NCBI RefSeq assembly: GCF_006345805.1
Contig: NC_043012.1
Coordinates: 23,808,001 to 23,872,000 of the forward strand
Length of the DNA stretch: 64,000 nucleotides
DNA from: Octopus sinensis
Taxonomy: Eukaryota
Direction of reading: 5' to 3'
Below are positions 1-64,000 of the stretch, one piece after another. Position numbers and translations under genes: made by a program. The notes beneath the pieces are model-generated. The model did not search any database, had not been told where the DNA came from, and saw only the letters and a list, made by a program, of their open reading frames with translations. The first letter of the stretch is position 1. Each line of letters starts with the position of its first letter.

Positions 1-1080
1 GACAACCACAACTCATTATTGATCCAATTCTTTGATAATTCCCATTTTCATTGAAAATGTAAAAACCTTTGACAAATGCATTTCTTTCCTTTCATTTAGA
101 CTTTTACCACATTTATATATTTTTTTATTTAAAAGTATCTTCAACATATATCTATATCTATATGTATATATATATATATTTCTATATATACATCTGTATG
201 CACACACACACAGATATATATATATACTTATATATACTTATATATATATAAACAGATATATATATACACACATTTATATATGTATATATATATATATTCT
301 ATATATACATCTGTATGCACACACACACAGATATATATATATACTTATATATACTTATATATATATAAACAGATATATATATATACACACATTTATATAT
401 GTATATATATATATATACTTATATATTACTTATGTATATACATATATGTACACAATTGTTTTAAGCTACTTTCTTTGTATGGATTTTTGTTTTGTTGTTT
501 GTTGTTTTACACTGTTTGCTTTTATTTTTTTGTCTATTGTATTTCTTATTATTATTATTATTTTTTTTTTTTTGGTGTGTCTTTATTCTCCTGCCCCAAA
601 TTTTTACCTCATCTAAATCTTTTTCCTGCTAGATCAATCGTCAAAGAAAATTGATTACATTTCAAACGAAAATGCCATTTCATGCTGCTACCATTTTTAT
701 TGTTCTTGATGTTGCTTTCGTTTGTATTGTTTCATTCTTTCACAATCTTGTATAGTGTGTAGGTATGTGTGTATATATCTATATCTATCTCTCTCTATAC
801 ACACACATATACACACACATACATACATAAGTAGTTACATTTTACTATTTCTATTATTAACATGATTATTTACACTTTATATAACTTTCTTTCCAACACT
901 GCCCTTCACCCTTTATTGAAGATGGAGAGGGATAGAAGGGATACACTCCCATGGTTGAGGGGTTGGGCATGAAAAAGTTTTGGAAAACATAATAAAACAA
1001 AAACAAAATTATAAAACATTGTAAAAATATAATAAAAATTGAAAAAGGATTTTTTCAAAAATAAAAGAAAGCAAAACTTC

Positions 1081-1113
<33 letters not shown>

Positions 1114-1558
1114 AACACAAATATATATATGAAATAGATATATAAAGAAAAATAATAATGATAATAATAAATATCAATTTAAGAAATACGGAAAAGAACA
1201 AGAGAAGAACCAACAGAAAGGAAAAAAAGAAGACACTGGCAAGAGAGATGGAATTGTATAAGAAATAATGATTTTTTTCCCTCCTCCCCACAAAAATAAA
1301 TAAATAGAGTGAGTTGCAAAAACTATGGAAAAAGAAGAAAAAATACAGAGGAAATAATAATAAAAATAAATGGACAGGCAAGGGAAGAATTTATAAATAA
1401 ATAAATAATTGAAAAAAAATTTTTTTTTTCTTCTTCCCTCTCAGCACCACCCAAAGAGCTTGATTGAAGGGAACGGGGGGGGGGGGGCAAGATGGAACAG
1501 GGTAGAGATAGTTAGAACGATATATATATATATATATATATATGTTTGTGTGTGGGTG

Positions 1559-1596
<38 letters not shown>

Positions 1597-1602
1597 CATG
1601 TG

Positions 1603-2030
1603 TGTGTTTATAAATATATCACTGCTAATGTTTATGACTTATTTAGTACTCACCACGGTGTGCCTTCAATGAAGTCTAAGCTTTGTGAAGGTAAAAACTA
1701 CGCAACAATGTATAAAACGTAACAAGACAAAGGAGAACATGTTTTGAAATTTGTGATAGAAAATTAAAAACGTTAAATAATACAAAAATAACTGAAAGTT
1801 ACAATAATAATAATAATAATAATAAGATAATAACAACAGATTAAATATAGACAAGAACATCACATAACATATAAGCAGACATGAATGAATTATATCCTTG
1901 AAAAACCACACACACACACACACACCATGTACATAAATCATTATATATATATATATATATATATATGCACATATATATATATATATATATGCACATATAT
2001 ATATATATATATATGCACATATTATATATG

Positions 2031-2066
<36 letters not shown>

Positions 2067-2370
2067 TATATATATATATAACACATATATATTATATGCA
2101 CAAATATATATATATATATGCACATATATAATATATGCATATATATGTGTGTGGTGGTGCATGGGGTGGTGTGTTTATAAATCTACTGCTAATGTTTATG
2201 ACTTATTTAGTACTCACCACGGTGTGCCTTCAATGAAGTCTAAGCTTTGTGAAGGTAAAAACTACGCAACACAATGTATAAAACGTAACAAGACAAAGGA
2301 GAACATGTTTGAGAAATTGTGATAGAAAATTAAAAAACGTAAAATAATACAAAAAATAACTGAAAGTTAC

Positions 2371-2411
<41 letters not shown>

Positions 2412-2510
2412 CAGATATAAATATAGACAAGAACATCACATAACATATAAGCAAGACATGAATGAATTATATCCTTGAAAAATTACACACACACACACAC
2501 ACCATTGTAC

Positions 2511-2515
<5 letters not shown>
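1603..2515. repeat. Direct tandem duplication (about 570-bp period) of a ~340-bp unique segment plus microsatellite
   Basis: The block 'ctgctaatgtttatgacttatttagtactcaccacggtgtgccttcaatgaagtctaagc...aattatatccttgaaaaa' occurs at ~1620-1905 and ~2186-2482, differing only by small indels. Confidence 0.9.
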
Positions 2516-2545
<30 letters not shown>

Positions 2546-2616
2546 CATATATATATATATATATATGCACATATATATATATATATATATATGCACATAT
2601 ATATATATGCACATAA

Positions 2617-2649
<33 letters not shown>

Positions 2650-3329
2650 TATATATATATATACACATATATATATATATGCACAAATATATATATATAT
2701 ATGCACATATATATATATATGCATATATATGTGTGTGTATGTGCAGATATATATATATATACATATATATATATATTACATATATGTATTGCATAACATA
2801 TAAATCATATGATATACACACACATATACATATTAGAGTGTGTGTGTGGGTGTGTGTATAAATATATATATATATATACACATACATACACGTATGTGCA
2901 TATATATTTACGTGTGTGTGTGAGTGTGTGTGTGTGTGTAATAGGAAAACATCAAGAATTACATAAATAAACCAGGGAAAGTAATAAATAAATAAATTAG
3001 TGACTGAATAAGTAAATAAATGACCAACATTTTCCCCCACCCCCCCAAGATTCAGACGACACCAACATCAAGAAACCACTACAACTCCTATATTCAATGG
3101 AAGAAAGAAAAGAAAAACGAGCTAATGACTACAGACAAAAACACAAAAGGAAAATGTAGCAAAAGAAGGCACTGAAAGAACATCGTTATGATTAAATAAT
3201 AACAGAGAAAATGATGAAGATGAGTTGGTGATAATCAAAATAATTTAATGATGATAAATGTAAATATTATAATAGAGTAAAGTAACTATTCTAAAAAAAC
3301 AAAGAAAACTTAAAGGATCAGAATCTCAG

Positions 3330-3500
3330 GTAGGTGCAGGCATGGCTGTGTGTATGTGTGTTAAGAAGTTTGCTTCCCAACCACATGGTTCTGGGTTCAG
3401 TCCCACTCTGTGGCACATTGGGCAAGTGACTTCTACAACAGCCTTGAACTCACCAAAGATTTATGATTGAATTTGGTACATGGAAACTGAGAGAAGCCCA
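3330..3500 (+). mobile_element. tRNA-headed SINE family A, 5' part
   Basis: Diverged match to the full copies at 8955 and 41924 (ccaaccacatggttctgggttcagtcccact...ttgggcaagt). Confidence 0.8.
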
Positions 3501-3513
3501 ATTTATATATATG

Positions 3514-3658
3514 TTAGGAAGGCGTTAGGAAGGGCATCCAGCTATAGAAACACTGCCAGATCAGACTGGGCCTGGTGCAGCCTTCTGGCTTCCCAGACCC
3601 CAGTTGAACCGTCCAACCCATGCTAGCATGGAAAGCGGACGTTCAACAATGATGATTG

Positions 3659-3660
<2 letters not shown>
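3514..3660 (+). mobile_element. RTE-type LINE 3' end with (GAT)n tail
   Basis: ggcgttaggaagggcatccagct...ccaacccatgctagcatggaaa...gatgat. The same 3' UTR is joined to an RTE ORF end at 33845-34270. Confidence 0.75.
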
Positions 3661-3698
<38 letters not shown>

Positions 3699-4217
3699 AT
3701 GTATATACACACACTATGTACCATCTAACAAAGGGTGAAAACTGTCAACTTTGATATAATATATACACACAGACAGATAGATACACACACACACACACCA
3801 CAACACACACACACATGTACATATATATGTATATATAATCACAACTCATTTTTACAGATGAGCAAACTGGAGCAACATGAAATAAAGTGTCTTGCTTAAG
3901 AAGACAACACACAGCCCAGTCTGGGAATCGAACTCACTACCTTATGATTGTGAGCCTAATGCACCAACCATTGAGCCATGTGCCTTCTCAAGGATCTCTA
4001 CTACTTGGGTATGTATATATATATGTATATATTAAAATTATAAATTAGGGTATCTACGAGATACCACCATGTGAGTATAAATCAGTAAATGGTGGGGTTG
4101 TGTTGACCGCACGTGGAGAAATTATAGGAGAGGAATCCATATATATATATACATACACACACATACATATGGATAAACACACCCTCATATATATATATAT
4201 ATATATATACATATATA

Positions 4218-4407
4218 TTTATTTTATAGAAGGAGCTTCTACAGGACTAGAACTGTTTCATTCAAAAGAATCATCAGCTTCCTGATGATTTCTTTTGAAT
4301 GAAACAGTTCTAGTCCTGTAGAAGCTCCTTCTATAAAATAAATTAATTTACTCTGCTATGTATTGAGTACCTTATTTACTGTGGTTAACCCCGACTCAAC
4401 CCGGGAC

Positions 4408-4410
<3 letters not shown>
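4218..4410. mobile_element. Small foldback PLE-like insertion in (TA)n
   Basis: Inverted arms 4218-4277 and 4282-4342, a one-sided extension to ~4410, and (TA)n on both sides. Contains an HHR. Confidence 0.8.
4276..4326 (+). ncRNA. Type I hammerhead ribozyme
   Basis: Stem I AGCUUC/GAAGCU; core CUGAUGA (4282-4288); weak stem II UUC-UUUU-GAA with a U.U closing pair; GAAA (4301-4304); stem III ACAG/CUGU; GUA cleavage triplet. Confidence 0.75.
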
Positions 4411-4443
<33 letters not shown>

Positions 4444-4649
4444 CACATACACACATTAGTATAGTTAGCAAGAAGCATTGCCTCATGTATGTAAATGTTT
4501 TAATTTATTTTTTATAAAGCCAAGACAAAATTTCCTGAGAAAGGTGTCCTTACCTCAAAATACAAGTTAAAAGGAAAATGCATTGACTTGAATTATTTCT
4601 TAGAACTTGCATTGCTTTGGTTTCATAAGAACAATTACAAACATATGCA

Positions 4650-4689
<40 letters not shown>

Positions 4690-4852
4690 TCCATATTTAA
4701 ACATATTCATACAATACATTCAGTAACACATTTTCCTCCTATTGCAAGACATATAACATTATAGAAGGGAGTCAGACTAAACTGTTAGTCTTTTTGTTGT
4801 ATTTCTCTTCATTGTTTGCTGGATGACAAGGCAGTGGATGTCCTTCCAATGT

Positions 4853-5016
4853 GTTATTGTTTCAAGTCACACCTAGGCAATCACCACACCCAGCAGGTCA
4901 TTTATAGCCAGTTCCTACACTGTTTTCTTTTCTGCTCAGATTCTGGTTTACATTTCATGTTGTCAAGGCAACAATTTTACTCATATATAAAATAAATGCA
5001 TGCATACATACATACA
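4853..5016 (+). repeat. Arm 1 of a dispersed inverted duplication (partner 7393-7563)
   Basis: ttcaagtcacacctaggcaatcaccacacccagcaggtcatttatagc...ttgtcaaggcaacaattttact is the reverse complement of 7393-7563. Confidence 0.88.
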
Positions 5017-5300
5017 TATATATGTATGTATATATATATATACACACACACACATATACATAAACCACAAACATGTATATATATATATTATATATATATG
5101 TATATATATATATATACACATATATATATATATATATATATATATTGCAAACATAATATATATATGTGTGTATGCATATTTATATACACACATATATGTA
5201 CAGATACACTTCTCTATTTTAAGCCTGATACATACTCTATCAGTCCATGTTGCCAAACTGGGACAAACAGAAACACAAAGACAGGCACACACACATGTGG

Positions 5301-5334
<34 letters not shown>

Positions 5335-5335
5335 C

Positions 5336-5370
<35 letters not shown>

Positions 5371-5371
5371 T

Positions 5372-5413
<42 letters not shown>

Positions 5414-5431
5414 TTATATTATAATATATAT

Positions 5432-5710
5432 TTGCCTCTGAAACGAAGAGTAGGTGAAACAGGGACGACTGATGAAGGGGAATATTCTTTATGTTGCATG
5501 TCTCATTTTTCTGTTGTTTGAAAAAAAGTTTGTTTTCTATGTTTTTGTTTTTATGTTTTCATTTCTCGTGTTCAACATTTTTTTCATGTCTTGTACCCAT
5601 ATATGTATGTATATATATACATATATCTGTAGGTATACACATATATATATGTATATATGCATTTATTTATATTATTATATGATCGAACACCATGCATCCT
5701 TTTCCAAGTA
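5432..5710 (+). mobile_element. Unclassified interspersed repeat, copy 1
   Basis: gaaacagggacgactgatgaaggggaatattctttatgttgcatgtctc...tgtacccatatatg recurs at ~6150-6460; next to (TA)n. Confidence 0.65.
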
Positions 5711-5939
5711 AGTTTTATCTTAATAATTATGATGCACACTCTTCTATCTCTAATAACTCTTCTCTATCTCTCTCTCTAATCTCTGTCTAGCTGTCTCCTT
5801 CTCTTGTTCTTCATCCTCTCTGGTTTTCTCTCCCTCCCTTCTCTATTCTTTTCCTCTCCTCTTCACCATTCCCTCTCTCTCCTCACTGACACATGACAAA
5901 TAGGAATCTATCTTTCTGTCCATTTCCTTCCTAAAGACA

Positions 5940-6640
5940 ACACATGCTTATACCTGTCTCTTCTCATAAGCTCATCTTCCTAGCGTTCATAATAATTTTT
6001 CTATTGTCTTGGCTTAACAGCCCTCACCATTTGTTTTTACTGTCTTGTTCTCACTGTCCTGTTCTTGTTACCACTTTCACCCTCCACAAAAAATCCCAAA
6101 TTTGCTTTGTGGGAAGGACTGTTTCAATGAAGTTGTGTATTGTCCTTGCCTTCGTAAAGCGGAGTAGATGAAACAGGGACAACTGATGAAGGGGAATATT
6201 CTTTATGTTGCATGTCTCGCTTCTCTGTTTATTTGTTTTTTTTGTTGTTCCAAAAAATTTTTTTGTTTTCTATGTTTTTTGTTTTTATGTTTTCATTTCT
6301 CATTGTGTTCAACTTTTTTTTGATGTCCTGTACCCATATATGCATGTATATATGCATATATATGTAGGTATGTACATATATGTATGTATATATGCATATA
6401 TTTATATTATATTTATATATATATATGTTTTGTTTGCATTCGAAGCTTTCTTCCAAGGAATCTAATGCGCTTAGCTTAGTTTTTCCTTGGGGCTGACCAG
6501 ATTGGAGCAATCTCAAGATTAATCAGCCGAAATTGCGAGGATGATCTGGTTCTTGACTGAAGATTTTGAATGTCCCATCCGTGTTTTTTGTATTGTCTTC
6601 TAAATGTTTTGCGTTCTTGTCCCAGTTTGTATTTTTTTTA
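5940..6640 (+). mobile_element. Longer copy of the same unclassified repeat (possibly a PLE 3' region)
   Basis: 6150-6460 matches 5432-5710 and the element runs into (TA)n at ~6640; the 5' boundary is uncertain. Confidence 0.5.
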
Positions 6641-6652
6641 TACATATATATA

Positions 6653-6693
<41 letters not shown>

Positions 6694-6939
6694 ACAATTA
6701 AGGATAACCTCTTAATAAGGAATCTTAACAAGAAATTATCAGGTAGATAGCGTGAAAAACCTCATAAGGGAAAAATTTCGAAAATAATTCTTTCTTATTG
6801 AACATATTAATTTATATATAGAGGGCATTATTATACATACATGCCTCACACTAAGAGGGACATTAGTCATTTCTACCAAAAATTTTACTAATCATACCCA
6901 ATGCAATCTTTCAAAGCAAGACATTTAAAAAATGAATTT

Positions 6940-7003
6940 AGTCTTGTATCACCTGTGATTTCGTACTTACCGCAGAATTGCGACCATACTCATCAGCAAG
7001 ACT
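6940..7003 (-). ncRNA. Type I hammerhead ribozyme (mirror copy)
   Basis: Reverse complement of 7159-7222 with intact CUGAUGA/GAAA/AUA; inner stem II UCGCA-AUUC-UGCGG. Confidence 0.85.
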
Positions 7004-7158
7004 GATTCTGAACATATCATAAATAAACGACCTGTGCCGCCAAAGTCGAACAGCCATCTGCTCTAATCCAACAAAGCCCCATGTGCTTCGTTGGATTAGA
7101 GCAGATGGCTGTTCGACTTTGGCGGCACAGGTCGTTTATTTATGATATGTTCAGAATC

Positions 7159-7222
7159 AGTCTTGCTGATGAGTAAGGTTGCAATTCTGTGGTAAGTACG
7201 AAATCACAGGTGATACAAGACT
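7159..7222 (+). ncRNA. Type I hammerhead ribozyme
   Basis: Stem I AGUCUUG/CAAGACU (7 bp); CUGAUGA 7166-7172; stem II GUA...UAC with an inner hairpin; GAAA 7200-7203; stem III AUCA-CAGG-UGAU; AUA cleavage triplet (7213-7215). Confidence 0.85.
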
Positions 7223-7346
7223 AAATTCATTTTTTAAATGTCTTGCTTTGAAAGATTGCATTGGGTATGATTAGTAAAATTTTTGGTAGAAATGACTAAT
7301 GTCCCTCTTAGCGTGAGGCATGTATGTATAATAATGCCCTCTATAC

Positions 7347-7392
<46 letters not shown>

Positions 7393-7394
<2 letters not shown>

Positions 7395-7563
7395 ATGTAT
7401 GTATGTATGTATGTATGCATTCATTTATATATTAGTAAAATTGTTGCCTTGACAACATGAAATGTAAACCAGAATCCAAGCAGAAATGAAAACAGTGTAG
7501 GAACTAGCTATAAATGACCTGCTGGGTGTGGTGATTGCCTAGGTGTAACTTGAAACAATGACA
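7393..7563 (-). repeat. Arm 2 of the dispersed inverted duplication (partner 4853-5016)
   Basis: agtaaaattgttgccttgacaacatgaaatgtaaaccagaatc...gattgcctaggtgtaacttgaaacaat. Confidence 0.88.
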
Positions 7564-8344
7564 TGTTTTGCAAAAGGAGACTTTGGATAATGTGATCCTG
7601 GATGGAATATAGTTGATCATAGGTCTACTTGAGGAAGGTTAACCTGGGGCTAAACAACAGTACACACACATGTGTGTGTGCACTCACACATCCCAAACAC
7701 AAGCACAAAGTTATATAGGGTGTCACTTCCCTCTATTACATGGCCCTTTATCTACATATTGAAGTTTATTGCTGGTTTTGTTTTTCACACCAGGACACTA
7801 TTAGATAGGAAAAGGGGCAAATAAAAAAATGTATAGGGAGAGTAAGTAGGGGAGAGGAGGGAATGAGGTGGGAAGAGTGAGTAGGAGATGGGGTGGGAAA
7901 AGAAGAAGAGGGGAAGAGAGTAGGAGTAAATGAGAGCAAGTAGAAGGAAGTCAGAGAATGGGAGGAGGAAATATGGCAGAGTGGGCAGGGGATGGGGGAT
8001 GGGAACAGTAGAGAAATAAAGGGAGAGGGAAGGACGATGGTGAGAGAATGGAGAAAGGAATGGGTGTGGGGGTTAGAAGGCATGAGAAGAAGGGTTGATG
8101 AAGGGGACAGAAAGAGAGGAGGGAGGATGCAGGTAGGAAAAGGGTAGGCAGCAAAAGAGAAGGTAAGCAGAGAAGGAAGGTGGAAGACAACCATACAAAG
8201 AGAAAGAACACAATAGGGATAATAGGTGAAGAGGAAGCAAGAGGGGGAAAGAGAGAGAAAGAGAGAGGGTAATGACAGAAAATAGGTGGGGGGTACATTA
8301 TGGTCAAGGATGATGTCAATGATGACAATGATGATAGTAGTGGT

Positions 8345-8552
8345 CTTAATGCTTTCCAGTATAGGTACAAGGCCTGAAATTTTGGGTGATAGGAGCTAGT
8401 TGATTACATTGACCCCTACTATTTGACTGGTACTTTATTTTATCAACTCTGAAAGGGTGAACTGCAAAGTCAGCTATGGCAGAATTTGAACTCAGAACAT
8501 AAAAAACAGATGAAACATCACTAAATATTTTGGTTCTGCCAGCTTGCTGCCT
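8345..8552 (-). mobile_element. SINE family B, diverged
   Basis: Matches the copy at 11030-11252 (gaatttgaactcagaac, attgacccc...actggtact). Confidence 0.75.
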
Positions 8553-8954
8553 TATTGATGATTATTGTGGTGGGGGAGTGATGATGGTGGTGATAAAGTG
8601 GATGATGGTAGTGAAGGGATGATGAATAAGAGATAGAGTTAAGCTAGCAGTTGACCCAGTTGTCCAAGTGTGGTGATGTGAGAAATTCATATATATATAT
8701 ATAACTCCCTAGTCATTTCAAACTTCTCTCTGATATTCAAAGGACTTCTAAATATCACTGATGAAGAAGTAAGCAAGATGTAATGGACAAATGGTCAGGC
8801 AGTTAAAACCACTGATAACCAACTTCACCAATCAAAATTTCCCACATTTGGAGTAGATTTCTTTTATTCTTGTTGTTATTGTTTGACCCTTTCACATTAG
8901 CCTGCTAATTCTATGATTAAAAAAAAAAAAAACCTTTTTCTAATAAAGTAATTT

Positions 8955-9371
8955 AGGCACAGGAGTGGCTCTGTGGTAAGTAGCTTGCTAACCAACCACA
9001 TGGTTCTGGGTTCAGTCCCACTGTGTGGCACCTTGGGCAAGTGTCTTCTACTATAGCCCCGGGCCGACCAATGCCTTGTGAGTGGATTTGGTAGACAGAA
9101 ACTGAAAGAAGCCTGTCGTATATATGTATATATATATGTATGTGTGTATGTGTTTGTGCGTCTGTGTTTGTCCCCCTAGCATTGCTTGACAACCGATGCT
9201 GGTGTGTTTACGTCCCCGTCACTTAGCGGTTCGGCAAAAGAGACCGATAGGATAAGTACTGGGCTTACAAAGAATAAGTCCCGGGTCGATTTGCTTGACT
9301 AAAGGCGGTGCTCCAGCATGGCCACAGTCAAATGACTGAAACAAGTAAAAGAGTAAAAGTGTAAAAGAGTA
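8955..9371 (+). mobile_element. Full-length tRNA-headed SINE family A (CORE-like 'ccttgggcaagt' segment, internal TG/TA repeat)
   Basis: A-box-like tggctctgtgg and B-box-like ggttcagtccc; near-identical copies at 22746, 41924, 60010 and 63505; 3' tail ggcggtgctccagcatggccacagtcaaatgactgaaac followed by (gtaaaaga)n. Confidence 0.88.
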
Positions 9372-9744
9372 AGTTAAAATCTTCATCAAAAGTTCCATGT
9401 TAATTTATGTTCTGAACAACAGCTTAATAACAAGAAAGATGGTTTATTACATTCTTCCTTGTTGTTAAAATTAATTGGAACAAATGGTGTGTATTCCAAC
9501 AGGAATATGGTAACAAAAGACTTAACCTTGGAAGTAAAACTTTGAGCAATGCATTCCAAATATGAATTTCACATCTTTCCATAAGTTATCTTGGAATACA
9601 CTCTCCAATGTGTTCTTTCTTTGCTTCAGATCACATGATGTGATTCCAAAACAGATTTGGTCACTATTTCACATACATGAGGGTTTTGTAACTGACTTGT
9701 AAATTATATAGGTATAAGTGAAATCAAAAATCAAAAATCAAAGT

Positions 9745-10233
9745 CAAATTCAATGACTGGCGTCTGCTAGTGGGGTGCACAGAGCACCATACGAGTGTGG
9801 TCATTGACAGAGCGGCTAACCGGCTTCCATGCCAGTGGCACTTAAAAGGCACCATTCAAGCGTGTCGTTACCAGCATCGCATTACTGGCACTCGAGCCCC
9901 ATGCTAGTAGGGTATTAAGAGCACCATCCGAGCGTGATCGTTGCCAGAGCGGCTATCTGGCTTCCGTGCCAGTGGCACATAAAAGACACCATTTGAGTGT
10001 GGTAGTTACCAGCATCACCTTACTGGCACCCGTGCCGGTGGCATGTGTAAAAGATTCGAGCGAGGTCGTTGCAAGTGCTGCCTGGAGTGGTTGGCGTTAG
10101 GAAGAGCATCCAGCTGTAGAAACTCTGCCAGATCAAGATTGAAGCCTGGTGCAGCCATCTGGTTCGCCAACCCTCAGTCATATGTCCAACCCATAATAGC
10201 ATGGAAAGCAGATGTTAAACGATGATGATGATG
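9745..10233 (+). mobile_element. RTE-type LINE 3' UTR with an internal tandem duplication
   Basis: Two ~140-bp units (gagcaccat...ccagtggcac...accagcatc...tactggcac), then ggagtggttggcgttaggaag...catggaaagc and (GAT)n. Confidence 0.75.
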
Positions 10234-10307
10234 ATATGAATGCATGCATGTATGCGTGTATGTAGAGAGAGAGAGACAGACAGACAGAGACAGGGGAAGA
10301 GGGAGGG

Positions 10308-10500
10308 AAGGTGCATGGCTTAGTGGTTTGGATGTTGGACTCATGATCACAAGATTGTGGTTTTGATCCTTGGACCAATAGATGCATTATGTTCTTGTGC
10401 AAAACACTTCATTCCATGTTGCTCCAGTTCACTCAAGTGGTAAGGATGAGCAATCCAGTAATGACCCAGCATCCTGACCAGGGAGGAAGATATAAGCCAT
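10308..10500 (+). mobile_element. Old tRNA-headed SINE family D
   Basis: Head catggcttagtgg...ggttttgatcc and body gcaaaacacttcattccatgttgctccagt, shared with 58290-58425. Confidence 0.6.
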
Positions 10501-10913
10501 AGCAACTGGGATTTTCAAATCTCAGCTGGAACCAGAGATATGCCAGCAAACTTTTGGTAAACACTATATGCAACAACAACAGCAGCAGCTCCACTGACAA
10601 TGACAATATCAAGAGTTAGAAGCTCATTCTAAAAACTAGTGAGAACCAAGATTCTAAAGCCAAAGGTTAAAAAAAAAAAAAGAAGCAGCTTGCACAGAGA
10701 GTTAATTCAACTTGTGCTGCTGTTAGGCAATTAAAACATAAAGGCAGCAGCAGCAGCAGCAAGCACACAGAATAGACATTGACACAACTTGTGTAAGAAT
10801 TAAGAAATAAGAGAAGCACACAAATGTTGCAAAATCAACTAAATTTAGGGGTATATATTAGGTCTATACCCCCTACACACTAAAACAAGTGTACATACAT
10901 AAATATACACACA

Positions 10914-10951
<38 letters not shown>

Positions 10952-11029
10952 TTAGAGACAAAACCCTGTAAATTTGGATTTATTCCCTAATATTTATTAT
11001 TATTATATATATATATATTTTTTTTTTTT

Positions 11030-11251
11030 TACTACCCACAAGGGGCTAAACACAGAGGGGACAAACAAGGACAGAGAAACGGATTAAGTTGATTACATCG
11101 ACCCCAGTGCGTAACTGGTACTTAATTTATCGACCCCTAAAGGATGAAAGGCAAAGTCGACCTTGGCGGAATTTGAACTCAGAACGTAACGGCAGACGAA
11201 ATACGGCTACGCATTTCGCCCGGCGTGCTAACGTTTCTGCCAGCTCGCCGC

Positions 11252-11252
<1 letters not shown>
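11030..11252 (-). mobile_element. Full-length SINE family B
   Basis: Minus strand ggcggcgagctggcagaaacgttagc...gagttcaaattcc...gcctttcatcctttaggggtcgataaattaagtaccag; CpG-rich and young-looking; more than 10 copies in the window. Confidence 0.88.
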
Positions 11253-11302
<50 letters not shown>

Positions 11303-11904
11303 ATACAATCACACATACTTTTACACAGACTCACACAGGCATGACTGTGATTAAGAAGCCCCCTTTGCAACCACATGGCTTCATGTTCAATTCCACAGCA
11401 CAGGACCTTAAAAAGGTACCTTCTCCCACAGTGCCAAGCTGACCAATGCTTTTGTAAGTGAATTTGGTTGATGGAAACTCTATTGACCTCAGCAGGATTT
11501 TAACTCTTGAGGGCAGAGAACAAAGCATTCTCTGCAAAGATTTAATGTCTAATGTAGGACATTGTCATCGAATGTAAAAGCAGAGGCCATTACAGTAGGG
11601 GTGGGAAATGCAGCAGAGTGCACTTGAGGGTCAAAGGTTGAGATGTGTTGGTGAGTGGGCCTTTGCTAATCACTTGCATGGCTTTCTTTTGGACAGAGCG
11701 GGGATATGTGCATTGTGTGTGTGTGCACGTGCACTTGTGTATGTGCATACTTGTGTGTGCGCATGTTTTCACAAGAGTGTGTGCATGTGTATGGGTGTGT
11801 ATCAACAGCACTGGCTCAGTATTGTTAATACGCAGAAAGGTCACACTTTGACAGAAGATTTGCAGAGAGAATCTATAAGGGGCAACATAGTTATGGTGTA
11901 GCTG

Positions 11905-12080
11905 GTGCATGGACAACCCTTTCCATGAAGTGGGCCACATGAGACATGGCACATTATCAGGTTGGCCACATGAGACATGGCATATTATCAGGTGAGCCAC
12001 ATGTGACATGGCGCACACTTTAATTTCTCCTTAGGCGTGCCATTCAGAGAGTCCCACAGGCTGCAATTTATCCATGACTG
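11905..12080. mobile_element. Possible hAT-type MITE with 3 internal ~31-bp repeats
   Basis: Imperfect TIRs catggacaa / ttatccatg; (ggccacatgagacatggcacattatcaggt) x ~3 at 11933-12015. Confidence 0.45.
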
Positions 12081-12635
12081 GCATAGATAGATAGAAAGGG
12101 GTTCATTAGTAAACAATGTCTCTTATAACAACCACGCATGTTAATTAGTGCATGATATCACATTTTAATAATTTGATCTGCAACAAACCAGAAACAAACA
12201 ATGTTTAAACCAGAAAACAGGAGGGAAATATCAAAACAAAAACCCACACATACACACACGTATATACATACACACACACATACATACATACATACATACA
12301 TGCAAACATATAAACACATACATGTGCATATATACACACACCATACAAATTTATCGTTTTACTTATTCACTAAAATAAGTTTTAGAACTTTTTTCTAAAC
12401 ATTAGAAAATATATGAAAATAACAAAAGAAAACAAACATATAAAATACGTTTGGGTACTATATTATTTATATTTTTTATTCATTTGTTTGTTTTTATTTA
12501 TTTATCTGTTTATATACTTATTTATTTATTTATTTATTTTTACTTGCAAGATTCCAAAAGTTTCAAAAATGTTAAGTTAGTTACAGCTTCTTTTGTTAAG
12601 ATGGCACAAATTGGTCTACATAGAAATACAGCCTT

Positions 12636-12667
<32 letters not shown>

Positions 12668-12985
12668 CAAACAACAACAATAACAACAACAACCAATAAA
12701 CAAGTCTTGAAAGTTTCCAATGAGCAGAATCTCTGTTTGGTTTCTTCTTGATTCTCTCAACTGTAAAAACATGGATTCTTCAGATTCTTCAAATTTCCTC
12801 TCTGTTTTACTTTTTTTTTTTTAATGTTGTCTAGAATGTTTACTAGCCTTCCCCCCTCTCCCCCACCATTTATTTTCAAATCTTCAAACTTAATTTATGG
12901 AGTGGGTGTTGGTTAATTTAGCAACGGAACCCTAATCAGCATGGCTACATTTAACTAATACTAAGTTTCTTACCCACACACACAC

Positions 12986-13016
<31 letters not shown>

Positions 13017-13855
13017 CGTGTGTATATATGTACATGTATGGCTGTATAGTTAGCTGGTGCATGCCTGTATGCGTACATGCATACCCGTACACAAATATAT
13101 ACATATTTGCACACACAGACACACACACACACACACACAGACATACATGCCTAACTTTATCTGTATGTATGTTGGTTGTTGGTGTACATATGGCTGAGCT
13201 TTTGAAACAAACAAAGAAAAAAATACAGCAAAAAATTAGAAGAAAATTTTATGCCCCACCTTCACCTCACACACCACAAAAAAATTAAAATTAGAAAGAA
13301 ATTTGGAAAAAATATAAATAAAAAATGTAAAAACAAAAAAAATGTTGAAGAAGTGGCAGGAATTAGCTTTCACCAAATGACTAATATGTCTTTGAGAAAA
13401 TGTCTGGAATATCTGATTAATCTTGTTTACACAACAAGTTTTATATTATTTGGTGCCGTACACCTTCGTTCATTTACTTATTTACTTACATTCTTATTTT
13501 ACAGCCATTCTTCGATTCGTGCCCACCACCACGAAAATGAAATAAAACATCATCATTATTATTGTTGTTGTTGTTGTTGTCTCATAAGCGATGGAGCACA
13601 GTCAAGAAATTTAAGGCTTAATTGGATTAAGAACCAGGTTTCTGTAGATTGGAATCAGCTCCTGATTTTTTGTCAACACAGAGAAGAAAAAAATAATGGA
13701 AGAAATCATGCTAAACGTGCAAAAATGAAAAAAATTATATATGTGCATGTGTGTATATATGTCCAAGAGAGTGTGTATGTGTGTGTTATCATATAAAATG
13801 TGCATGAGTTCAAATGAGTGTAGTTAAAAAACTAAGGTCACACACACACACACAG

Positions 13856-13887
<32 letters not shown>

Positions 13888-14214
13888 ATATATATATACA
13901 TATATATATATATACATGAAGCACATGACAGCCTCATTGTCTTCATGTTTATTCTTGAACTATTACGAAAAGAAGAGAAGAATTATATAAGTTCTCTTTT
14001 TACGAATATATTGTGTGTGTGTGTGTGTGTGTGTGTGTGCAAACCTGGGAGATTGTGGGTGTGTAAGATTGTCTGTATGCAGATTTGAAACCTGGACTTC
14101 AAAGATGGTTTCGGATGGTGGTTCCACATGACAGAAAACATCAAGGTTCTCGTCAGAAGTTATCACACACTATGAAAGATAAGCTCAAAAATTATACTTA
14201 TGTACAATAATTCT

Positions 14215-14475
14215 TTCTACTACGAGTACAGGGCCTGAAATTTGGAGAGACAGGGGCAAGTCATTACATCGACCCCAGGCCTCAACTGGTAATTTATTTC
14301 ATCAACTCCAAAAGAATGCAAACAAAATTGAGCCTGGCAGAATTTCAGCTGAGGTTGGCTTCGCTTTTAAGCTTTCAAGGTCGATAGAATGAGTACCAGT
14401 CAAGTACTGGGGTCAATGTAACTGACTGTACTCTTCACCAAATTTCAGACCTTGTGCTTAGAGTAGAAAGAATTA
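14215..14475. mobile_element. Two SINE family B 3' halves joined in opposite orientations
   Basis: Minus-strand fragment 14215-14345 abuts a plus-strand fragment 14350-14475. Confidence 0.65.
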
Positions 14476-14532
14476 TTGCCAAAATTTATATACAATAATA
14501 ACTGAAAAAAATATTCACACACACGTAGTTAA

Positions 14533-14870
14533 GACACCCGTGCCGGTGACATGTAAAAAGCACCGTCCGAAAGTGACAGATGCCAGCGCCGCCTGACTGG
14601 CATCCGTGTCAGTGACACATAAAAGCACCAACCAATCATGGCTGTTTGCCAGCCTCATCTGGCCCCTGTGCCGGTGGCACGTAAAAAACACTCACTACAT
14701 TCATGGAGTGGTTGGCATTAGGAAGAGCATCTAGCTGTAGAAACACTGCCAAATCAGACTAGAGCCTGGTGCAGACTCCATGGCTTCCAGACCCTGGTCG
14801 AACCATCCAACCCATGCTAGCATGGAAAACGGACATTAAATGATGATGATGATAATGATGATGATGATGA
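14533..14870 (+). mobile_element. RTE-type LINE 3' end
   Basis: gtgccggtggcacgtaaaa repeats, ggagtggttggcattaggaag, (GAT)n tail. Confidence 0.78.
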
Positions 14871-14949
14871 CACACAAATACATATATGTGAGGCCATGAA
14901 CACAAAAAGAGACAATACAAGAGGGACAAGTCTTAAATGTTGTACTGGT

Positions 14950-15172
14950 TTAACACTTTAGCATTCACATTACTGTCAAATGTAATGCTAATTTATTTAC
15001 GTCGTTTTGAATTAATAATGCATTATCTCATAACTTTGAGATGTCAATGATTTTCTAGTTAATCTTTAGAATGACATTGCAGAGTAGATGTGGGAGGCTG
15101 GATATTGCCAGTGTGAACATTAAACAAGTAGAATATTTGGGTCTGATACAGCTGTTTTAAATGTTGCAAGAT
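14950..15172 (+). mobile_element. piggyBac-like MITE, diverged (same family as 53683-53911; partial minus copy at 16200-16345)
   Basis: Starts ttaacactttagcatt; body matches 53683-53911. Confidence 0.6.
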
Positions 15173-15269
15173 AAAGGCTTAAAAAGAAGGGAGTCTTGAT
15201 GTTTTGGACACTAGTCCTTCATCACAAAAATAAATGAGAAAAGAGGGTCGGGAAAAAGAGGGCGTTTGG

Positions 15270-15440
15270 AACACACACACATATATATGATGGGCTTCCA
15301 CACAGATTTTGTCTACCAAATTCACTCACAAACCTAGGGTTATATAGTAGAAGACACTTGCCCAAAGTGCCATGAAGTGGGATTGAACCTGAAAGCACAT
15401 GGTTGCAAGATGAGCTTCTTAACCACTCAGCCATACCTGT
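15270..15440 (-). mobile_element. SINE family A 5' part
   Basis: agaagacacttgcccaa...gtgggattgaacc...aaccactcagccat. Confidence 0.75.
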
Positions 15441-16345
15441 ACGTAAAATATTTAAAAAAAACTGTTATGGATTCATATCTATTAAATTTTTACTTGAATG
15501 TGTTTTATGTCCATAAAACAGAAAATAATTGGAAATGACTTGGATCATCATCAGCAACAGCATCATCGTCAGCAGCATTTATATTAATTCTTTTCTTTTT
15601 ACTTGATTTACAGTCGGACATGATAACTACATCTATAAAGAACTACAGAAATCTGAGACCAACCAAGATTTTAAGTCTAGAACTTTTAAGACAAATTCAG
15701 TGAAATGGTAATGGTGACTGGCATTTTAGCTCACACACTAGGTTTAATCCTTAGAAGACTTTTAGAAATGTGAAAAACTTAGGCAGATCAAATATTTTCA
15801 CAAATTAGGTCATTATAAAATCTTTGCACCGTTTTCAATTTGTTTAGCTATAGTTCTATATATTTGAAAAACTACAACTCTATGTGTAATTCTTTAAACC
15901 TGTAAAACTAGAGTTGAATGTTAAGTTCTATACATTTCTAGAACTATAGTTTTGCATAATTGTATAAATATGTGTGTGTGTGTGCATGAAAGTATTAGAA
16001 TTTTTCTGTCAAAAAGGATAAGTGAAAATATGTATTCTATTTTTAAATAGGTTTATTTTTGAGTTTTTGATTTTCAACAAGTCCCCAACATCAAATATAA
16101 ACTGAAATCCTGAAGTTATGCATTTTGCAGCTGATTTTCAATTACACCAGGATTAACATTAATCCTCTTTAGAATGACAGTTGGCTGAATGATGTCTACA
16201 TCTAGCCAGATCTGGCCTCTCAAGCTTATCCTACAATGTCATTCTAAAAAATAAGCAACCACATGATTAAAATCTTGACACTATGAGATAATCCATGATT
16301 AACTGAAAACAATGTGAATAAATAAGCACTACATTTAACAGAGTA

Positions 16346-16525
16346 ATCATCATCATTTATCATCATTGTTTAACGTCCGTTTTCCGCGCTAGTACGGGTT
16401 GGACGGTTTGACCGGGGTCTGGGAAGCCAGGGTATGCACCAGGCTCCAGTCTGATCTGGCAGTGTTTCTACAGCTGGATACCTTTCCTAACGCCAACCAC
16501 TCCGCGAGTGTAGTGGGTGCTTTTA
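16346..16525 (-). mobile_element. RTE-type LINE 3' end
   Basis: Reverse complement of the 3514-type sequence with (CAT)n. Confidence 0.78.
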
Positions 16526-17798
16526 GGGGATAATACAGTACAAAGACCCCTGTTTTATAGAAATCGAAAATATCCTAAAGAAAATATTTTCTGTCCAAAG
16601 TCTTGAAGAAAATGAATTTTTTTTTTCTCACTTTGTTTCCAAAAATCAAGGGATGTCCAATACCAACATGTTAAACTGCTACAGTGACTGTCTGTGGCCA
16701 ATATATTTATTTGATTTCATATTGCAAATTGGCTAACAATTCTATCATTGATCACAATTTTCAAGAGGACCAACCATTGGTTCGCCATATTCTCTGACAG
16801 CAACATTAACAAGGAAATATTTATTTGTAACTCAGTGTAAAGGAATACATTCTTGCAAAGAATTCTTGAAGAGAATTGTTTTGTTTTTTGTTTTTGCTTT
16901 TAATGCGATGAGCCCATGCCTACATATCCACTGATCCATAACTAAATGGTGATTCCTCATTATCTAATTAACCATTTAAAGACCATATTTCTAATAGAAT
17001 ATACACTTTACTACATCTAAATGCGACAGACTTTCGCACAATTTCCTTCTTCGAAATTCCTTTTGCAAAGCAGTGGTCTTCTAGAGATTATGGTAGAAGA
17101 CACTTGCCCAAGTTATTGTGCAATGGCATCAAGCCTGGAACCACACAATTTTGAAGCAAAGTTTTGAGACTAACAGACATGGTTACACCAATTAGTAACA
17201 CATTGGTCCAGTCTACTAAGACAGAGAAAAAGCACCAGCAGGAGACGGCAGGATTGATTTCCAATCAAAAACCCTTACAAGATGGAATCAATCAATAAAG
17301 GGCTTTTGGTATTCTGTTATTTTACTACTTCATCAGTTTCATAACAACCACAGCAACAACAATTGTGGGCCTCTAACATAGGCATAGCCTCACACACTGT
17401 TGATAAATGATTAAAAGCAATAGTTGAAGGGAAATAAGATGCACTTTCTTCCCTGCCACCAAATATCCTCTCAAAAATCACACCATGTCATATATTCAAA
17501 GTTGTGCAAAGTTACAAGCTTTAACACTGCTGAAATTGCGGTTTGTCTAATATGCCTGTGCATTTCTTATGCCATCAAATTTGGCACATGCTTCATACAA
17601 GGTCACGTGTTTTATGAGAGACAGCTGTTGATAAAAGTACTTCACCTGATTACAATTTTTCAAAACACAGACCAGCCGAGTAAAAATCAAAGTAATTATT
17701 TCACAAGGCCACACATCGCCAGGGGAGAGAACTGTTGATTAGAAAACTTAGTGCAAGTGCTTCACAGACTCTTACATAGTTAGGAAACATCGGATGAT

Positions 17799-18064
17799 AC
17801 AGTTCTATATTTAAGAGATGAAAAATTATGTACATTATTTACATTTGACGGATATTTGTCCTCATCTTGTTTGTTGTTTGTTGTTTTTGGTTGACAAACC
17901 CTCCAGCCTTCATCGGGTGTCTTGGGGAAATTTTGAATCTGGGTTCTCATTCCTAAGGTATTTTTCGATATTATTATTATCATTATTCAGGTCACTGCCT
18001 GGAATCGAACTTGGAATCTTGGGGTTAGTAGCCAGCACTCTTAACCACCATGCCATATGCCCGT
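17799..18064 (-). mobile_element. tRNA-headed SINE whose tail contains a decayed hammerhead motif
   Basis: Minus strand: A-box tggcatggtgg and B-box gttcgattcc (18064-17995), then acac-CCGATGA-a-ggctgg...tcaacc-AAAA at 17920-17884. Confidence 0.6.
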
Positions 18065-18788
18065 GGGCAATTATGGAGTGAATTTTTTAGAGTTTATATG
18101 TAAATAATGAACATCAGATGAATTTGAAAAGTATTTGAAAAGGTCATAGATTTTTAAGGAAGAGAAAAGTTGATTAAAATAAAACCAAGTACTTCAATGG
18201 TACTATATCTTACTGAAACACTAGAAGGATGAAAGACAAAGACACTCTCAGTTTTGAGATTTGAAAGTTAAGAATATAAAGAGACAGAACTATATTTTCA
18301 GAAGACAGCTTGTCTACCACTGTACCAATTCCACTATCTGTATTTCTTACACTGGTTTAAACCTTTAAATTTGTAGAGAAATCGGTACCGATACAAAGGA
18401 ACTGACCCAGTCTTTCAGACATTAGTTCCTTTTTTTTTTATTTTTCTTAAAGCCCAAGAGAATTACAATTTAAAAATTGATCTAACATGGTTTTGAAATG
18501 AAAGTGTAATGGGATATAGTTATAAATAAAATGGAATTTATTTGGGCATCCTACTGCTCTTAGCATCCTCATGCCTATAATAATAATAATAACCATAAAA
18601 AAAAGAATACAGAAAATAATAACAACATCAAACAAACAAACAAACCAATTCTATACATACTAAAATCATTTTTTTCCAATTTAGGAAGACAAAGAAGAAA
18701 TATTTATTTTTTTTTTCAATTTACAGAAGAAAAAAACTTCAGTGGAGTTAAATATATAATAAACAAATATAATCATCTGCACCCCACC

Positions 18789-18829
<41 letters not shown>

Positions 18830-18866
<37 letters not shown>

Positions 18867-18867
18867 A

Positions 18868-18904
<37 letters not shown>

Positions 18905-18952
18905 TATAATATATATATATATATAATGTGTTATATATAATATATATATATA

Positions 18953-18984
<32 letters not shown>

Positions 18985-18987
18985 GTA

Positions 18988-19050
<63 letters not shown>

Positions 19051-19097
19051 GTATATATGTGTATATATATATCTATATATCTATATATATATATGTA

Positions 19098-19137
<40 letters not shown>

Positions 19138-19180
19138 GTATATATATATATATGTATATAATTATATATATATGTATAGA

Positions 19181-19213
<33 letters not shown>

Positions 19214-19343
19214 TGTATGATATATCTATTATATATGTATGTATATATATATATGTATGTATATATATATATATATGTGTATATTATATATATATGGTAT
19301 GTATATATATATATATATGTGTTATATATTATATATATAAGTG

Positions 19344-19429
<86 letters not shown>

Positions 19430-19439
19430 GATATATATG

Positions 19440-19505
<66 letters not shown>

Positions 19506-19715
19506 TATATATATATATATATATATATATGATATATATATTATATATATGTATTATATATATAATAGATATGATTATATATTATATATATATATAGTTA
19601 TATATAATATTATGTTATATATATATATATATATATGTATATTATATATATATATATATATATTATAATATATATACATATATATGTGTATATATATATA
19701 TATATATTATATATA
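18830..19715. repeat. Long degenerate (TA)n/(TG) microsatellite preceded by (CT)n
   Basis: About 880 bp consisting almost entirely of TA repeats. Confidence 0.95.
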
Positions 19716-20070
19716 CCCACAGAAAGTTTAGTTCACAAACAAATTTAATATCTATGGATATATCATTATGGTACTACAGTCAAGAGGAATGGAGAGAGGA
19801 TGAGAGTGTGTGCATGATAGAAGGAGAGAGAGGAGGGAGAGAGAGAGCAGAAGAAAATGGGTGATGCTGATAAAGAGGAAGTATATTGAAGAGAGAGAAA
19901 ATGAAAATGAATGAAAAAGACAAAGAAAAACAGAGAGAGAGAGAGAGGGGATGGGACAGAGATAGGGCATTTATGAGAAAGGACAAGAAAGAGAGAGAAA
20001 GTCAGAAAATGAGTTTGATAAAAAGAGGGCATCAAAGAGTGAGAGATATATTGAAAGAGAGAGAGTAAGA

Positions 20071-20275
20071 GTAACAAGGATAAAGAGAGGGACAGCGAGA
20101 AAGAGAATGTGTGAGAAATTGATAGAGAGAGAGAGAGAGAGAGAAAGAAAAGGATTTTAGAGACTGAATGATTGTGTGTGTGTGTGTGAAACAGAGAGAG
20201 GGAGAGAGAGAGGGGGAAGAGAGTGAGAGTGACAAGGATGAAGAGAGGGACAGCGAGAAAGAGAATGTGTGAGAA

Positions 20276-20314
<39 letters not shown>

Positions 20315-20438
20315 TTTTAGAGACTGAATGTTTGTGTGTGTGTGTGTGTGAAACAGAGAGAGGGAGAGAGAGAGGGGTGAAGAGAGTGAGAGTGACAAGG
20401 ATGAAGAGAGGGACAGCGAGAAAGAGAACGTGTGAGAA

Positions 20439-20475
<37 letters not shown>

Positions 20476-20560
20476 TTTTAGAGACTGAATGTTTGTGTGT
20501 GTGCGTGTGTGTATGTGAGAGTGTGTGTGTGAAACAGAGAGAGAGCGAGGGAGAGTGACA
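20071..20560. repeat. Minisatellite, 3 x ~160 bp, with embedded (GA)n/(TG)n
   Basis: The unit acaaggat...gagggacagcgagaaagagaa...ggattttagagactgaatg starts at ~20071, ~20229 and ~20392. Confidence 0.9.
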
Positions 20561-21189
20561 AATCAAGAGAGAGAGTTTATGGTGAATGTTCTGGAAGTGT
20601 TTGAAAATTGCTGATATTTACTCCTCTTCTTCTTCCTCCTCCTCCTACACCCCCACCACCACCACCAAACCAACTTTTTCACCACCCGCCCACCTACCCA
20701 CCCAACACCTCCATCATTCATCTTTAATCGGTTGAATTGCTAGATATAGTAGAAAATGAGGGTATTTTTAGCCAATACCTTTTATATTTTTATTTCTATG
20801 TGTATTTTTTTGAAAACACTTGCAACCACTTCTTGGCAGATAGTCAAGTCTTGAAGCGGTGGTGGTGGTGGTGGTAATGGAGGGGGGGTTCTCTTTTTGT
20901 TTGTTTGTTTGTATGTCTGTTTTGTTTGTTTCCTTTTCTGTGTCCCTCTTTATAATGTTGTTTACTTATAGCTGTCTTGTCTCCTATCAGTTCTTTCCTC
21001 CAAAGCCACCCTACCCCTGCTCATCCATCCAGTCTCCATCTACCCATCATTCTCCCCCAAGAACTCAGAAACCAGCCCAGCTTTTGCATCATTCTTCTTT
21101 CTTATATACTTTGCCTTATACAACAGTTTCTCTTAGAATTTTCCTTGCTTTATTATTATTATTATTAGTAGTAGTAGTATTATTATTAG

Positions 21190-21715
21190 GGCAATGAGCT
21201 GGCAGAATTGCTAACATATTGGAGAAAAATGCCCAACAGCATTTATTCCAGTTTCGCATTCTGAGTTCAAATTCCATCAAGGTCAATAAAATAAGTACCA
21301 GTTGAGCACTTGATCTGGTATAATTTACTTACCCCTTCCATGGCAGCATTTTGTCTGTTCTTAAGTTCTGAGTTCAAACGCTACCAAAGTCAACTTTGCC
21401 TTTCATCCTTTCAGGGTTGATGAAATAAGTACCAGTTGTGTACTGGGTGAGGGGATCAATGTAATCAACAAGTCATCCCACCTCCCCACAAAATTTTAGG
21501 CATTGTGCCTCAGAATTGGCAGCACATGGGGCAAAATGCTGCTAAGCATTTTGTCTACTTTTATGTTGTGAGTTCAAATCCTGACAAGGTTTACTTTGTT
21601 TTTGTTACCCTTTCAAGGGTTGATAAAATAAATATCAGTTGAGCACTGAGGTTGATATAGTCAACTTATCCCCTCCCACGAAATTGCTGGCCTTGTGCCG
21701 AAATTCGAAACCATT
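21190..21715 (+). mobile_element. Three tandem SINE family B copies or fragments
   Basis: ttctgagttcaaa...ataaaataagtaccag repeated at ~21260, ~21366 and ~21570, bordered by (TAT)n. Confidence 0.75.
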
Positions 21716-22745
21716 ATTATTGCTGTTGTTGTTGTTTTTATTGATGGTGTTGTTGCTGTTATTGCTCATAGTTTCAGAAATACTTAAAGAGGTTCCCTTC
21801 TTGAAGCAAGAGTTTAGTTACATCTTGGAGAAAATGCTCTGAAGTGTTGAATGGTTTAACAAGGATTATCATCATCATTATGTTGTAATCTATACCAACA
21901 TGTTGGCTTTCCATGTTGGTACTGATTAAATGGTGCAGGGGATCATTTCTGCTCCCCTTGATGAGATGTAAGAACCACATCTTACTCAGGAGTATCGTTT
22001 ATGAATTGGTTTCTACCAAGAGCAGAAAGCCCTTCCCCACACTGACTTGTTATAGAGGCTTGTGGGTACTCTTTCTCATGGCATCAGCACTAGGAAAGTC
22101 ATTACATCTTTGACAATGCTAAAAGATCCCCGTGACCCAAAGGATATTGAGACATTCAACAGAAAACAGGCTGTTTTAGAACCAGATGTTAACTTCTTAA
22201 AGTCTCTGGCAAGATTTTGTTGCAAGAATTTTCTTGCTGGTTATATTATCAATTTGTAACTGGTAGTTTAGTATCTCTTTCTTTTCCAATCCCTCATAAC
22301 CAATAGCAACATGTACCTCAACTGGATTAACATGGGTCGAAACAATTAAGGACAACATTAGCCACAATTTTTTTTCATTGTTCCCTCGACACTCGGCAAT
22401 CCCCTAGCACAGGATCTTCATGAGATTTACAGCTGTTTCGATGTCAGACTGCGTAGCACGTACTTTCTTTTTTCTTTCTTTTTTACAAGCTGGTGCCATG
22501 TAAAAATCATCCGGTACAATCCTATAAAGTGGCTGATAATAGCAAGAGCATCCAGCTGTAGACATCATGCCAAAACAGAGCTTGAGGCCTGACACAGTCC
22601 TCTGGATTTTTGCCACCTTCTTAACTATCAAACCGATGTAGGAATGCGAAATGGACTTTAAAGGATGAGGATGGTGATGATTTCTCATATTCCTGTTTAC
22701 AGAATCTAGTCCAGCTATGCTCCATGCAAATCCAACAAAGTCATA

Positions 22746-23088
22746 GACAGGAGTGGCTGTGTGGTAAGTAGCTTGCTAACCAACCACATGGTTCCGGGTT
22801 CAGTCCCACTGTGTGGCATCTTGAGCAAGTGTCTTCTGCTATAGCCCCGGGCCGACCAATACCTTGTGAGTGGATTTGGTAGACGGAAACTGAAAGAAGC
22901 CTGTCGTATATATGTATATTTATGTATGTGTGTGTCTGTGTTTGACCCCTAGCATTGCTTGACAACCGATGCTGGTGTGTTTATGTCCCCGTCACTTAGC
23001 GGTTCGGGAAAAGAGACCGATAGAATAAGTACTGGGCTTACGAAGAATAAGTCCCGGGGTTGATTTGCTCGACTAAAGGCGGTGCTCC
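22746..23088 (+). mobile_element. SINE family A, near full-length
   Basis: Near-identical to 8955-9371. Confidence 0.88.
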
Positions 23089-23139
23089 ATCAAAGCTGGA
23101 ACTGTAAATGAGTTGGTGCTGCACGGTGATTATTGGCAC

Positions 23140-23335
23140 AGAATCATTCAAGGATCAGAGAAAATGCCTTGTCTTTTTCCTAACTTTTTTAGGTTCTGAG
23201 TTCAAATCCTGATGTCAACTTTACCTTTCATCTCTCTAGGGCCAATAAAATACAATACCAGTAAAATACTCGAGGTGATGGTAACCTCCAAATCTTTCCC
23301 ACCAAAATTGTTAGTCTGGTGCCAAAATCGAAAAC

Positions 23336-23378
<43 letters not shown>

Positions 23379-23622
23379 GAAGACAGTGAAATGGTAGAAT
23401 CGTTAGCACACCTGGAGAAATGCTTAGCTGCATTTCACCCGCCTAAATGTTCCGAGTTCAAATTCCACCGAGGTCGGCTTTGCCCTTCATCCTTTCGGGG
23501 TCGATAAATTAAGTACCAGTGGAGTACTTGGGTCAAAAATCACCTGGCCCCGTCCTCCAAAATTTCAGACCTTGTGCCTAGAGTAGAAAGAATTACTATT
23601 ATTATTATTATTATTATTATTA

Positions 23623-23654
<32 letters not shown>

Positions 23655-24325
23655 TTTTGACCATTGCTACATTCTGAGTTCAAATTCTGCTGCGGTTGAC
23701 TTTGCCTTTTGTCCTTTTGGGGTTGATAAAATAAGTACCAACTGAACACTGGGGTCGATGTAATCAACTCATCCCCTCCCCCAAAATTGCTACCCTTGTG
23801 GCAAAATTTGAAACCATTATAGTTGTTATCATTATTATTATTATTATTATTATTACTATTATCATGTGGGGCAAAATACCCAGCGCCAACGATGACTTTG
23901 CTTTCACACAATTAGGATCAATAAAATAAGTACCAGTAGAACACTGAGGTCAATGTAATTGACCAGCCCCCACCCCACCCCTACATTGTTAGCCTCCTAT
24001 TAATAGTAGAAAGAGTTATTATTATTATTATCATTAACAAGAAGGCCAGCGAACTGGCAGAATCATTAAGCATGCCAGACAAAATGCTGAGCGGCATGTA
24101 GCCTGCTGTTACATTCTGAGTTCAAATTCTGCTGAGGCTGACTTTATCTTTCATCCTTTCAGGGTCGATAAACTAAGTACCAGTGAAGCTCTGGGGTTGA
24201 TGTAATCAACAAGTTCCCGCCCCACAAATTTCAGACTTTGTGCCTTTAGTAGAAAGGATTATTATTATGAAGGCGGCAAACCAGCAGAATTGTTAACATG
24301 TCAGAGGAAATGTTTAGGGGTATTT
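23140..24325 (+). mobile_element. Array of about 6 same-orientation SINE family B copies separated by (TAT)n
   Basis: Units at ~23140, 23380, 23660, 23870, 24040 and 24268; all but the last end in a TAT repeat. Confidence 0.8.
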
Positions 24326-25127
24326 CTTTCAGATCTTAATCTTCATTAATCAAAGCTGCTTACCATTAAAATGTGGAAGAAACAATTTCTCAATCCAGAG
24401 AACCTTGTATCAGAATGCTCACACCAATTCCATAATTGCAATTAGAACTCTGAGTAAATGATTCATGAGTGGAATGCCTCTGTGCTGCAGTTCTTTAACT
24501 CAAGTGGAAGGAGAATGGATGTCTAAGACTACTCAAAAACAAGAACTAAAATGCTAAGAAACATTCAAGAGAACTTTTGTAATGCTTAGTTAAATCAAGG
24601 AATGCACAATATATACACACATATAGACAGATAGATGGATAGACAGACAGAGAGATAGAAAAATAGATATAGATAGATAGATAGATAGATAGATGGAAAG
24701 AGAGAGAGAGAGAGAGAGGGAAAGGGGAGAGATGCACAGATTTTCAGATATAAGAGGCCGATGGGATAATTTTTTTTTTCTGAGAATATTCTTAATAATA
24801 AACCATTTTTACGAATTTCTTTTGTGTATTTTTATTCTCAAAGGGAAGTTAAGAAAGCGAGAAGGCAAAGAAAGAAAACAAAGACAAAGAAAGGAGAAAT
24901 ATTAACATATAAGTATCATCATCATCATGAACAAAATCATCACCATCATCATCATCTTGAGTTTCATCTAGTTTCCATTTTGTTTTGTTTTTGTTTTATT
25001 TCATTTCCAGGGAGAAGCCAGAGTTTGAAAAATAAGTTGGACATAACAAAAACAAAAAAACAAAGAAATAATGAGTGAATGAAAGAAAGACTCTAAAGAC
25101 AAACAATGTAATGAGCAAGTGTGTGTA

Positions 25128-25168
<41 letters not shown>

Positions 25169-25773
25169 ACGTGCTAGGGTATGCATGTGTTTGTGGATAC
25201 GTGTGTGCAAGATATGAATTTTATCATTTATAAAAAAAAAAAAATTTTCTACGTTGCTTCCTAGTTTTATTTTTACCATCTTACTAAATACTCTTCTTTT
25301 TACTTATTTTTAAAAAAAAATATTTATTCCGTTCTTTATTTCTGTGGTTCCAAAGCCGAGAAAGAAAGAAATTCTCTCATTAAGGGACTAACGAGTAAGA
25401 CAATGTGGAACCGATTAGCAAAATCGGTTGACTCCCTGAAGGGGGTAAATCAGCAGATCACAGGGCAATAATGTGAAGGTTCTTTGACCTCTGGGGTCAC
25501 AGAAGAATGCATGCAACACATTCTGGAAATATCTACAAACTCCCAGAACAACTGCCAGCAATAAGTGTGTGTGCATACATAAATACATACACACATACAA
25601 TCAACCACACACACACACACAGAAATATGCATCCACATGTACAAGTATCGATACACATTGTACACATGGACCCTCAACAATTCATATACATACATACATA
25701 TATATATATACATACACACACATATATATATATATATATATATGTTATATATATATATAATATATACATACAC

Positions 25774-25814
<41 letters not shown>

Positions 25815-25877
25815 TATACATACAACATATATATATATATATATGTATATATAATATATATATAATACATACACACC

Positions 25878-25915
<38 letters not shown>

Positions 25916-26022
25916 TATATACATACACACTATATATATATATATTATATATATATATATATATATACGTATACTTACACATATGCATACACAAAAATAT
26001 ATGCATATATGCTTTACACATG

Positions 26023-26074
<52 letters not shown>

Positions 26075-26080
26075 ATACAC

Positions 26081-26130
<50 letters not shown>

Positions 26131-26420
26131 GTATACTTACACATATGCATACACACAAACATATATGCATATATGCTTTACATGTGCATATATACATATA
26201 TATATATATATATTATGTGAAATAGAAAGATGAATAATCTTGTAGTAGATTAATCAAAAGTTTAACCGATACCTTAGTAGCAAAAATCACAGCAGTAAAC
26301 AGCACGGTTGGAGGTACAACCATATGGTGTTGCAACGTGCGTTGGTGCGGATAATTGAAATTAAACATTATTGGTGAATTGAAGAAATGGAGCTGAACGC
26401 AGATTGAACAGAAATCGTTT

Positions 26421-26513
26421 TATTTCATTCTACACGTGTTTCGAAAGGCACAAATTACCAAAATCCATTGAATAATGGGACCATATTGTGTCTTTCTCTT
26501 CAGGAAGAAAATA
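26421..26513 (-). ncRNA. Type I hammerhead ribozyme (mirror copy)
   Basis: Reverse complement of 27776-27869 with an intact core. Confidence 0.8.
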
Positions 26514-26871
26514 GGAAATCCGTTGGAAAAACAAAAACAGAACAGAGGCGGAGCAAAAACAAATCGAACTATGCTCCTAAGAGCCCATGGCGAAACTGTT
26601 TATCAGGTTATGCTGAGAACCGGTGGCTGAAGAATTTAACGGGTCAGGCATCGGTCAATCATGTGGGTGAGGGTGTGTGGGTGTCTTTGTGACCGAGAAT
26701 AAAGTTCTGACTATTTAAGGAATATTGGATGTTTTATAAGGGGTGAGAAAAAATCTACTTAGAGACGTGTGTGTGTGTATACTGTTCTATATATGTGTGT
26801 GTTGGCGTAGGGGTAGAAAACATTTTTTGTGTACGTGTGTGCGTTTGAGCGTTCGGCTGTCAGTGGCTACT

Positions 26872-27216
26872 TATGTAGGGGCCTCGTCCTCAAGATTGTC
26901 TTTGCATGTCTCCAACCATTACGCAACTTTTCGGGACATGAACAAGCGCCAGACCACGGGACTCAGTAAGCTAATATGGCGACTGAAGGATACGAACTTA
27001 AGCTACAGGCTGGAATGGTCAATTTTGTCGGTGGCCCTCCCATTTGATAGGGGCAGAAGGCAGTGCAACCTTTGTGTCTCCGAACTCTTCCATATTTTGT
27101 TTGCCAGAGGCCGGATGGTAAACGGGCTTTTACAGTCGGCTTTTCGATGCCCCCATTGGCGCGTTACACTTATCTGGCTTTTAAATAGCGTTTATAAAAT
27201 ATACCGGCACCCATAG
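26872..27216 (+). pseudogene. C-terminal GIY-YIG endonuclease fragment of a Penelope-like element
   Basis: YVG...NHYATF...LSKLIWRLK...Y-LEWSIL..A.PF....CNLC..E...N......CPH resembles PLE endonuclease C-termini. The upstream part of ORF 26743 is just inverted-arm sequence; the true fragment starts at the inversion junction. Confidence 0.8.
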
Positions 27217-27775
27217 CCCTTGGTAAAAATTCTGAAATAGCCTTTAAGATATCTACGATTAACCACTGCAAGGGGAATTACTCCTGTAAGACAAACGGGG
27301 CTTGGTTTTTTCACAGCGGGGGGTTTCCTTGACAAGGCAGGCTTAGATGAACACACACACACATAAAACATAATATATATATTTTTTTTTTTTTTTCTGC
27401 CACCCAACGGTTCTCGCGGCAGTAGCCACTGACAGCCGAACGCTCAAACGCACACACGTACACAAAAATGTTTTCTACCCCTACGCCAACACACACATAT
27501 ATAGAACAGTATACACACACCACGTCTCTAAGTAGATTTTTTCTCGCCCCTTATAAAACATCCAATATTCCTTAAATAGTCAGAACTTTATTCTCGGTCA
27601 CAAAGAACACCCACACACCCTCACCCACATGATTGACCGATGCCTGACCCGTTAAATTCTTCAGCCACCGGTTCTCAGCATACTGATAAACAGTTTCGCC
27701 ATGGGCTCTTAGGAGCATAGTTCGATTTGTTTTTGCTCCGCCTCTGTTCTGTTTTTGTTTTTCCAACGGATTTCC

Positions 27776-27869
27776 TATTTTCTTCCTGAAGAGAAAGACA
27801 CAATATGGTCCCATTATTCAATCGGATTTTGGTAATTTGTGCCTTTCGAAACACGTGTAGAATGAAATA
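27776..27869 (+). ncRNA. Type I hammerhead ribozyme with a palindromic, loop-less stem III (dimer-type)
   Basis: Stem I UAUUUUCUUC/GAAUGAAAUA; core CUGAAGA 27786-27792; stem II GAAAGACACAA/UUGUGCCUUUC (10 of 11 pairs) with a large loop; GAAA 27848-27851; stem III ACACGUGU; GUA triplet. Confidence 0.82.
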
Positions 27870-27924
27870 AAACGATTTCTGTTCAATCTGCGTTCAGCTC
27901 CATTTCTTCAATTCACCAATAATG

Positions 27925-27973
<49 letters not shown>

Positions 27974-28448
27974 TAGATAGATATGTACACACACACAGAA
28001 ATACTTTTATACACATTATATATGTGTCCGTGTGTGTTTGTGAGAGAGAGAGAGCATGAAAAAGAGAGAGTGAGGAATTATACAGATAGAGGCATAAATT
28101 TGATAAAAAATGTGAATTTTTAATTATTTTCTGAGAATTTACAAAAACAACAATGAGTTAAAGTGTACATACACATACACCTTCACATTCTTTATCATTA
28201 TCATCATCAACAACAAAAAAGTTTTACAATTAAATTACTGGTTATTCTTCTGAAATTTATGCTACAAACACCGCAACAGCAGAATAGATATTGCAGGATG
28301 ACTGTATGGTGAGTAAGTCTGCTCTAACCAAAGATGTGGTGTCAGGTTTAGTCTGCACTGCAGGGCAACCTGGGCCAATGCATGCCATTATGATTCCTGA
28401 CCAACCTAAGACCAACTAAGTGGATTTGATAGATAGAACCAAAGCATG

Positions 28449-28664
28449 TTAACCCTTTTGTTACCAACCCGGCTGAAACCGGCTCTGGCTCTGTTGTACA
28501 AATGTCTTGTTTGCTTAAGGTTTCAATTAAAATCTTCCACCAAACCTTAGTCACAATTTATGTTCCTAATACAAGCTGAATGATAACTAAGTTATTTGAT
28601 ATATTTAAAGTAATTGAAAGAAACACAGAGCATCTCTAAATAAATACAATAACGAAAGGGTTAA
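28449..28664. mobile_element. piggyBac-type MITE with TTAA target duplication
   Basis: TTAA-cccttttgtta...taacgaaaggg-TTAA; related partial copies at ~9372-9525, ~40820-40970 and ~62800-62930. Confidence 0.8.
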
Positions 28665-29129
28665 ATATGTAGGCTTATCAGTGAGAAATGCTGCATTCGC
28701 GATCAAAAAACAGAAACAACAAAAGTCACATGGATGTTACGCTGTGATCAAAAAAGTAAAAACACAATGTTTTGAGTAATGGCTCTTTGTTGGATAGTTG
28801 AGGAAAGTTCAGGAAAGAGGAAAAGGAGGAAGGAATGAATAGTCAGGTGTAAAGTACATGGTTGCTAGATGATCATGTGTGTGTGTGTGTGTGTGTTTGT
28901 AACTCCTTGGCTTGACGACACACGATGGTCATAAATGAGTGTTATTAGCATAGCAGCATATTCCTTTATTTCCAATCTTCCATGGAAGCATGACTGAAAA
29001 CAAATGAAGGTTGGCTAAAGGAAGGGTATCTGGCCATAGACAATCTCCTACAATGAATTGTCTGACCCATGCAAGCTTGGAAAACTGGATATTAGCATCT
29101 TGGTGATCACACACACACATACACACACA

Positions 29130-29438
29130 TGTTGTTGTTTGTTCCTTCTCGAGCCATGCCTGGCTCATAAGGGCTGGTTTCCCAGTTTCATCGGCATATA
29201 GGTTCCCCACCTGGATGGGACGCTGGTCTGTCTCAGGTGAGATGCTAGATACAGGAGGAAAGAGTGAGAGAAACTTGTGGTGAAAGAATCAATAGAGGTT
29301 TGTCATTACCTTCTGCCAGAGTCATGTGGAGTTTTAGGTGTTTGCTCATAAACACAGACATCGCTCGGTCTGAGATACGAAACCACAATTCCTCGACCAT
29401 GAGTCTGCTGCTCTAATCACTAGGCAATGTGCCTCTAC
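29130..29438 (-). mobile_element. SINE family C with tail type 2
   Basis: Reverse complement of 45620-45925, ending in (AAC)n. Confidence 0.8.
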
Positions 29439-29442
29439 ATAT

Positions 29443-29697
29443 ATCATCATCATCATCATTTAATGTCCATCTTCCATCCTGGCATGAGCTAGACGGTTTG
29501 ATTAGGGACGGGCAAGCCAGTAGGCTGCACCAGGCTCCAATCTGATCCGGCAAGGTTTCTACAGCTGGTTGCCCTTCCTAACGCCAACCACTCCGAGAGT
29601 GTAGTGGGTGCTTTTTTTGTGCCACCGGTACAAGAGCCAGTCAGACGGCACCAGCATCGACCGCGTTTGAAAGGTGCTTTTTATGTGACACCAGCAC
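29443..29697 (-). mobile_element. RTE-type LINE 3' end
   Basis: (CAT)n...gcccttcctaacgccaaccactcc...ggtgctttt. Confidence 0.78.
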
Positions 29698-29718
29698 AGT
29701 ATATATATATATATATAT

Positions 29719-30100
29719 GGAGGCGCAATGGCCCAGTGGTTAGGGCAGCGGACTCGCGGTCATAGGATCGCGGTTTTGATTCCCAGACCGGGCATTGTGA
29801 GTGTTTATTGAGCGAAAACACCTAAAGCTCCACGAGGCTCCGGCAGGGATGGTGGTGATCCCTGCTGTACTCTTTCACCACAACTTTCTCTCACTCTTAC
29901 TTCCTGTTTCTGTTGTACCTGTATTTCAAAGGGCCGGCCATGTCACTCTCTGTGTCACGCTGAATATCTCCGAGAACTACGTTAAGGGTACATGTGTCTG
30001 TGGAGTGCTCAGCCACTTACACGTTAATTTCACGAGCAGGCTGTTCCGTTAATCGGATCAACCGGAACCCTCATCGTCTTAACCGACGGAGTGCTTCCAC
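29719..30100 (+). mobile_element. tRNA-headed SINE family C with tail type 1, in (TA)n
   Basis: A-box tggcccagtgg, B-box-like ggttttgattccc; body gtgtttattgagcgaaaacacctaaagctccacg...caactttctctcactct shared with 45620, 29130 and 53150. Confidence 0.85.
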
Positions 30101-30124
30101 CCATATATATATATATATATATAT

Positions 30125-30232
30125 GTCCCAACGATGGCACAATAACTGATGAGGGTAGATCCTGTCTTATACGTGTTTTTACCATGTGTTCGTTTGCTGT
30201 GTTACTCTGTAATATTTTACTCCCTCCCTCTC
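30125..30232 (+). mobile_element. Short PLE-like relic in (TA)n with an internally deleted HHR
   Basis: ATAA-CTGATGA-gggtagatcc-tGTC-TTAT (30142-30170): stem I and GUC are present but GAAA and stem III are missing. Confidence 0.5.
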
Positions 30233-30264
30233 AATATATAAATATATAAATATATATATATATA

Positions 30265-30484
30265 TAGTAATCCCTTGCCATATTGTGGATCACCTATTGC
30301 AGTTTATTACTTAAGCTTACATGGATTCCTCTCATGTTGTTTTGCATTTATAATAAAATAAATATGTACAAATTATAAAAATAAATTTTAAAAAAACATA
30401 CAGTACTGTTTCTACTTCACGGATTTTCACCTATCACGGGGGTTGGGGTTGGAAGTAACACCCGAGATAGTCAAGGGATTACTG
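30265..30484. mobile_element. Tc1/mariner (pogo/Tigger-like) MITE
   Basis: TIRs agtaatcccttg / caagggattact flanked by TA. Confidence 0.75.
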
Positions 30485-30515
30485 TATGTATGTATATATA
30501 TATGTGTATATATAT

Positions 30516-30860
30516 ATAGAATGGTTGTATACTGTCAATCTAACACGAACGTGACAGTAGGGGGGATCACCCCCGCTATTTTAGCCCTAGGAAGCATTGA
30601 CGCCTACTGATGGCTTTGACACATTTTTCCTGTGTCCTTATATACATTTACGAAGGGTATATAAGGACACGAAGGGTATATAAGGACACAGGAAAAATGT
30701 GTCAAAGCCATCAGGAGGCATCGATGCTTCCTAGGGCTAAAACAGCGGTGGTGTACCCCCCCTACTGTCACGTTCGTGTTAGATTGACAGTATACAACCA
30801 TTCTATCGCCCCACCACCGTACATGTCTCTATGAGAGATTTAGAAATTTAGTATTCCTGA
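30516..30860. mobile_element. Foldback element in (TA)n with no visible HHR
   Basis: Inverted arms 30516-30645 and 30676-30806, a central direct duplication cgaagggtatataaggaca x2, and a one-sided extension to ~30860. Confidence 0.8.
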
Positions 30861-32479
30861 TATATATATATATATATGGGACACAGAGAGAACTTGATAA
30901 AGTTTTCAAGTAAGGGTGAAGGAAAAAAATTTATGAGAGGGAGAGAGAGAGAGCAACAGAAGAGAGAAAGAGAAGAGGGAGACAAGGAGAGGAAGAAGGA
31001 AAGCTTGAGACAGATCGAAAAGCAAAGTAACCAATTGTGGACACAGGAAAAAATGATCCAGTTGACCATCACCTCCCCCCCCATAATTCAAATTACTGTG
31101 ACAAGAGTTACCCTACGAAACCGTTGCACATGGAAATTCTGTTAGGTCTCAGTAAGATCCATCCTTCTCCACCACCCGACCTGTTTCCTTTCTCTCCTCT
31201 TCTTTGTCATCCTTTTCTCTGGTTCCTCTCCTCCTTATTTTCGTTGATTCTAAACTAGATTATGGCTGATCAAATAGATCGCAGCCAGATCTATCTGCCA
31301 AGAAGAAATCAAAAGAAATCCTTGGTTTAACTCTTAAGCTGATTGGGAAGTTACAGGAAGTTAGTTCTAAATGGACGACTGAGTAATAGACTCATAATGT
31401 AACAGCAGGGATGGAGGAGGAGGATAGAGTAAGAGGTTAACAGGGGGAGGGAGTGAGAGAAAAGGGAATAGTCAGAAATAGACAAAAAGAGAGAGGAGGA
31501 AGGGGAGAGGAAGATAGTAAAAAAAATAGAGGGAGGAGAGGGGAGAGAGAAAGCTGGAAAGATAATGCAAACAAGAGGCAGAGAAGAGAGACAGCTAGAG
31601 GGAAAAAGATAAAGCTAGAGAGAGAGAGAGAGTGAAACAACTAAAGAGAAAGTGAGATAGATAGATTGATAGATAGATAAAGGGGGGAAAAAAAAGGGGA
31701 GGAGAGAAAGAGAGTATATTTTACTTTTAATGGGAAGTTCAAAACTTCACCAATTGTTCTTCTGAGTTTTCTGTTGTTGGAAACAAAAAATCTTGGACAC
31801 TTTCCATTGTCCAATACAATATTTCTAATTCTCCTTTAAAGTACTGAGAACTCACTATTCTTGAAGTTTCCAACTCAGGGTCCATTTGCAGCATCAACAC
31901 CACTGTCATCATCATTAGAGTGATTGTTGCAGCCATTTTTTTCAGAATCACAAAAGGCTTAAAAGTTTTGTTAAAATAGTCCTTTTGAAATACAGTCTTT
32001 GTTTCAATACATTTTGGAAATAATAAAGAATTTATTAAAATAACTTTGTTGTTATGAAACTGGTATTCCGCACATGAATTACCATAAAATTCTGATGGAA
32101 TAGAACCACATCTCCAGCATGCAAGTTCATGTAGCAGATAGAGTCAACATCATGGCTAGCTTTACAAATCCTGCTACATTTCTCATGGAATTTTTGAACT
32201 TCCAAAGTTGTCTGTGTGTATAAGTCAACCGACATTTTTGGCTGTAAATTTTGGTCTTAAAGATTTGACCAATATACCAGTAATTAGAGTACAATCAACT
32301 TAAAAAACGAAAATTATTAAAGGTAGGTTAGTCTCAGAAGATTTAGCACTTTACTTAGGCAGATTTTTCTATGGCCCTTCCTGTTGTAAACCTTTGTTTC
32401 TACAAGTAGTGAATTTTCATTCCACCAGTTCTCACAAATTCAAACTGGAAGAACAAGACATTTCTTTACAACAGAAAAT

Positions 32480-33270
32480 ATATAATGTCAGTATCCTTTG
32501 CTTGGGTTGAGGTGGTGGATCGATATAGCTTCCTTGATACAAAAATTTCCTGTGTTCCTCTCTTAGGCTAGTATGGAGACGTTTGTCTTTGATGATGTTA
32601 CTGCATTTGGTTAAGTATTTGCTGAAGGAAGGTATGGTGGTAGTGAGGTGCTCCTTCATTCAAATGGGGAGTGGTTAGGGCACTGTATCTGATATATTAT
32701 GTATGTGTGTAGGCACATGTTAGTGTAGTGAACAGGGCAGTACACCAGTGTTCAGGGCTTTGTTCTATGCATGGCCACCTCATTGATGGGTGTTTACATA
32801 GGGGCAGTCCTGAATGAGCCAGAAGGATGACGAGATCTTCCCTGCAGATGGCATTCTAATAGCAGAGGTGGTTCTCTCGCTAAAGTGGGGAATCTACAAG
32901 AAGTTGGTCTTAAAGAGATCCCACTTGCCACATTTAATTGGCTTCTAGTTCATGTATGGAGTTCACAACAGATGTTGGGAATCTGAGGAACTGAGCAACA
33001 AGAGCATCCTGGCTGGCATTGTTGCTGCATGTCTTGTATATCTAGCTGATCTTCTTCTGTACATAGCTTATCTTAGCACTGATGAGGTGGGCTGACTTAT
33101 AATAGATGAAGAGGTCCCAGCAAGATGATTTTCAGTAGAACTTTTCCTTCATCCATGATATTTAGCTGAAAGTCAAGCAAGGAGAGGGAACCATCACTGT
33201 TTTGGTGTTCAATGGTGAAGCTAATATATTGGATAATATCTTTCATGGATATGATGCAATTTGTTGAAAC
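32480..33270 (-). pseudogene. Degenerate Penelope-like RT thumb plus GIY-YIG remnant
   Basis: ISFTIEHQNSDGSLSLLDF resembles the PLE RT motif I.FT.E...G.L.FLD; downstream MKEHL...FSKYLTKC resembles the PLE endonuclease KEH...H region; stops and frameshifts present. Confidence 0.65.
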
Positions 33271-33844
33271 AGATTTTTTGGGACCAGGTGACCACCCTGT
33301 CCTCAACCCTTACCTGTATCCAAGCATATGATATCTTTTATGAATGATGATGATGATATTCTTTCCATTATCACATAATGTCAAGACAAAGCTATACACA
33401 CACACACACACACACACATAGGCCTGGATGTGTGGTAAGATGTTTGCTTCCCAACCATGTGGCCTTGGGTTCAGTCCCACTGTGTGGAATTTTTAGCAAG
33501 TGTCTTCTAGTATAGCTCCACCTGAAAGAAGTCTATTGTATGAATGTGTGTGTGTGTGTGTGGGTGTGTTTGTGTGAGTATGTTCATATACAAGTCTTGA
33601 CATTGTGATAGTTGAAAGAGACTGTGTGTATATGTATGAGTGTTTTTTTTTTACCTGTTTGTCATTAGACTGTGGCCATGCTGTGGCACTGTCTTGAAGA
33701 ATTTTAGCTTAATGAATCAACTGCAGGACTTATTATTTTTTTAACCAGATTCTTATACTACCAGTTTCTTTTACCGAGCCACTAAGTTACAGGGATGAAA
33801 ACATACCAACACCAGCTGAGGTGGGAAACAAACAAACACAAAAA

Positions 33845-34270
33845 CATTTTCCATGCTGGCATTGGTTGGATGGTTTGATTGGAACTGGTAAGCCGGAGAG
33901 ATGCACCAGGCTCCAGTCTGATCTGTCTGGGTTTCTATACTTGAATTCCCTTCCTAACACCAACCACTCTACAGAGTGGAGTACCTTCTGTGTATCACTA
34001 GCACAGGTGCCCACCAGCACAGGTGCCTCTCACATGTCACTGGCATAGGTGATTTTTAACATGTTACCAGCACTAGCCTCAACTACAATGTCACTATGCT
34101 TGGCATGTCTCCTAAACAACAGCAAATAGTCAAAAGCCTCCATCATTTGTCACTGCCTCCATGAGACTTAACATCTGAAGCTCATATTCCACCCCTTCAT
34201 CCCACATTTTCCTGGGTCTACCACTTCTACAGCTTCCCTTCCACAATTAGAAACCAGCACTTCTTACACA
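33845..34270 (-). mobile_element. RTE LINE ORF C-terminus plus 3' UTR
   Basis: Minus strand 34270-34200 reads approximately KCWFLIVEG-SCRSGRPRKMWDE (RTE GRPR..W motif), followed by the 3' UTR family found throughout the window. Confidence 0.7.
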
Positions 34271-34417
34271 ACAGGTTTCTTTCAGTTTCTGCCAATCAAA
34301 TTCACTCACAAGGCTTCAGTCAGCCTGAGGCTATAGTAGAAGATACTTGTCCAAAGTTCCGGGACTGAACCCGGAACCATGTGGTTAGGAAGCAAACAGA
34401 CAGACAAACCTGTTATA

Positions 34418-34476
<59 letters not shown>

Positions 34477-34501
34477 ATATATTATATATATATAAAATAT
34501 A

Positions 34502-34534
<33 letters not shown>

Positions 34535-35239
34535 GTGTGTGTATGTATATATATATATATATATATATATTGTGTGTGTGTGTGTGTGTATATATCATAT
34601 ATATATATGTATGTATATACATAGAGAAAATGCAAGAGAGAGAGAGCAGGATTAGAACAGACAGATGTGACAAAGAGGAAGAGGGAAAGAACAAGTGAAT
34701 AGACATGAGAGGTGTAGAGATATGCAACAAGGGTGGAAGGAACTTTGATTAACTTTCCCATAGTAGATGTTATGTTCTGGTGAGATGGATAAAGAAAGAA
34801 GGTAGCAATGATGCAAAAGTGGTACAGGGGTGGTAGTGATGGTAGATTTTTTTTCTTTTTCTTGGAGGTGAAGGGTGGGCGTCTGAAGAAGGGAGAAAAA
34901 AATCCAGAAAAAAGAAACGAAACAGAAAAAAAGAAAACGTCTTTGGAGGCTTTTATTTTCCTTTCTCAGCAAAAAAAAATAAGTAAAAAATGAGATCTAT
35001 TGGGAGAGTGATTTGGGGGTAATTTTGTTATAATTGTATTTAGTCAAGTCTTTTGAACTGACAACAACAACAACAACAAAGACAGCAAGAACACAAGCAT
35101 GAACAACAAGAATGAGAAGTGAAGAGAACATAGCACAACCTAATAGAGAGTACATTTAACAGCAACAACAATAATATATCCATAACAGTAAAAAGATAAT
35201 GACACAATAACAGTAACGAGACGGTTACTTCATATGTAT

Positions 35240-35286
<47 letters not shown>

Positions 35287-35514
35287 TTATATATGCAAAT
35301 ACATACATATATATATATATATATTTATACATACGTATAAATACATATACATACATATTTATATATATATATTTATACATACGTATTAATACATATACAT
35401 ACATATTTATATATATATATGTTATATATATAATATATATATGTTATATATATATATATATATATATATTATGTATATATATATATATATATATATGTTA
35501 TATATATATATATG

Positions 35515-35546
<32 letters not shown>

Positions 35547-35555
35547 TATAATGTA

Positions 35556-35599
<44 letters not shown>

Positions 35600-35612
35600 G
35601 TATATATATATG

Positions 35613-35645
<33 letters not shown>

Positions 35646-37188
35646 GTATATATATATATGTATGTATATATATATATATATGCTTATAAATACAAACACA
35701 CACACACATATATATGTATAAATATATATTATAACAGAACAAAAAAACAAATATTAATACACACACACACACCACATAGATATATATGAGTACAAGTGTC
35801 TATGTATTATAAAAGTACACATACATAAAAAATATTCGTATAAACAATACATAAATTACTTCATATCTATATTTTTCTGCAAATATACATATATATTACA
35901 TAAATCTGTACAAGCATATTCACAGGTGTGTGTTCATGTGTGTGTTTGTGTGAGCATATATAGATATACAGATATCGGTGTGTGTATACATGCACATGTA
36001 TCTATACGTATGAATGCATCTGTCTAACTACATGCATGTATGTGTGCGTATGTATTTATAAATGTGTGTTTGTGTTTTCAAAATGTGATTTAAAAGAAAA
36101 TAAATTTGAAAAGAAGTGCCACTACTCGCAGACTTTATCAAGATACATTTTTGAAGAACAAAGATCAAGGAAGCTTAGAGAAACATGCACCACTGAAATT
36201 CTAAATGGTTTTAATAAATGTAAGAGCGATAGAAGGGAGCATTAGATTATTTCCGCCATCAATCTTACTTGTTCAGGAGGAGGTACAAACATAACATAAA
36301 TAGATAAAGAAAATGAATAATAGAAAGGAACACAAACAACAACAACACAGTAATATTAATAGATTGAGACCACAGGAAATAACTAAATAAATAAAGATCA
36401 ACAATCAAATACAAATATATAGAGAAAACAAATTATAAAAAGATTATATCAAAAAAATATAAAAAAAAAAGACAGAAAAAAATCCAGTAAGATGTAAAAA
36501 AAAAAGGGAAATTTAAAAAATAAGAAACTGTGTCTTAAAATTTTGTGTGGGAATAAAATACAAGTTTTGTTGATCTATATTATATTTTGTTACATTTGAT
36601 TTCATTTTATTCATCATTATTCTTTCATTTTCATTCTTCTCCCATCATGCTTCATTTTTGCCAGCCATTTTTTTACTTCATTTCTGTTGAATTTTTTTTT
36701 TATTCATTACATATATATATATATATGTGTGTGCATGTATGTATATATATATACATATATATGCATATACATATGCATATATGTATGTATGTATATTTTG
36801 TTTCTACATCTCTTTTCCTCATTTTGTTTCTTCTCTGGATGACTTCCAGGCCATTTCTGTCTTGGACTTTTTTCTGATTTCTTGTAAATTAGATCAATCA
36901 TTTCATTTCTTACTCAGCCATTTTATGTATATGTGTGAGTAATACACACACAAACATAGATATGTAAATACACACATATATATGAATATATATTTATATA
37001 TGTGAGTATGCATATGTGTGGTGTGTGTGTAGACATGTTTATATGTTTATATGCATGTATGCATGTATCTGTGTGTATGTAATTATTATTCTTACCACAT
37101 CAACACAGACCAATGCAATCAAATGTATATGCTTTTACAGAGTCATAAATAATTATTTGCGCATGCACACAAACATGTAGTTATCAGA

Positions 37189-37228
<40 letters not shown>

Positions 37229-37939
37229 ATACATATAAATACATATATTTCTCATATATACATATGTACACACACACAGACACACACGCATATATATATA
37301 TATACTATACAGGCACACACAAATACATAATATCTTTATTTAAAAAAAACTGTGTAGATATATCACTTAAATTAACCAAAACAAAGAGAGGTAGAGTTGT
37401 GTATCTGTAATGGTCTAGCTCATTGCATTTGCACACACACATATATATATATATATAAATATATAGTGCATACACATATACAATTTATATCATTACCGAA
37501 AGCATCTACCATTGATACACGCACACACACAATTGTACATACATTCATAAGTACAAAAACACATATGCATATATCAGCTTCATCGTTATCATTATTATTA
37601 AATATATATACAAACACATACACACACACACATTTTTTTCCATGCTAGCATGGATTAAATTAGTCTTCTCCAACAGAGCGTCTCACCACTTGTTACAGGC
37701 CTGTGTGATCTTCATTGTAAAACACAGCCCATTAAGATCAGCTTTTATACCAATCCTTCCTATCTATTCCGCAGCCTCAGGTTCTTGCTATTTAAATAAC
37801 TCAACACCCCTTTACCAAATACCATTCCCTTGTGTGTGCATCACATAACCATATCGATACAACTGCTTCCTCATATTTCCCCTTTCGTCCCCTTATTTTC
37901 CCTCTCAGCTCAATTGTGTTCTGTTATGTATTCATGTTA

Positions 37940-38270
37940 ACATTACACAGGGTAGAAACTTGGACAAAGTACAGAGCAATGGAGAAGAAGTCAGACGCTT
38001 TTGAAATGGGGATCTTTTGTTGATTGGGCAGAATAAGCTAGAAAGACAGGATAACAAACACTGTGGAACTAAAAAAAAAAAAAAAACTGGGAGTTGAGAA
38101 TCAAGTCCACAAGGTCATTGCCTTTTGGACATGAGTTGCTGCCTAAGAACAAAGTCTGAGGAGGTATGAAGAGGGAAGGCAAAACAGGGCATCAAAGACA
38201 TTTGTAGATTGATGACTTAAAAGAATGGAAACAAGGACCTAGTTCATTGTATGCATACAGTGGGAACTGA
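37940..38270 (+). pseudogene. RTE (BovB-like) RT C-terminal remnant
   Basis: LHRVETWT...KKSDAFEMGIFC*LGRIS*KDRITN resembles LYG.ETWT...K.DAFEMW..R.L.I.W.D.VTN. Confidence 0.7.
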
Positions 38271-38324
38271 AGAGTCTTGACAAACCAAAACCGAGACACA
38301 GAAAGGGCACTTGGCCAATGCCTA

Positions 38325-38445
38325 ATAACATCATACAGCCAGCATGGCATACTCACTTTACATTTGTCCAATCTCAGCACATCAATCACATTCAATGTCC
38401 AAATTTTGCTATCATACAATGTCACACACATTGGCAACAGCATAC
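38325..38445 (-). pseudogene. RTE RT remnant
   Basis: LYDSKIWTLNVIDVLRLDKCKVSMPCWLY resembles LYGSE.W.L...D..RL......M.RW. Confidence 0.6.
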
Positions 38446-39123
38446 AATCTTTTCTCTACTCAGATAGAAAATCCTTAGGGGCCACCAGACTATAGAGCAT
38501 GGAAGCTTATCAAAGGCATGTCTCAAGTCAACAACTTTCAGGTATATTAATAAGGTTTCAGTTATGAACTTGAATTTTTCTCATTAACCTTAGAACATCA
38601 GTAGTGTCTTAAACCTAAAATGCTCACCTGAATCACATCTCATCTAAGGTTCCTCTTGATTTTTCCTTATGCTCTAACTCCTATTTTCATCAGACAGAAA
38701 ATACTCTGAGTTGGTTTAACACTGTCAAAACAATGATGGGAGGCCTAAAGGGATAAGGTGGTAGTGGATGTGTTGGAACCAGAGTTCACTCGATAGACAG
38801 AACTAGTCTTAGGACTAGTTGCAAAGGAGAGAAAAGATGCTGACAGAAAACTATCAGAAGCCGCTGAGGAAGCAGCCATAACAAAAGATGCAAGTACAGC
38901 AAGAACAAGTATGGAGGAAGACAGAAATATCTGGCCCAGAGTCACAAAGCTTATGCTGCTGTGTGGGAGTTTTGCCACCTATATTGGTGGGTAACCTTGG
39001 GTAGCTCTGGTGTTGTGGTTCAAGGGGCCAAAACGCTACCAAAGCTGTTTCACTGCTTGCAGAGATATAGACTCCTGCATTCAGAGACAGAGTAGAGAAG
39101 CACCCTCAGAATACAAGTGTTTA

Positions 39124-39365
39124 CATCATCATCATCATCATCATCATTTAATGTCCATTTTTCCATGCTGGAATAAATTGAATGCTTTGACAGGAGATGG
39201 CAAGCCAATGAGCTGCACCAATTATATGTTTTGGCATTGTTTCTATGGTTGGATGCCCTTCCTAATGCCAACCACTTTATAGAGTCCACTAGGTGCTTTT
39301 TATGCAGCACCAGCACCAATGCTTTAGACATGGCACCAGCACTGGCCCTTTATATGTGGTACCAA
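39124..39365 (-). mobile_element. RTE-type LINE 3' end
   Basis: (CAT)n...tttccatgctgg...ggatgcccttcctaatgccaaccact. Confidence 0.75.
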
Positions 39366-41496
39366 CCCTAAATGTAAATGTTTGCTGTATTTCTAATTAC
39401 TAAAGATATGCACAACATATTTTAAATCCTTCAGATGTGTTGTTCAAAAAAGAGAAGGCAGTTGTAGAACAAGGCTGGAGGAGTGTGTTAGGTAAAGAAT
39501 GTGGAAAGAAGTGTGTATGAAGAGCTGAGAAGATGTCTAGTGAATGTGAGATGCTGAAATGATGTTGCAGTGGAAATAAAAAAAGAAGATGGACAACTGT
39601 AAAATAAATGTGTTATATGATCAGTTTGTGAGACAAACAAAAGACAAAAAAGAGAAGGACAGAGGGATTTCAATGAAAGATGGAGAGAGAGAGGTGGGGG
39701 ACCGTGGTTGTGACTGCACAAGAGCAAGCAATTGGAACAAATCTGATTTAAGCCAAAATAGACACAAGCCAGTAAGATAGTTAAGTGTCAGATGTGTGTT
39801 AAAGTAGACAAAACTATCAGGAATATAAGCGAGTGAATAGCGAAGGATGATGGAAAAAAGAATAGAGAATGAGACAAGATTTGACATGATAGGAGAAGAA
39901 AAAAAAAAAAGGAAGATACACTGGGAATTTAGTAGGAAATTTAGATTCAAAGTAAATGAAAATGATACCATCACTAGCTAGAATCTGGTATGGATAATGT
40001 CTGTTGGAACATCCTGTGGGATTTTTTTCTGAGCAAACTGACCATGTAATAAAAGCACAGAGACCAGAGAATAGTGAAAAATACAGAATTTGCAAGATTA
40101 TTGATTTTGTTAGACAGCATTAAGGCAAAAGTCGAAGACATGACCGAGTGGCTGAGAACTTTGGTTTGCAAAAATTTAGTAATGAGTTCTATTCCTGCTC
40201 TAGAGCACCTCCAGTAAAGTGTGTTTGTTCTTCAACCATTTTTCACCTCTGGACCCCCTTTGATTTTTATTTCTTGTTTCAGGCGGACCCTCATAGTCAT
40301 TTGATGTTTAAAAAAAATCCCGTTACACTTTTGTAGTTGAATATTATTTGGAATTGTAGGAAAAAGTTTGCGAAAATACTTTGAGCATTGTTGAAGAATA
40401 ACCAAATTATTGCAGATAAATTCTAACAATGGGATCTCGTGTGAACCCCCAAGCGTCATATGGACCATGTTTCAGAACCAGTCTTCCACAGCTTTAGGTT
40501 AACCAAAATGTTGTGGACAAAATTTTGTAGATGGAAACTGTTAAAGCTGACTGAAAAGAGTGTTTCAGTCATTGCATGACAGACTTGATGTGCCACCAAG
40601 TTTAATGCCACAATCTGGCCCCTAGTGGAACCTTTTTTGTTGTAAGCAATCAAACCAGGTCTGCACTTAGGGGACAGCTTCTTCCTTTACTCCTAATAAT
40701 CTCAAAGGTCCTGATAATTATCATAGGTGCTGCTCTTCCTCATCGTAGATAATAACTCTTTCAATATCACTCTGCCTTTAATTGCTTCTGGATTTATGAA
40801 GCAAACCTCTTGTTTTAAAGCGATCGAAATTAAAATCTTCCATCAAAACTCCATGTTAATGTTGCAAACACAGCTCAATAATGACAAAGATATTTTATTG
40901 AATTTTTCATTATTTTCAAAATTAATTGAAATGAAGGCAGTATTCTTCAACAGAAATGTGGTGACATGATTAAAGTGATTTAAAAATAAAAAGGGGGGGA
41001 AACAACCAAGAATGATTGGAAAGTATTTGTACTTGGTTAGAGACATGAGAAATCTCTAGAATATGAAGATGGAAGCCATCCTTGCTAGAACACCACAAGC
41101 AAGACTGTTGTTCAAAAGATTGAGTGACATCTTCGGTGGCCACATTAGCAATTATTCCACTCAGAGAAAACCTTTAAATGGTTGTTACTGTGTTTTCTGG
41201 GATAGAAGTTGAAGTAGTGTGTAGTGTAAATATTCAAGTATCATCCCTATTTCTCCAAATTCTGCTACTTTCCACATGAAATTCTTGGTCCTCCAAAGTT
41301 TTCTTTGTGTATAAGTAGACTTAACTTTTAGGCTGGTAGGGCAACACATCCAACCAGAAGATTTCTCCTGCCACCAGTATCTCGGCTGCCATTATCAGCT
41401 TTTTGCAACATTTCAAAAGTCTTGGAGACAGTTATGGTAAACCATCAAAATAGGCATCAACACCCATTATTTTCAGGAAATGTTTCCAATATCAAT

Positions 41497-41569
41497 ATTT
41501 ATTTATTTTATTTTATTTTATCTAGTTTCAGCTCATGAGCTGTGGCCATGCTGGGGCACTGCCATTTAG
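41497..41569 (-). mobile_element. Retroposon 3' tail fused directly to the U6 3' end
   Basis: ctaaatggcagtgccccagcatggccacagctcatgagctgaaactag followed by (ATAAA)n, homologous to the SINE A tail. Confidence 0.8.
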
Positions 41570-41669
41570 AAAATATGGAACATTTCACAAATTTGCGTGC
41601 CATCCTTGCGCAGGGGCCATGCTAATCTTCTCTGTATCATTCCAATTTTAGAATATGTACCGCCGTAGC
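41570..41669 (-). pseudogene. U6: U6 snRNA retrocopy, lacking the first few nt and carrying several substitutions
   Basis: Minus strand gctacggcggtacatattctaaaattggaatgatACAGAGAagattAGCatggcccctgcgcaaggatggcacgcaaatttgtgaaatgttccatatttt matches metazoan U6; changes include CpG transitions; no upstream PSE/TATA recognised. Confidence 0.93.
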
Positions 41670-41923
41670 TAAATAAACAAAAAAAAAAAAACCATACAAA
41701 TATGTTATCTTTGATAATTTAATTGTTTCAGTCATTGAACTGTGACCATGCTGGGGCACTGCTCCGAAGGTTTTAGCTGAAAAAATATCAGCTGCAGTAC
41801 TTATTATCTTAGGTCTGGTACAGTTTCTGATTGGAATCCAAAATTATATATATTTCTTTTGTTTTTGTTAACTTTATTTCATTTCTTGATTTTAGAAGAT
41901 AAAAAAAGAAAACGGAAAAAATT

Positions 41924-42095
41924 AGGCGCAGGAGTGGCTGTGTGTTAAGTAGCTTGCTAACCAACCACATGGTTCCGGGTTCAGTCCCACTGCGTGGCAT
42001 CTTGGGCAAATGTCTTCTGCTATAGCCCCGGGCCGACCAATGCCTTGTGAGTGGATTTGGTAGACGGAAACTGAAAGAAGCCTGTCGTATATATG

Positions 42096-42126
<31 letters not shown>

Positions 42127-42332
42127 CTGTGTGTCTGTGTGTGTCCCCCTAGCATTGCTTGACAACCAATGCTGGTGTGTTTACGTCCCCGTCACTTAGC
42201 AGTTCGGCAAAAGAGAGCGATAGAATAAGTACTGGGCTTACAAAGAATAAGTCCCGGGGTCGAGTTGCTCGATTAAGGGCGGTGCTCCAGCATGGCCGCA
42301 GTCAAATGACTGAAACAAGTGAAAGAGAAAGA
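41924..42332 (+). mobile_element. Full-length SINE family A
   Basis: Near-identical to the 8955 copy; CpG-rich. Confidence 0.88.
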
Positions 42333-42856
42333 GAGAGCAAAAAGGGGGACAAACAGCAGCAAATGGAAGGGAATGGGTGATGGGCAACATATCACTGAAC
42401 AAAAGGGGCAACATATCACTGAACAGCCCTGCCCTGTGATGATGACTGTTATAGGGTTGCTGTGGTGGATGACCAGCAACACTTACAGCAGTAGCCACTC
42501 CACTTCACAGGGCTCATTGCTCCAACGGGCCACTGCTATCCCTATTTTGCAAAGGAAATCAGTAATATGGGCCCCTAGAACACCAGCTGATGGGCTACAG
42601 CAAATATTCTGCTCCATACCAGAGATTTGCTTGTCAGTTTGCTTGACCTTAACCAGTTTGAGCATTGGGCCAACTACTAGAGTTGCATTTATTCAGAAAT
42701 TTGCTCTATTGGGAAGAGCTAAGATTGTAAGAAAGGTCCTCGATATTTCAAGAAACTGGTTGTGACCAAGTATCAAAAGTACAGTGATTACAGATGTAAG
42801 ACATTTGTGCACACCATGAATAACAACAACAACAACAACAATAATAATAATAATCC

Positions 42857-43065
42857 TTTCTATTATAGACACAGGGCCTGAAATTGGGGGGGGGGGGCAA
42901 TTGATTAGATTAACCCCAGTACACAAATGGTAGTTAATTTGTCAACGCCAAAAGGGAGAAAGGCAAATTTGACCTTGGCAGAATTTGAACTCAGAACGTA
43001 AAGATAGATGAAATGCCACTAAGCATTTTGCCTGGTGTGCTAATGATTCAGCCAGCTTGCTACCT
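42857..43065 (-). mobile_element. SINE family B inserted in an (AAT)n run
   Basis: Family B body with (AAT)n on both sides. Confidence 0.78.
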
Positions 43066-43072
43066 TAATAAT

Positions 43073-43127
<55 letters not shown>

Positions 43128-44634
43128 GTAACAGAATGTTCAACAAGATCAACTTTTGCATCAGTATTATTAACAAACCAAAAACCAACCGATTCTAATG
43201 GTAGTGCCAACAACACGAGAAACCTCATCACCAATGAACCCCAAGAACATCTCAAAGACAATGACACCATGTAGAATTAAATCTAACAAGCTACAAACAT
43301 GATACACACACACACACACACACACACACCATTAGATTTTTTTAATTGTGTCTGGCCATTAAAGCTGTAACCAATAGAACAGGTCTCTTAACTGGCCACT
43401 AAAAAAAATCAAAAAAACAAAAAGAGGGGGAGGAAAATAAAAACCAAAAAAAAAAAAAGAAATGCAAACCTCTGATCAAATAGTTGAGGATCTCAGGGGA
43501 AATTCAAAACAATTAAAGCACAGAATCAGTTCTTTAAGGATTAACCAAATTGCAAAACAAAGAAGAAAAAAAAATGTACCAGAGGCTTTTTGTTTCTTTA
43601 GTTTTAATTTATTTATTTTATTTTATTTTAAATTTCATTTGTTGCTTGTTTTGTTTGTTTTATTTTAATATATTTGATTATTTTATTTTTGTATGTATTG
43701 TGTTTTTTGTATTTGTATGTATTGTGTGTGTGTGTTTGTGATGTACGTATGAAAATGTATTGTGCGTTCGTGAATGTGTACATGAGTTTGTGTGTAAGCA
43801 TGAGAACGTATTGTGTATGCTTGAATGTGTGTGTGTGTGTATTTGTATCCACATATGAGAATGGATTGTGTTTGAGAGTGTGTGTGTGTGTGTGTGTACA
43901 ATAGCTATTTTAATTAAGAGAAGACAGGAAAGGAATTCCTTTTCATCCTCCTCCTTAGCAAATCTCGGAAGCGGTAACTTCCTTATATGTTTCCTGTCAG
44001 CATTTGAGGACAAAATCTTGGAGCTCCAAATTAGGAACTGCCAAAGTCCAAGGTACCAACAAGACTAGGGAACTCTTTCTTAATGGTCATCACCAATTTC
44101 TGTTTTGCATTTACTGTTTTTATTGTATCATTTTATTTTCAAAAATTTTCTGTTTTTTTTTTTGTGGTGGTGGTGGTGGTGGTGGTGGTGGTGGTGGTGG
44201 TGGGGGAGATGCATTGAAACATGTTCAAACCATCACTCACTTTTATCCATCTCTCACACACACACACCAACATATACATGCACACACATACAGTGGACTT
44301 CACACTTGCTAAAACAAAGCCTCACATACACATTGCTAATACACAACCATAAAAACAAGCACACACATACACATGTCCCAAAACACATACACATGCATAC
44401 GGATATGGCAAGAACATATGAAATGTGTTAATACACATATATACACCTACACGTGCACTCAGGCACACCCACACACAAACATGCTAAAACACATACATTC
44501 ATACATGCAGATACATATGCAAACACTTACAAGGCTATGTGCATGTGTATACGTACATTTACCTCACTCCGAATACACACAGATACGTCAAAAGCAACTG
44601 TGCTGGTTCCATGAGACAAAAAAACCTATACCTA

Positions 44635-45082
44635 TTTCTTTACTACCCACAAGGGGCTAAACACAGAGAGGACAAACAAGGACAGACAAGCAGATCAAGT
44701 CGATTATATCGACCCCAGTGCGTAACTGGTACTTATTTAATCGACCCCGAAAGAATGAAAGGCAAAGTCGACCTCGGCGGAATTTGAACTCAGAACGTAA
44801 CAGCAGACGAAATACAGCTACGCATTTCGCCCAGCATGCTAACGTTTCTTACTTCTTTATTGCCCACAAGGGGCTAAACATAGAGAGGACAAACAAGGAC
44901 AGACAAACGGATCAAGTCGATTATATCGACCCCCAGTGCATAACTGGTACTTAATTTATCAACCCCGAAAGGACGAAAGGCAAAGTCGACCTCGGCGGAA
45001 TTTGAACTCAAAACGTAACGGCAGACGAAATATGGCTACGCATTTTGCCAGGCGTGCTAACGTTTCTGCCAGCTGGCCGCCT
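44635..45082 (-). mobile_element. Two tandem SINE family B copies
   Basis: cccacaaggggctaaaca...gctaacgtttc at ~44646-44848 and ~44863-45066. Confidence 0.85.
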
Positions 45083-45335
45083 TATACCAGAGCCACATAT
45101 AAGGCACTCATGCTGGTGCCTTGTAATAGCACTGGTGCCAGTGCCATGTAAAAACCACCCAGTCCACACTGTGAAGTGGTGGGCATCAGGAAAGGCATCC
45201 CTCAACAGAAACCATGCTAAAACAGAAAACCGGGGCCTGGCGTAGCTTTCCAGGTGGGCAGCTCCAGGTCAAACTGTCCAACCCAGCCAGCCTGGAAAAT
45301 GGATGTGAAATGACGATGATTTCAAAGGTTGGATA

Positions 45336-45373
<38 letters not shown>

Positions 45374-45619
45374 ATGTGTGTGTGTGTGTGTGTGTATTGT
45401 CCAAGCCCTACACACACATGTGTAATTGTGGCTAAAAAAACTTGTATTTAGGGCCATAGTGCATACATTGTCACCATTCCTGCTGCTGCATTTCTGCTTT
45501 CATATGCACATGCGTGAATTATGCACAAAACATGCAAATACACATTACTTAGTATGAATATATTAGAATATGTATACGTTAATAACCACCACCACTACTA
45601 TTTCTTCAGTATTGTTGTG

Positions 45620-45925
45620 TGGAGGCACATGGCCTAGTGGTTAGAGACACGGACAAGCAGTCGAGGGATCGCAGGTTCGAATCTCAGACCGGGCGATGTG
45701 AGTGTTTATGAGCGAAACACTTAAGCTCCACGCGGCTCCGGCAGAAGTTAATGGCGAAACTTCTGCTGACCCTTTCACCACAACTTTCTCTCACTCTTTC
45801 CTCCTGCATTTTGCAGCTCACCTGCAACGGACCGGCATCCTGTACAGGTGGGGGAACCTATATGCCAAGAAACCAGGAAACCGGCCCTTATGAGCCAAGC
45901 ATGGCTCGAGAAGGAACTAACAACA
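45620..45925 (+). mobile_element. tRNA-headed SINE family C with tail type 2 (V-domain-like)
   Basis: A-box tggcctagtgg, B-box ggttcgaatct; tail cacctgcaacggaccggcatcctgtacagg...gaaaccaggaaaccggccc plus (AAC)n. Confidence 0.82.
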
Positions 45926-48004
45926 ACTTCAATATTGTTCTTATCTGCTGTGTTAAATATATCATCATCATTGTCAACACCACCATCACTACATTATTTT
46001 TATTATCAGTGGTGGTGATGATGATGATGATAATTATTGTCATCACTGTACTCTATCAATTACTTGGTTTTATTGTACAGAACCAAGTAAAGAATCCTCT
46101 TCCTTATGATAATCCATAACAATCACATCTGCAGCAACAAGGGCCAACAACAGGAGCTCTATTATGCCAGCCATTCTCTATGTCAGTCTCTCCAGAACAT
46201 TGGTCATCTGGAATCCTTTGCAAGCTTGTGTCTTTCCTGAAAGTGCTAGCTTGCAACCACTTAAATGAAATATTAATGACACCAAGCTCACCAATAATGG
46301 AAAGTGGACAAAGGTCAGACTTGGTTTCCCACTACCCTCCACACTCGGTAATTAAAAAAAAAAGTTATTGAAGTACACATGCTCTTCATGGTGCCACAAA
46401 GATAAAATATCTTTAGATTAAACTTTCTATTCCAATTATAAACAGCCTACTTCTCCATCAAAGAACATTTTCTATATATTAAGGTATTTTGGCTGTGAGG
46501 CAAGAAACTTGCTTTCCAACCATGTGGTATTGGGTTCAATTGCACAGAATGGTATCTTGAGCAAATATCTTATACTATGGCCTTGGGCCAGTCAAAGCCT
46601 TGTGAGGGGATTTAGTAGACACAAATTGAAACATAAACACACACACGCACACATAATGGGCTTCTTTCAGTTTCCATCTATGAAGTCCACTTGCAAGGTT
46701 TTGGTCAAACTGAGCCTATAGTAAAATATACTTGCCTCAGGTACTGTGCAGTGGGGCTGAACTCAAGATTACATGGTTGGGAGGCAAGCTTCTTAACTAC
46801 CACCACCACCACCACCAAAAAAAGGGGCCAGAACAGTGGAATGACAAAATTAATAGAGGGTAGGATAAGATGCCCTAAAGTCTGTTCCAAGTGTTTGTAT
46901 TTTAAGCTAAAATTCCTTTAGAAGCTAATGTCGAGGATTAATTCCTTGACCAAAGGATTACCGTGACCAGCCTGCAACAAGTCAGCATGCACAATGTAGA
47001 CAAGCAATGGTATGTTGAGGCTTTCATCCAGAAATGAATGGATCAAAAACAGTCAAGTGGATGGCATCGTCAAACCTGGAAGTAAACAGACAGCTTTGTA
47101 ATACTGTCATGGTTGGAATGCCTTTCATCTATCGTATATATACTTTGCTCCTTTGAGTTGATCCAGAGCTAAACAATGACTACTACTACTACTACTAATA
47201 CTACTATCACCACCAGTACTACTACTACTACTACTACATAGACCAATGCCAACACAAAACTGAAGTCACCAACTTTTGACACAAAGTATTTCTAGCTTCC
47301 TTCCTCTCTTCATTTCTCTTCAAGACTTTATTTATCGGGAACGAAAACCCAAACCGAAACCACATGAAGCAATCAGAGAAGGGTTCACACACTAAAATCT
47401 GCTGACCATTGGCTAAAAACAGCTGTTCATGTTACATAGACTGCAGTGGTCATTTAATTCGCGTTGATAATTACCTTGTTTAAATCAAGACCATAAAGTG
47501 TTTGGACAGAGAAGTTTGTGATTATCTTCTTAGCTGCCAGGCGAATAGCGATCGGGGAGGGGGAAGGGGGGAGGGGGCGGAGAAAGAAAAGCAAAGGAAT
47601 GAGACAATGGACAGCGCTAGATTTGTAACTGTTCAGCTTGTCAAAGACCTCGGGTGAAGAAGTTACCATTATTGTTCTGTAATAAGCAACCTCTCTACTT
47701 TCCCAAGGTAAAAAAGAGGGAGAAATAAAAGAGAAATAAGCGAAGAAATATATATGGAGAGATCTGTACATTATGCACCGCAAGCTAGTGTAATAGTTAA
47801 AGTAGTAGTAGTAGTAGCAGCAGCAGTAGTACTAGTAGTAGTAGTAGTAGTAGTAGTTTTGGAGTGATATTGGTTATATTTGACAGTATGATGGCTATAG
47901 TGGTAGATGGAATGCCAGCCTGATAGAATGATGGAGGCGGTGGTAGATGATATGATACATGGTAAGGTGAGTGGGTATGGTGGAGGTGGTGGCAGGTAGT
48001 ATGA

Positions 48005-48350
48005 CTTGGTAGTAGATGGTATGATGGAGGACATGGTAGTGGATGGTATGACAGAGGTAGAGGTGGTGGTGGTGGTGGTAGTGCATGGTATGACAGAGGT
48101 GGCGGTGGTGGTGGTAGTGCATGGTATGACAGAGGTGGAGGTGGTGGTGGATGGTATGACAGAGGTGGAGGTGGTGGTGGATGGTATGACAGAGGTGGAG
48201 GATGGTATGACTGGTGGAGGATGGTATGACAGAGGTGGAGGATGGTATGACAGGTGGAGGATGGTATGACAGAGGTGGAGGTGGTGGTGGATGGTATGAC
48301 AGAGGTAGAGGTGGTGGTGGTGATGGAGGATGGTATGTCAGAGGTAGTAG
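48005..48350. repeat. GGT-rich minisatellite (units of about 18-36 bp)
   Basis: The core atggtatgacagaggt(g/a)gag recurs about 10 times. Confidence 0.9.
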
Positions 48351-50027
48351 CATATGATAGATGAAATCTCAGAAAGCAGAATGTAAAGGGACATAATGAT
48401 ATAGCATTAGACATTTCTTTCAATGTTCTGCTAATTCTGCCATAGAGAATATGAGAATAGTAAACAGAGAGAATGTGGTAAACATAACAAAATGGTATTC
48501 AAGTGACAAAGTGGTTTTGTGTAAGATGCAGCTCCATTTCACATGTTTAATTACTGTGAAACGTGATAACCAAGAACAATATTTCATACAGGACAATAGG
48601 ATATGTGGGTAAAATAGACGTATTACATACAGACACTCTAGCCTCATCTCTAACCATCCAACATTCCCTTCCTTTGTGGTCCATGGTCTGTATTCCATTT
48701 TATATTCACCTACTTGTACTACCTCAAGAGTATGGTTTGGTACCCCAATCACCACCATCTTTATCTCGTTGCAGCTACACTCACCCACCCTTACATAATG
48801 CAAGATAGCAATGTATCATCTCTACAGCAAGACACCTGCGTTTGTCCCTCTCAACACCTGGGATAAAGCCACCACCTTTTGTTGTCTATCCAACACAAAC
48901 ACCCAATTGAGGACTCTTTTCCATTTTCTATTTCCATTCCTTATTTTGTCTTGCAAGTTAATTGCAACCTCATTAGTGTTCCAGTATCTTGGGAAACAAA
49001 GAACCCGTCTCATAGCAACCATGCCAAAGCAGACCTTCGGTCCTGATTCACTCAAGGGGATTTATACCTTTACCCTTCTTCACTTTGTCTTGAAAGCTTT
49101 GTGACCCCAGTAGTGTCAGGGCCACAAAAAATGCACCCAGTACACTCTGTTGAGTTGTTGGTATCAAGGACATTGAGCTGTAGAAACCCTTCCAAAGCAG
49201 ACACACAACTTGGCACCGCATTCTGCTTCATTTGTACTTGTTGAACTGTCCAACCCATGCCAGCTTGAAAAAAGGGGCATTCAGTGATACTGAGGATGAT
49301 ACATATACATATGTGTGTATATTTGTGTATATATCACTAATCCATCTTATCACCCACTTAACTATCATTCATACCATGTCACTGTTGATCTTGCACTTAT
49401 TACTCATGTCTCAAGCACTTGAACCAAAAGTCTTCAACTCCCAATCACATTGCTTCCAATGTAACAAGAGAAGCTACCGGATCTACCTGACTCCTTCTCC
49501 AAGACTCCACTATAGTCTCACTTATCCTTTCACTCTAAATTTCTCAGAATCTTCAGGTATATAATTAAAGAACTTCAACAGATCTGCATGTAGTCTATAC
49601 ATTCTACTTAAGCTTCTTCCTGATCAATTAACACCAGCATCCATCATTCGGTTATCAATCAAGCTCTCACATCAGTCATCTCGAGTGCTGTTGTCACAAC
49701 AAATTGCCTGAAGAAGACTCCGTAAAAGAGTTGGTGTTAAGAAGGACATCCAGCCATAGAAACCATGCCAAACATGAAACTTGGTAGGGGGACATTGTTA
49801 TCCAACCCAACTAGGAGAGCAGCAAAAACCCATTCAACCCACACCAGCATGGAAAGCAGATATACAATAGTCTAATGAAGATGAAACAGATGCATGCACA
49901 CACACATGTGCATCTGCAATCATATGCAAATACATGTATGCATGTCTACAAATATATATATATATATATGTCTGAAATAAATATATATGCAAATACATAC
50001 ATACATACATACATACATATACATACA

Positions 50028-50078
<51 letters not shown>

Positions 50079-50398
50079 ATATATATATATATGTAAATAT
50101 ACATACATAAGTGGGAAATCAAAAATAATGTCAATAAAAAGCAAAATCAACAAAAAAAATTAATGAAACCATATAAATAGATCTCAATCATCATCATCAG
50201 CAGCAGCATCATCACCAAACATCATTTAAAAATGAGACAATAAAAAAAAACAAAAATAAACAACAAAGGAATCAAATCCAAAATTAAAAAAAAAAACAAA
50301 GAATGCAAAACTAATAAACAAATAAATAAAAATTAGCATAATCTGAAGTTGACAGATTAAAAACTGAAACAGTTAAAATAGAACAAAGAAGAAAAAGA

Positions 50399-50463
<65 letters not shown>

Positions 50464-50544
50464 AGAGAAAGGGGGTGAGGGATGGAGGGAAAAAATGGAG
50501 AAATAAAAAGAAATTATACAAAAAAATGTTAAATGCTGCTAAGA

Positions 50545-50589
<45 letters not shown>

Positions 50590-50629
50590 TAATAATAATA
50601 ATAATAATATAATAATAATAATAATATCA

Positions 50630-50682
<53 letters not shown>

Positions 50683-51248
50683 CATGAATAATAATAATGT
50701 TTATGATGATGATGATGATGATGATGATAATAATTCAGTGAATAAAAATAGAAAGATTTAAAGAATTAAAATTCAAAATATTGAACTTGTTGAAAATTGT
50801 TTCATAGCCTACAGCTAGGAAGAGAGGCAATAACATCATCCTGAAACCACAACAATACCGGTACCACCACCACCACCACCACCACCACCATCATCAATAG
50901 CAGCTACTGTTACTACAACTCAAGTGATGATGATGAAGACGATAAGAAATTGATGATGATGATGATGATGATGATGTTAAGAAGAAGAAGATTAATAACA
51001 ATGATGATGCTGGCAATGAATATAATGAGGATTTCTAAGAATGATGAGGATGATGATGATGATGATGATGATGATAATAATTGGGAAAAAAAAAAAAAGG
51101 AAATTAAGAGTAAGAACACAATCAGGACATTAACACATCGGTTGAGCCTGAAAGGGTATCCTCACCCACCAAGTACTCCCCACCCTTTTAAGATTTGCTG
51201 CTGATATTGGTGGTGGTGGTGGTCTCATAGCAGCAGAAGCCATAACTG

Positions 51249-51286
<38 letters not shown>

Positions 51287-51430
51287 TGATAACCACAAAA
51301 TTCTGATGACAACCCTGACATTTTGGCAATCTTCCTTTCAAAGATAGGCAGAATGGCTGGTTGTGTTTTGTGGTTTTTCTCTCAGACTTTATACCCATAC
51401 ATGAACATATTATATATATGTATGTGTGTA

Positions 51431-51462
<32 letters not shown>

Positions 51463-53149
51463 CACACACATATAAATACATATGTGCATGTGTGGGTGTG
51501 TGTATACATATATAATATATGGAAACGTATATGTACGTACCTGTATGTGTGTGTGTATGTATGTATATATGTGTATATATATACATATATATACATATAT
51601 ATATATATATATACATATATATACATATATATATATAAAGAGAGAGATACATAGATAGAGAGAGAGAGGGGGAGATGGATATATACAAACACACACACAC
51701 AGATCAGACATCTCTATATAGATGTTACTGAAATCCATATTCCCGTCATAATCACCTTCACTATAATCTTCTTCTGCCCCTTTTTCCTACTCCCGTCCTC
51801 ATCCTCAGAAATCTCCCTCACCACCCCCAACTGTTATTCCTGCCCCTCCCCCCATCGCTTCCAAACACCACAGTTTTCAACATCATTAGCATCATCATCA
51901 TCATACCAATATCTTGGAAACAATTCTAATGATATCCCCCACCCCCCGGCATCACCCTACCCCCCACCTCACCCAGTTCCTCACAATCAACCATCACTGA
52001 TGTTTCTACAATAAAAGCTTCCTTACTGCTATCAAACTATCCCTGTCATTGTCACTATTATCATCAATATCGTTAATATCATTAGCACTCCCACCATGAC
52101 CACCACCACGCTTGTCACATCATAAACTTTACCAGGCTAACAATGGAGGTCTCAATGCAGTTGCTTGACTAACTAGAAATAGCAGGTCTAAACCTCCTTC
52201 CCCAAATCAGCCCCCACCACCACCACCACCATTTTGTGTTCAATAAAGACAACATCAGTTTGAGCAATGTCCAGAAGAAACCAAAGACAGGAATGGTCAG
52301 GCCTAGTGTTGATCATAGGTCTTTCAAATCAAGAAGCCGACCTGGGGCTAAACAATATCAGCAAATTTTGTCATCATCCTGATCATTATCATCATCAGCA
52401 TTGACATCACCAACATCATCATCATCATTGTCATTGACATCACCAACATCATCATCATTACTGGTATCATCATCATCATCATCACCGTCATCGTCAACCT
52501 TGGCTCCTTTCATTCTTTCCTTATCCTTATTCTCATCAAAATTACCATAACCATTATCACTGTCCTATACATGAAACCTTACAATCCAATATCATAATCC
52601 AAGCCTCTCATCCCACCACTAACTCTTGTGTCATCACCCCCTCCCATACCCGCCTTTCCCCACATTATTGCAATTATCAATGTCATTATCATCTTCATTG
52701 AATGAGGAAAAACAAAACAACAAACAAAAACAAAGAAATCACAAACATTACCACCACCATCACTAATAATACTACTCTCACCACCACCACCATAACTATG
52801 ACCTTTATCATCTCAACACTGCTACTTGTGTCATAACTCCCACCACTACCACTTCAACTATCTCCACTAACACCACCACCATCACCAGAACTACCACCAT
52901 TGGCACAGCCACCACCAACACCATCATCTCTGATAGTACTATTACTACTACCATCATCACAACCATCACCATCAACACTTCCACCACCATCACCAACAAC
53001 AACAACAACTAAGCACCCCCACCCACCCCGCACTATCTGATTGCTTAGCATGCCACGAATAGCAACATTTGCCTCATATCACAGACCCCACTAATGATTA
53101 TCATTTTAAACAGAATGTATGTCACACATTATATATGTGTGTGTGTATA

Positions 53150-53452
53150 TCACGTGATCACGTGACCGACCAGGCTATCAGATGTGGGTGTACATCGCTG
53201 GTCACAATGCGCTTCACCTTGTTTTAGCCATCAAATGACACCACCCCACTGGCTAAGCAAACAGGCCAACAGAAGAAAGAGTGAGAGAAAGTTGTGGCGA
53301 AAGAGTACAGCAGGGATCGCCACCACCCCCTGCTGGAGCCTCATGGAGCTTTAGGTGTTTTCACTCAATAAACACGCACAATGCCTGGTCTGGGAATCAA
53401 AACCGCGATCATATGACCGCGAATCCACTGCCCTAACCACTGGGTCATTGCT
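53150..53452 (-). mobile_element. SINE family C with tail type 3
   Basis: Head and body match 29719; tail ...gcttagccagtggggtgg...cattgtgaccagcgatgt...gatagcctggtcggtcacgtgatcacgtgat. Confidence 0.8.
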
Positions 53453-53682
53453 TAACTGTTACTGGTGCTGTGATCGAATGTGACTTTTTAGCCCAGCTAA
53501 AGATCTACAATGTCTTGTACAGAATTGGCATGTGGATTCAGGTTCAGTCCCGCAGCGTGGCATTTTGGTCAATTGTTTTCTAGTATAGTCCCAAGCTGAC
53601 CAATGCCTTCTGAGTGGATTTGGTTGGTAGACAGACACTGAAACTTTTCCATTGTGTGTATGTATGTGTGAGAAATCATCAT

Positions 53683-53911
53683 TTAAACCATTTTGCAATC
53701 AGATTACTCTATCAAATGTAATCCTTATTTATTCGCGTTGTTTCGAATTAATCCTGGATTATCCTGTAGCATTGAGATTTCAATGATGTGATTGTTTACT
53801 TTCAGAATAACAACATTAAGGCAGAGGTGCGAGAGGCAACATCTTGCCAATTTCAACATAAAACAGGCAGAATATTTGGGCCAGATACTGCTTTAAATGC
53901 TAAAGGGTTAA
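53683..53911. mobile_element. piggyBac-type MITE
   Basis: Ends ttaaaccattttgcaat / aatgctaaagggTTAA; homologous to 14950-15172. Confidence 0.65.
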
Positions 53912-55124
53912 ATACACACACACACACACACACATAGAGGTACTGTGAAGTGGGACTGAACCTGTAATCATTTGGCTACAGAACAAGCTTCTTGACCACA
54001 CGACCATGCCTACCAGCTATGATATTAACATATCTCATATTCATGCTTTCTCTGTGATGACTCCAGCCATAAAATAAAACAACAAGCATCCTATTGCTGC
54101 TGCTGTTGTTGTTGTTGTTGTTGTTTTAAATTATTATTTATTTATTTATTAAGGTATATTGTTTTCTAAATCTCACTCTTTTACTTGATGGAAATCCCCC
54201 TCCCCCCCCACCTTCCAAACTCTTTCTTGTTTGTTGATTTCATTTTGTGTTTCACCTTTGTAACAATCCCTAATGTATTGGAATCTCAGAGCCAATAAAA
54301 GAAATCACCACCACAACCATCATCATCATCATCATCATCACTAATAGCTTCCTTTTTTTTTTTTTTTTTTTTGTCTTTTGGTTTGTTCCACTCTCCACCT
54401 CCACAGAACAGCTTTTCATCCAGATTTCCAGGTTAGAATAAGGGGAATGTTTTTTTTTTGTTTTTTTTCTCTGATTCTCTCCCTGATTTTTGCTAATTTG
54501 GCATATTTGTATGCTGCTGGACCAATTATTTTCACAGTCGGATAACCCAACTTGGTTTTCCTAAAATATAAACGTGAGGAGTAGGAGGCGAGAGAGGAGT
54601 GGAAAGCTGGACAGATGGAAGGAGGGTGAAGAAAGAGAGATTCCACTGAGAAAGAATTGGTTAAAAATATTTGTTTGAAAACACAGAGGAATGTAACAGA
54701 TGTGACAGTAATGACCACAGTTGTGCTCCAGCATGGCCAAAACACAACAAGAGAATAAAAGATTGTTACACTCATGTGATATCAGTGATTTTGCTTTGTT
54801 TTTCTCTTTTTCTTGACCCCTACAATTCATAAGGCTGGTCACTCAGTGTCCATAGAGAAGAGGTGGCCAAGATCACAACATTCCTTCTGAATGGGGCATT
54901 GGACAGTAGCAGGATTTAAGGCCAGCAATTTTGGGACAACTCAATTACGCTGACCCCACGACTTGACCGGTACTTTATTTTATTGATCCCAAAGGGATGG
55001 AAAGCAAACTTGACCCCAGTGGATTTTGAGATAAAAGACAAATGATTCTGCCAGCAAGTTGATTAAGAACAAACACAGTGGGTGGAATGTAAATGCTATA
55101 CAACAGTTTTGTGTACATACATGA

Positions 55125-55173
<49 letters not shown>

Positions 55174-55269
55174 TGTGTGTGTATTTTAATATTCATAACA
55201 AGATAGAAATACATATCTAGATCATATTATGAATTGAGGGGATCATTGAGCAAAGGTCATATATATATA

Positions 55270-55559
55270 TTAATTGTTATCGCCATATTAATATGGCAGT
55301 CTTATAGATATAAGACTAAAAGCTGTCGCTGGTTAGCTCCATGAGGCCATCGCCTTAAGATAGTTTGTTCGAAGGTTATAATGGACACAGTTTGTGTGTC
55401 AAATAGCTATCTTAAGGCGATGGCCTCATGGAGCTAATCAGCGACAGCTTTTAGTCTTATATCTATAAGACTGCCATATTAATATGGCGATAACAATTAA
55501 TTTCCAGTAACGCTGCCGTAATCTCTTTTAGAGAGACTTAGTAATTTTAATATTTCTAT
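55270..55559. mobile_element. Foldback element in (TA)n with nested palindromes
   Basis: 94-bp inverted arms 55270-55363 and 55407-55500, a one-sided extension to 55559; internal palindromes gccatattaatatggc and agtcttata-ga-tataagact. Confidence 0.85.
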
Positions 55560-55593
<34 letters not shown>

Positions 55594-56319
55594 ATATATT
55601 TTAAATAAGGATAATATCGATATTTAAATATCGATTATTATCCTTATTTATAAATTTATATAATTCGTCACTATATTCACTGCGGTGTTTATTTTGACTG
55701 TATCGTGCTTATGAGGTGTTTGGCGGGCAATTTAACTGGCCTTGTACATACGTGCATATATATGTATGTATGGACATTTGTATGTGTAAGTATAACATTT
55801 GTTCTGCATATATATATTTGTATTTATGTGCTTTGATATATTCAACCGATGACGGCAAAGCTTATTTAAAGCAAAGCTAGAAATTCAGGTTCAACGTGAT
55901 TTTTAGAGTCAGAGATTTCACTGCTATTTCAGCATGGTGGTATCTCTCAGAAACCCTTATTTTTAGTTACACTGATTTGTTCTGCTTTTTATATTTAACC
56001 CTACAGTCTCTTGTGTGGTGGTAATAAAGTATGTGATTGAGTATTATCTGGTAATTGATATTTGATTTAGATGTATTTCTCCATTTTCTTATCTTGTATT
56101 AGTAATTTGTGGTAAATCATTTTACCTTTGCCCATATAATACAGTAAATGAATTGATTGCATCGCAATCATTGACATTTATGTATTAACTGTGTTGGGTA
56201 CTTCACTAGCAGTATATTGGATATACGTTATCCCATAGAGGGTTGCATTTGCAACCCCTATCTCAATTTGTATATATATATATATATACATATACACACA
56301 CATCTCTCCTCATCCATCC

Positions 56320-56425
56320 GTAGTACATGACCATACCAATGCAATCATCTCTCCTGCACGCTGCATCTGATGCTTCTAATGCCCAACATTTCTCTCAGGG
56401 CGCTTACAATCTGTTGTGCATGGAC
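56320..56425 (-). pseudogene. RTE RT C-terminal remnant
   Basis: VSALREMLGIRSIRCSVQER*LHWYGHVLR (RTE RL.W.GHV.R motif). Confidence 0.75.
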
Positions 56426-56462
<37 letters not shown>

Positions 56463-56465
<3 letters not shown>

Positions 56466-56670
56466 GAACGGGTACTGAAAAGTTCCTGGCTTTCAAGGTA
56501 TTGCAAAAGGCCCAGTTGGAGATCCAATCCTCAAAGTTCTTTTACAGGGCTTAGAAAAACAATAAATGAGTGAATCTGAGAGGGGAATATATTGAATAAA
56601 ATCATAGTTAACTGATCCACCTGTATGTTCTTTCATCCAAAGCCAAGAACTTTGCAGCAGCCCCTTTTTA
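56463..56670 (+). mobile_element. Mariner-derived MITE
   Basis: TIRs ggtactgaaaagttcctggctt / aagccaagaactttgcagcagcc; internal K*VNLRGEYIE* resembles a mariner transposase C-terminus. Confidence 0.75.
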
Positions 56671-56991
56671 TACAAACAAGGACTCCCCCATCATTTGATG
56701 ACAGATGAGGGTTTCTGCAATTTTTTTGTTAAACAACTGGCATAGATGATTTGTCTATAATGATCAAATATTTGTGCTCACTCTCATTAGGTCACCCTTC
56801 CATCAAATTGACATTACTTGAACAGGTGCACAGTGAGCCACGCATCAATTGTCGAAGTGATCAGAGAGTAATTGCTCAAGAACATGACAAACTGCTTGAT
56901 CCAGGAAGTGAAACCTCGATCTTGCAATTCTGAGGGCAACATCTTAACCCCCATACCACACAGCCTCCATATATGTACATATACACACATG

Positions 56992-57210
56992 TAATTCAAA
57001 ATGTGACCGCGTGTGTACTGTTGGCGATTTTTTTTCCTCCGTCTTCCCTTCTTTGGATCTTTCCTTTTCCTATGTTTCTGATGAAGAGCTCCGCTCAAAA
57101 CATTAAACCCTCTTTCTTTCCTTCTTTCCTGAGCGTCCAATAATACTATACTTGTTCCACGTCCTCGCATTGTTGTGTTTTCTCTTTGTGTTTTCATGTT
57201 TGGATTAACT
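56992..57210 (+). mobile_element. PLE-like 3' end with a decayed minimal HHR (57074-57108)
   Basis: GTTT-CTGATGA-a-GAGC-tcc-GCTC-AAAA-cat-t-AAAC (GAAA appears as AAAA); ends tttggattaact before a TA/CA repeat; second copy at 58893-59048. Confidence 0.65.
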
Positions 57211-57223
57211 TTATACACACATG

Positions 57224-57261
<38 letters not shown>

Positions 57262-57339
57262 CATATATACATGTGCATAGACGCATAAATATGCAAATAT
57301 ATACATATATATTTGTGAATATATGTGCATATGCAAGGT

Positions 57340-57374
<35 letters not shown>

Positions 57375-58657
57375 TGTAAGTTATGTATCTACATTGCCAT
57401 AATTTAAAAGTCCGTATACTGTTTTGGAATCTAATAGCCATTGTTGCTATTTCTAAATTTTAAGTAGGAGTCCAGGTCAACAAATAAACAAAGAAACAAC
57501 TAAATAAATAAACAGTAGTAGTAGGAGTAGTAGTTATGAGAGTGATAGTTGCAGTTGTGGTGATGGTGGTGATGGGGGGGGGTCATCTTCAGTTGACTGA
57601 TTAAATTTGTTTGTTTCTTTTTTTTTTTTTCCCTTCATTTTTACATGGATTAAATAATGAGGCATTGTATGAAATACAAGTGAGTTCAGGAAGCTAAAAT
57701 GGTTGGGATGGTAGGTTTCCTAAGAGCAAATTTGGAAATGCAAGGCAGAAGTAGTTCTAACTACCTTGTTTATATATACATCTGTACATTCATATATATA
57801 TATACACATATATACACAAACATTTTGTTTGTTTTATCTATTTATTCTACCAGCAGAAATAGGAAATGTTATAATTGTATGCTGATCAAAAGTAACGTGC
57901 ATGGCTGCATATTTGGCGATGCCATTCAGCCTATTCCACCAAAAGTTCACCGTTGTAAGGAGCAGCAGTAAGAGAAAGATTCTTGATCCATTAGTATCTC
58001 AAAAGATTAAAAAAAAAATAGTAAAAAAAAAAAGAAGAAAAAGGAAAAATAAAACTGGAATGGAAAGATAAAAGAAAAAAATAAATAAATTGCTCTTGTT
58101 GAGACATCTCTGATGCCAAATTACTGGAAGAATCTTTGTCAGAAAATGCATGTAATTCTTTATAGTTATTTGTGTTTATTAATGGTAACCAGCTTCCATA
58201 TCATTTCTATTGCAACAGAGGCCATGCACCGAATAAATGTGTGCTTCGTTTCTTGACCCGTCTTTGAGCACAGGTACAGCTTATTAATGAAGGTACATGG
58301 CTTAGCAGTGAAACAATTGGACTCACAACTGTAAGGTTGAGAGTTCGATTCCATGATTTGGTGATGCATTGTATTTTGGGGCAAAACACTTCATCCCATG
58401 TTGCTCCAGTCCATTTCAGCTGAAACTAAGTTGTGTCCACTACAGAAGTGGTGCCTCAAAGACTTTGACAAGAATCTTTCAAATGCCGCTTCCACCCATT
58501 CTTGACAGCTATGGCTAACTTGATGACATTAGTTATGTCTGCAAAGATTTACATGCTACCATTTTAGAGCTTTCTCTACTTTGTACTCCTTTGTTAAAAA
58601 TGAATTAGTTCATGCCTCTTGAAGTTTCTAAGTTCTTATGGCATGAATAATTCACAT

Positions 58658-58687
<30 letters not shown>

Positions 58688-58688
<1 letters not shown>

Positions 58689-58875
58689 AGTTCAGCAAAA
58701 TTTAGATTCAGATGAATATGGTACTTAAGTCAAAGGTACCAGAATTTTGTATGGTATTATCCATATAAATTCATGGGGTGATTATAATCAAGAATAAGCA
58801 ACAAGTATATCCGAGTAGCATGAAACAATTGTACCACATTACCTTGGATATACTTGTTGCTTATTCTTGATTATA
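58688..58875. mobile_element. Small foldback element in a TA repeat
   Basis: Inverted arms 58783-58815 and 58843-58875 with a one-sided extension to 58688. Confidence 0.7.
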
Positions 58876-58892
58876 TATATATATCATTGACA

Positions 58893-59048
58893 ATTTTCTT
58901 TCCCCGTCTTCCCTTCCTTGGACTTTTCCTTTTTTCTATATTTCAAATGAAGAGCTCTTTCCTTCTTTCCTGAGCATCCAATAACATTATACTTCTTCCA
59001 CGTCCTCGCGTTGTTGTGTTTTCTCTTTGTTCATGTTTGGATTAACTA
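58893..59048 (+). mobile_element. Second copy of the 56992 family with most of the HHR deleted
   Basis: ccgtcttcccttc...atgaagagctc[deletion]tttccttctttcctgagc...tttggattaact then (TA)n. Confidence 0.75.
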
Positions 59049-59189
59049 TATATATATATACACATACACACATTTTTGACATATACTTTTCTTATGTACA
59101 TCTGTATTGACTTTCCTTGTTGCTGATGCCATGCCCTATATAGGCACAAATGTAATTCTATTCCCAAATAAATTGAACTTCATATTCAA

Positions 59190-59270
59190 GGCTCTGATGA
59201 AGCTATAAAGTGTGATTCAGGCACTCAACTATGAGTCCACTGCACCTGAAAGCAGAAACAGCTGTAAGCT
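59190..59270 (+). ncRNA. Type I hammerhead candidate with palindromic stem III and a long stem II loop
   Basis: Stem I GGCU/AGCU; CUGAUGA 59194-59200; stem II a-GCU...AGC-a; GAAA 59255-59258; stem III ACAGCUGU; GUA triplet. Confidence 0.65.
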
Positions 59271-59328
59271 AATGAAGTTCATAAGATAAACATCTATTCC
59301 ATTGTCATTTCTCTTTATATATACTTTA

Positions 59329-59418
59329 TTTGTGGGTTAATCAGACTACCATTGGTTTCATGCAGTGACAGATATCTCTCTCAGCATGAAATCAATGGTA
59401 GTCTGATTAACACACAAA
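59329..59418. repeat. 35-bp inverted repeat downstream of the HHR
   Basis: gttaatcagactaccattggtttcatgc / gcatgaaatcaatggtagtctgattaac with a 20-nt spacer. Confidence 0.85.
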
Positions 59419-60009
59419 AATATATGTGTCCTTCTATACATGTGTGTGTTGGTTCATGCCCCTCTCTTGACAACTGGTACTGGTTTGTGGCCATCCCCAT
59501 AACTTGGTGTTTGACAGACTTTGAAAGGTAAACAGTAAGACAAGTTGTTCGAGTAAACTTTCCATGCTCCAGAATGGCCACAACCCAATGATGGAAACAT
59601 GTACAAGATAAACGATATAAAAAAAAAAATAGATAGTTGTAGCTTTACAGTGAGAAGTTTACTTCCCAATCATGTATTTCTGGGTTCAGCCCCACTGTGT
59701 GACATCTTGGGCAAGTGTCTTCTAGTGCAGCCCCACAAAGACCAAAGCCTTGTGAGTGGATTTGGTAGATGGACAAAAGCCTGTCATGTGTGTGTGTATG
59801 TGTGTGTGTCCCCGTCCATCCCCAACACTGCTTGGCATACACTGTTGGTTTGTTTACGTCCCTTTATATTAGTGGTTAGGCAAAAAAGATCAAAAGAATA
59901 AGTACCAGGTTTAAAAAAAAGAAAATGGAACTGGGGTTCTTCAAGGTGGTGTCCCAGCATGGCTGCAGTCACATGCAGCGTATAAAAGATAACAATACAT
60001 ATAGCTTAT

Positions 60010-60398
60010 GAACCACATGGTTCCGGGTTCAGTCCCACTGCGTGGCACTGAGGGCAAATGTCTTCTACTATAGCCTCGGGCCAACCAAAGCCTTGTGAGT
60101 GGATTTGGCAGGTGGAAACTGAAAAAAGACCATCGGATATATGTATATATGTATGCATGTGTGCGTATATGTTTGTGTGTTTGTGTGTCTGTGTTTGTCC
60201 TCCCAACATCGCTTGACAACCGATGCTGGTGTGTTTATGTCCCCGTAACTCCGTAACTTAGCGGCTCAGTAAAAGAGACCGATAGAATAAGTACTAGGCT
60301 TACAAAGAATAAGTCCTGGGGTCGATTTGCTCGACTAAAGGTGGTGCTCAAACATGGCCACAGTCAAATGACTGAAACAAGTAAAAGAGAGTAAAGAG
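60010..60398 (+). mobile_element. SINE family A (5'-truncated)
   Basis: Matches the 8955 copy from aaccacatggttccgggttc to the tail. Confidence 0.85.
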
Positions 60399-61016
60399 CC
60401 GTTTAAGAATAGAGAAAATCAGTTGCATTCTCTTTCCATTGAAATCTTGGCTATTTCTGTCTATTATGAAGTGTCAAGAAGTTTCATCGTACATCTATGT
60501 CCAGGCCACTGAACAGGTGTTGGGGAGTGACCAGTATAAGATAATGATAGGTAACCCGTATCAATTACATTGAGGACAAAGGAGTGAAATGGTGACACTT
60601 TGAAGATGGTATTTCATGGCAGCAGTAGCAGCAGCAGTAGTAGTAGTAGTAATCAGTAAAACCCGCATCTGCATTCATCCGTAAAAGCCTGAGAACAGCA
60701 ATTATACAGCCATTCAGCTGTGACATATAAAACACAGATGGGTTTAGCTATGATTAGGTGAGAGGGAGGATGGAGAGATAAAAAAAGGAGGGGGTGCAAA
60801 GGAGAGGAAGAAGAGGCTGATGGAGGGATGGTGAATGAGTGATAAATAGAGGGAAGACAGAGAGGGAGAAAGAGAGGAGAGTAAGAGTGGGGGGGGCTGA
60901 CCTGAAGAGAAGGTGAAGGGAGAAAGACTGAGAGAAGAAAGGGAGGCTGCTAATGAGACAGAAGGAGAGCAAATGTGAGGCAGGAAGAGGGAGTGAGGAG
61001 AGAAGGGGTGAGGATG

Positions 61017-61056
<40 letters not shown>

Positions 61057-61302
61057 GGGATCATGTTTGGCAAGAAAAATTGGGACAACCTCAGTACTTC
61101 TTTTCTCATACTATAAGGGATACATCATACAAACACAATCATATATACACATACACTCATACAAGCACACGAACTCGCAAAATAAGGGACGCAAGAAAAA
61201 AAATGAAATTCAATAAGGTGGGTGGGGTGGCAGGGGGAAGACAAGGTGGCCACTGGAATAAAGTCACTAATTAATTGGTATTATGGTTATAGCACTTCTA
61301 AC

Positions 61303-61334
<32 letters not shown>

Positions 61335-61612
61335 CTGACTATGGTGTTTATGAAAGCTAATGATGATGATGATGCTATGGTAATGATGAAGACAATGAGG
61401 AGATGGTGGTGATGATGATGATGATGATGATGATGGTGGTGATCGCAGCTGTACAATGTTGTGATGGTAATGGTGAAGGAAATTATGACAACGGTGATTA
61501 CAATATTAGTGATGGTGGTGAAGAGGTAGGTAGGAGGATGGTGGTGGTGGTGGTGGTGGCAGTGGTTGTGGCAGTGTCAATGATGGCACCAATAGAAAAG
61601 CTCTCTTCCTTT

Positions 61613-61757
61613 TATAAGGTTGCCCCAAAAGTTCGTAGAAAGTCTTGGAAAATAATGGTCTTTATTTTGAGGAAAAATATTTTTTGTTTTTGTTAGTACT
61701 TGGCGAGTAAAAATTCAATTTTCACAAGTGTTTACGAACTTTTGGGACAACCTAATA
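61613..61757. mobile_element. Tc1/mariner MITE
   Basis: TIRs tataaggttgccccaaaagttcgta / tacgaacttttgggacaacctaata with TA termini. Confidence 0.8.
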
Positions 61758-62109
61758 ATTGGTTCAGACAGAACCTTGATTTCCAAAGATTTATTTTTGT
61801 GGAACTTGTAGAGTCTGTTTGTGGGGTGCAGCGAAGAAGGAAAAGCAATGAAAACCTGCACAAAATATAATTTAATAATATCCATGAATTCTATTCCAAG
61901 CTTCTGCATATACACATACAGATGTGAAGCCTCATTGTAGTCAGTCAATCTGCTAGAAATAGCACACAAGTCTCCTTAAAATCACACTCTGTTATCTGTC
62001 AAAAAACATTCAAAAAAACAAAAAGGAAGGATATATTAGGAAATGTGCCTGAAGAACAGACAGGACAGTCACAACTGGAACATTTTGATCACAGATCTGA
62101 GGGCTGGTT

Positions 62110-62437
62110 ACATGGGGTGCTGGTGCCACGTAAAAAGTACCAATGCTGGCACTACGTAAAATGCACCTGAGCTGGTATCATGTAAAAAGCACCAGTGCTG
62201 GTACCACATGAAAAGCACCAGTGTTGGTGCCACATAAAAAAGTACTGGTGTTAGACCCATGTATAAAGTACTCTGTGCACTCTGTAAAGTGGTTGGTATT
62301 AGGAAGGGCATCCAACCATAAAATCGATGTTCAAACACACAACTGGAACCTGGTGCACCTCTTCAGCCTTGCCAGCTCCTGTCAAACCGTCCAACCCATG
62401 CCAGCATGGGAAACATTAAATGATGATGATGATGAAG
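62110..62437 (+). mobile_element. RTE-type LINE 3' end nested in an older repeat
   Basis: About 5 gtgctggtgccacgtaaaaagcacc units, then gtggttggtattaggaagggcatcc and (GAT)n; the flanks 61930-62100 and 62440-62485 together match 52150-52355. Confidence 0.72.
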
Positions 62438-63504
62438 ATTATGTCTGTATTGATCAGAGCTGATCTGGAGTTAGTAACAACAACCTGAAGAACTTTGATA
62501 TAAGGAAGCAAAGAGAAAAAAAAAAGATAAGCTAAATACAAGGATGAATTCCATGCGTCCTTTACCTCACAATTCTTTAATTCAAATTCTCAAATCTAAT
62601 CCCACCAAATATTATGAAGAGACGATTACTTCCCTTGTATTCACTGTCCACAAGGGGACAACACTATGCATTTGAAAAAAACAAACTTTACAAAAACGAA
62701 ACAAAAAAAGAGTTGTCAGCAACCAAGTGGAAAAGGTCACCTGAGAGCCTAAGATACAAACTTCTTGTTTTAAAAAGGTTTCCAGCAGAATTTCTTCTTG
62801 AATTATGTTCCAAACACTAGCATAATAATTCCAAAGTTAAGTTGCTAAATTCTTCAATGAAGACCGAATTGAAAATTAATTGAAACAAAGTTGGTGTATT
62901 TTAAGAGAAATATGGCAACAAAGGGTTAAAATTCTAGGTACACTTATCCATTATCAGTTGTAATAACGCACTCATCCAAAAATATGATGGCAAGATTGAT
63001 AATGGTGAGGATTACAAAAATAATAAACTTAAAGTGATAACCATCATGAATATCCATTTTTCCATACTTGGAAGGGAGATGCCGAGAAGATTTTCTGTAA
63101 CCAGATGCCCTTTTTATTGCTACACCAATTTCAAAGCAAACTGATATTTCCATATCCCAAGGGATGTTTTCATGGAAGACTAGAAGCAAACGACACCACC
63201 TGTACAACAGTGATGCTTATTTACAACAATTTACTCAATGCCAAAATCAAGGAAAACACACTCACACACACAATCATATATATATAATGGACCTCTTTCG
63301 GTTTCTGTCAACCAAATCCACTCACAAGGTATTGTTTGGCCTGGAGATATAGGAGATATTTGTCCCAAGTGACAAGCAGTGGGATTGAACTTGAAACTAA
63401 AGGGTTGCGAAGTAAGCTTCTTAACCACACAGCCATACATGCACCTATAATATCATATATATATATATATGTGTGTGTGTATGTATATATATATATATAT
63501 ATAT

Positions 63505-63864
63505 GCAGGAGTGACTGTGTGGTAAGTAGCTTGCTTACCAACCAGATGGTTACGGGTTCAGTCCCACTGCATGGCACCTTGGGCACGTGTCTTCTACTAT
63601 AGCCTCGGGCCGACCGAAGCTTTGTGAGATGGAAACTAAAAGAAGCCCATCGTATATGTGTGTGTTGTGTGTCTGTGTTTGCTTCCCCACTATCACTTGA
63701 CAACCAATGTTACTGTGTTTACATCCCTGTAACTTAGCAGTTCGGCAAAAGAGACCAATAGAATAAGTACTAGGCTTACAAAGAATAAGTCCTGGGGTTG
63801 ATTTGTTCAACTAAAGGCAGTGCTCCAGCATGACCGCAGTCAAATGACTGAAACAAATAAAAGA
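63505..63864 (+). mobile_element. SINE family A, full length; an inverted 5' part lies at 63290-63445
   Basis: Matches the 8955 copy. Confidence 0.85.
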
Positions 63865-63898
<34 letters not shown>

Positions 63899-64000
63899 AC
63901 AAACACATAGGTATTATATATGTAATTTACATACACACACACATATATAGGCAATATATATGTAGTATACATACACACATACACATCGATAATATACATA

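What the first reader, a model, noticed from the sequence alone, without database searches (positions are those of the whole stretch)
4218..59418. Recurrent architecture: unrelated foldback inserts in (TA)n with one longer arm, suggesting double-ended target-primed insertion
Seen: six inserts with no shared sequence that I can detect (4218, 6690, 26216, 30516, 55270, 58688) follow one plan: TA repeat, long arm with a one-sided extension, short spacer, inverted shorter arm, TA repeat. Where an HHR gives polarity (three cases), both 3' ends point outward. Inference: both ends of a cut (TA)n tract prime reverse transcription of the same RNA, at different 3' start points, and the two cDNAs are joined head-to-head. 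That would be a family-independent PLE insertion mode that routinely seeds long hairpins and ribozymes into microsatellites. Inverted PLE copies are known; this density and regularity is what stands out.
Basis: partly seen in the sequence, partly recalled or inferred. Interest (0 to 1): 0.72.

Follow-up and report, generated by a model that had tools for sequence, protein, structure and literature searches.

The report
Penelope elements primed from both ends
These six hairpin-shaped inserts are real stubs of six Penelope-type jumping-gene families, in a shape already described for that group, and across the genome the two arms almost always end at two different fixed points, which likely records both cut DNA ends copying the same element RNA from two separate start sites.

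Summary
All six inserts are real. Each belongs to a different dispersed family with a hammerhead-like motif and two fixed 3' ends, short (S) and long (L), 53-150 nt apart. C is an autonomous Hydra-like Penelope-like element (PLE); B, D and E are non-coding tandem units like retrozymes. The shape itself (head-to-head inverted copy, one-sided tail, (TA)n target) is already published for PLEs.

The strict pairing rule is what I did not find in print. In position-ordered samples of B, C and E, 92 of 92 inverted inserts point outward; 85 pair L with S, 0 are L/L, 2 are S/S and 5 are unresolved. In 17 of 43 simple C inserts the short arm holds sequence the long arm lacks, which a foldback copy cannot give. 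Sister arms share source variants, and 8-13-bp target duplications in family D mark single events. Best reading: both cut ends prime reverse transcription, one at each site (about 0.72); a single RNA molecule is not shown.

The window is several-fold denser than random DNA, and (TA)n is preferred, not required. This scan reached the same reading earlier in this and other genomes.

The parts
4217..4277 (-). Insert A, short arm, ending at the family's fixed S end next to the TA run
4276..4411 (+). Insert A, long arm with hammerhead-like motif (read by eye) and 68-nt tail 4344-4411, then (TA)n 4412-4439
   Evidence: locus L080 joins this arm to a Hydra-type endonuclease fragment
6690..7077 (-). 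Insert B, long arm with type I hammerhead motif and 114-nt tail 6690-6803; part of a ~480-nt non-coding tandem unit
7078..7358 (+). Insert B, short arm with type I hammerhead motif starting near 7161, ending at the fixed S end, then (TA)n
26214..26871 (-). Insert C, long arm (3' UTR/pLTR) with 150-nt tail 26214-26363, which holds a predicted hairpin
26869..27926 (+). Insert C, short arm: endonuclease C-terminal coding fragment (about 26870-27160) plus 3' UTR, ending at the fixed S end, then (TA)n 27926-27971; reaches 570 nt further 5' than the long arm
30516..30657 (-). Insert D, short arm of a 361-nt non-coding tandem unit; 19-nt tandem duplication at the inversion point (30650-30689)
30676..30859 (+). 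Insert D, long arm with 53-nt tail 30807-30859; the family's hammerhead motif lies upstream of what this copy keeps
55269..55363 (-). Insert E, short arm of a 365-nt non-coding tandem unit
55365..55559 (+). Insert E, long arm with 58-nt tail 55502-55559; the family's hammerhead variant (core TTGACAA) lies upstream of what this copy keeps
58688..58817 (-). Insert F, long arm with 95-nt tail 58688-58782 (inner end approximate)
58814..58875 (+). Insert F, short arm keeping the 3' half of the family's hammerhead-like motif, ending at the fixed S end, then (TA)n

Best explanation
The six inserts are truncated insertions of six Penelope-like families with two fixed 3' ends each, and their mirror-image form likely arises because the element's enzyme cuts both target strands and both free 3' ends prime reverse transcription of the sense RNA, one at the downstream (L) site and one at the upstream (S) site. 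Shown: two fixed ends per family, outward polarity, one-L-one-S pairing, independent 5' extents of the two arms, same source variant in both arms, 8-13-bp target duplications in family D. Inferred: a staggered cut leaving 3' overhangs; two enzyme active sites engaged on different RNA sites; each cDNA stopping on its own (in C often at the 3' foot of the tail hairpin); annealing of the two cDNA ends through short inverted microhomology, each then templating the other's second strand. When only one end primes, an ordinary single-orientation copy results (S or L). For B, D and E the template is inferred to be a circular or tandem RNA copied in trans, since arms run through up to 11 units.
For: Position-ordered samples chosen by a motif common to both arms: C 47 L/S, 0 L/L, 2 S/S, 1 unresolved of 50 inverted; B 27 L/S, 2 unresolved of 29; E 11 L/S, 2 unresolved of 13. 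All 92 are minus-then-plus; 85 of 87 resolved are L/S against 50% for independent choice (p 2.5e-23). Single-orientation copies use either end (C 8 L, 5 S; B 5 L, 8 S), so neither site is rare. Geometry of 43 simple C inserts: 14 symmetric, 12 long arm reaches further, 8 short arm reaches further, 9 arms do not overlap at all. Non-overlap also in A (L083) and E (L393, L403). 6 of the 9 tail-only C arms stop at 3562-3567, the 3' foot of a predicted hairpin 3523-3567, the side a polymerase reading the sense RNA would meet first. Sister arms differ at 24 of 7721 sites against 1.2% for non-sisters and at 13 of 791 diagnostic sites against about 323 expected. Junction overlap of 2 nt or more in 29 of 43 against 32% in simulated joins (p 0.002). 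Complex duplications of 8-13 bp flank 4 of 16 inverted and 5 of 13 single D copies, null 0 of 240 and 0 of 156. In vitro, a Poseidon PLE cuts and extends both strands, starts at two internal RNA sites that define the tail, and is predicted to be a dimer (PMC11167929, main text parts 1-2 read).
Against: No shared A-to-G excess that would tie both arms to one edited RNA molecule (C: 4 A>G, 3 T>C among 25 shared private variants). Exceptions exist: 2 S/S in C (L104, L118) and one L/L in the similarity-selected B set (L018). Most arms overlap (34 of 43), so one linear RNA would need strand displacement or a second copy of the region. PMC11167929 saw no difference in start site between top and bottom strands and did not test pairing within one event. 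The hairpin stop is clear only in C (D: 3 of 5 at 340, foot 341; B and E diffuse), and its window was chosen after seeing the data. Microhomology enrichment is modest. Post-insertion deletion across the hairpin centre could mimic non-nested arms and was not excluded by an empty-site or de novo comparison. Three counted inverted or single loci are local duplicates (L127 pair, L389/390, L397/398).
Confidence: 0.72

Rival explanations
1. Both target ends prime, but on two separate RNA molecules (or two copies within one tandem transcript) from the same source locus, held by an asymmetric dimer.
For: Explains long overlaps, up to about 1.8 kb in L172 and L154 and near full length in L164, without strand displacement. 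Fits shared source variants if one source dominates per cell. No molecule-specific signature found.
Against: No clearly chimeric arm pair among 89 locus pairs in five sets, including trans-mobilised B, D and E with about 5% divergence between B copies; only two loci had 2 discordant sites. Two free RNAs give no obvious reason for the L/S rule.
Confidence: 0.13
2. Self-priming or foldback: one strand (antisense RNA or first cDNA) folds back at a palindrome and is copied, and endonuclease resolution trims one end to make the tail; later central deletions reshape the arms.
For: Published reading of head-to-head PLE copies (PMC3846280, Discussion read; tail as endonuclease resolution in PMC8557442, passages). 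14 of 43 C junctions are symmetric, and A junctions cluster at a palindrome. Explains arm identity and the L/S rule directly.
Against: Predicts the short arm nested in the long one; 17 of 43 C inserts and the window's own C break this, with repeated stops at one hairpin foot. Near-perfect palindromes of 1.8 kb persist (L172), so central deletion is not forced. S-only single copies are common.
Confidence: 0.1
3. Two independent insertions into one microsatellite, homogenised afterwards by gene conversion.
For: (TA)n tracts are reused targets; some loci hold neighbouring copies.
Against: No TA run between arms; 92 of 92 same polarity; L/S rule; one target duplication around both arms; tail-only arms.
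Confidence: 0.02
4. Ordinary TA-targeting MITEs, or long-read foldback artefacts of the assembly.
For: Symmetric TA-flanked inverted repeats do occur in the random sample (L315, L333). No read or contig spanning a whole window insert was seen.
Against: Asymmetric fixed outer ends with variable inner ends; reverse transcriptase and endonuclease ORF in C; arms differ by a few substitutions; target duplications; family-A short ends joined to (TA)n and centre-crossing joints in short-read contigs of 4 of 4 runs, three organism labels.
Confidence: 0.02

Closest known systems
Endonuclease-positive Penelope-like insertions with inverted pLTR and one-sided tail (Adineta Pen2a, PMC3846280; general scheme in PMC8557442 Fig. 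2 legend)
   Same: Head-to-head inverted 5'-truncated copy, tail at one end only, partial tandems, palindromes at the junction, 8-10-bp duplications, microsatellite targets, hammerhead in the repeat.
   Different: Tails here are 53-150 nt, not 30-40. The papers say the tail is 'often' or 'optionally' at one end; here it is a counted rule (85 of 87). They invoke self-priming or endonuclease resolution; non-nested arms argue for two primings.
Hydra clade of PLEs (PMC8557442; its supplement lists Hydra-1_Obim, 2507 bp, (TA)n)
   Same: Family C: C-terminal GIY-YIG-type endonuclease without CCHH, RWL and DKT motifs, CNLC and CPH motifs, (TA)n target, hammerhead-like motif.
   Different: Unit is about 3650 nt with a long linker; the CxCX5C linker motif was not seen; no tree against named Hydra proteins was built.
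Poseidon of Anolis carolinensis in vitro (PMC11167929)
   Same: Two internal start sites bounding the tail; both strands cut and extended; AT-rich target.
   Different: The parts read do not link these to the inverted copy or report one-site-per-end pairing; different clade; much shorter tail.
Metazoan non-LTR retrozymes (PMC7229834, passages; bioRxiv 10.64898/2026.07.22.740005, parts 1-3 of 5)
   Same: B, D, E: 360-486-nt non-coding tandem units with a type I hammerhead, proposed to be mobilised by PLEs.
   Different: The parts read describe head-to-tail tandems ('inverted' occurs 0 times in PMC7229834); here they carry the PLE inverted L/S signature, direct structural evidence of PLE mobilisation. 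Cleavage and circles untested.
Twin priming of LINE-1 (Ostertag and Kazazian 2001; seen only as a passage in review PMC9148063)
   Same: Both target overhangs prime on the RNA, giving an inverted 5' segment within one target duplication; matches the 9 non-overlapping C inserts.
   Different: In L1 the second site is variable and set by annealing, and (recalled) the arms do not duplicate and inversions are a minority; here both sites are fixed, arms usually overlap, and most copies of C (50 of 63) are inverted.

Membership tests
EN+ Penelope-like elements | Single ORF with RT and GIY-YIG-type endonuclease | tested here: met
   Family C, 703-aa open stretch in L168 with RT motifs (FDIASFYPSI, GVPMGS-like DVPMGS, LYRDD) and C-terminal endonuclease; 430 unnamed homologues; no Pfam hit. 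Identification of motifs rests on recalled PLE motifs and PMC8557442.
EN+ Penelope-like elements | Partial tandems and inverted 5'-truncated copy with one-sided tail | tested here: met
   All six families.
EN+ Penelope-like elements | Type I hammerhead motif in the terminal repeat, sense strand | tested here: met
   Pattern match for B, D, E and F (L300); A and C read by eye from printed sequence. Rfam gathering threshold: 0 hits in 7 loci.
EN+ Penelope-like elements | Coding parent for families A and F | tested here: inconclusive
   A: one locus (L080) joins the arm to a Hydra-type endonuclease fragment. F: no tblastn hit to 41 Hydra-like proteins in 30 loci of 3 kb.
Hydra clade | RWK-like and DKT motifs; no CCHH; CxxC and CxH around the endonuclease core; (TA)n target | tested here: met
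   RWL, DKT, CNLC, CPH in family C translations against the description in PMC8557442.
Hydra clade | CxCX5C linker motif and length under 3 kb | tested here: not met
   No such motif seen in the L168 translation; unit about 3650 nt. The paper says 'generally' short.
Hydra clade | Placement in the RT phylogeny | not tested
Non-LTR retrozymes | Non-coding tandem units of a few hundred nt, each with a type I hammerhead | tested here: met
   B 479-486 nt (up to 14 units in L206), D 361 nt, E 365 nt.
Non-LTR retrozymes | Self-cleavage and circular RNA | not testable with these tools
   Needs in vitro transcription and RNA data.
MITEs | Symmetric terminal inverted repeats, fixed length | tested here: not met
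   Outer ends differ by a fixed tail and inner ends vary from copy to copy.
L1-type twin priming | Both target ends prime within one target duplication | tested here: met
   One duplication flanks both arms in D; outward polarity 92 of 92. Priming itself is inferred.
L1-type twin priming | Variable internal second site, no duplicated segment (recalled) | tested here: not met
   Second site is fixed; arms overlap in 34 of 43 C inserts.

The most novel reading that the evidence does not exclude
Double-ended priming is the default insertion route of these Penelope-like elements and their retrozymes: an asymmetric enzyme dimer holds one RNA by the tail, starts one cDNA on each side of it from the two ends of a staggered break, and joins the two cDNAs, so that the tail, the inverted repeat and second-strand synthesis are one mechanism, distinct from both LINE-type priming and L1 twin priming.
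Probability: 0.5. Interest if true: 0.72.

Novelty: new variant of a known kind. Interest (0 to 1): 0.5.

Why it matters
How Penelope-like elements make inverted repeats and tails is stated as open in PMC8557442 and PMC11167929. The one-long-one-short rule, the non-overlapping arms and the hairpin-foot stop turn it into exact predictions for an existing in vitro system. The same signature on non-coding hammerhead tandems is structural evidence that PLE enzymes mobilise retrozymes. At roughly 8 per Mb (wide interval) the genome would hold thousands to tens of thousands of such hairpins, which annotation tools could misfile as MITEs. The architecture itself is not new, and this scan has reported the reading before, which limits surprise.

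Tried and rejected
First pattern search used window-private variants and found 2 places; replaced by conserved motifs. Exact-match junction calling against a single-copy reference was confounded by reference variants (30 of 43 false 'insertions') and was dropped; its result of 0 of 51 ends at the hammerhead cut site is therefore weak. The microhomology null was unfair to BLAST overlaps and was replaced by the simulated null. The pooled duplication test (18 against a null mean of 6.2) was too loose and was replaced by the strict test on D. Nearest-neighbour test of sister arms in B was uninformative (12 of 25); diagnostic sites were used instead, scored leniently for multi-unit arms. In one search the script's short-end coordinate for B was set 13 nt too low; labels o371, o373 and o325 were reassigned to S by reading the flanks. 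A-to-G test: no excess. Tail folding z-scores were weak (-1.9 to +0.5). Rfam found no hammerhead; Pfam nothing for C. Empty orthologous sites: no contig bridged the locus, no evidence either way. No RNA holder listed. Insert B was not checked in reads. [quoted passage not shown] The original L1 twin-priming paper is not held.
Full report
Observation. The six inserts are present as described: a TA run, an arm, an inverted arm, a one-sided extension and a TA run. Exact arms are in the parts list. The six family references share no significant sequence. The 549 nt between the arms of C are element sequence on the strand of the short arm, and the repeat at 59329-59418 is unrelated to F.

What they are. 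The window lies in G000, 2.72 Gb; earlier scan notes call this genome an octopus, which I did not test. Each insert belongs to a dispersed family. Exact motif counts are 3130 for C, 2862 for B and 831 for E. Family C has a unit of about 3650 nt with reverse transcriptase and a C-terminal endonuclease. Its RWL, DKT, CNLC and CPH motifs and lack of CCHH fit the Hydra clade as described in PMC8557442 (passages); the linker motif and short length do not, and no tree was built. B (479-486 nt), D (361 nt) and E (365 nt) are non-coding head-to-tail units, like the retrozymes of PMC7229834 (passages) and bioRxiv 10.64898/2026.07.22.740005 (parts 1-3 of 5). A is tied to a Hydra-type endonuclease fragment at one locus; F has no coding link so far. 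All six families carry a type I hammerhead-like motif upstream of both ends: by pattern in B, D, E, F, by eye in A and C; Rfam scored none.

Two fixed ends and a pairing rule. Every family has a short end S and a long end L; the tail between them is 68, 114, 150, 53, 58 and 95 nt for A to F. To avoid selecting for tails I searched with motifs upstream of S and took hits in chromosome order. C, first 100 of 3130 hits, 63 loci: 50 inverted (47 L/S, 0 L/L, 2 S/S, 1 unresolved) and 13 single-orientation (8 L, two with a 10-20-nt inverted S stub; 5 S). B, first 100 of 2862 hits, 44 inserts, mostly a sister subfamily about 80% like the window copy: 29 inverted (27 L/S, 2 unresolved) and 15 single (8 S, 5 L, 2 atypical) (S labels corrected by hand). 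E, first 30 of 831 hits, 20 inserts: 13 inverted (11 L/S, 2 unresolved) and 7 single. In sum 92 of 92 point outward and 85 of 87 resolved are L/S (p 2.5e-23 against independent choice; three local duplicates are included). Similarity-selected sets, biased towards long arms, agree: A 12 of 12, D 15 of 16, E 14 of 16, F 19 of 22, with one L/L in the B set (L018).

Geometry. A foldback copy must lie inside the arm it was copied from. Of 43 simple L/S inserts of C (3 more skipped as gapped or multi-piece), 14 are symmetric, 12 have the long arm reaching further, 8 the short arm, and in 9 the long arm is only part of the tail and shares nothing with the short arm. The window's own C is of the short-arm-longer type. 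Six of the nine tail-only arms stop at 3562-3567, the 3' foot of a hairpin predicted at 3523-3567 (p about 1e-6 but window chosen afterwards). D shows a weaker echo; B and E do not.

One event, one source. Complex duplications of 8-13 bp flank 4 of 16 inverted and 5 of 13 single D copies in AT-rich, non-microsatellite DNA, against 0 of 240 and 0 of 156 mismatched pairs. Sister arms differ at 0.31% of sites against 1.2% for non-sisters and at 13 of 791 diagnostic sites against about 323 expected. That shows one source variant, or later conversion, not one molecule: shared private variants show no A-to-G excess. Junction overlaps are longer than in simulated joins (29 of 43 at 2 nt or more, against 32%).

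Not an artefact. Short-read contigs of four runs (three organism labels, three studies; X1 may be the source sample) show the family-A short end joined to (TA)n and joints crossing the hairpin centre, some landing inside the tail in X2, X3 and X5. I read these as other copies of family A; no contig spans this locus and no empty site was seen. The other five inserts were not checked in reads.

Density. A strict scan of 60 random 10-kb stretches found 5 asymmetric TA-flanked inverted repeats among 29, about 8 per Mb (2.7-19), against 4 in the 64-kb window by the same scan. The window is rich, but the class is genome-wide and includes further families.

Mechanism. Most likely a staggered cut leaves two 3' ends; one primes cDNA at L, the other at S; each stops independently; the cDNA ends anneal and complete each other. 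The cut, the priming and the joining are inferred; the ends, polarity, pairing and duplications are shown. Rivals are two RNAs from one source (0.13) and foldback with later deletion (0.10).

Relation to what is known. The inverted copy, one-sided tail, junction palindromes, duplications and (TA)n bias are published (PMC3846280, passages and Discussion; PMC8557442, passages and one supplement search; opposite-strand hammerhead pairs 100-700 bp apart in PMC4209133, passages). PMC11167929 (main text) shows two start sites and extension of both strands in vitro. My searches found no paper that states the pairing rule or a twin-priming model for PLEs; subscription papers and preprint supplements were not seen. 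Earlier notes of this scan reached the same reading in this and other genomes; they are not independent support.

Verdict. Real, PLE-made, known in shape; the counted rule and the non-nested arms are a useful, testable addition across six families. Interest 0.5.

Noticed in passing
window 41569-41672 (-): Full-length U6 snRNA copy (Rfam 100 bits) directly beside a dispersed repeat; gene or retrocopy not determined.
   Followed up: no
window 59329-59418: Separate 90-nt symmetric hairpin with a TA run on one side, not part of insert F.
   Followed up: partly
window 4852-5062 and 7354-7563: A 211-nt stretch repeated in inverted orientation at 89% identity, the second copy starting at the right end of insert B.
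   Followed up: no
L252 about 900-1660: A long arm of family E is joined without a TA run to an inverted piece of a different PLE endonuclease ORF with cysteine motifs of Neptune/Naiad type (label recalled); possible template switch between families or the helper element.
   Followed up: partly
L080 1100-1630: Family A long arm joined to a short hairpin made of Hydra-type endonuclease coding sequence.
   Followed up: partly
L206 1268-7382: Family B insert with 11 units in one arm and 3 in the other, 99-100% identical, still ending L and S; suggests rolling-circle copying from both ends.
   Followed up: partly
L256 (family E) and L218 (family D): Hammerhead cores deviate from CUGANGA: TTGACAA in E (3-8 pair changed on both sides) and CCGATGA in D. 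Activity untested.
   Followed up: no
L351 7366-7742, L359 1674-4677, L341 3576-4443: Further asymmetric TA-flanked inverted repeats in random stretches with extensions of 142, 206 and 88 nt, not mapped to the six families.
   Followed up: no
L315 6567-6973, L333 4168-4337: Symmetric TA-flanked inverted repeats, MITE-like, a different class in the same targets.
   Followed up: no
L168 7262-7899 (-) and L126: Other retroelement ORFs sit right beside PLE ends: a zinc-knuckle ORF next to C in L168 and a Hydra-like RT next to a truncated B piece in L126.
   Followed up: no

What the first reader, a model, noticed from the sequence alone, without database searches (positions are those of the whole stretch)
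26216..27926. Keystone element: GIY-YIG fragment plus twin hammerhead ribozymes in a head-to-head foldback inserted in (TA)n
Seen: ~505-bp inverted arms enclose an endonuclease fragment that begins exactly at the inversion junction (YVG at 26872). Each arm holds a foldable CUGAAGA-type HHR with an 11-bp stem II and palindromic stem III (ACACGUGU). Both 3' ends face outward into (TA)n, and one arm has a ~150-bp longer 3' extension. Known: PLE pseudo-LTRs carry HHRs, often dimer-type, and PLEs form inverted insertions. Inference: this is the coding relative of the short foldbacks in this window. Its CxLC...CxH C-terminus and TA targeting may place it in the Hydra clade or an undescribed cephalopod PLE clade.
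Basis: partly seen in the sequence, partly recalled or inferred. Interest (0 to 1): 0.75.

Follow-up and report, generated by a model that had tools for sequence, protein, structure and literature searches.

The report
Zinc-less Hydra retroelement, twin-primed insertion
This is a cut-short, back-to-back insertion of a young Penelope-type jumping gene whose family lacks the zinc-binding cysteines proposed to aim such elements at TA repeats yet still sits in them, and whose one-long-one-short pairs of ends likely record both cut DNA strands starting to copy the element's RNA at two fixed sites.

Summary
In detail: 510-nt arms (98.6%), two hammerhead motifs, a 148-nt one-sided tail, TA flanks. 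The locus is a 5'-truncated head-to-head copy of a young, abundant Penelope-like element (PLE) family. A whole sister copy (L047) encodes an 895-aa RT plus C-terminal GIY-YIG with Hydra-clade motifs. The window copy has no RT and a substituted catalytic Arg. It is not the parent of the window's other foldbacks (0 of 6 similar).

Two family traits matter. (1) The linker zinc knuckle, intact in 84 of 85 homologs and proposed to drive microsatellite targeting, has lost all four cysteines. RT and endonuclease stay under purifying selection, and 171 of 174 ends lie in (TA)n. (2) Inverted copies pair one tailed with one tail-less end in 69 of 70 classified cases, either arm can be longer, and both arms share source variants (304 vs 23). 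This fits priming of both DNA strands at two RT start sites. The hammerhead covaries like a dimer-type ribozyme, but Rfam misses it and cleavage is untested. The scan noted the long/short rule before on other genomes; one word search found no note on the cysteine-free linker.

The parts
26190..26215 (.). (TA)n target, left flank (part of a longer TA/CA microsatellite field)
26216..26363 (-). 148-nt tail: sequence between the short and the long 3' end; in whole copies it follows the 5' pLTR and precedes the ORF
26364..26871 (-). left arm: 5'-truncated pseudo-LTR, long-type end
26421..26513 (-). type I hammerhead motif, left copy (core 26503-26497, palindromic stem III 26439-26432, predicted cut after 26431)
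   Evidence: activity untested
26869..26871 (.). 3-nt microhomology at the inversion junction
26872..27188 (+). C-terminal part of the GIY-YIG endonuclease (YVG, R-to-H at 26905-26907, CNLC..E, N, CPH; one-base frameshift near 27160; family stop 27186-27188)
27189..27348 (+). 3' UTR between the stop and the pseudo-LTR
27349..27926 (+). right pseudo-LTR, short-type end
27549..27558 (+). TATA-like box in the pseudo-LTR (putative promoter, read from sequence only)
   Evidence: untested
27776..27869 (+). type I hammerhead motif, right copy (core 27786-27792, stem II 27793-27803/27837-27847, stem III palindrome 27851-27858, predicted cut after 27859)
   Evidence: activity untested
27927..27969 (.). 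(TA)n target, right flank

Best explanation
The locus is an RT-less, 5'-truncated, head-to-head insertion of a young Hydra-type Penelope-like retroelement family, likely made when the element's endonuclease nicked both strands of a TA repeat and each nick primed reverse transcription at a different one of two fixed start sites 150 nt apart. Shown: family identity, whole sister copies, the long/short pairing, shared source variants, short junction overlaps, (TA)n flanks and the cysteine-free linker. Inferred: two-strand nicking; one primer per start site; both cDNAs copied from one RNA or from RNAs of one source copy; joining of the two cDNA ends by 1-7-nt microhomology; template RNA that is uncleaved or re-ligated at the hammerhead. 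Also inferred: the family targets (TA)n without a zinc-bound linker, through the endonuclease core or the cysteine-free remnant of the knuckle.
For: L047 has tandem pLTRs and an 899-aa open frame with IRW, SDKT, DIASFYPS, YRDD, AVYQ..YVG, CNLC..E and CPH; its model's top fold hits are telomerase RTs. Pairing: 42 of 42 classified junctions in 61 sequences. Among 40 loci picked separately by an RT hit, 28 junctions were classified: 26 long+short, 1 long+long, and 1 short+short that is long+short on inspection. In 8 of 8 two-armed diverged copies the pair is long+short, read by eye. The long arm reaches further 5' in 22 of 44 and in 14 of 26 pairs. Arms share diagnostic variants 304 vs 23 (93%; shuffled pairs mean 16%, max 37%). 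Clean junction overlaps average 2.7 nt in 21 cases against 0.68 by chance. In vitro, a Poseidon protein cleaves and extends both strands and starts at two sites that bound the tail (PMC11167929). Knuckle: intact in 84 of 85 homologs that reach the endonuclease, absent in all 20 diverged copies read. The lineage nests among knuckle-bearing relatives (99/97). dN/dS is 0.03-0.10 in RT and 0.14 in EN where measurable. TA flanks: 105 of 106 and 66 of 68 ends against 8-9% background.
Against: L216 is a true long+long pair, and 7 junction rows had one unclassified end. PMC11167929 saw no difference in start site between strands, so nothing in vitro yet explains the one-each rule. Shared variants cannot separate one RNA molecule from two RNAs of one source copy or from gene conversion between arms. 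Near-equal 5' ends, expected if one RNA is copied twice, were 8 of 44 in the first sample but 2 of 26 in the second (pooled 10 of 70 vs 3.35 expected). Long arms do not pile up at the short site, so no collision is seen. 17 of 44 junctions were dropped from the microhomology count as unclean, and 6 of the 27 kept have inserts. Loci were the best-scoring hits, not a random sample. The cysteine-free segment is conserved (70-74% identity) and aligns with a relative's knuckle, so the linker may still target DNA without zinc.
Confidence: 0.7

Rival explanations
1. Fold-back self-priming: one cDNA or antisense RNA folds on itself to make the inverted arm, and a staggered resolution leaves the tail on one side (model of Arkhipova et al. 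2013; tail ascribed to endonuclease resolution in Craig et al. 2021).
For: Proposed from palindromic junctions (PMC3846280 passages; PMC8557442). It explains shared variants and one tail. 10 of 70 pairs are near-perfect palindromes, and L090 and L117 have junctions with repeated pieces.
Against: A hairpin has fixed polarity, so the tailed arm should be always the longer or always the shorter; observed 22:22 and 14:12. A short-start cDNA cannot template a tail. The stagger would have to be about 150 nt here and about 55-115 nt in other families. The two ends match RT start sites in vitro for another PLE.
Confidence: 0.12
2. Two separate RNAs, held together by the palindromic hammerhead stem III or by two proteins, are each copied from one nick; an asymmetric complex sets which start site each uses.
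For: Stem III stays self-complementary in all 19 copies, with a two-sided change, and two copies co-fold through it. Overlapping long arms such as L031 need no strand displacement under this model. It is a variant of the best explanation, differing in template number.
Against: Arms share source variants in 93% of informative sites, which requires both RNAs to come from one locus. It gives no natural reason for one long plus one short end. Hammerhead mutants did not affect insertion in vitro.
Confidence: 0.13
3. The family is non-autonomous for targeting or integration: knuckle-bearing Hydra families of the same genome move it, so the cysteine loss says nothing about targeting.
For: At least two knuckle-bearing families with young copies exist in this genome. 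Trans-mobilisation by PLEs is reported (PMC3846280).
Against: RT dN/dS is 0.03-0.10 and EN amino-acid identity stays at 61-83% while synonymous sites saturate. Nine open frames of 850 aa or more were found among the loci held. The pLTR and tail show no similarity to the other families' foldbacks in the window.
Confidence: 0.05

Closest known systems
Hydra clade of C-terminal EN+ Penelope-like elements, incl. Hydra-1_Obim (Craig et al. 2021, PMC8557442; sections 3, 6, 11, 12, 15 and supplement passages read)
   Same: Single ORF with RT then GIY-YIG; RW(K) and DKT motifs; no CCHH; CxxC and CxH around E and N; hammerhead in the pLTR; (TA)n insertions; inverted 5'-truncated copy.
   Different: The CxC-X5-C linker has no cysteines; two Ser/Asn-rich disordered inserts; unit 3.6 kb, not under 3 kb; tail about 150 nt, not 30-40; long stem II. 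By eye it is another family than Hydra-1_Obim (2507 bp, different hammerhead).
PAc, Poseidon element of Anolis carolinensis (Frangieh et al. 2024, PMC11167929; parts 1-2 of 4 read)
   Same: Two internal RT start sites that bound the tail, downstream of the hammerhead; both strands cut and extended; hammerhead cleavage not needed for insertion.
   Different: Another clade; the start sites lie in the ORF there and in the 5' UTR here; the paper reports no one-site-per-strand rule.
Adineta vaga Penelope families with N-rich inserts (Arkhipova et al. 2013, PMC3846280; passages read)
   Same: Inverted pLTR with a tail on one of them; in-frame Asn-rich insert between RT and EN.
   Different: The passages read describe no loss of linker cysteines and favour antisense self-priming; those families are low-copy.
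Dimer-type PLE hammerheads (Cervera and de la Pena 2014, PMC4209133; passages read)
   Same: Type I core, short palindromic helix III, G10.1-C11.1, predicted dimer activity.
   Different: Stem II is 10-12 bp with a 33-nt loop; the two copies here lie on opposite strands.
L1 twin priming (recalled; not read here)
   Same: Two nicks prime cDNAs that join by microhomology into an inversion.
   Different: In L1 the two pieces are non-overlapping parts of one RNA and the second primer lands at random; here both arms copy the same region from two fixed sites.

Membership tests
EN+ Penelope-like elements | Telomerase-related RT and GIY-YIG endonuclease in one ORF | tested here: met
   L047 ORF; top fold hits are TERT; 110 homologs. 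The window copy keeps only the EN end.
EN+ Penelope-like elements | pLTRs in tandem or inverted, with a one-sided tail | tested here: met
Hydra clade | C-terminal EN without the CCHH motif | tested here: met
   one Cys only between AVY and YVG; definition
Hydra clade | RWK and DKT motifs | tested here: met
   IRWL (K replaced, as in P0016) and SDKT
Hydra clade | CxxC and CxH flanking the conserved E and N | tested here: met
   CNLC..E, N, CPH
Hydra clade | CxC-X5-C linker motif | tested here: not met
   none of the four cysteines in L047 or 20 diverged copies, not hidden in another frame; intact in 84 of 85 homologs
Hydra clade | Insertion into (TA)n | tested here: met
   171 of 174 classified ends; background 8-9%
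Hydra clade | Generally under 3 kb | tested here: not met
   unit 3.62 kb
Hydra clade | RT groups with the published Hydra families in a tree with other PLE clades | not tested
   Published sequences and outgroups were not in the trees; the lineage nests among unnamed homologs with Hydra motifs, and published Hydra RT motifs match by eye.
Hammerhead ribozyme, type I, dimer-type | Conserved core and three stems | tested here: met
   core present in all 19 copies except one G-to-A change beside it in L169's other arm; 90.4% of cells paired, 5 pairs with two-sided change, slid controls 36-50%
Hammerhead ribozyme, type I, dimer-type | Match to an Rfam hammerhead model | tested here: not met
Hammerhead ribozyme, type I, dimer-type | Self-cleavage | not testable with these tools
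   needs an in vitro assay
Naiad / Chlamys | N-terminal EN, no canonical hammerhead | tested here: not met
   EN is C-terminal and a hammerhead motif is present
Penelope/Poseidon, Neptune, Nematis | CCHH motif in EN, DKG motif | tested here: not met

The most novel reading that the evidence does not exclude
An octopod Hydra-type lineage has turned its linker zinc knuckle into a cysteine-free peptide and still targets (TA)n, so zinc binding there is not what aims PLEs at microsatellites. Its insertions arise when one RNA is copied twice, by two RT active sites at start sites 150 nt apart, each primed by one strand of the cut, which needs the second RT to displace the first cDNA.
Probability: 0.35. 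Interest if true: 0.72.

Novelty: new variant of a known kind. Interest (0 to 1): 0.5.

Why it matters
How PLEs build inverted pLTRs with a one-sided tail, and what aims them at microsatellites, are named as open in PMC8557442. This family makes both testable. It offers whole natural copies, a 150-nt tail that separates the two start sites cleanly, 70 scored insertions that constrain the mechanism, and a natural cysteine-free linker that tests the zinc-finger targeting hypothesis. The locus itself is an ordinary dead stub. Fragments of the lineage are also mis-named as host proteins in public annotation.

Tried and rejected
Pfam: no family for the fragment, the whole protein or 12 aligned members, nor for 13 other window ORFs. 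Rfam: no hammerhead. Single-strand folding: not better than shuffles.

Sequencing runs: no RNA holder listed. Contigs of four runs only guessed to be RNA covered the element with no joint listed; I draw nothing on expression or splicing from them. Homodimer prediction of residues 1-483: no answer, score 0.13, evidence neither way.

The first microhomology count was spoiled by variants near junctions and redone. The first all-family scan for symmetric ends (none found) was biased, because its filter removed symmetric cases. Redone with two positive controls: of 124 units in 121 sequences, 87 tailed (about half this family), 17 both flush, 16 with no second TA run and 4 with 13-39 nt. 14 of the 17 are one family whose short end contains a masked TA run and shows tails when mapped; 3 are unrelated repeats not shown to be PLEs.

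A shared motif before both start sites: weak, post hoc (103 of 5000 shuffles) and absent in 4 other families. Conserved structure in the tail: no two-sided change in 37 pairs. Region search for the cysteine-free EN among long proteins: 0 of 139 candidates. Hammerhead cut as a copy end: 1 of 140 5' ends within 10 nt. The careful 65-row tree did not finish (one search is the quick tree); one search is a careful 22-row tree. The script stopped before scoring P0115 and P0130.

Not found in print: searches listed no paper on a strict long/short rule or a cysteine-free Hydra linker. The library lacks most subscription papers, including Arkhipova 2006 and Evgen'ev and Arkhipova 2005, which I know only through citations. 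bioRxiv 10.64898/2026.07.22.740005 (part 1 of 5) and PMC6431247 (passages) added nothing used.

Full report
1. Observation. The inverted arms are 26364-26871 and 27421-27926, 510 nt at 98.6%. The left arm continues 148 nt to 26216 and both ends meet (TA)n. Each arm holds CUGAAGA, a stem II of 10 pairs plus an A-C mismatch, GAA, the palindrome ACACGUGU and A, followed by a stem I partner. Rfam finds no hammerhead and folding z-scores are near zero. Across 19 copies of the family and its subfamilies, 90.4% of cells pair and 5 pairs change on both sides, while slid controls pair 36-50%. Stem III stays self-complementary in every copy (ACGU, AUGU or AUAU centre; two copies are 2 nt shorter). As a monomer that stem costs +2.4 kcal/mol and as a duplex it gains -10.3; two copies co-fold through it. 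This matches the dimer-type PLE hammerheads of PMC4209133 (passages). Cleavage is untested.

2. The family. The coding part found 1419 candidates in the own genome; the 40 scored gave 42 full-length matches at 98-100%. An RT piece found 7181 candidates, 150 scored at 85-100%. These are lower-bound searches, not copy numbers. The window copy differs from others by a median 1.1% in substitutions, so the burst is recent. L047 is a whole copy: pLTR, tail, an 899-aa open frame (895 from the first Met), 3' UTR and pLTR, with a 3.62-kb unit. Nine frames of 850 aa or more occur among the loci held. The protein has IRW, SDKT, the RT core, AVYQ..YVG, R..H, CNLC..E, N and CPH, and lacks CCHH. These are the Hydra features of PMC8557442 section 11. 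Its model is confident outside two disordered inserts (485-559, 631-765) and its best fold matches are telomerase RTs. The window copy keeps only the EN end. It has His for the conserved Arg (1 of 52 copies) and a one-base frameshift (2 of 56; possibly an assembly error). Hydra-1_Obim in the paper's supplement is, by eye, a different family. Two close relatives are named as Octopus proteins by their sources.

3. Other foldbacks in the window. None of six shows similarity to the whole element, and the one at 4217-4411 matches another family at 90-95% whose protein keeps the knuckle. Those at 4217, 6804, 30516, 55269 and 58783 each have one flush and one tailed end. They are ends of separate families with the same layout, not offspring of this element.

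4. The cysteine-free linker. Of 85 homologs that reach the endonuclease, 84 have the four-cysteine knuckle and one has three. L047 has none of the four, in any frame. The same holds for all 20 diverged copies read and for a copy at 54% identity (L176). In a careful RT tree the lineage is one branch (100/100) beside knuckle-bearing P0002 and P0003 (99/97), so the loss is likely derived; the tree has no outgroup. RT has dN/dS 0.03-0.10, EN 0.14 in the one unsaturated pair, and the Ser/Asn insert 0.44-0.73. A 23-residue segment before the GIY strand keeps 70-74% identity. It aligns in register with the knuckle of a near relative, P0207 (CFLKRNC against RFLSSNS; 9-36 of 2000 shuffles for three lineage members, no signal for P0113 or against two other knuckles). 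It is therefore likely a knuckle that lost its zinc ligands. The linker was hypothesised to mediate microsatellite bias (Arkhipova 2006 known only through that citation), yet 105 of 106 and 66 of 68 classified ends lie in (TA)n against 8-9% background. Zinc binding there is thus likely dispensable; the peptide may not be.

5. The pairing rule. Copies end at two sites, 70 and about 217 nt downstream of the predicted hammerhead cut. In 61 sequences there were 47 head-to-head junction rows: 42 long+short, none long+long or short+short, 5 with an unclassified end. In 40 loci chosen separately by RT there were 30 junctions: 26 long+short, one true long+long (L216), one scored short+short that has its tail (L230), and two with an unclassified end. 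That is 69 of 70 classified, where free choice of site would give about half. Eight of 8 two-armed diverged copies agree, read by eye, as do other families with tails of about 55-115 nt. Either arm may reach further (22:22, 14:12), and in L031 both overlap deep in the ORF. The arms share diagnostic variants 304 to 23 over 70 pairs, against 16% for shuffled pairs. Clean junctions overlap by 2.7 nt on average against 0.68 (21 of 44; 6 with inserts, 17 dropped). Five of 140 arms run past a second hammerhead and one ends at a cut site, so the template is likely uncleaved or re-ligated, as in vitro.

6. Mechanism. The likeliest path (inferred): the protein binds its RNA near the tail and nicks both strands of (TA)n. 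One nick primes at the short site and the other at the long site. Both cDNAs truncate and anneal by a few bases. One RNA with two sites gives the one-each rule naturally but needs strand displacement. Two RNAs from one locus fit the variants equally well but do not explain the rule. Fold-back predicts a fixed polarity that is not seen. PMC11167929 shows two start sites and two-strand extension for a Poseidon element but no strand bias. At this locus a read-through RNA would pair its two arms, so the hammerheads would likely be buried in double-stranded RNA (inference; also noted in e1-10311581).

7. Known and new. Inverted pLTRs with a one-sided tail, hammerheads and (TA)n targeting are published. 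My searches found no paper on the strict rule or on a cysteine-free Hydra linker, within a library that lacks key subscription papers. The scan's notes hold the long/short rule in 23 findings from at least 13 genomes; they are unchecked and not independent support. One word search for the linker loss returned nothing, as did a sequence search. The element works like Hydra and sits among Hydra-type homologs, but fails one listed motif and the length, so I file it as a new variant, not a plain member. Interest 0.5.

Noticed in passing
window 6690-7358: Foldback of another family with its own CUGAUGA hammerheads (-6996, +7166) and a 114-nt tail on the left arm; 2178 candidates in the genome. Several copies continue past the tail into further units (retrozyme-like tandem pieces); no coding parent established.
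   Followed up: partly
window 4217-4411: Short foldback with a 68-nt tail that matches a knuckle-bearing Hydra-type family (L171, L174, L177) at 90-95%.
   Followed up: yes
window 30516-30859, 55269-55559, 58690-58875: Three more foldbacks, each flush with (TA)n on one side and tailed (53, 58, 94 nt) on the other; families not traced.
   Followed up: partly
window 41569-41672 (-): U6 snRNA match, 100 bits, with a substitution-bearing 5' stem and a near-repeated stretch on both sides; may be a retrocopy.
   Followed up: no
L216:5509-9315: The one long+long pair; its junction holds a short duplicated, folded-back piece.
   Followed up: partly
L215, L224, L047: Arms longer than one unit, running through two pLTRs without a break: template was a tandem read-through or a circle.
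   Followed up: partly
arm 5' ends: 15 of 140 arms stop 3400-3670 nt upstream of the short site, just short of the upstream hammerhead cut, and only 5 go beyond; may mark a cleaved 5' end or a barrier. The sample is biased to long arms.
   Followed up: no
P0112, P0114, P0262, P0011: Fragments of these elements carry host-gene names in public annotation (for example 'probable serine/threonine-protein kinase dyrk1', 'GATA zinc finger domain-containing protein 14-like').
   Followed up: no
L090:3576-6585, L117:4823-4874: Junctions with extra inversions or a triple 24-nt repeat, suggesting repeated template jumps.
   Followed up: no
L035:5413-8820, L089:1092-1482: Elements with about 100-nt terminal inverted repeats flush with (TA)n on both sides; possibly DNA transposons.
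   Followed up: no
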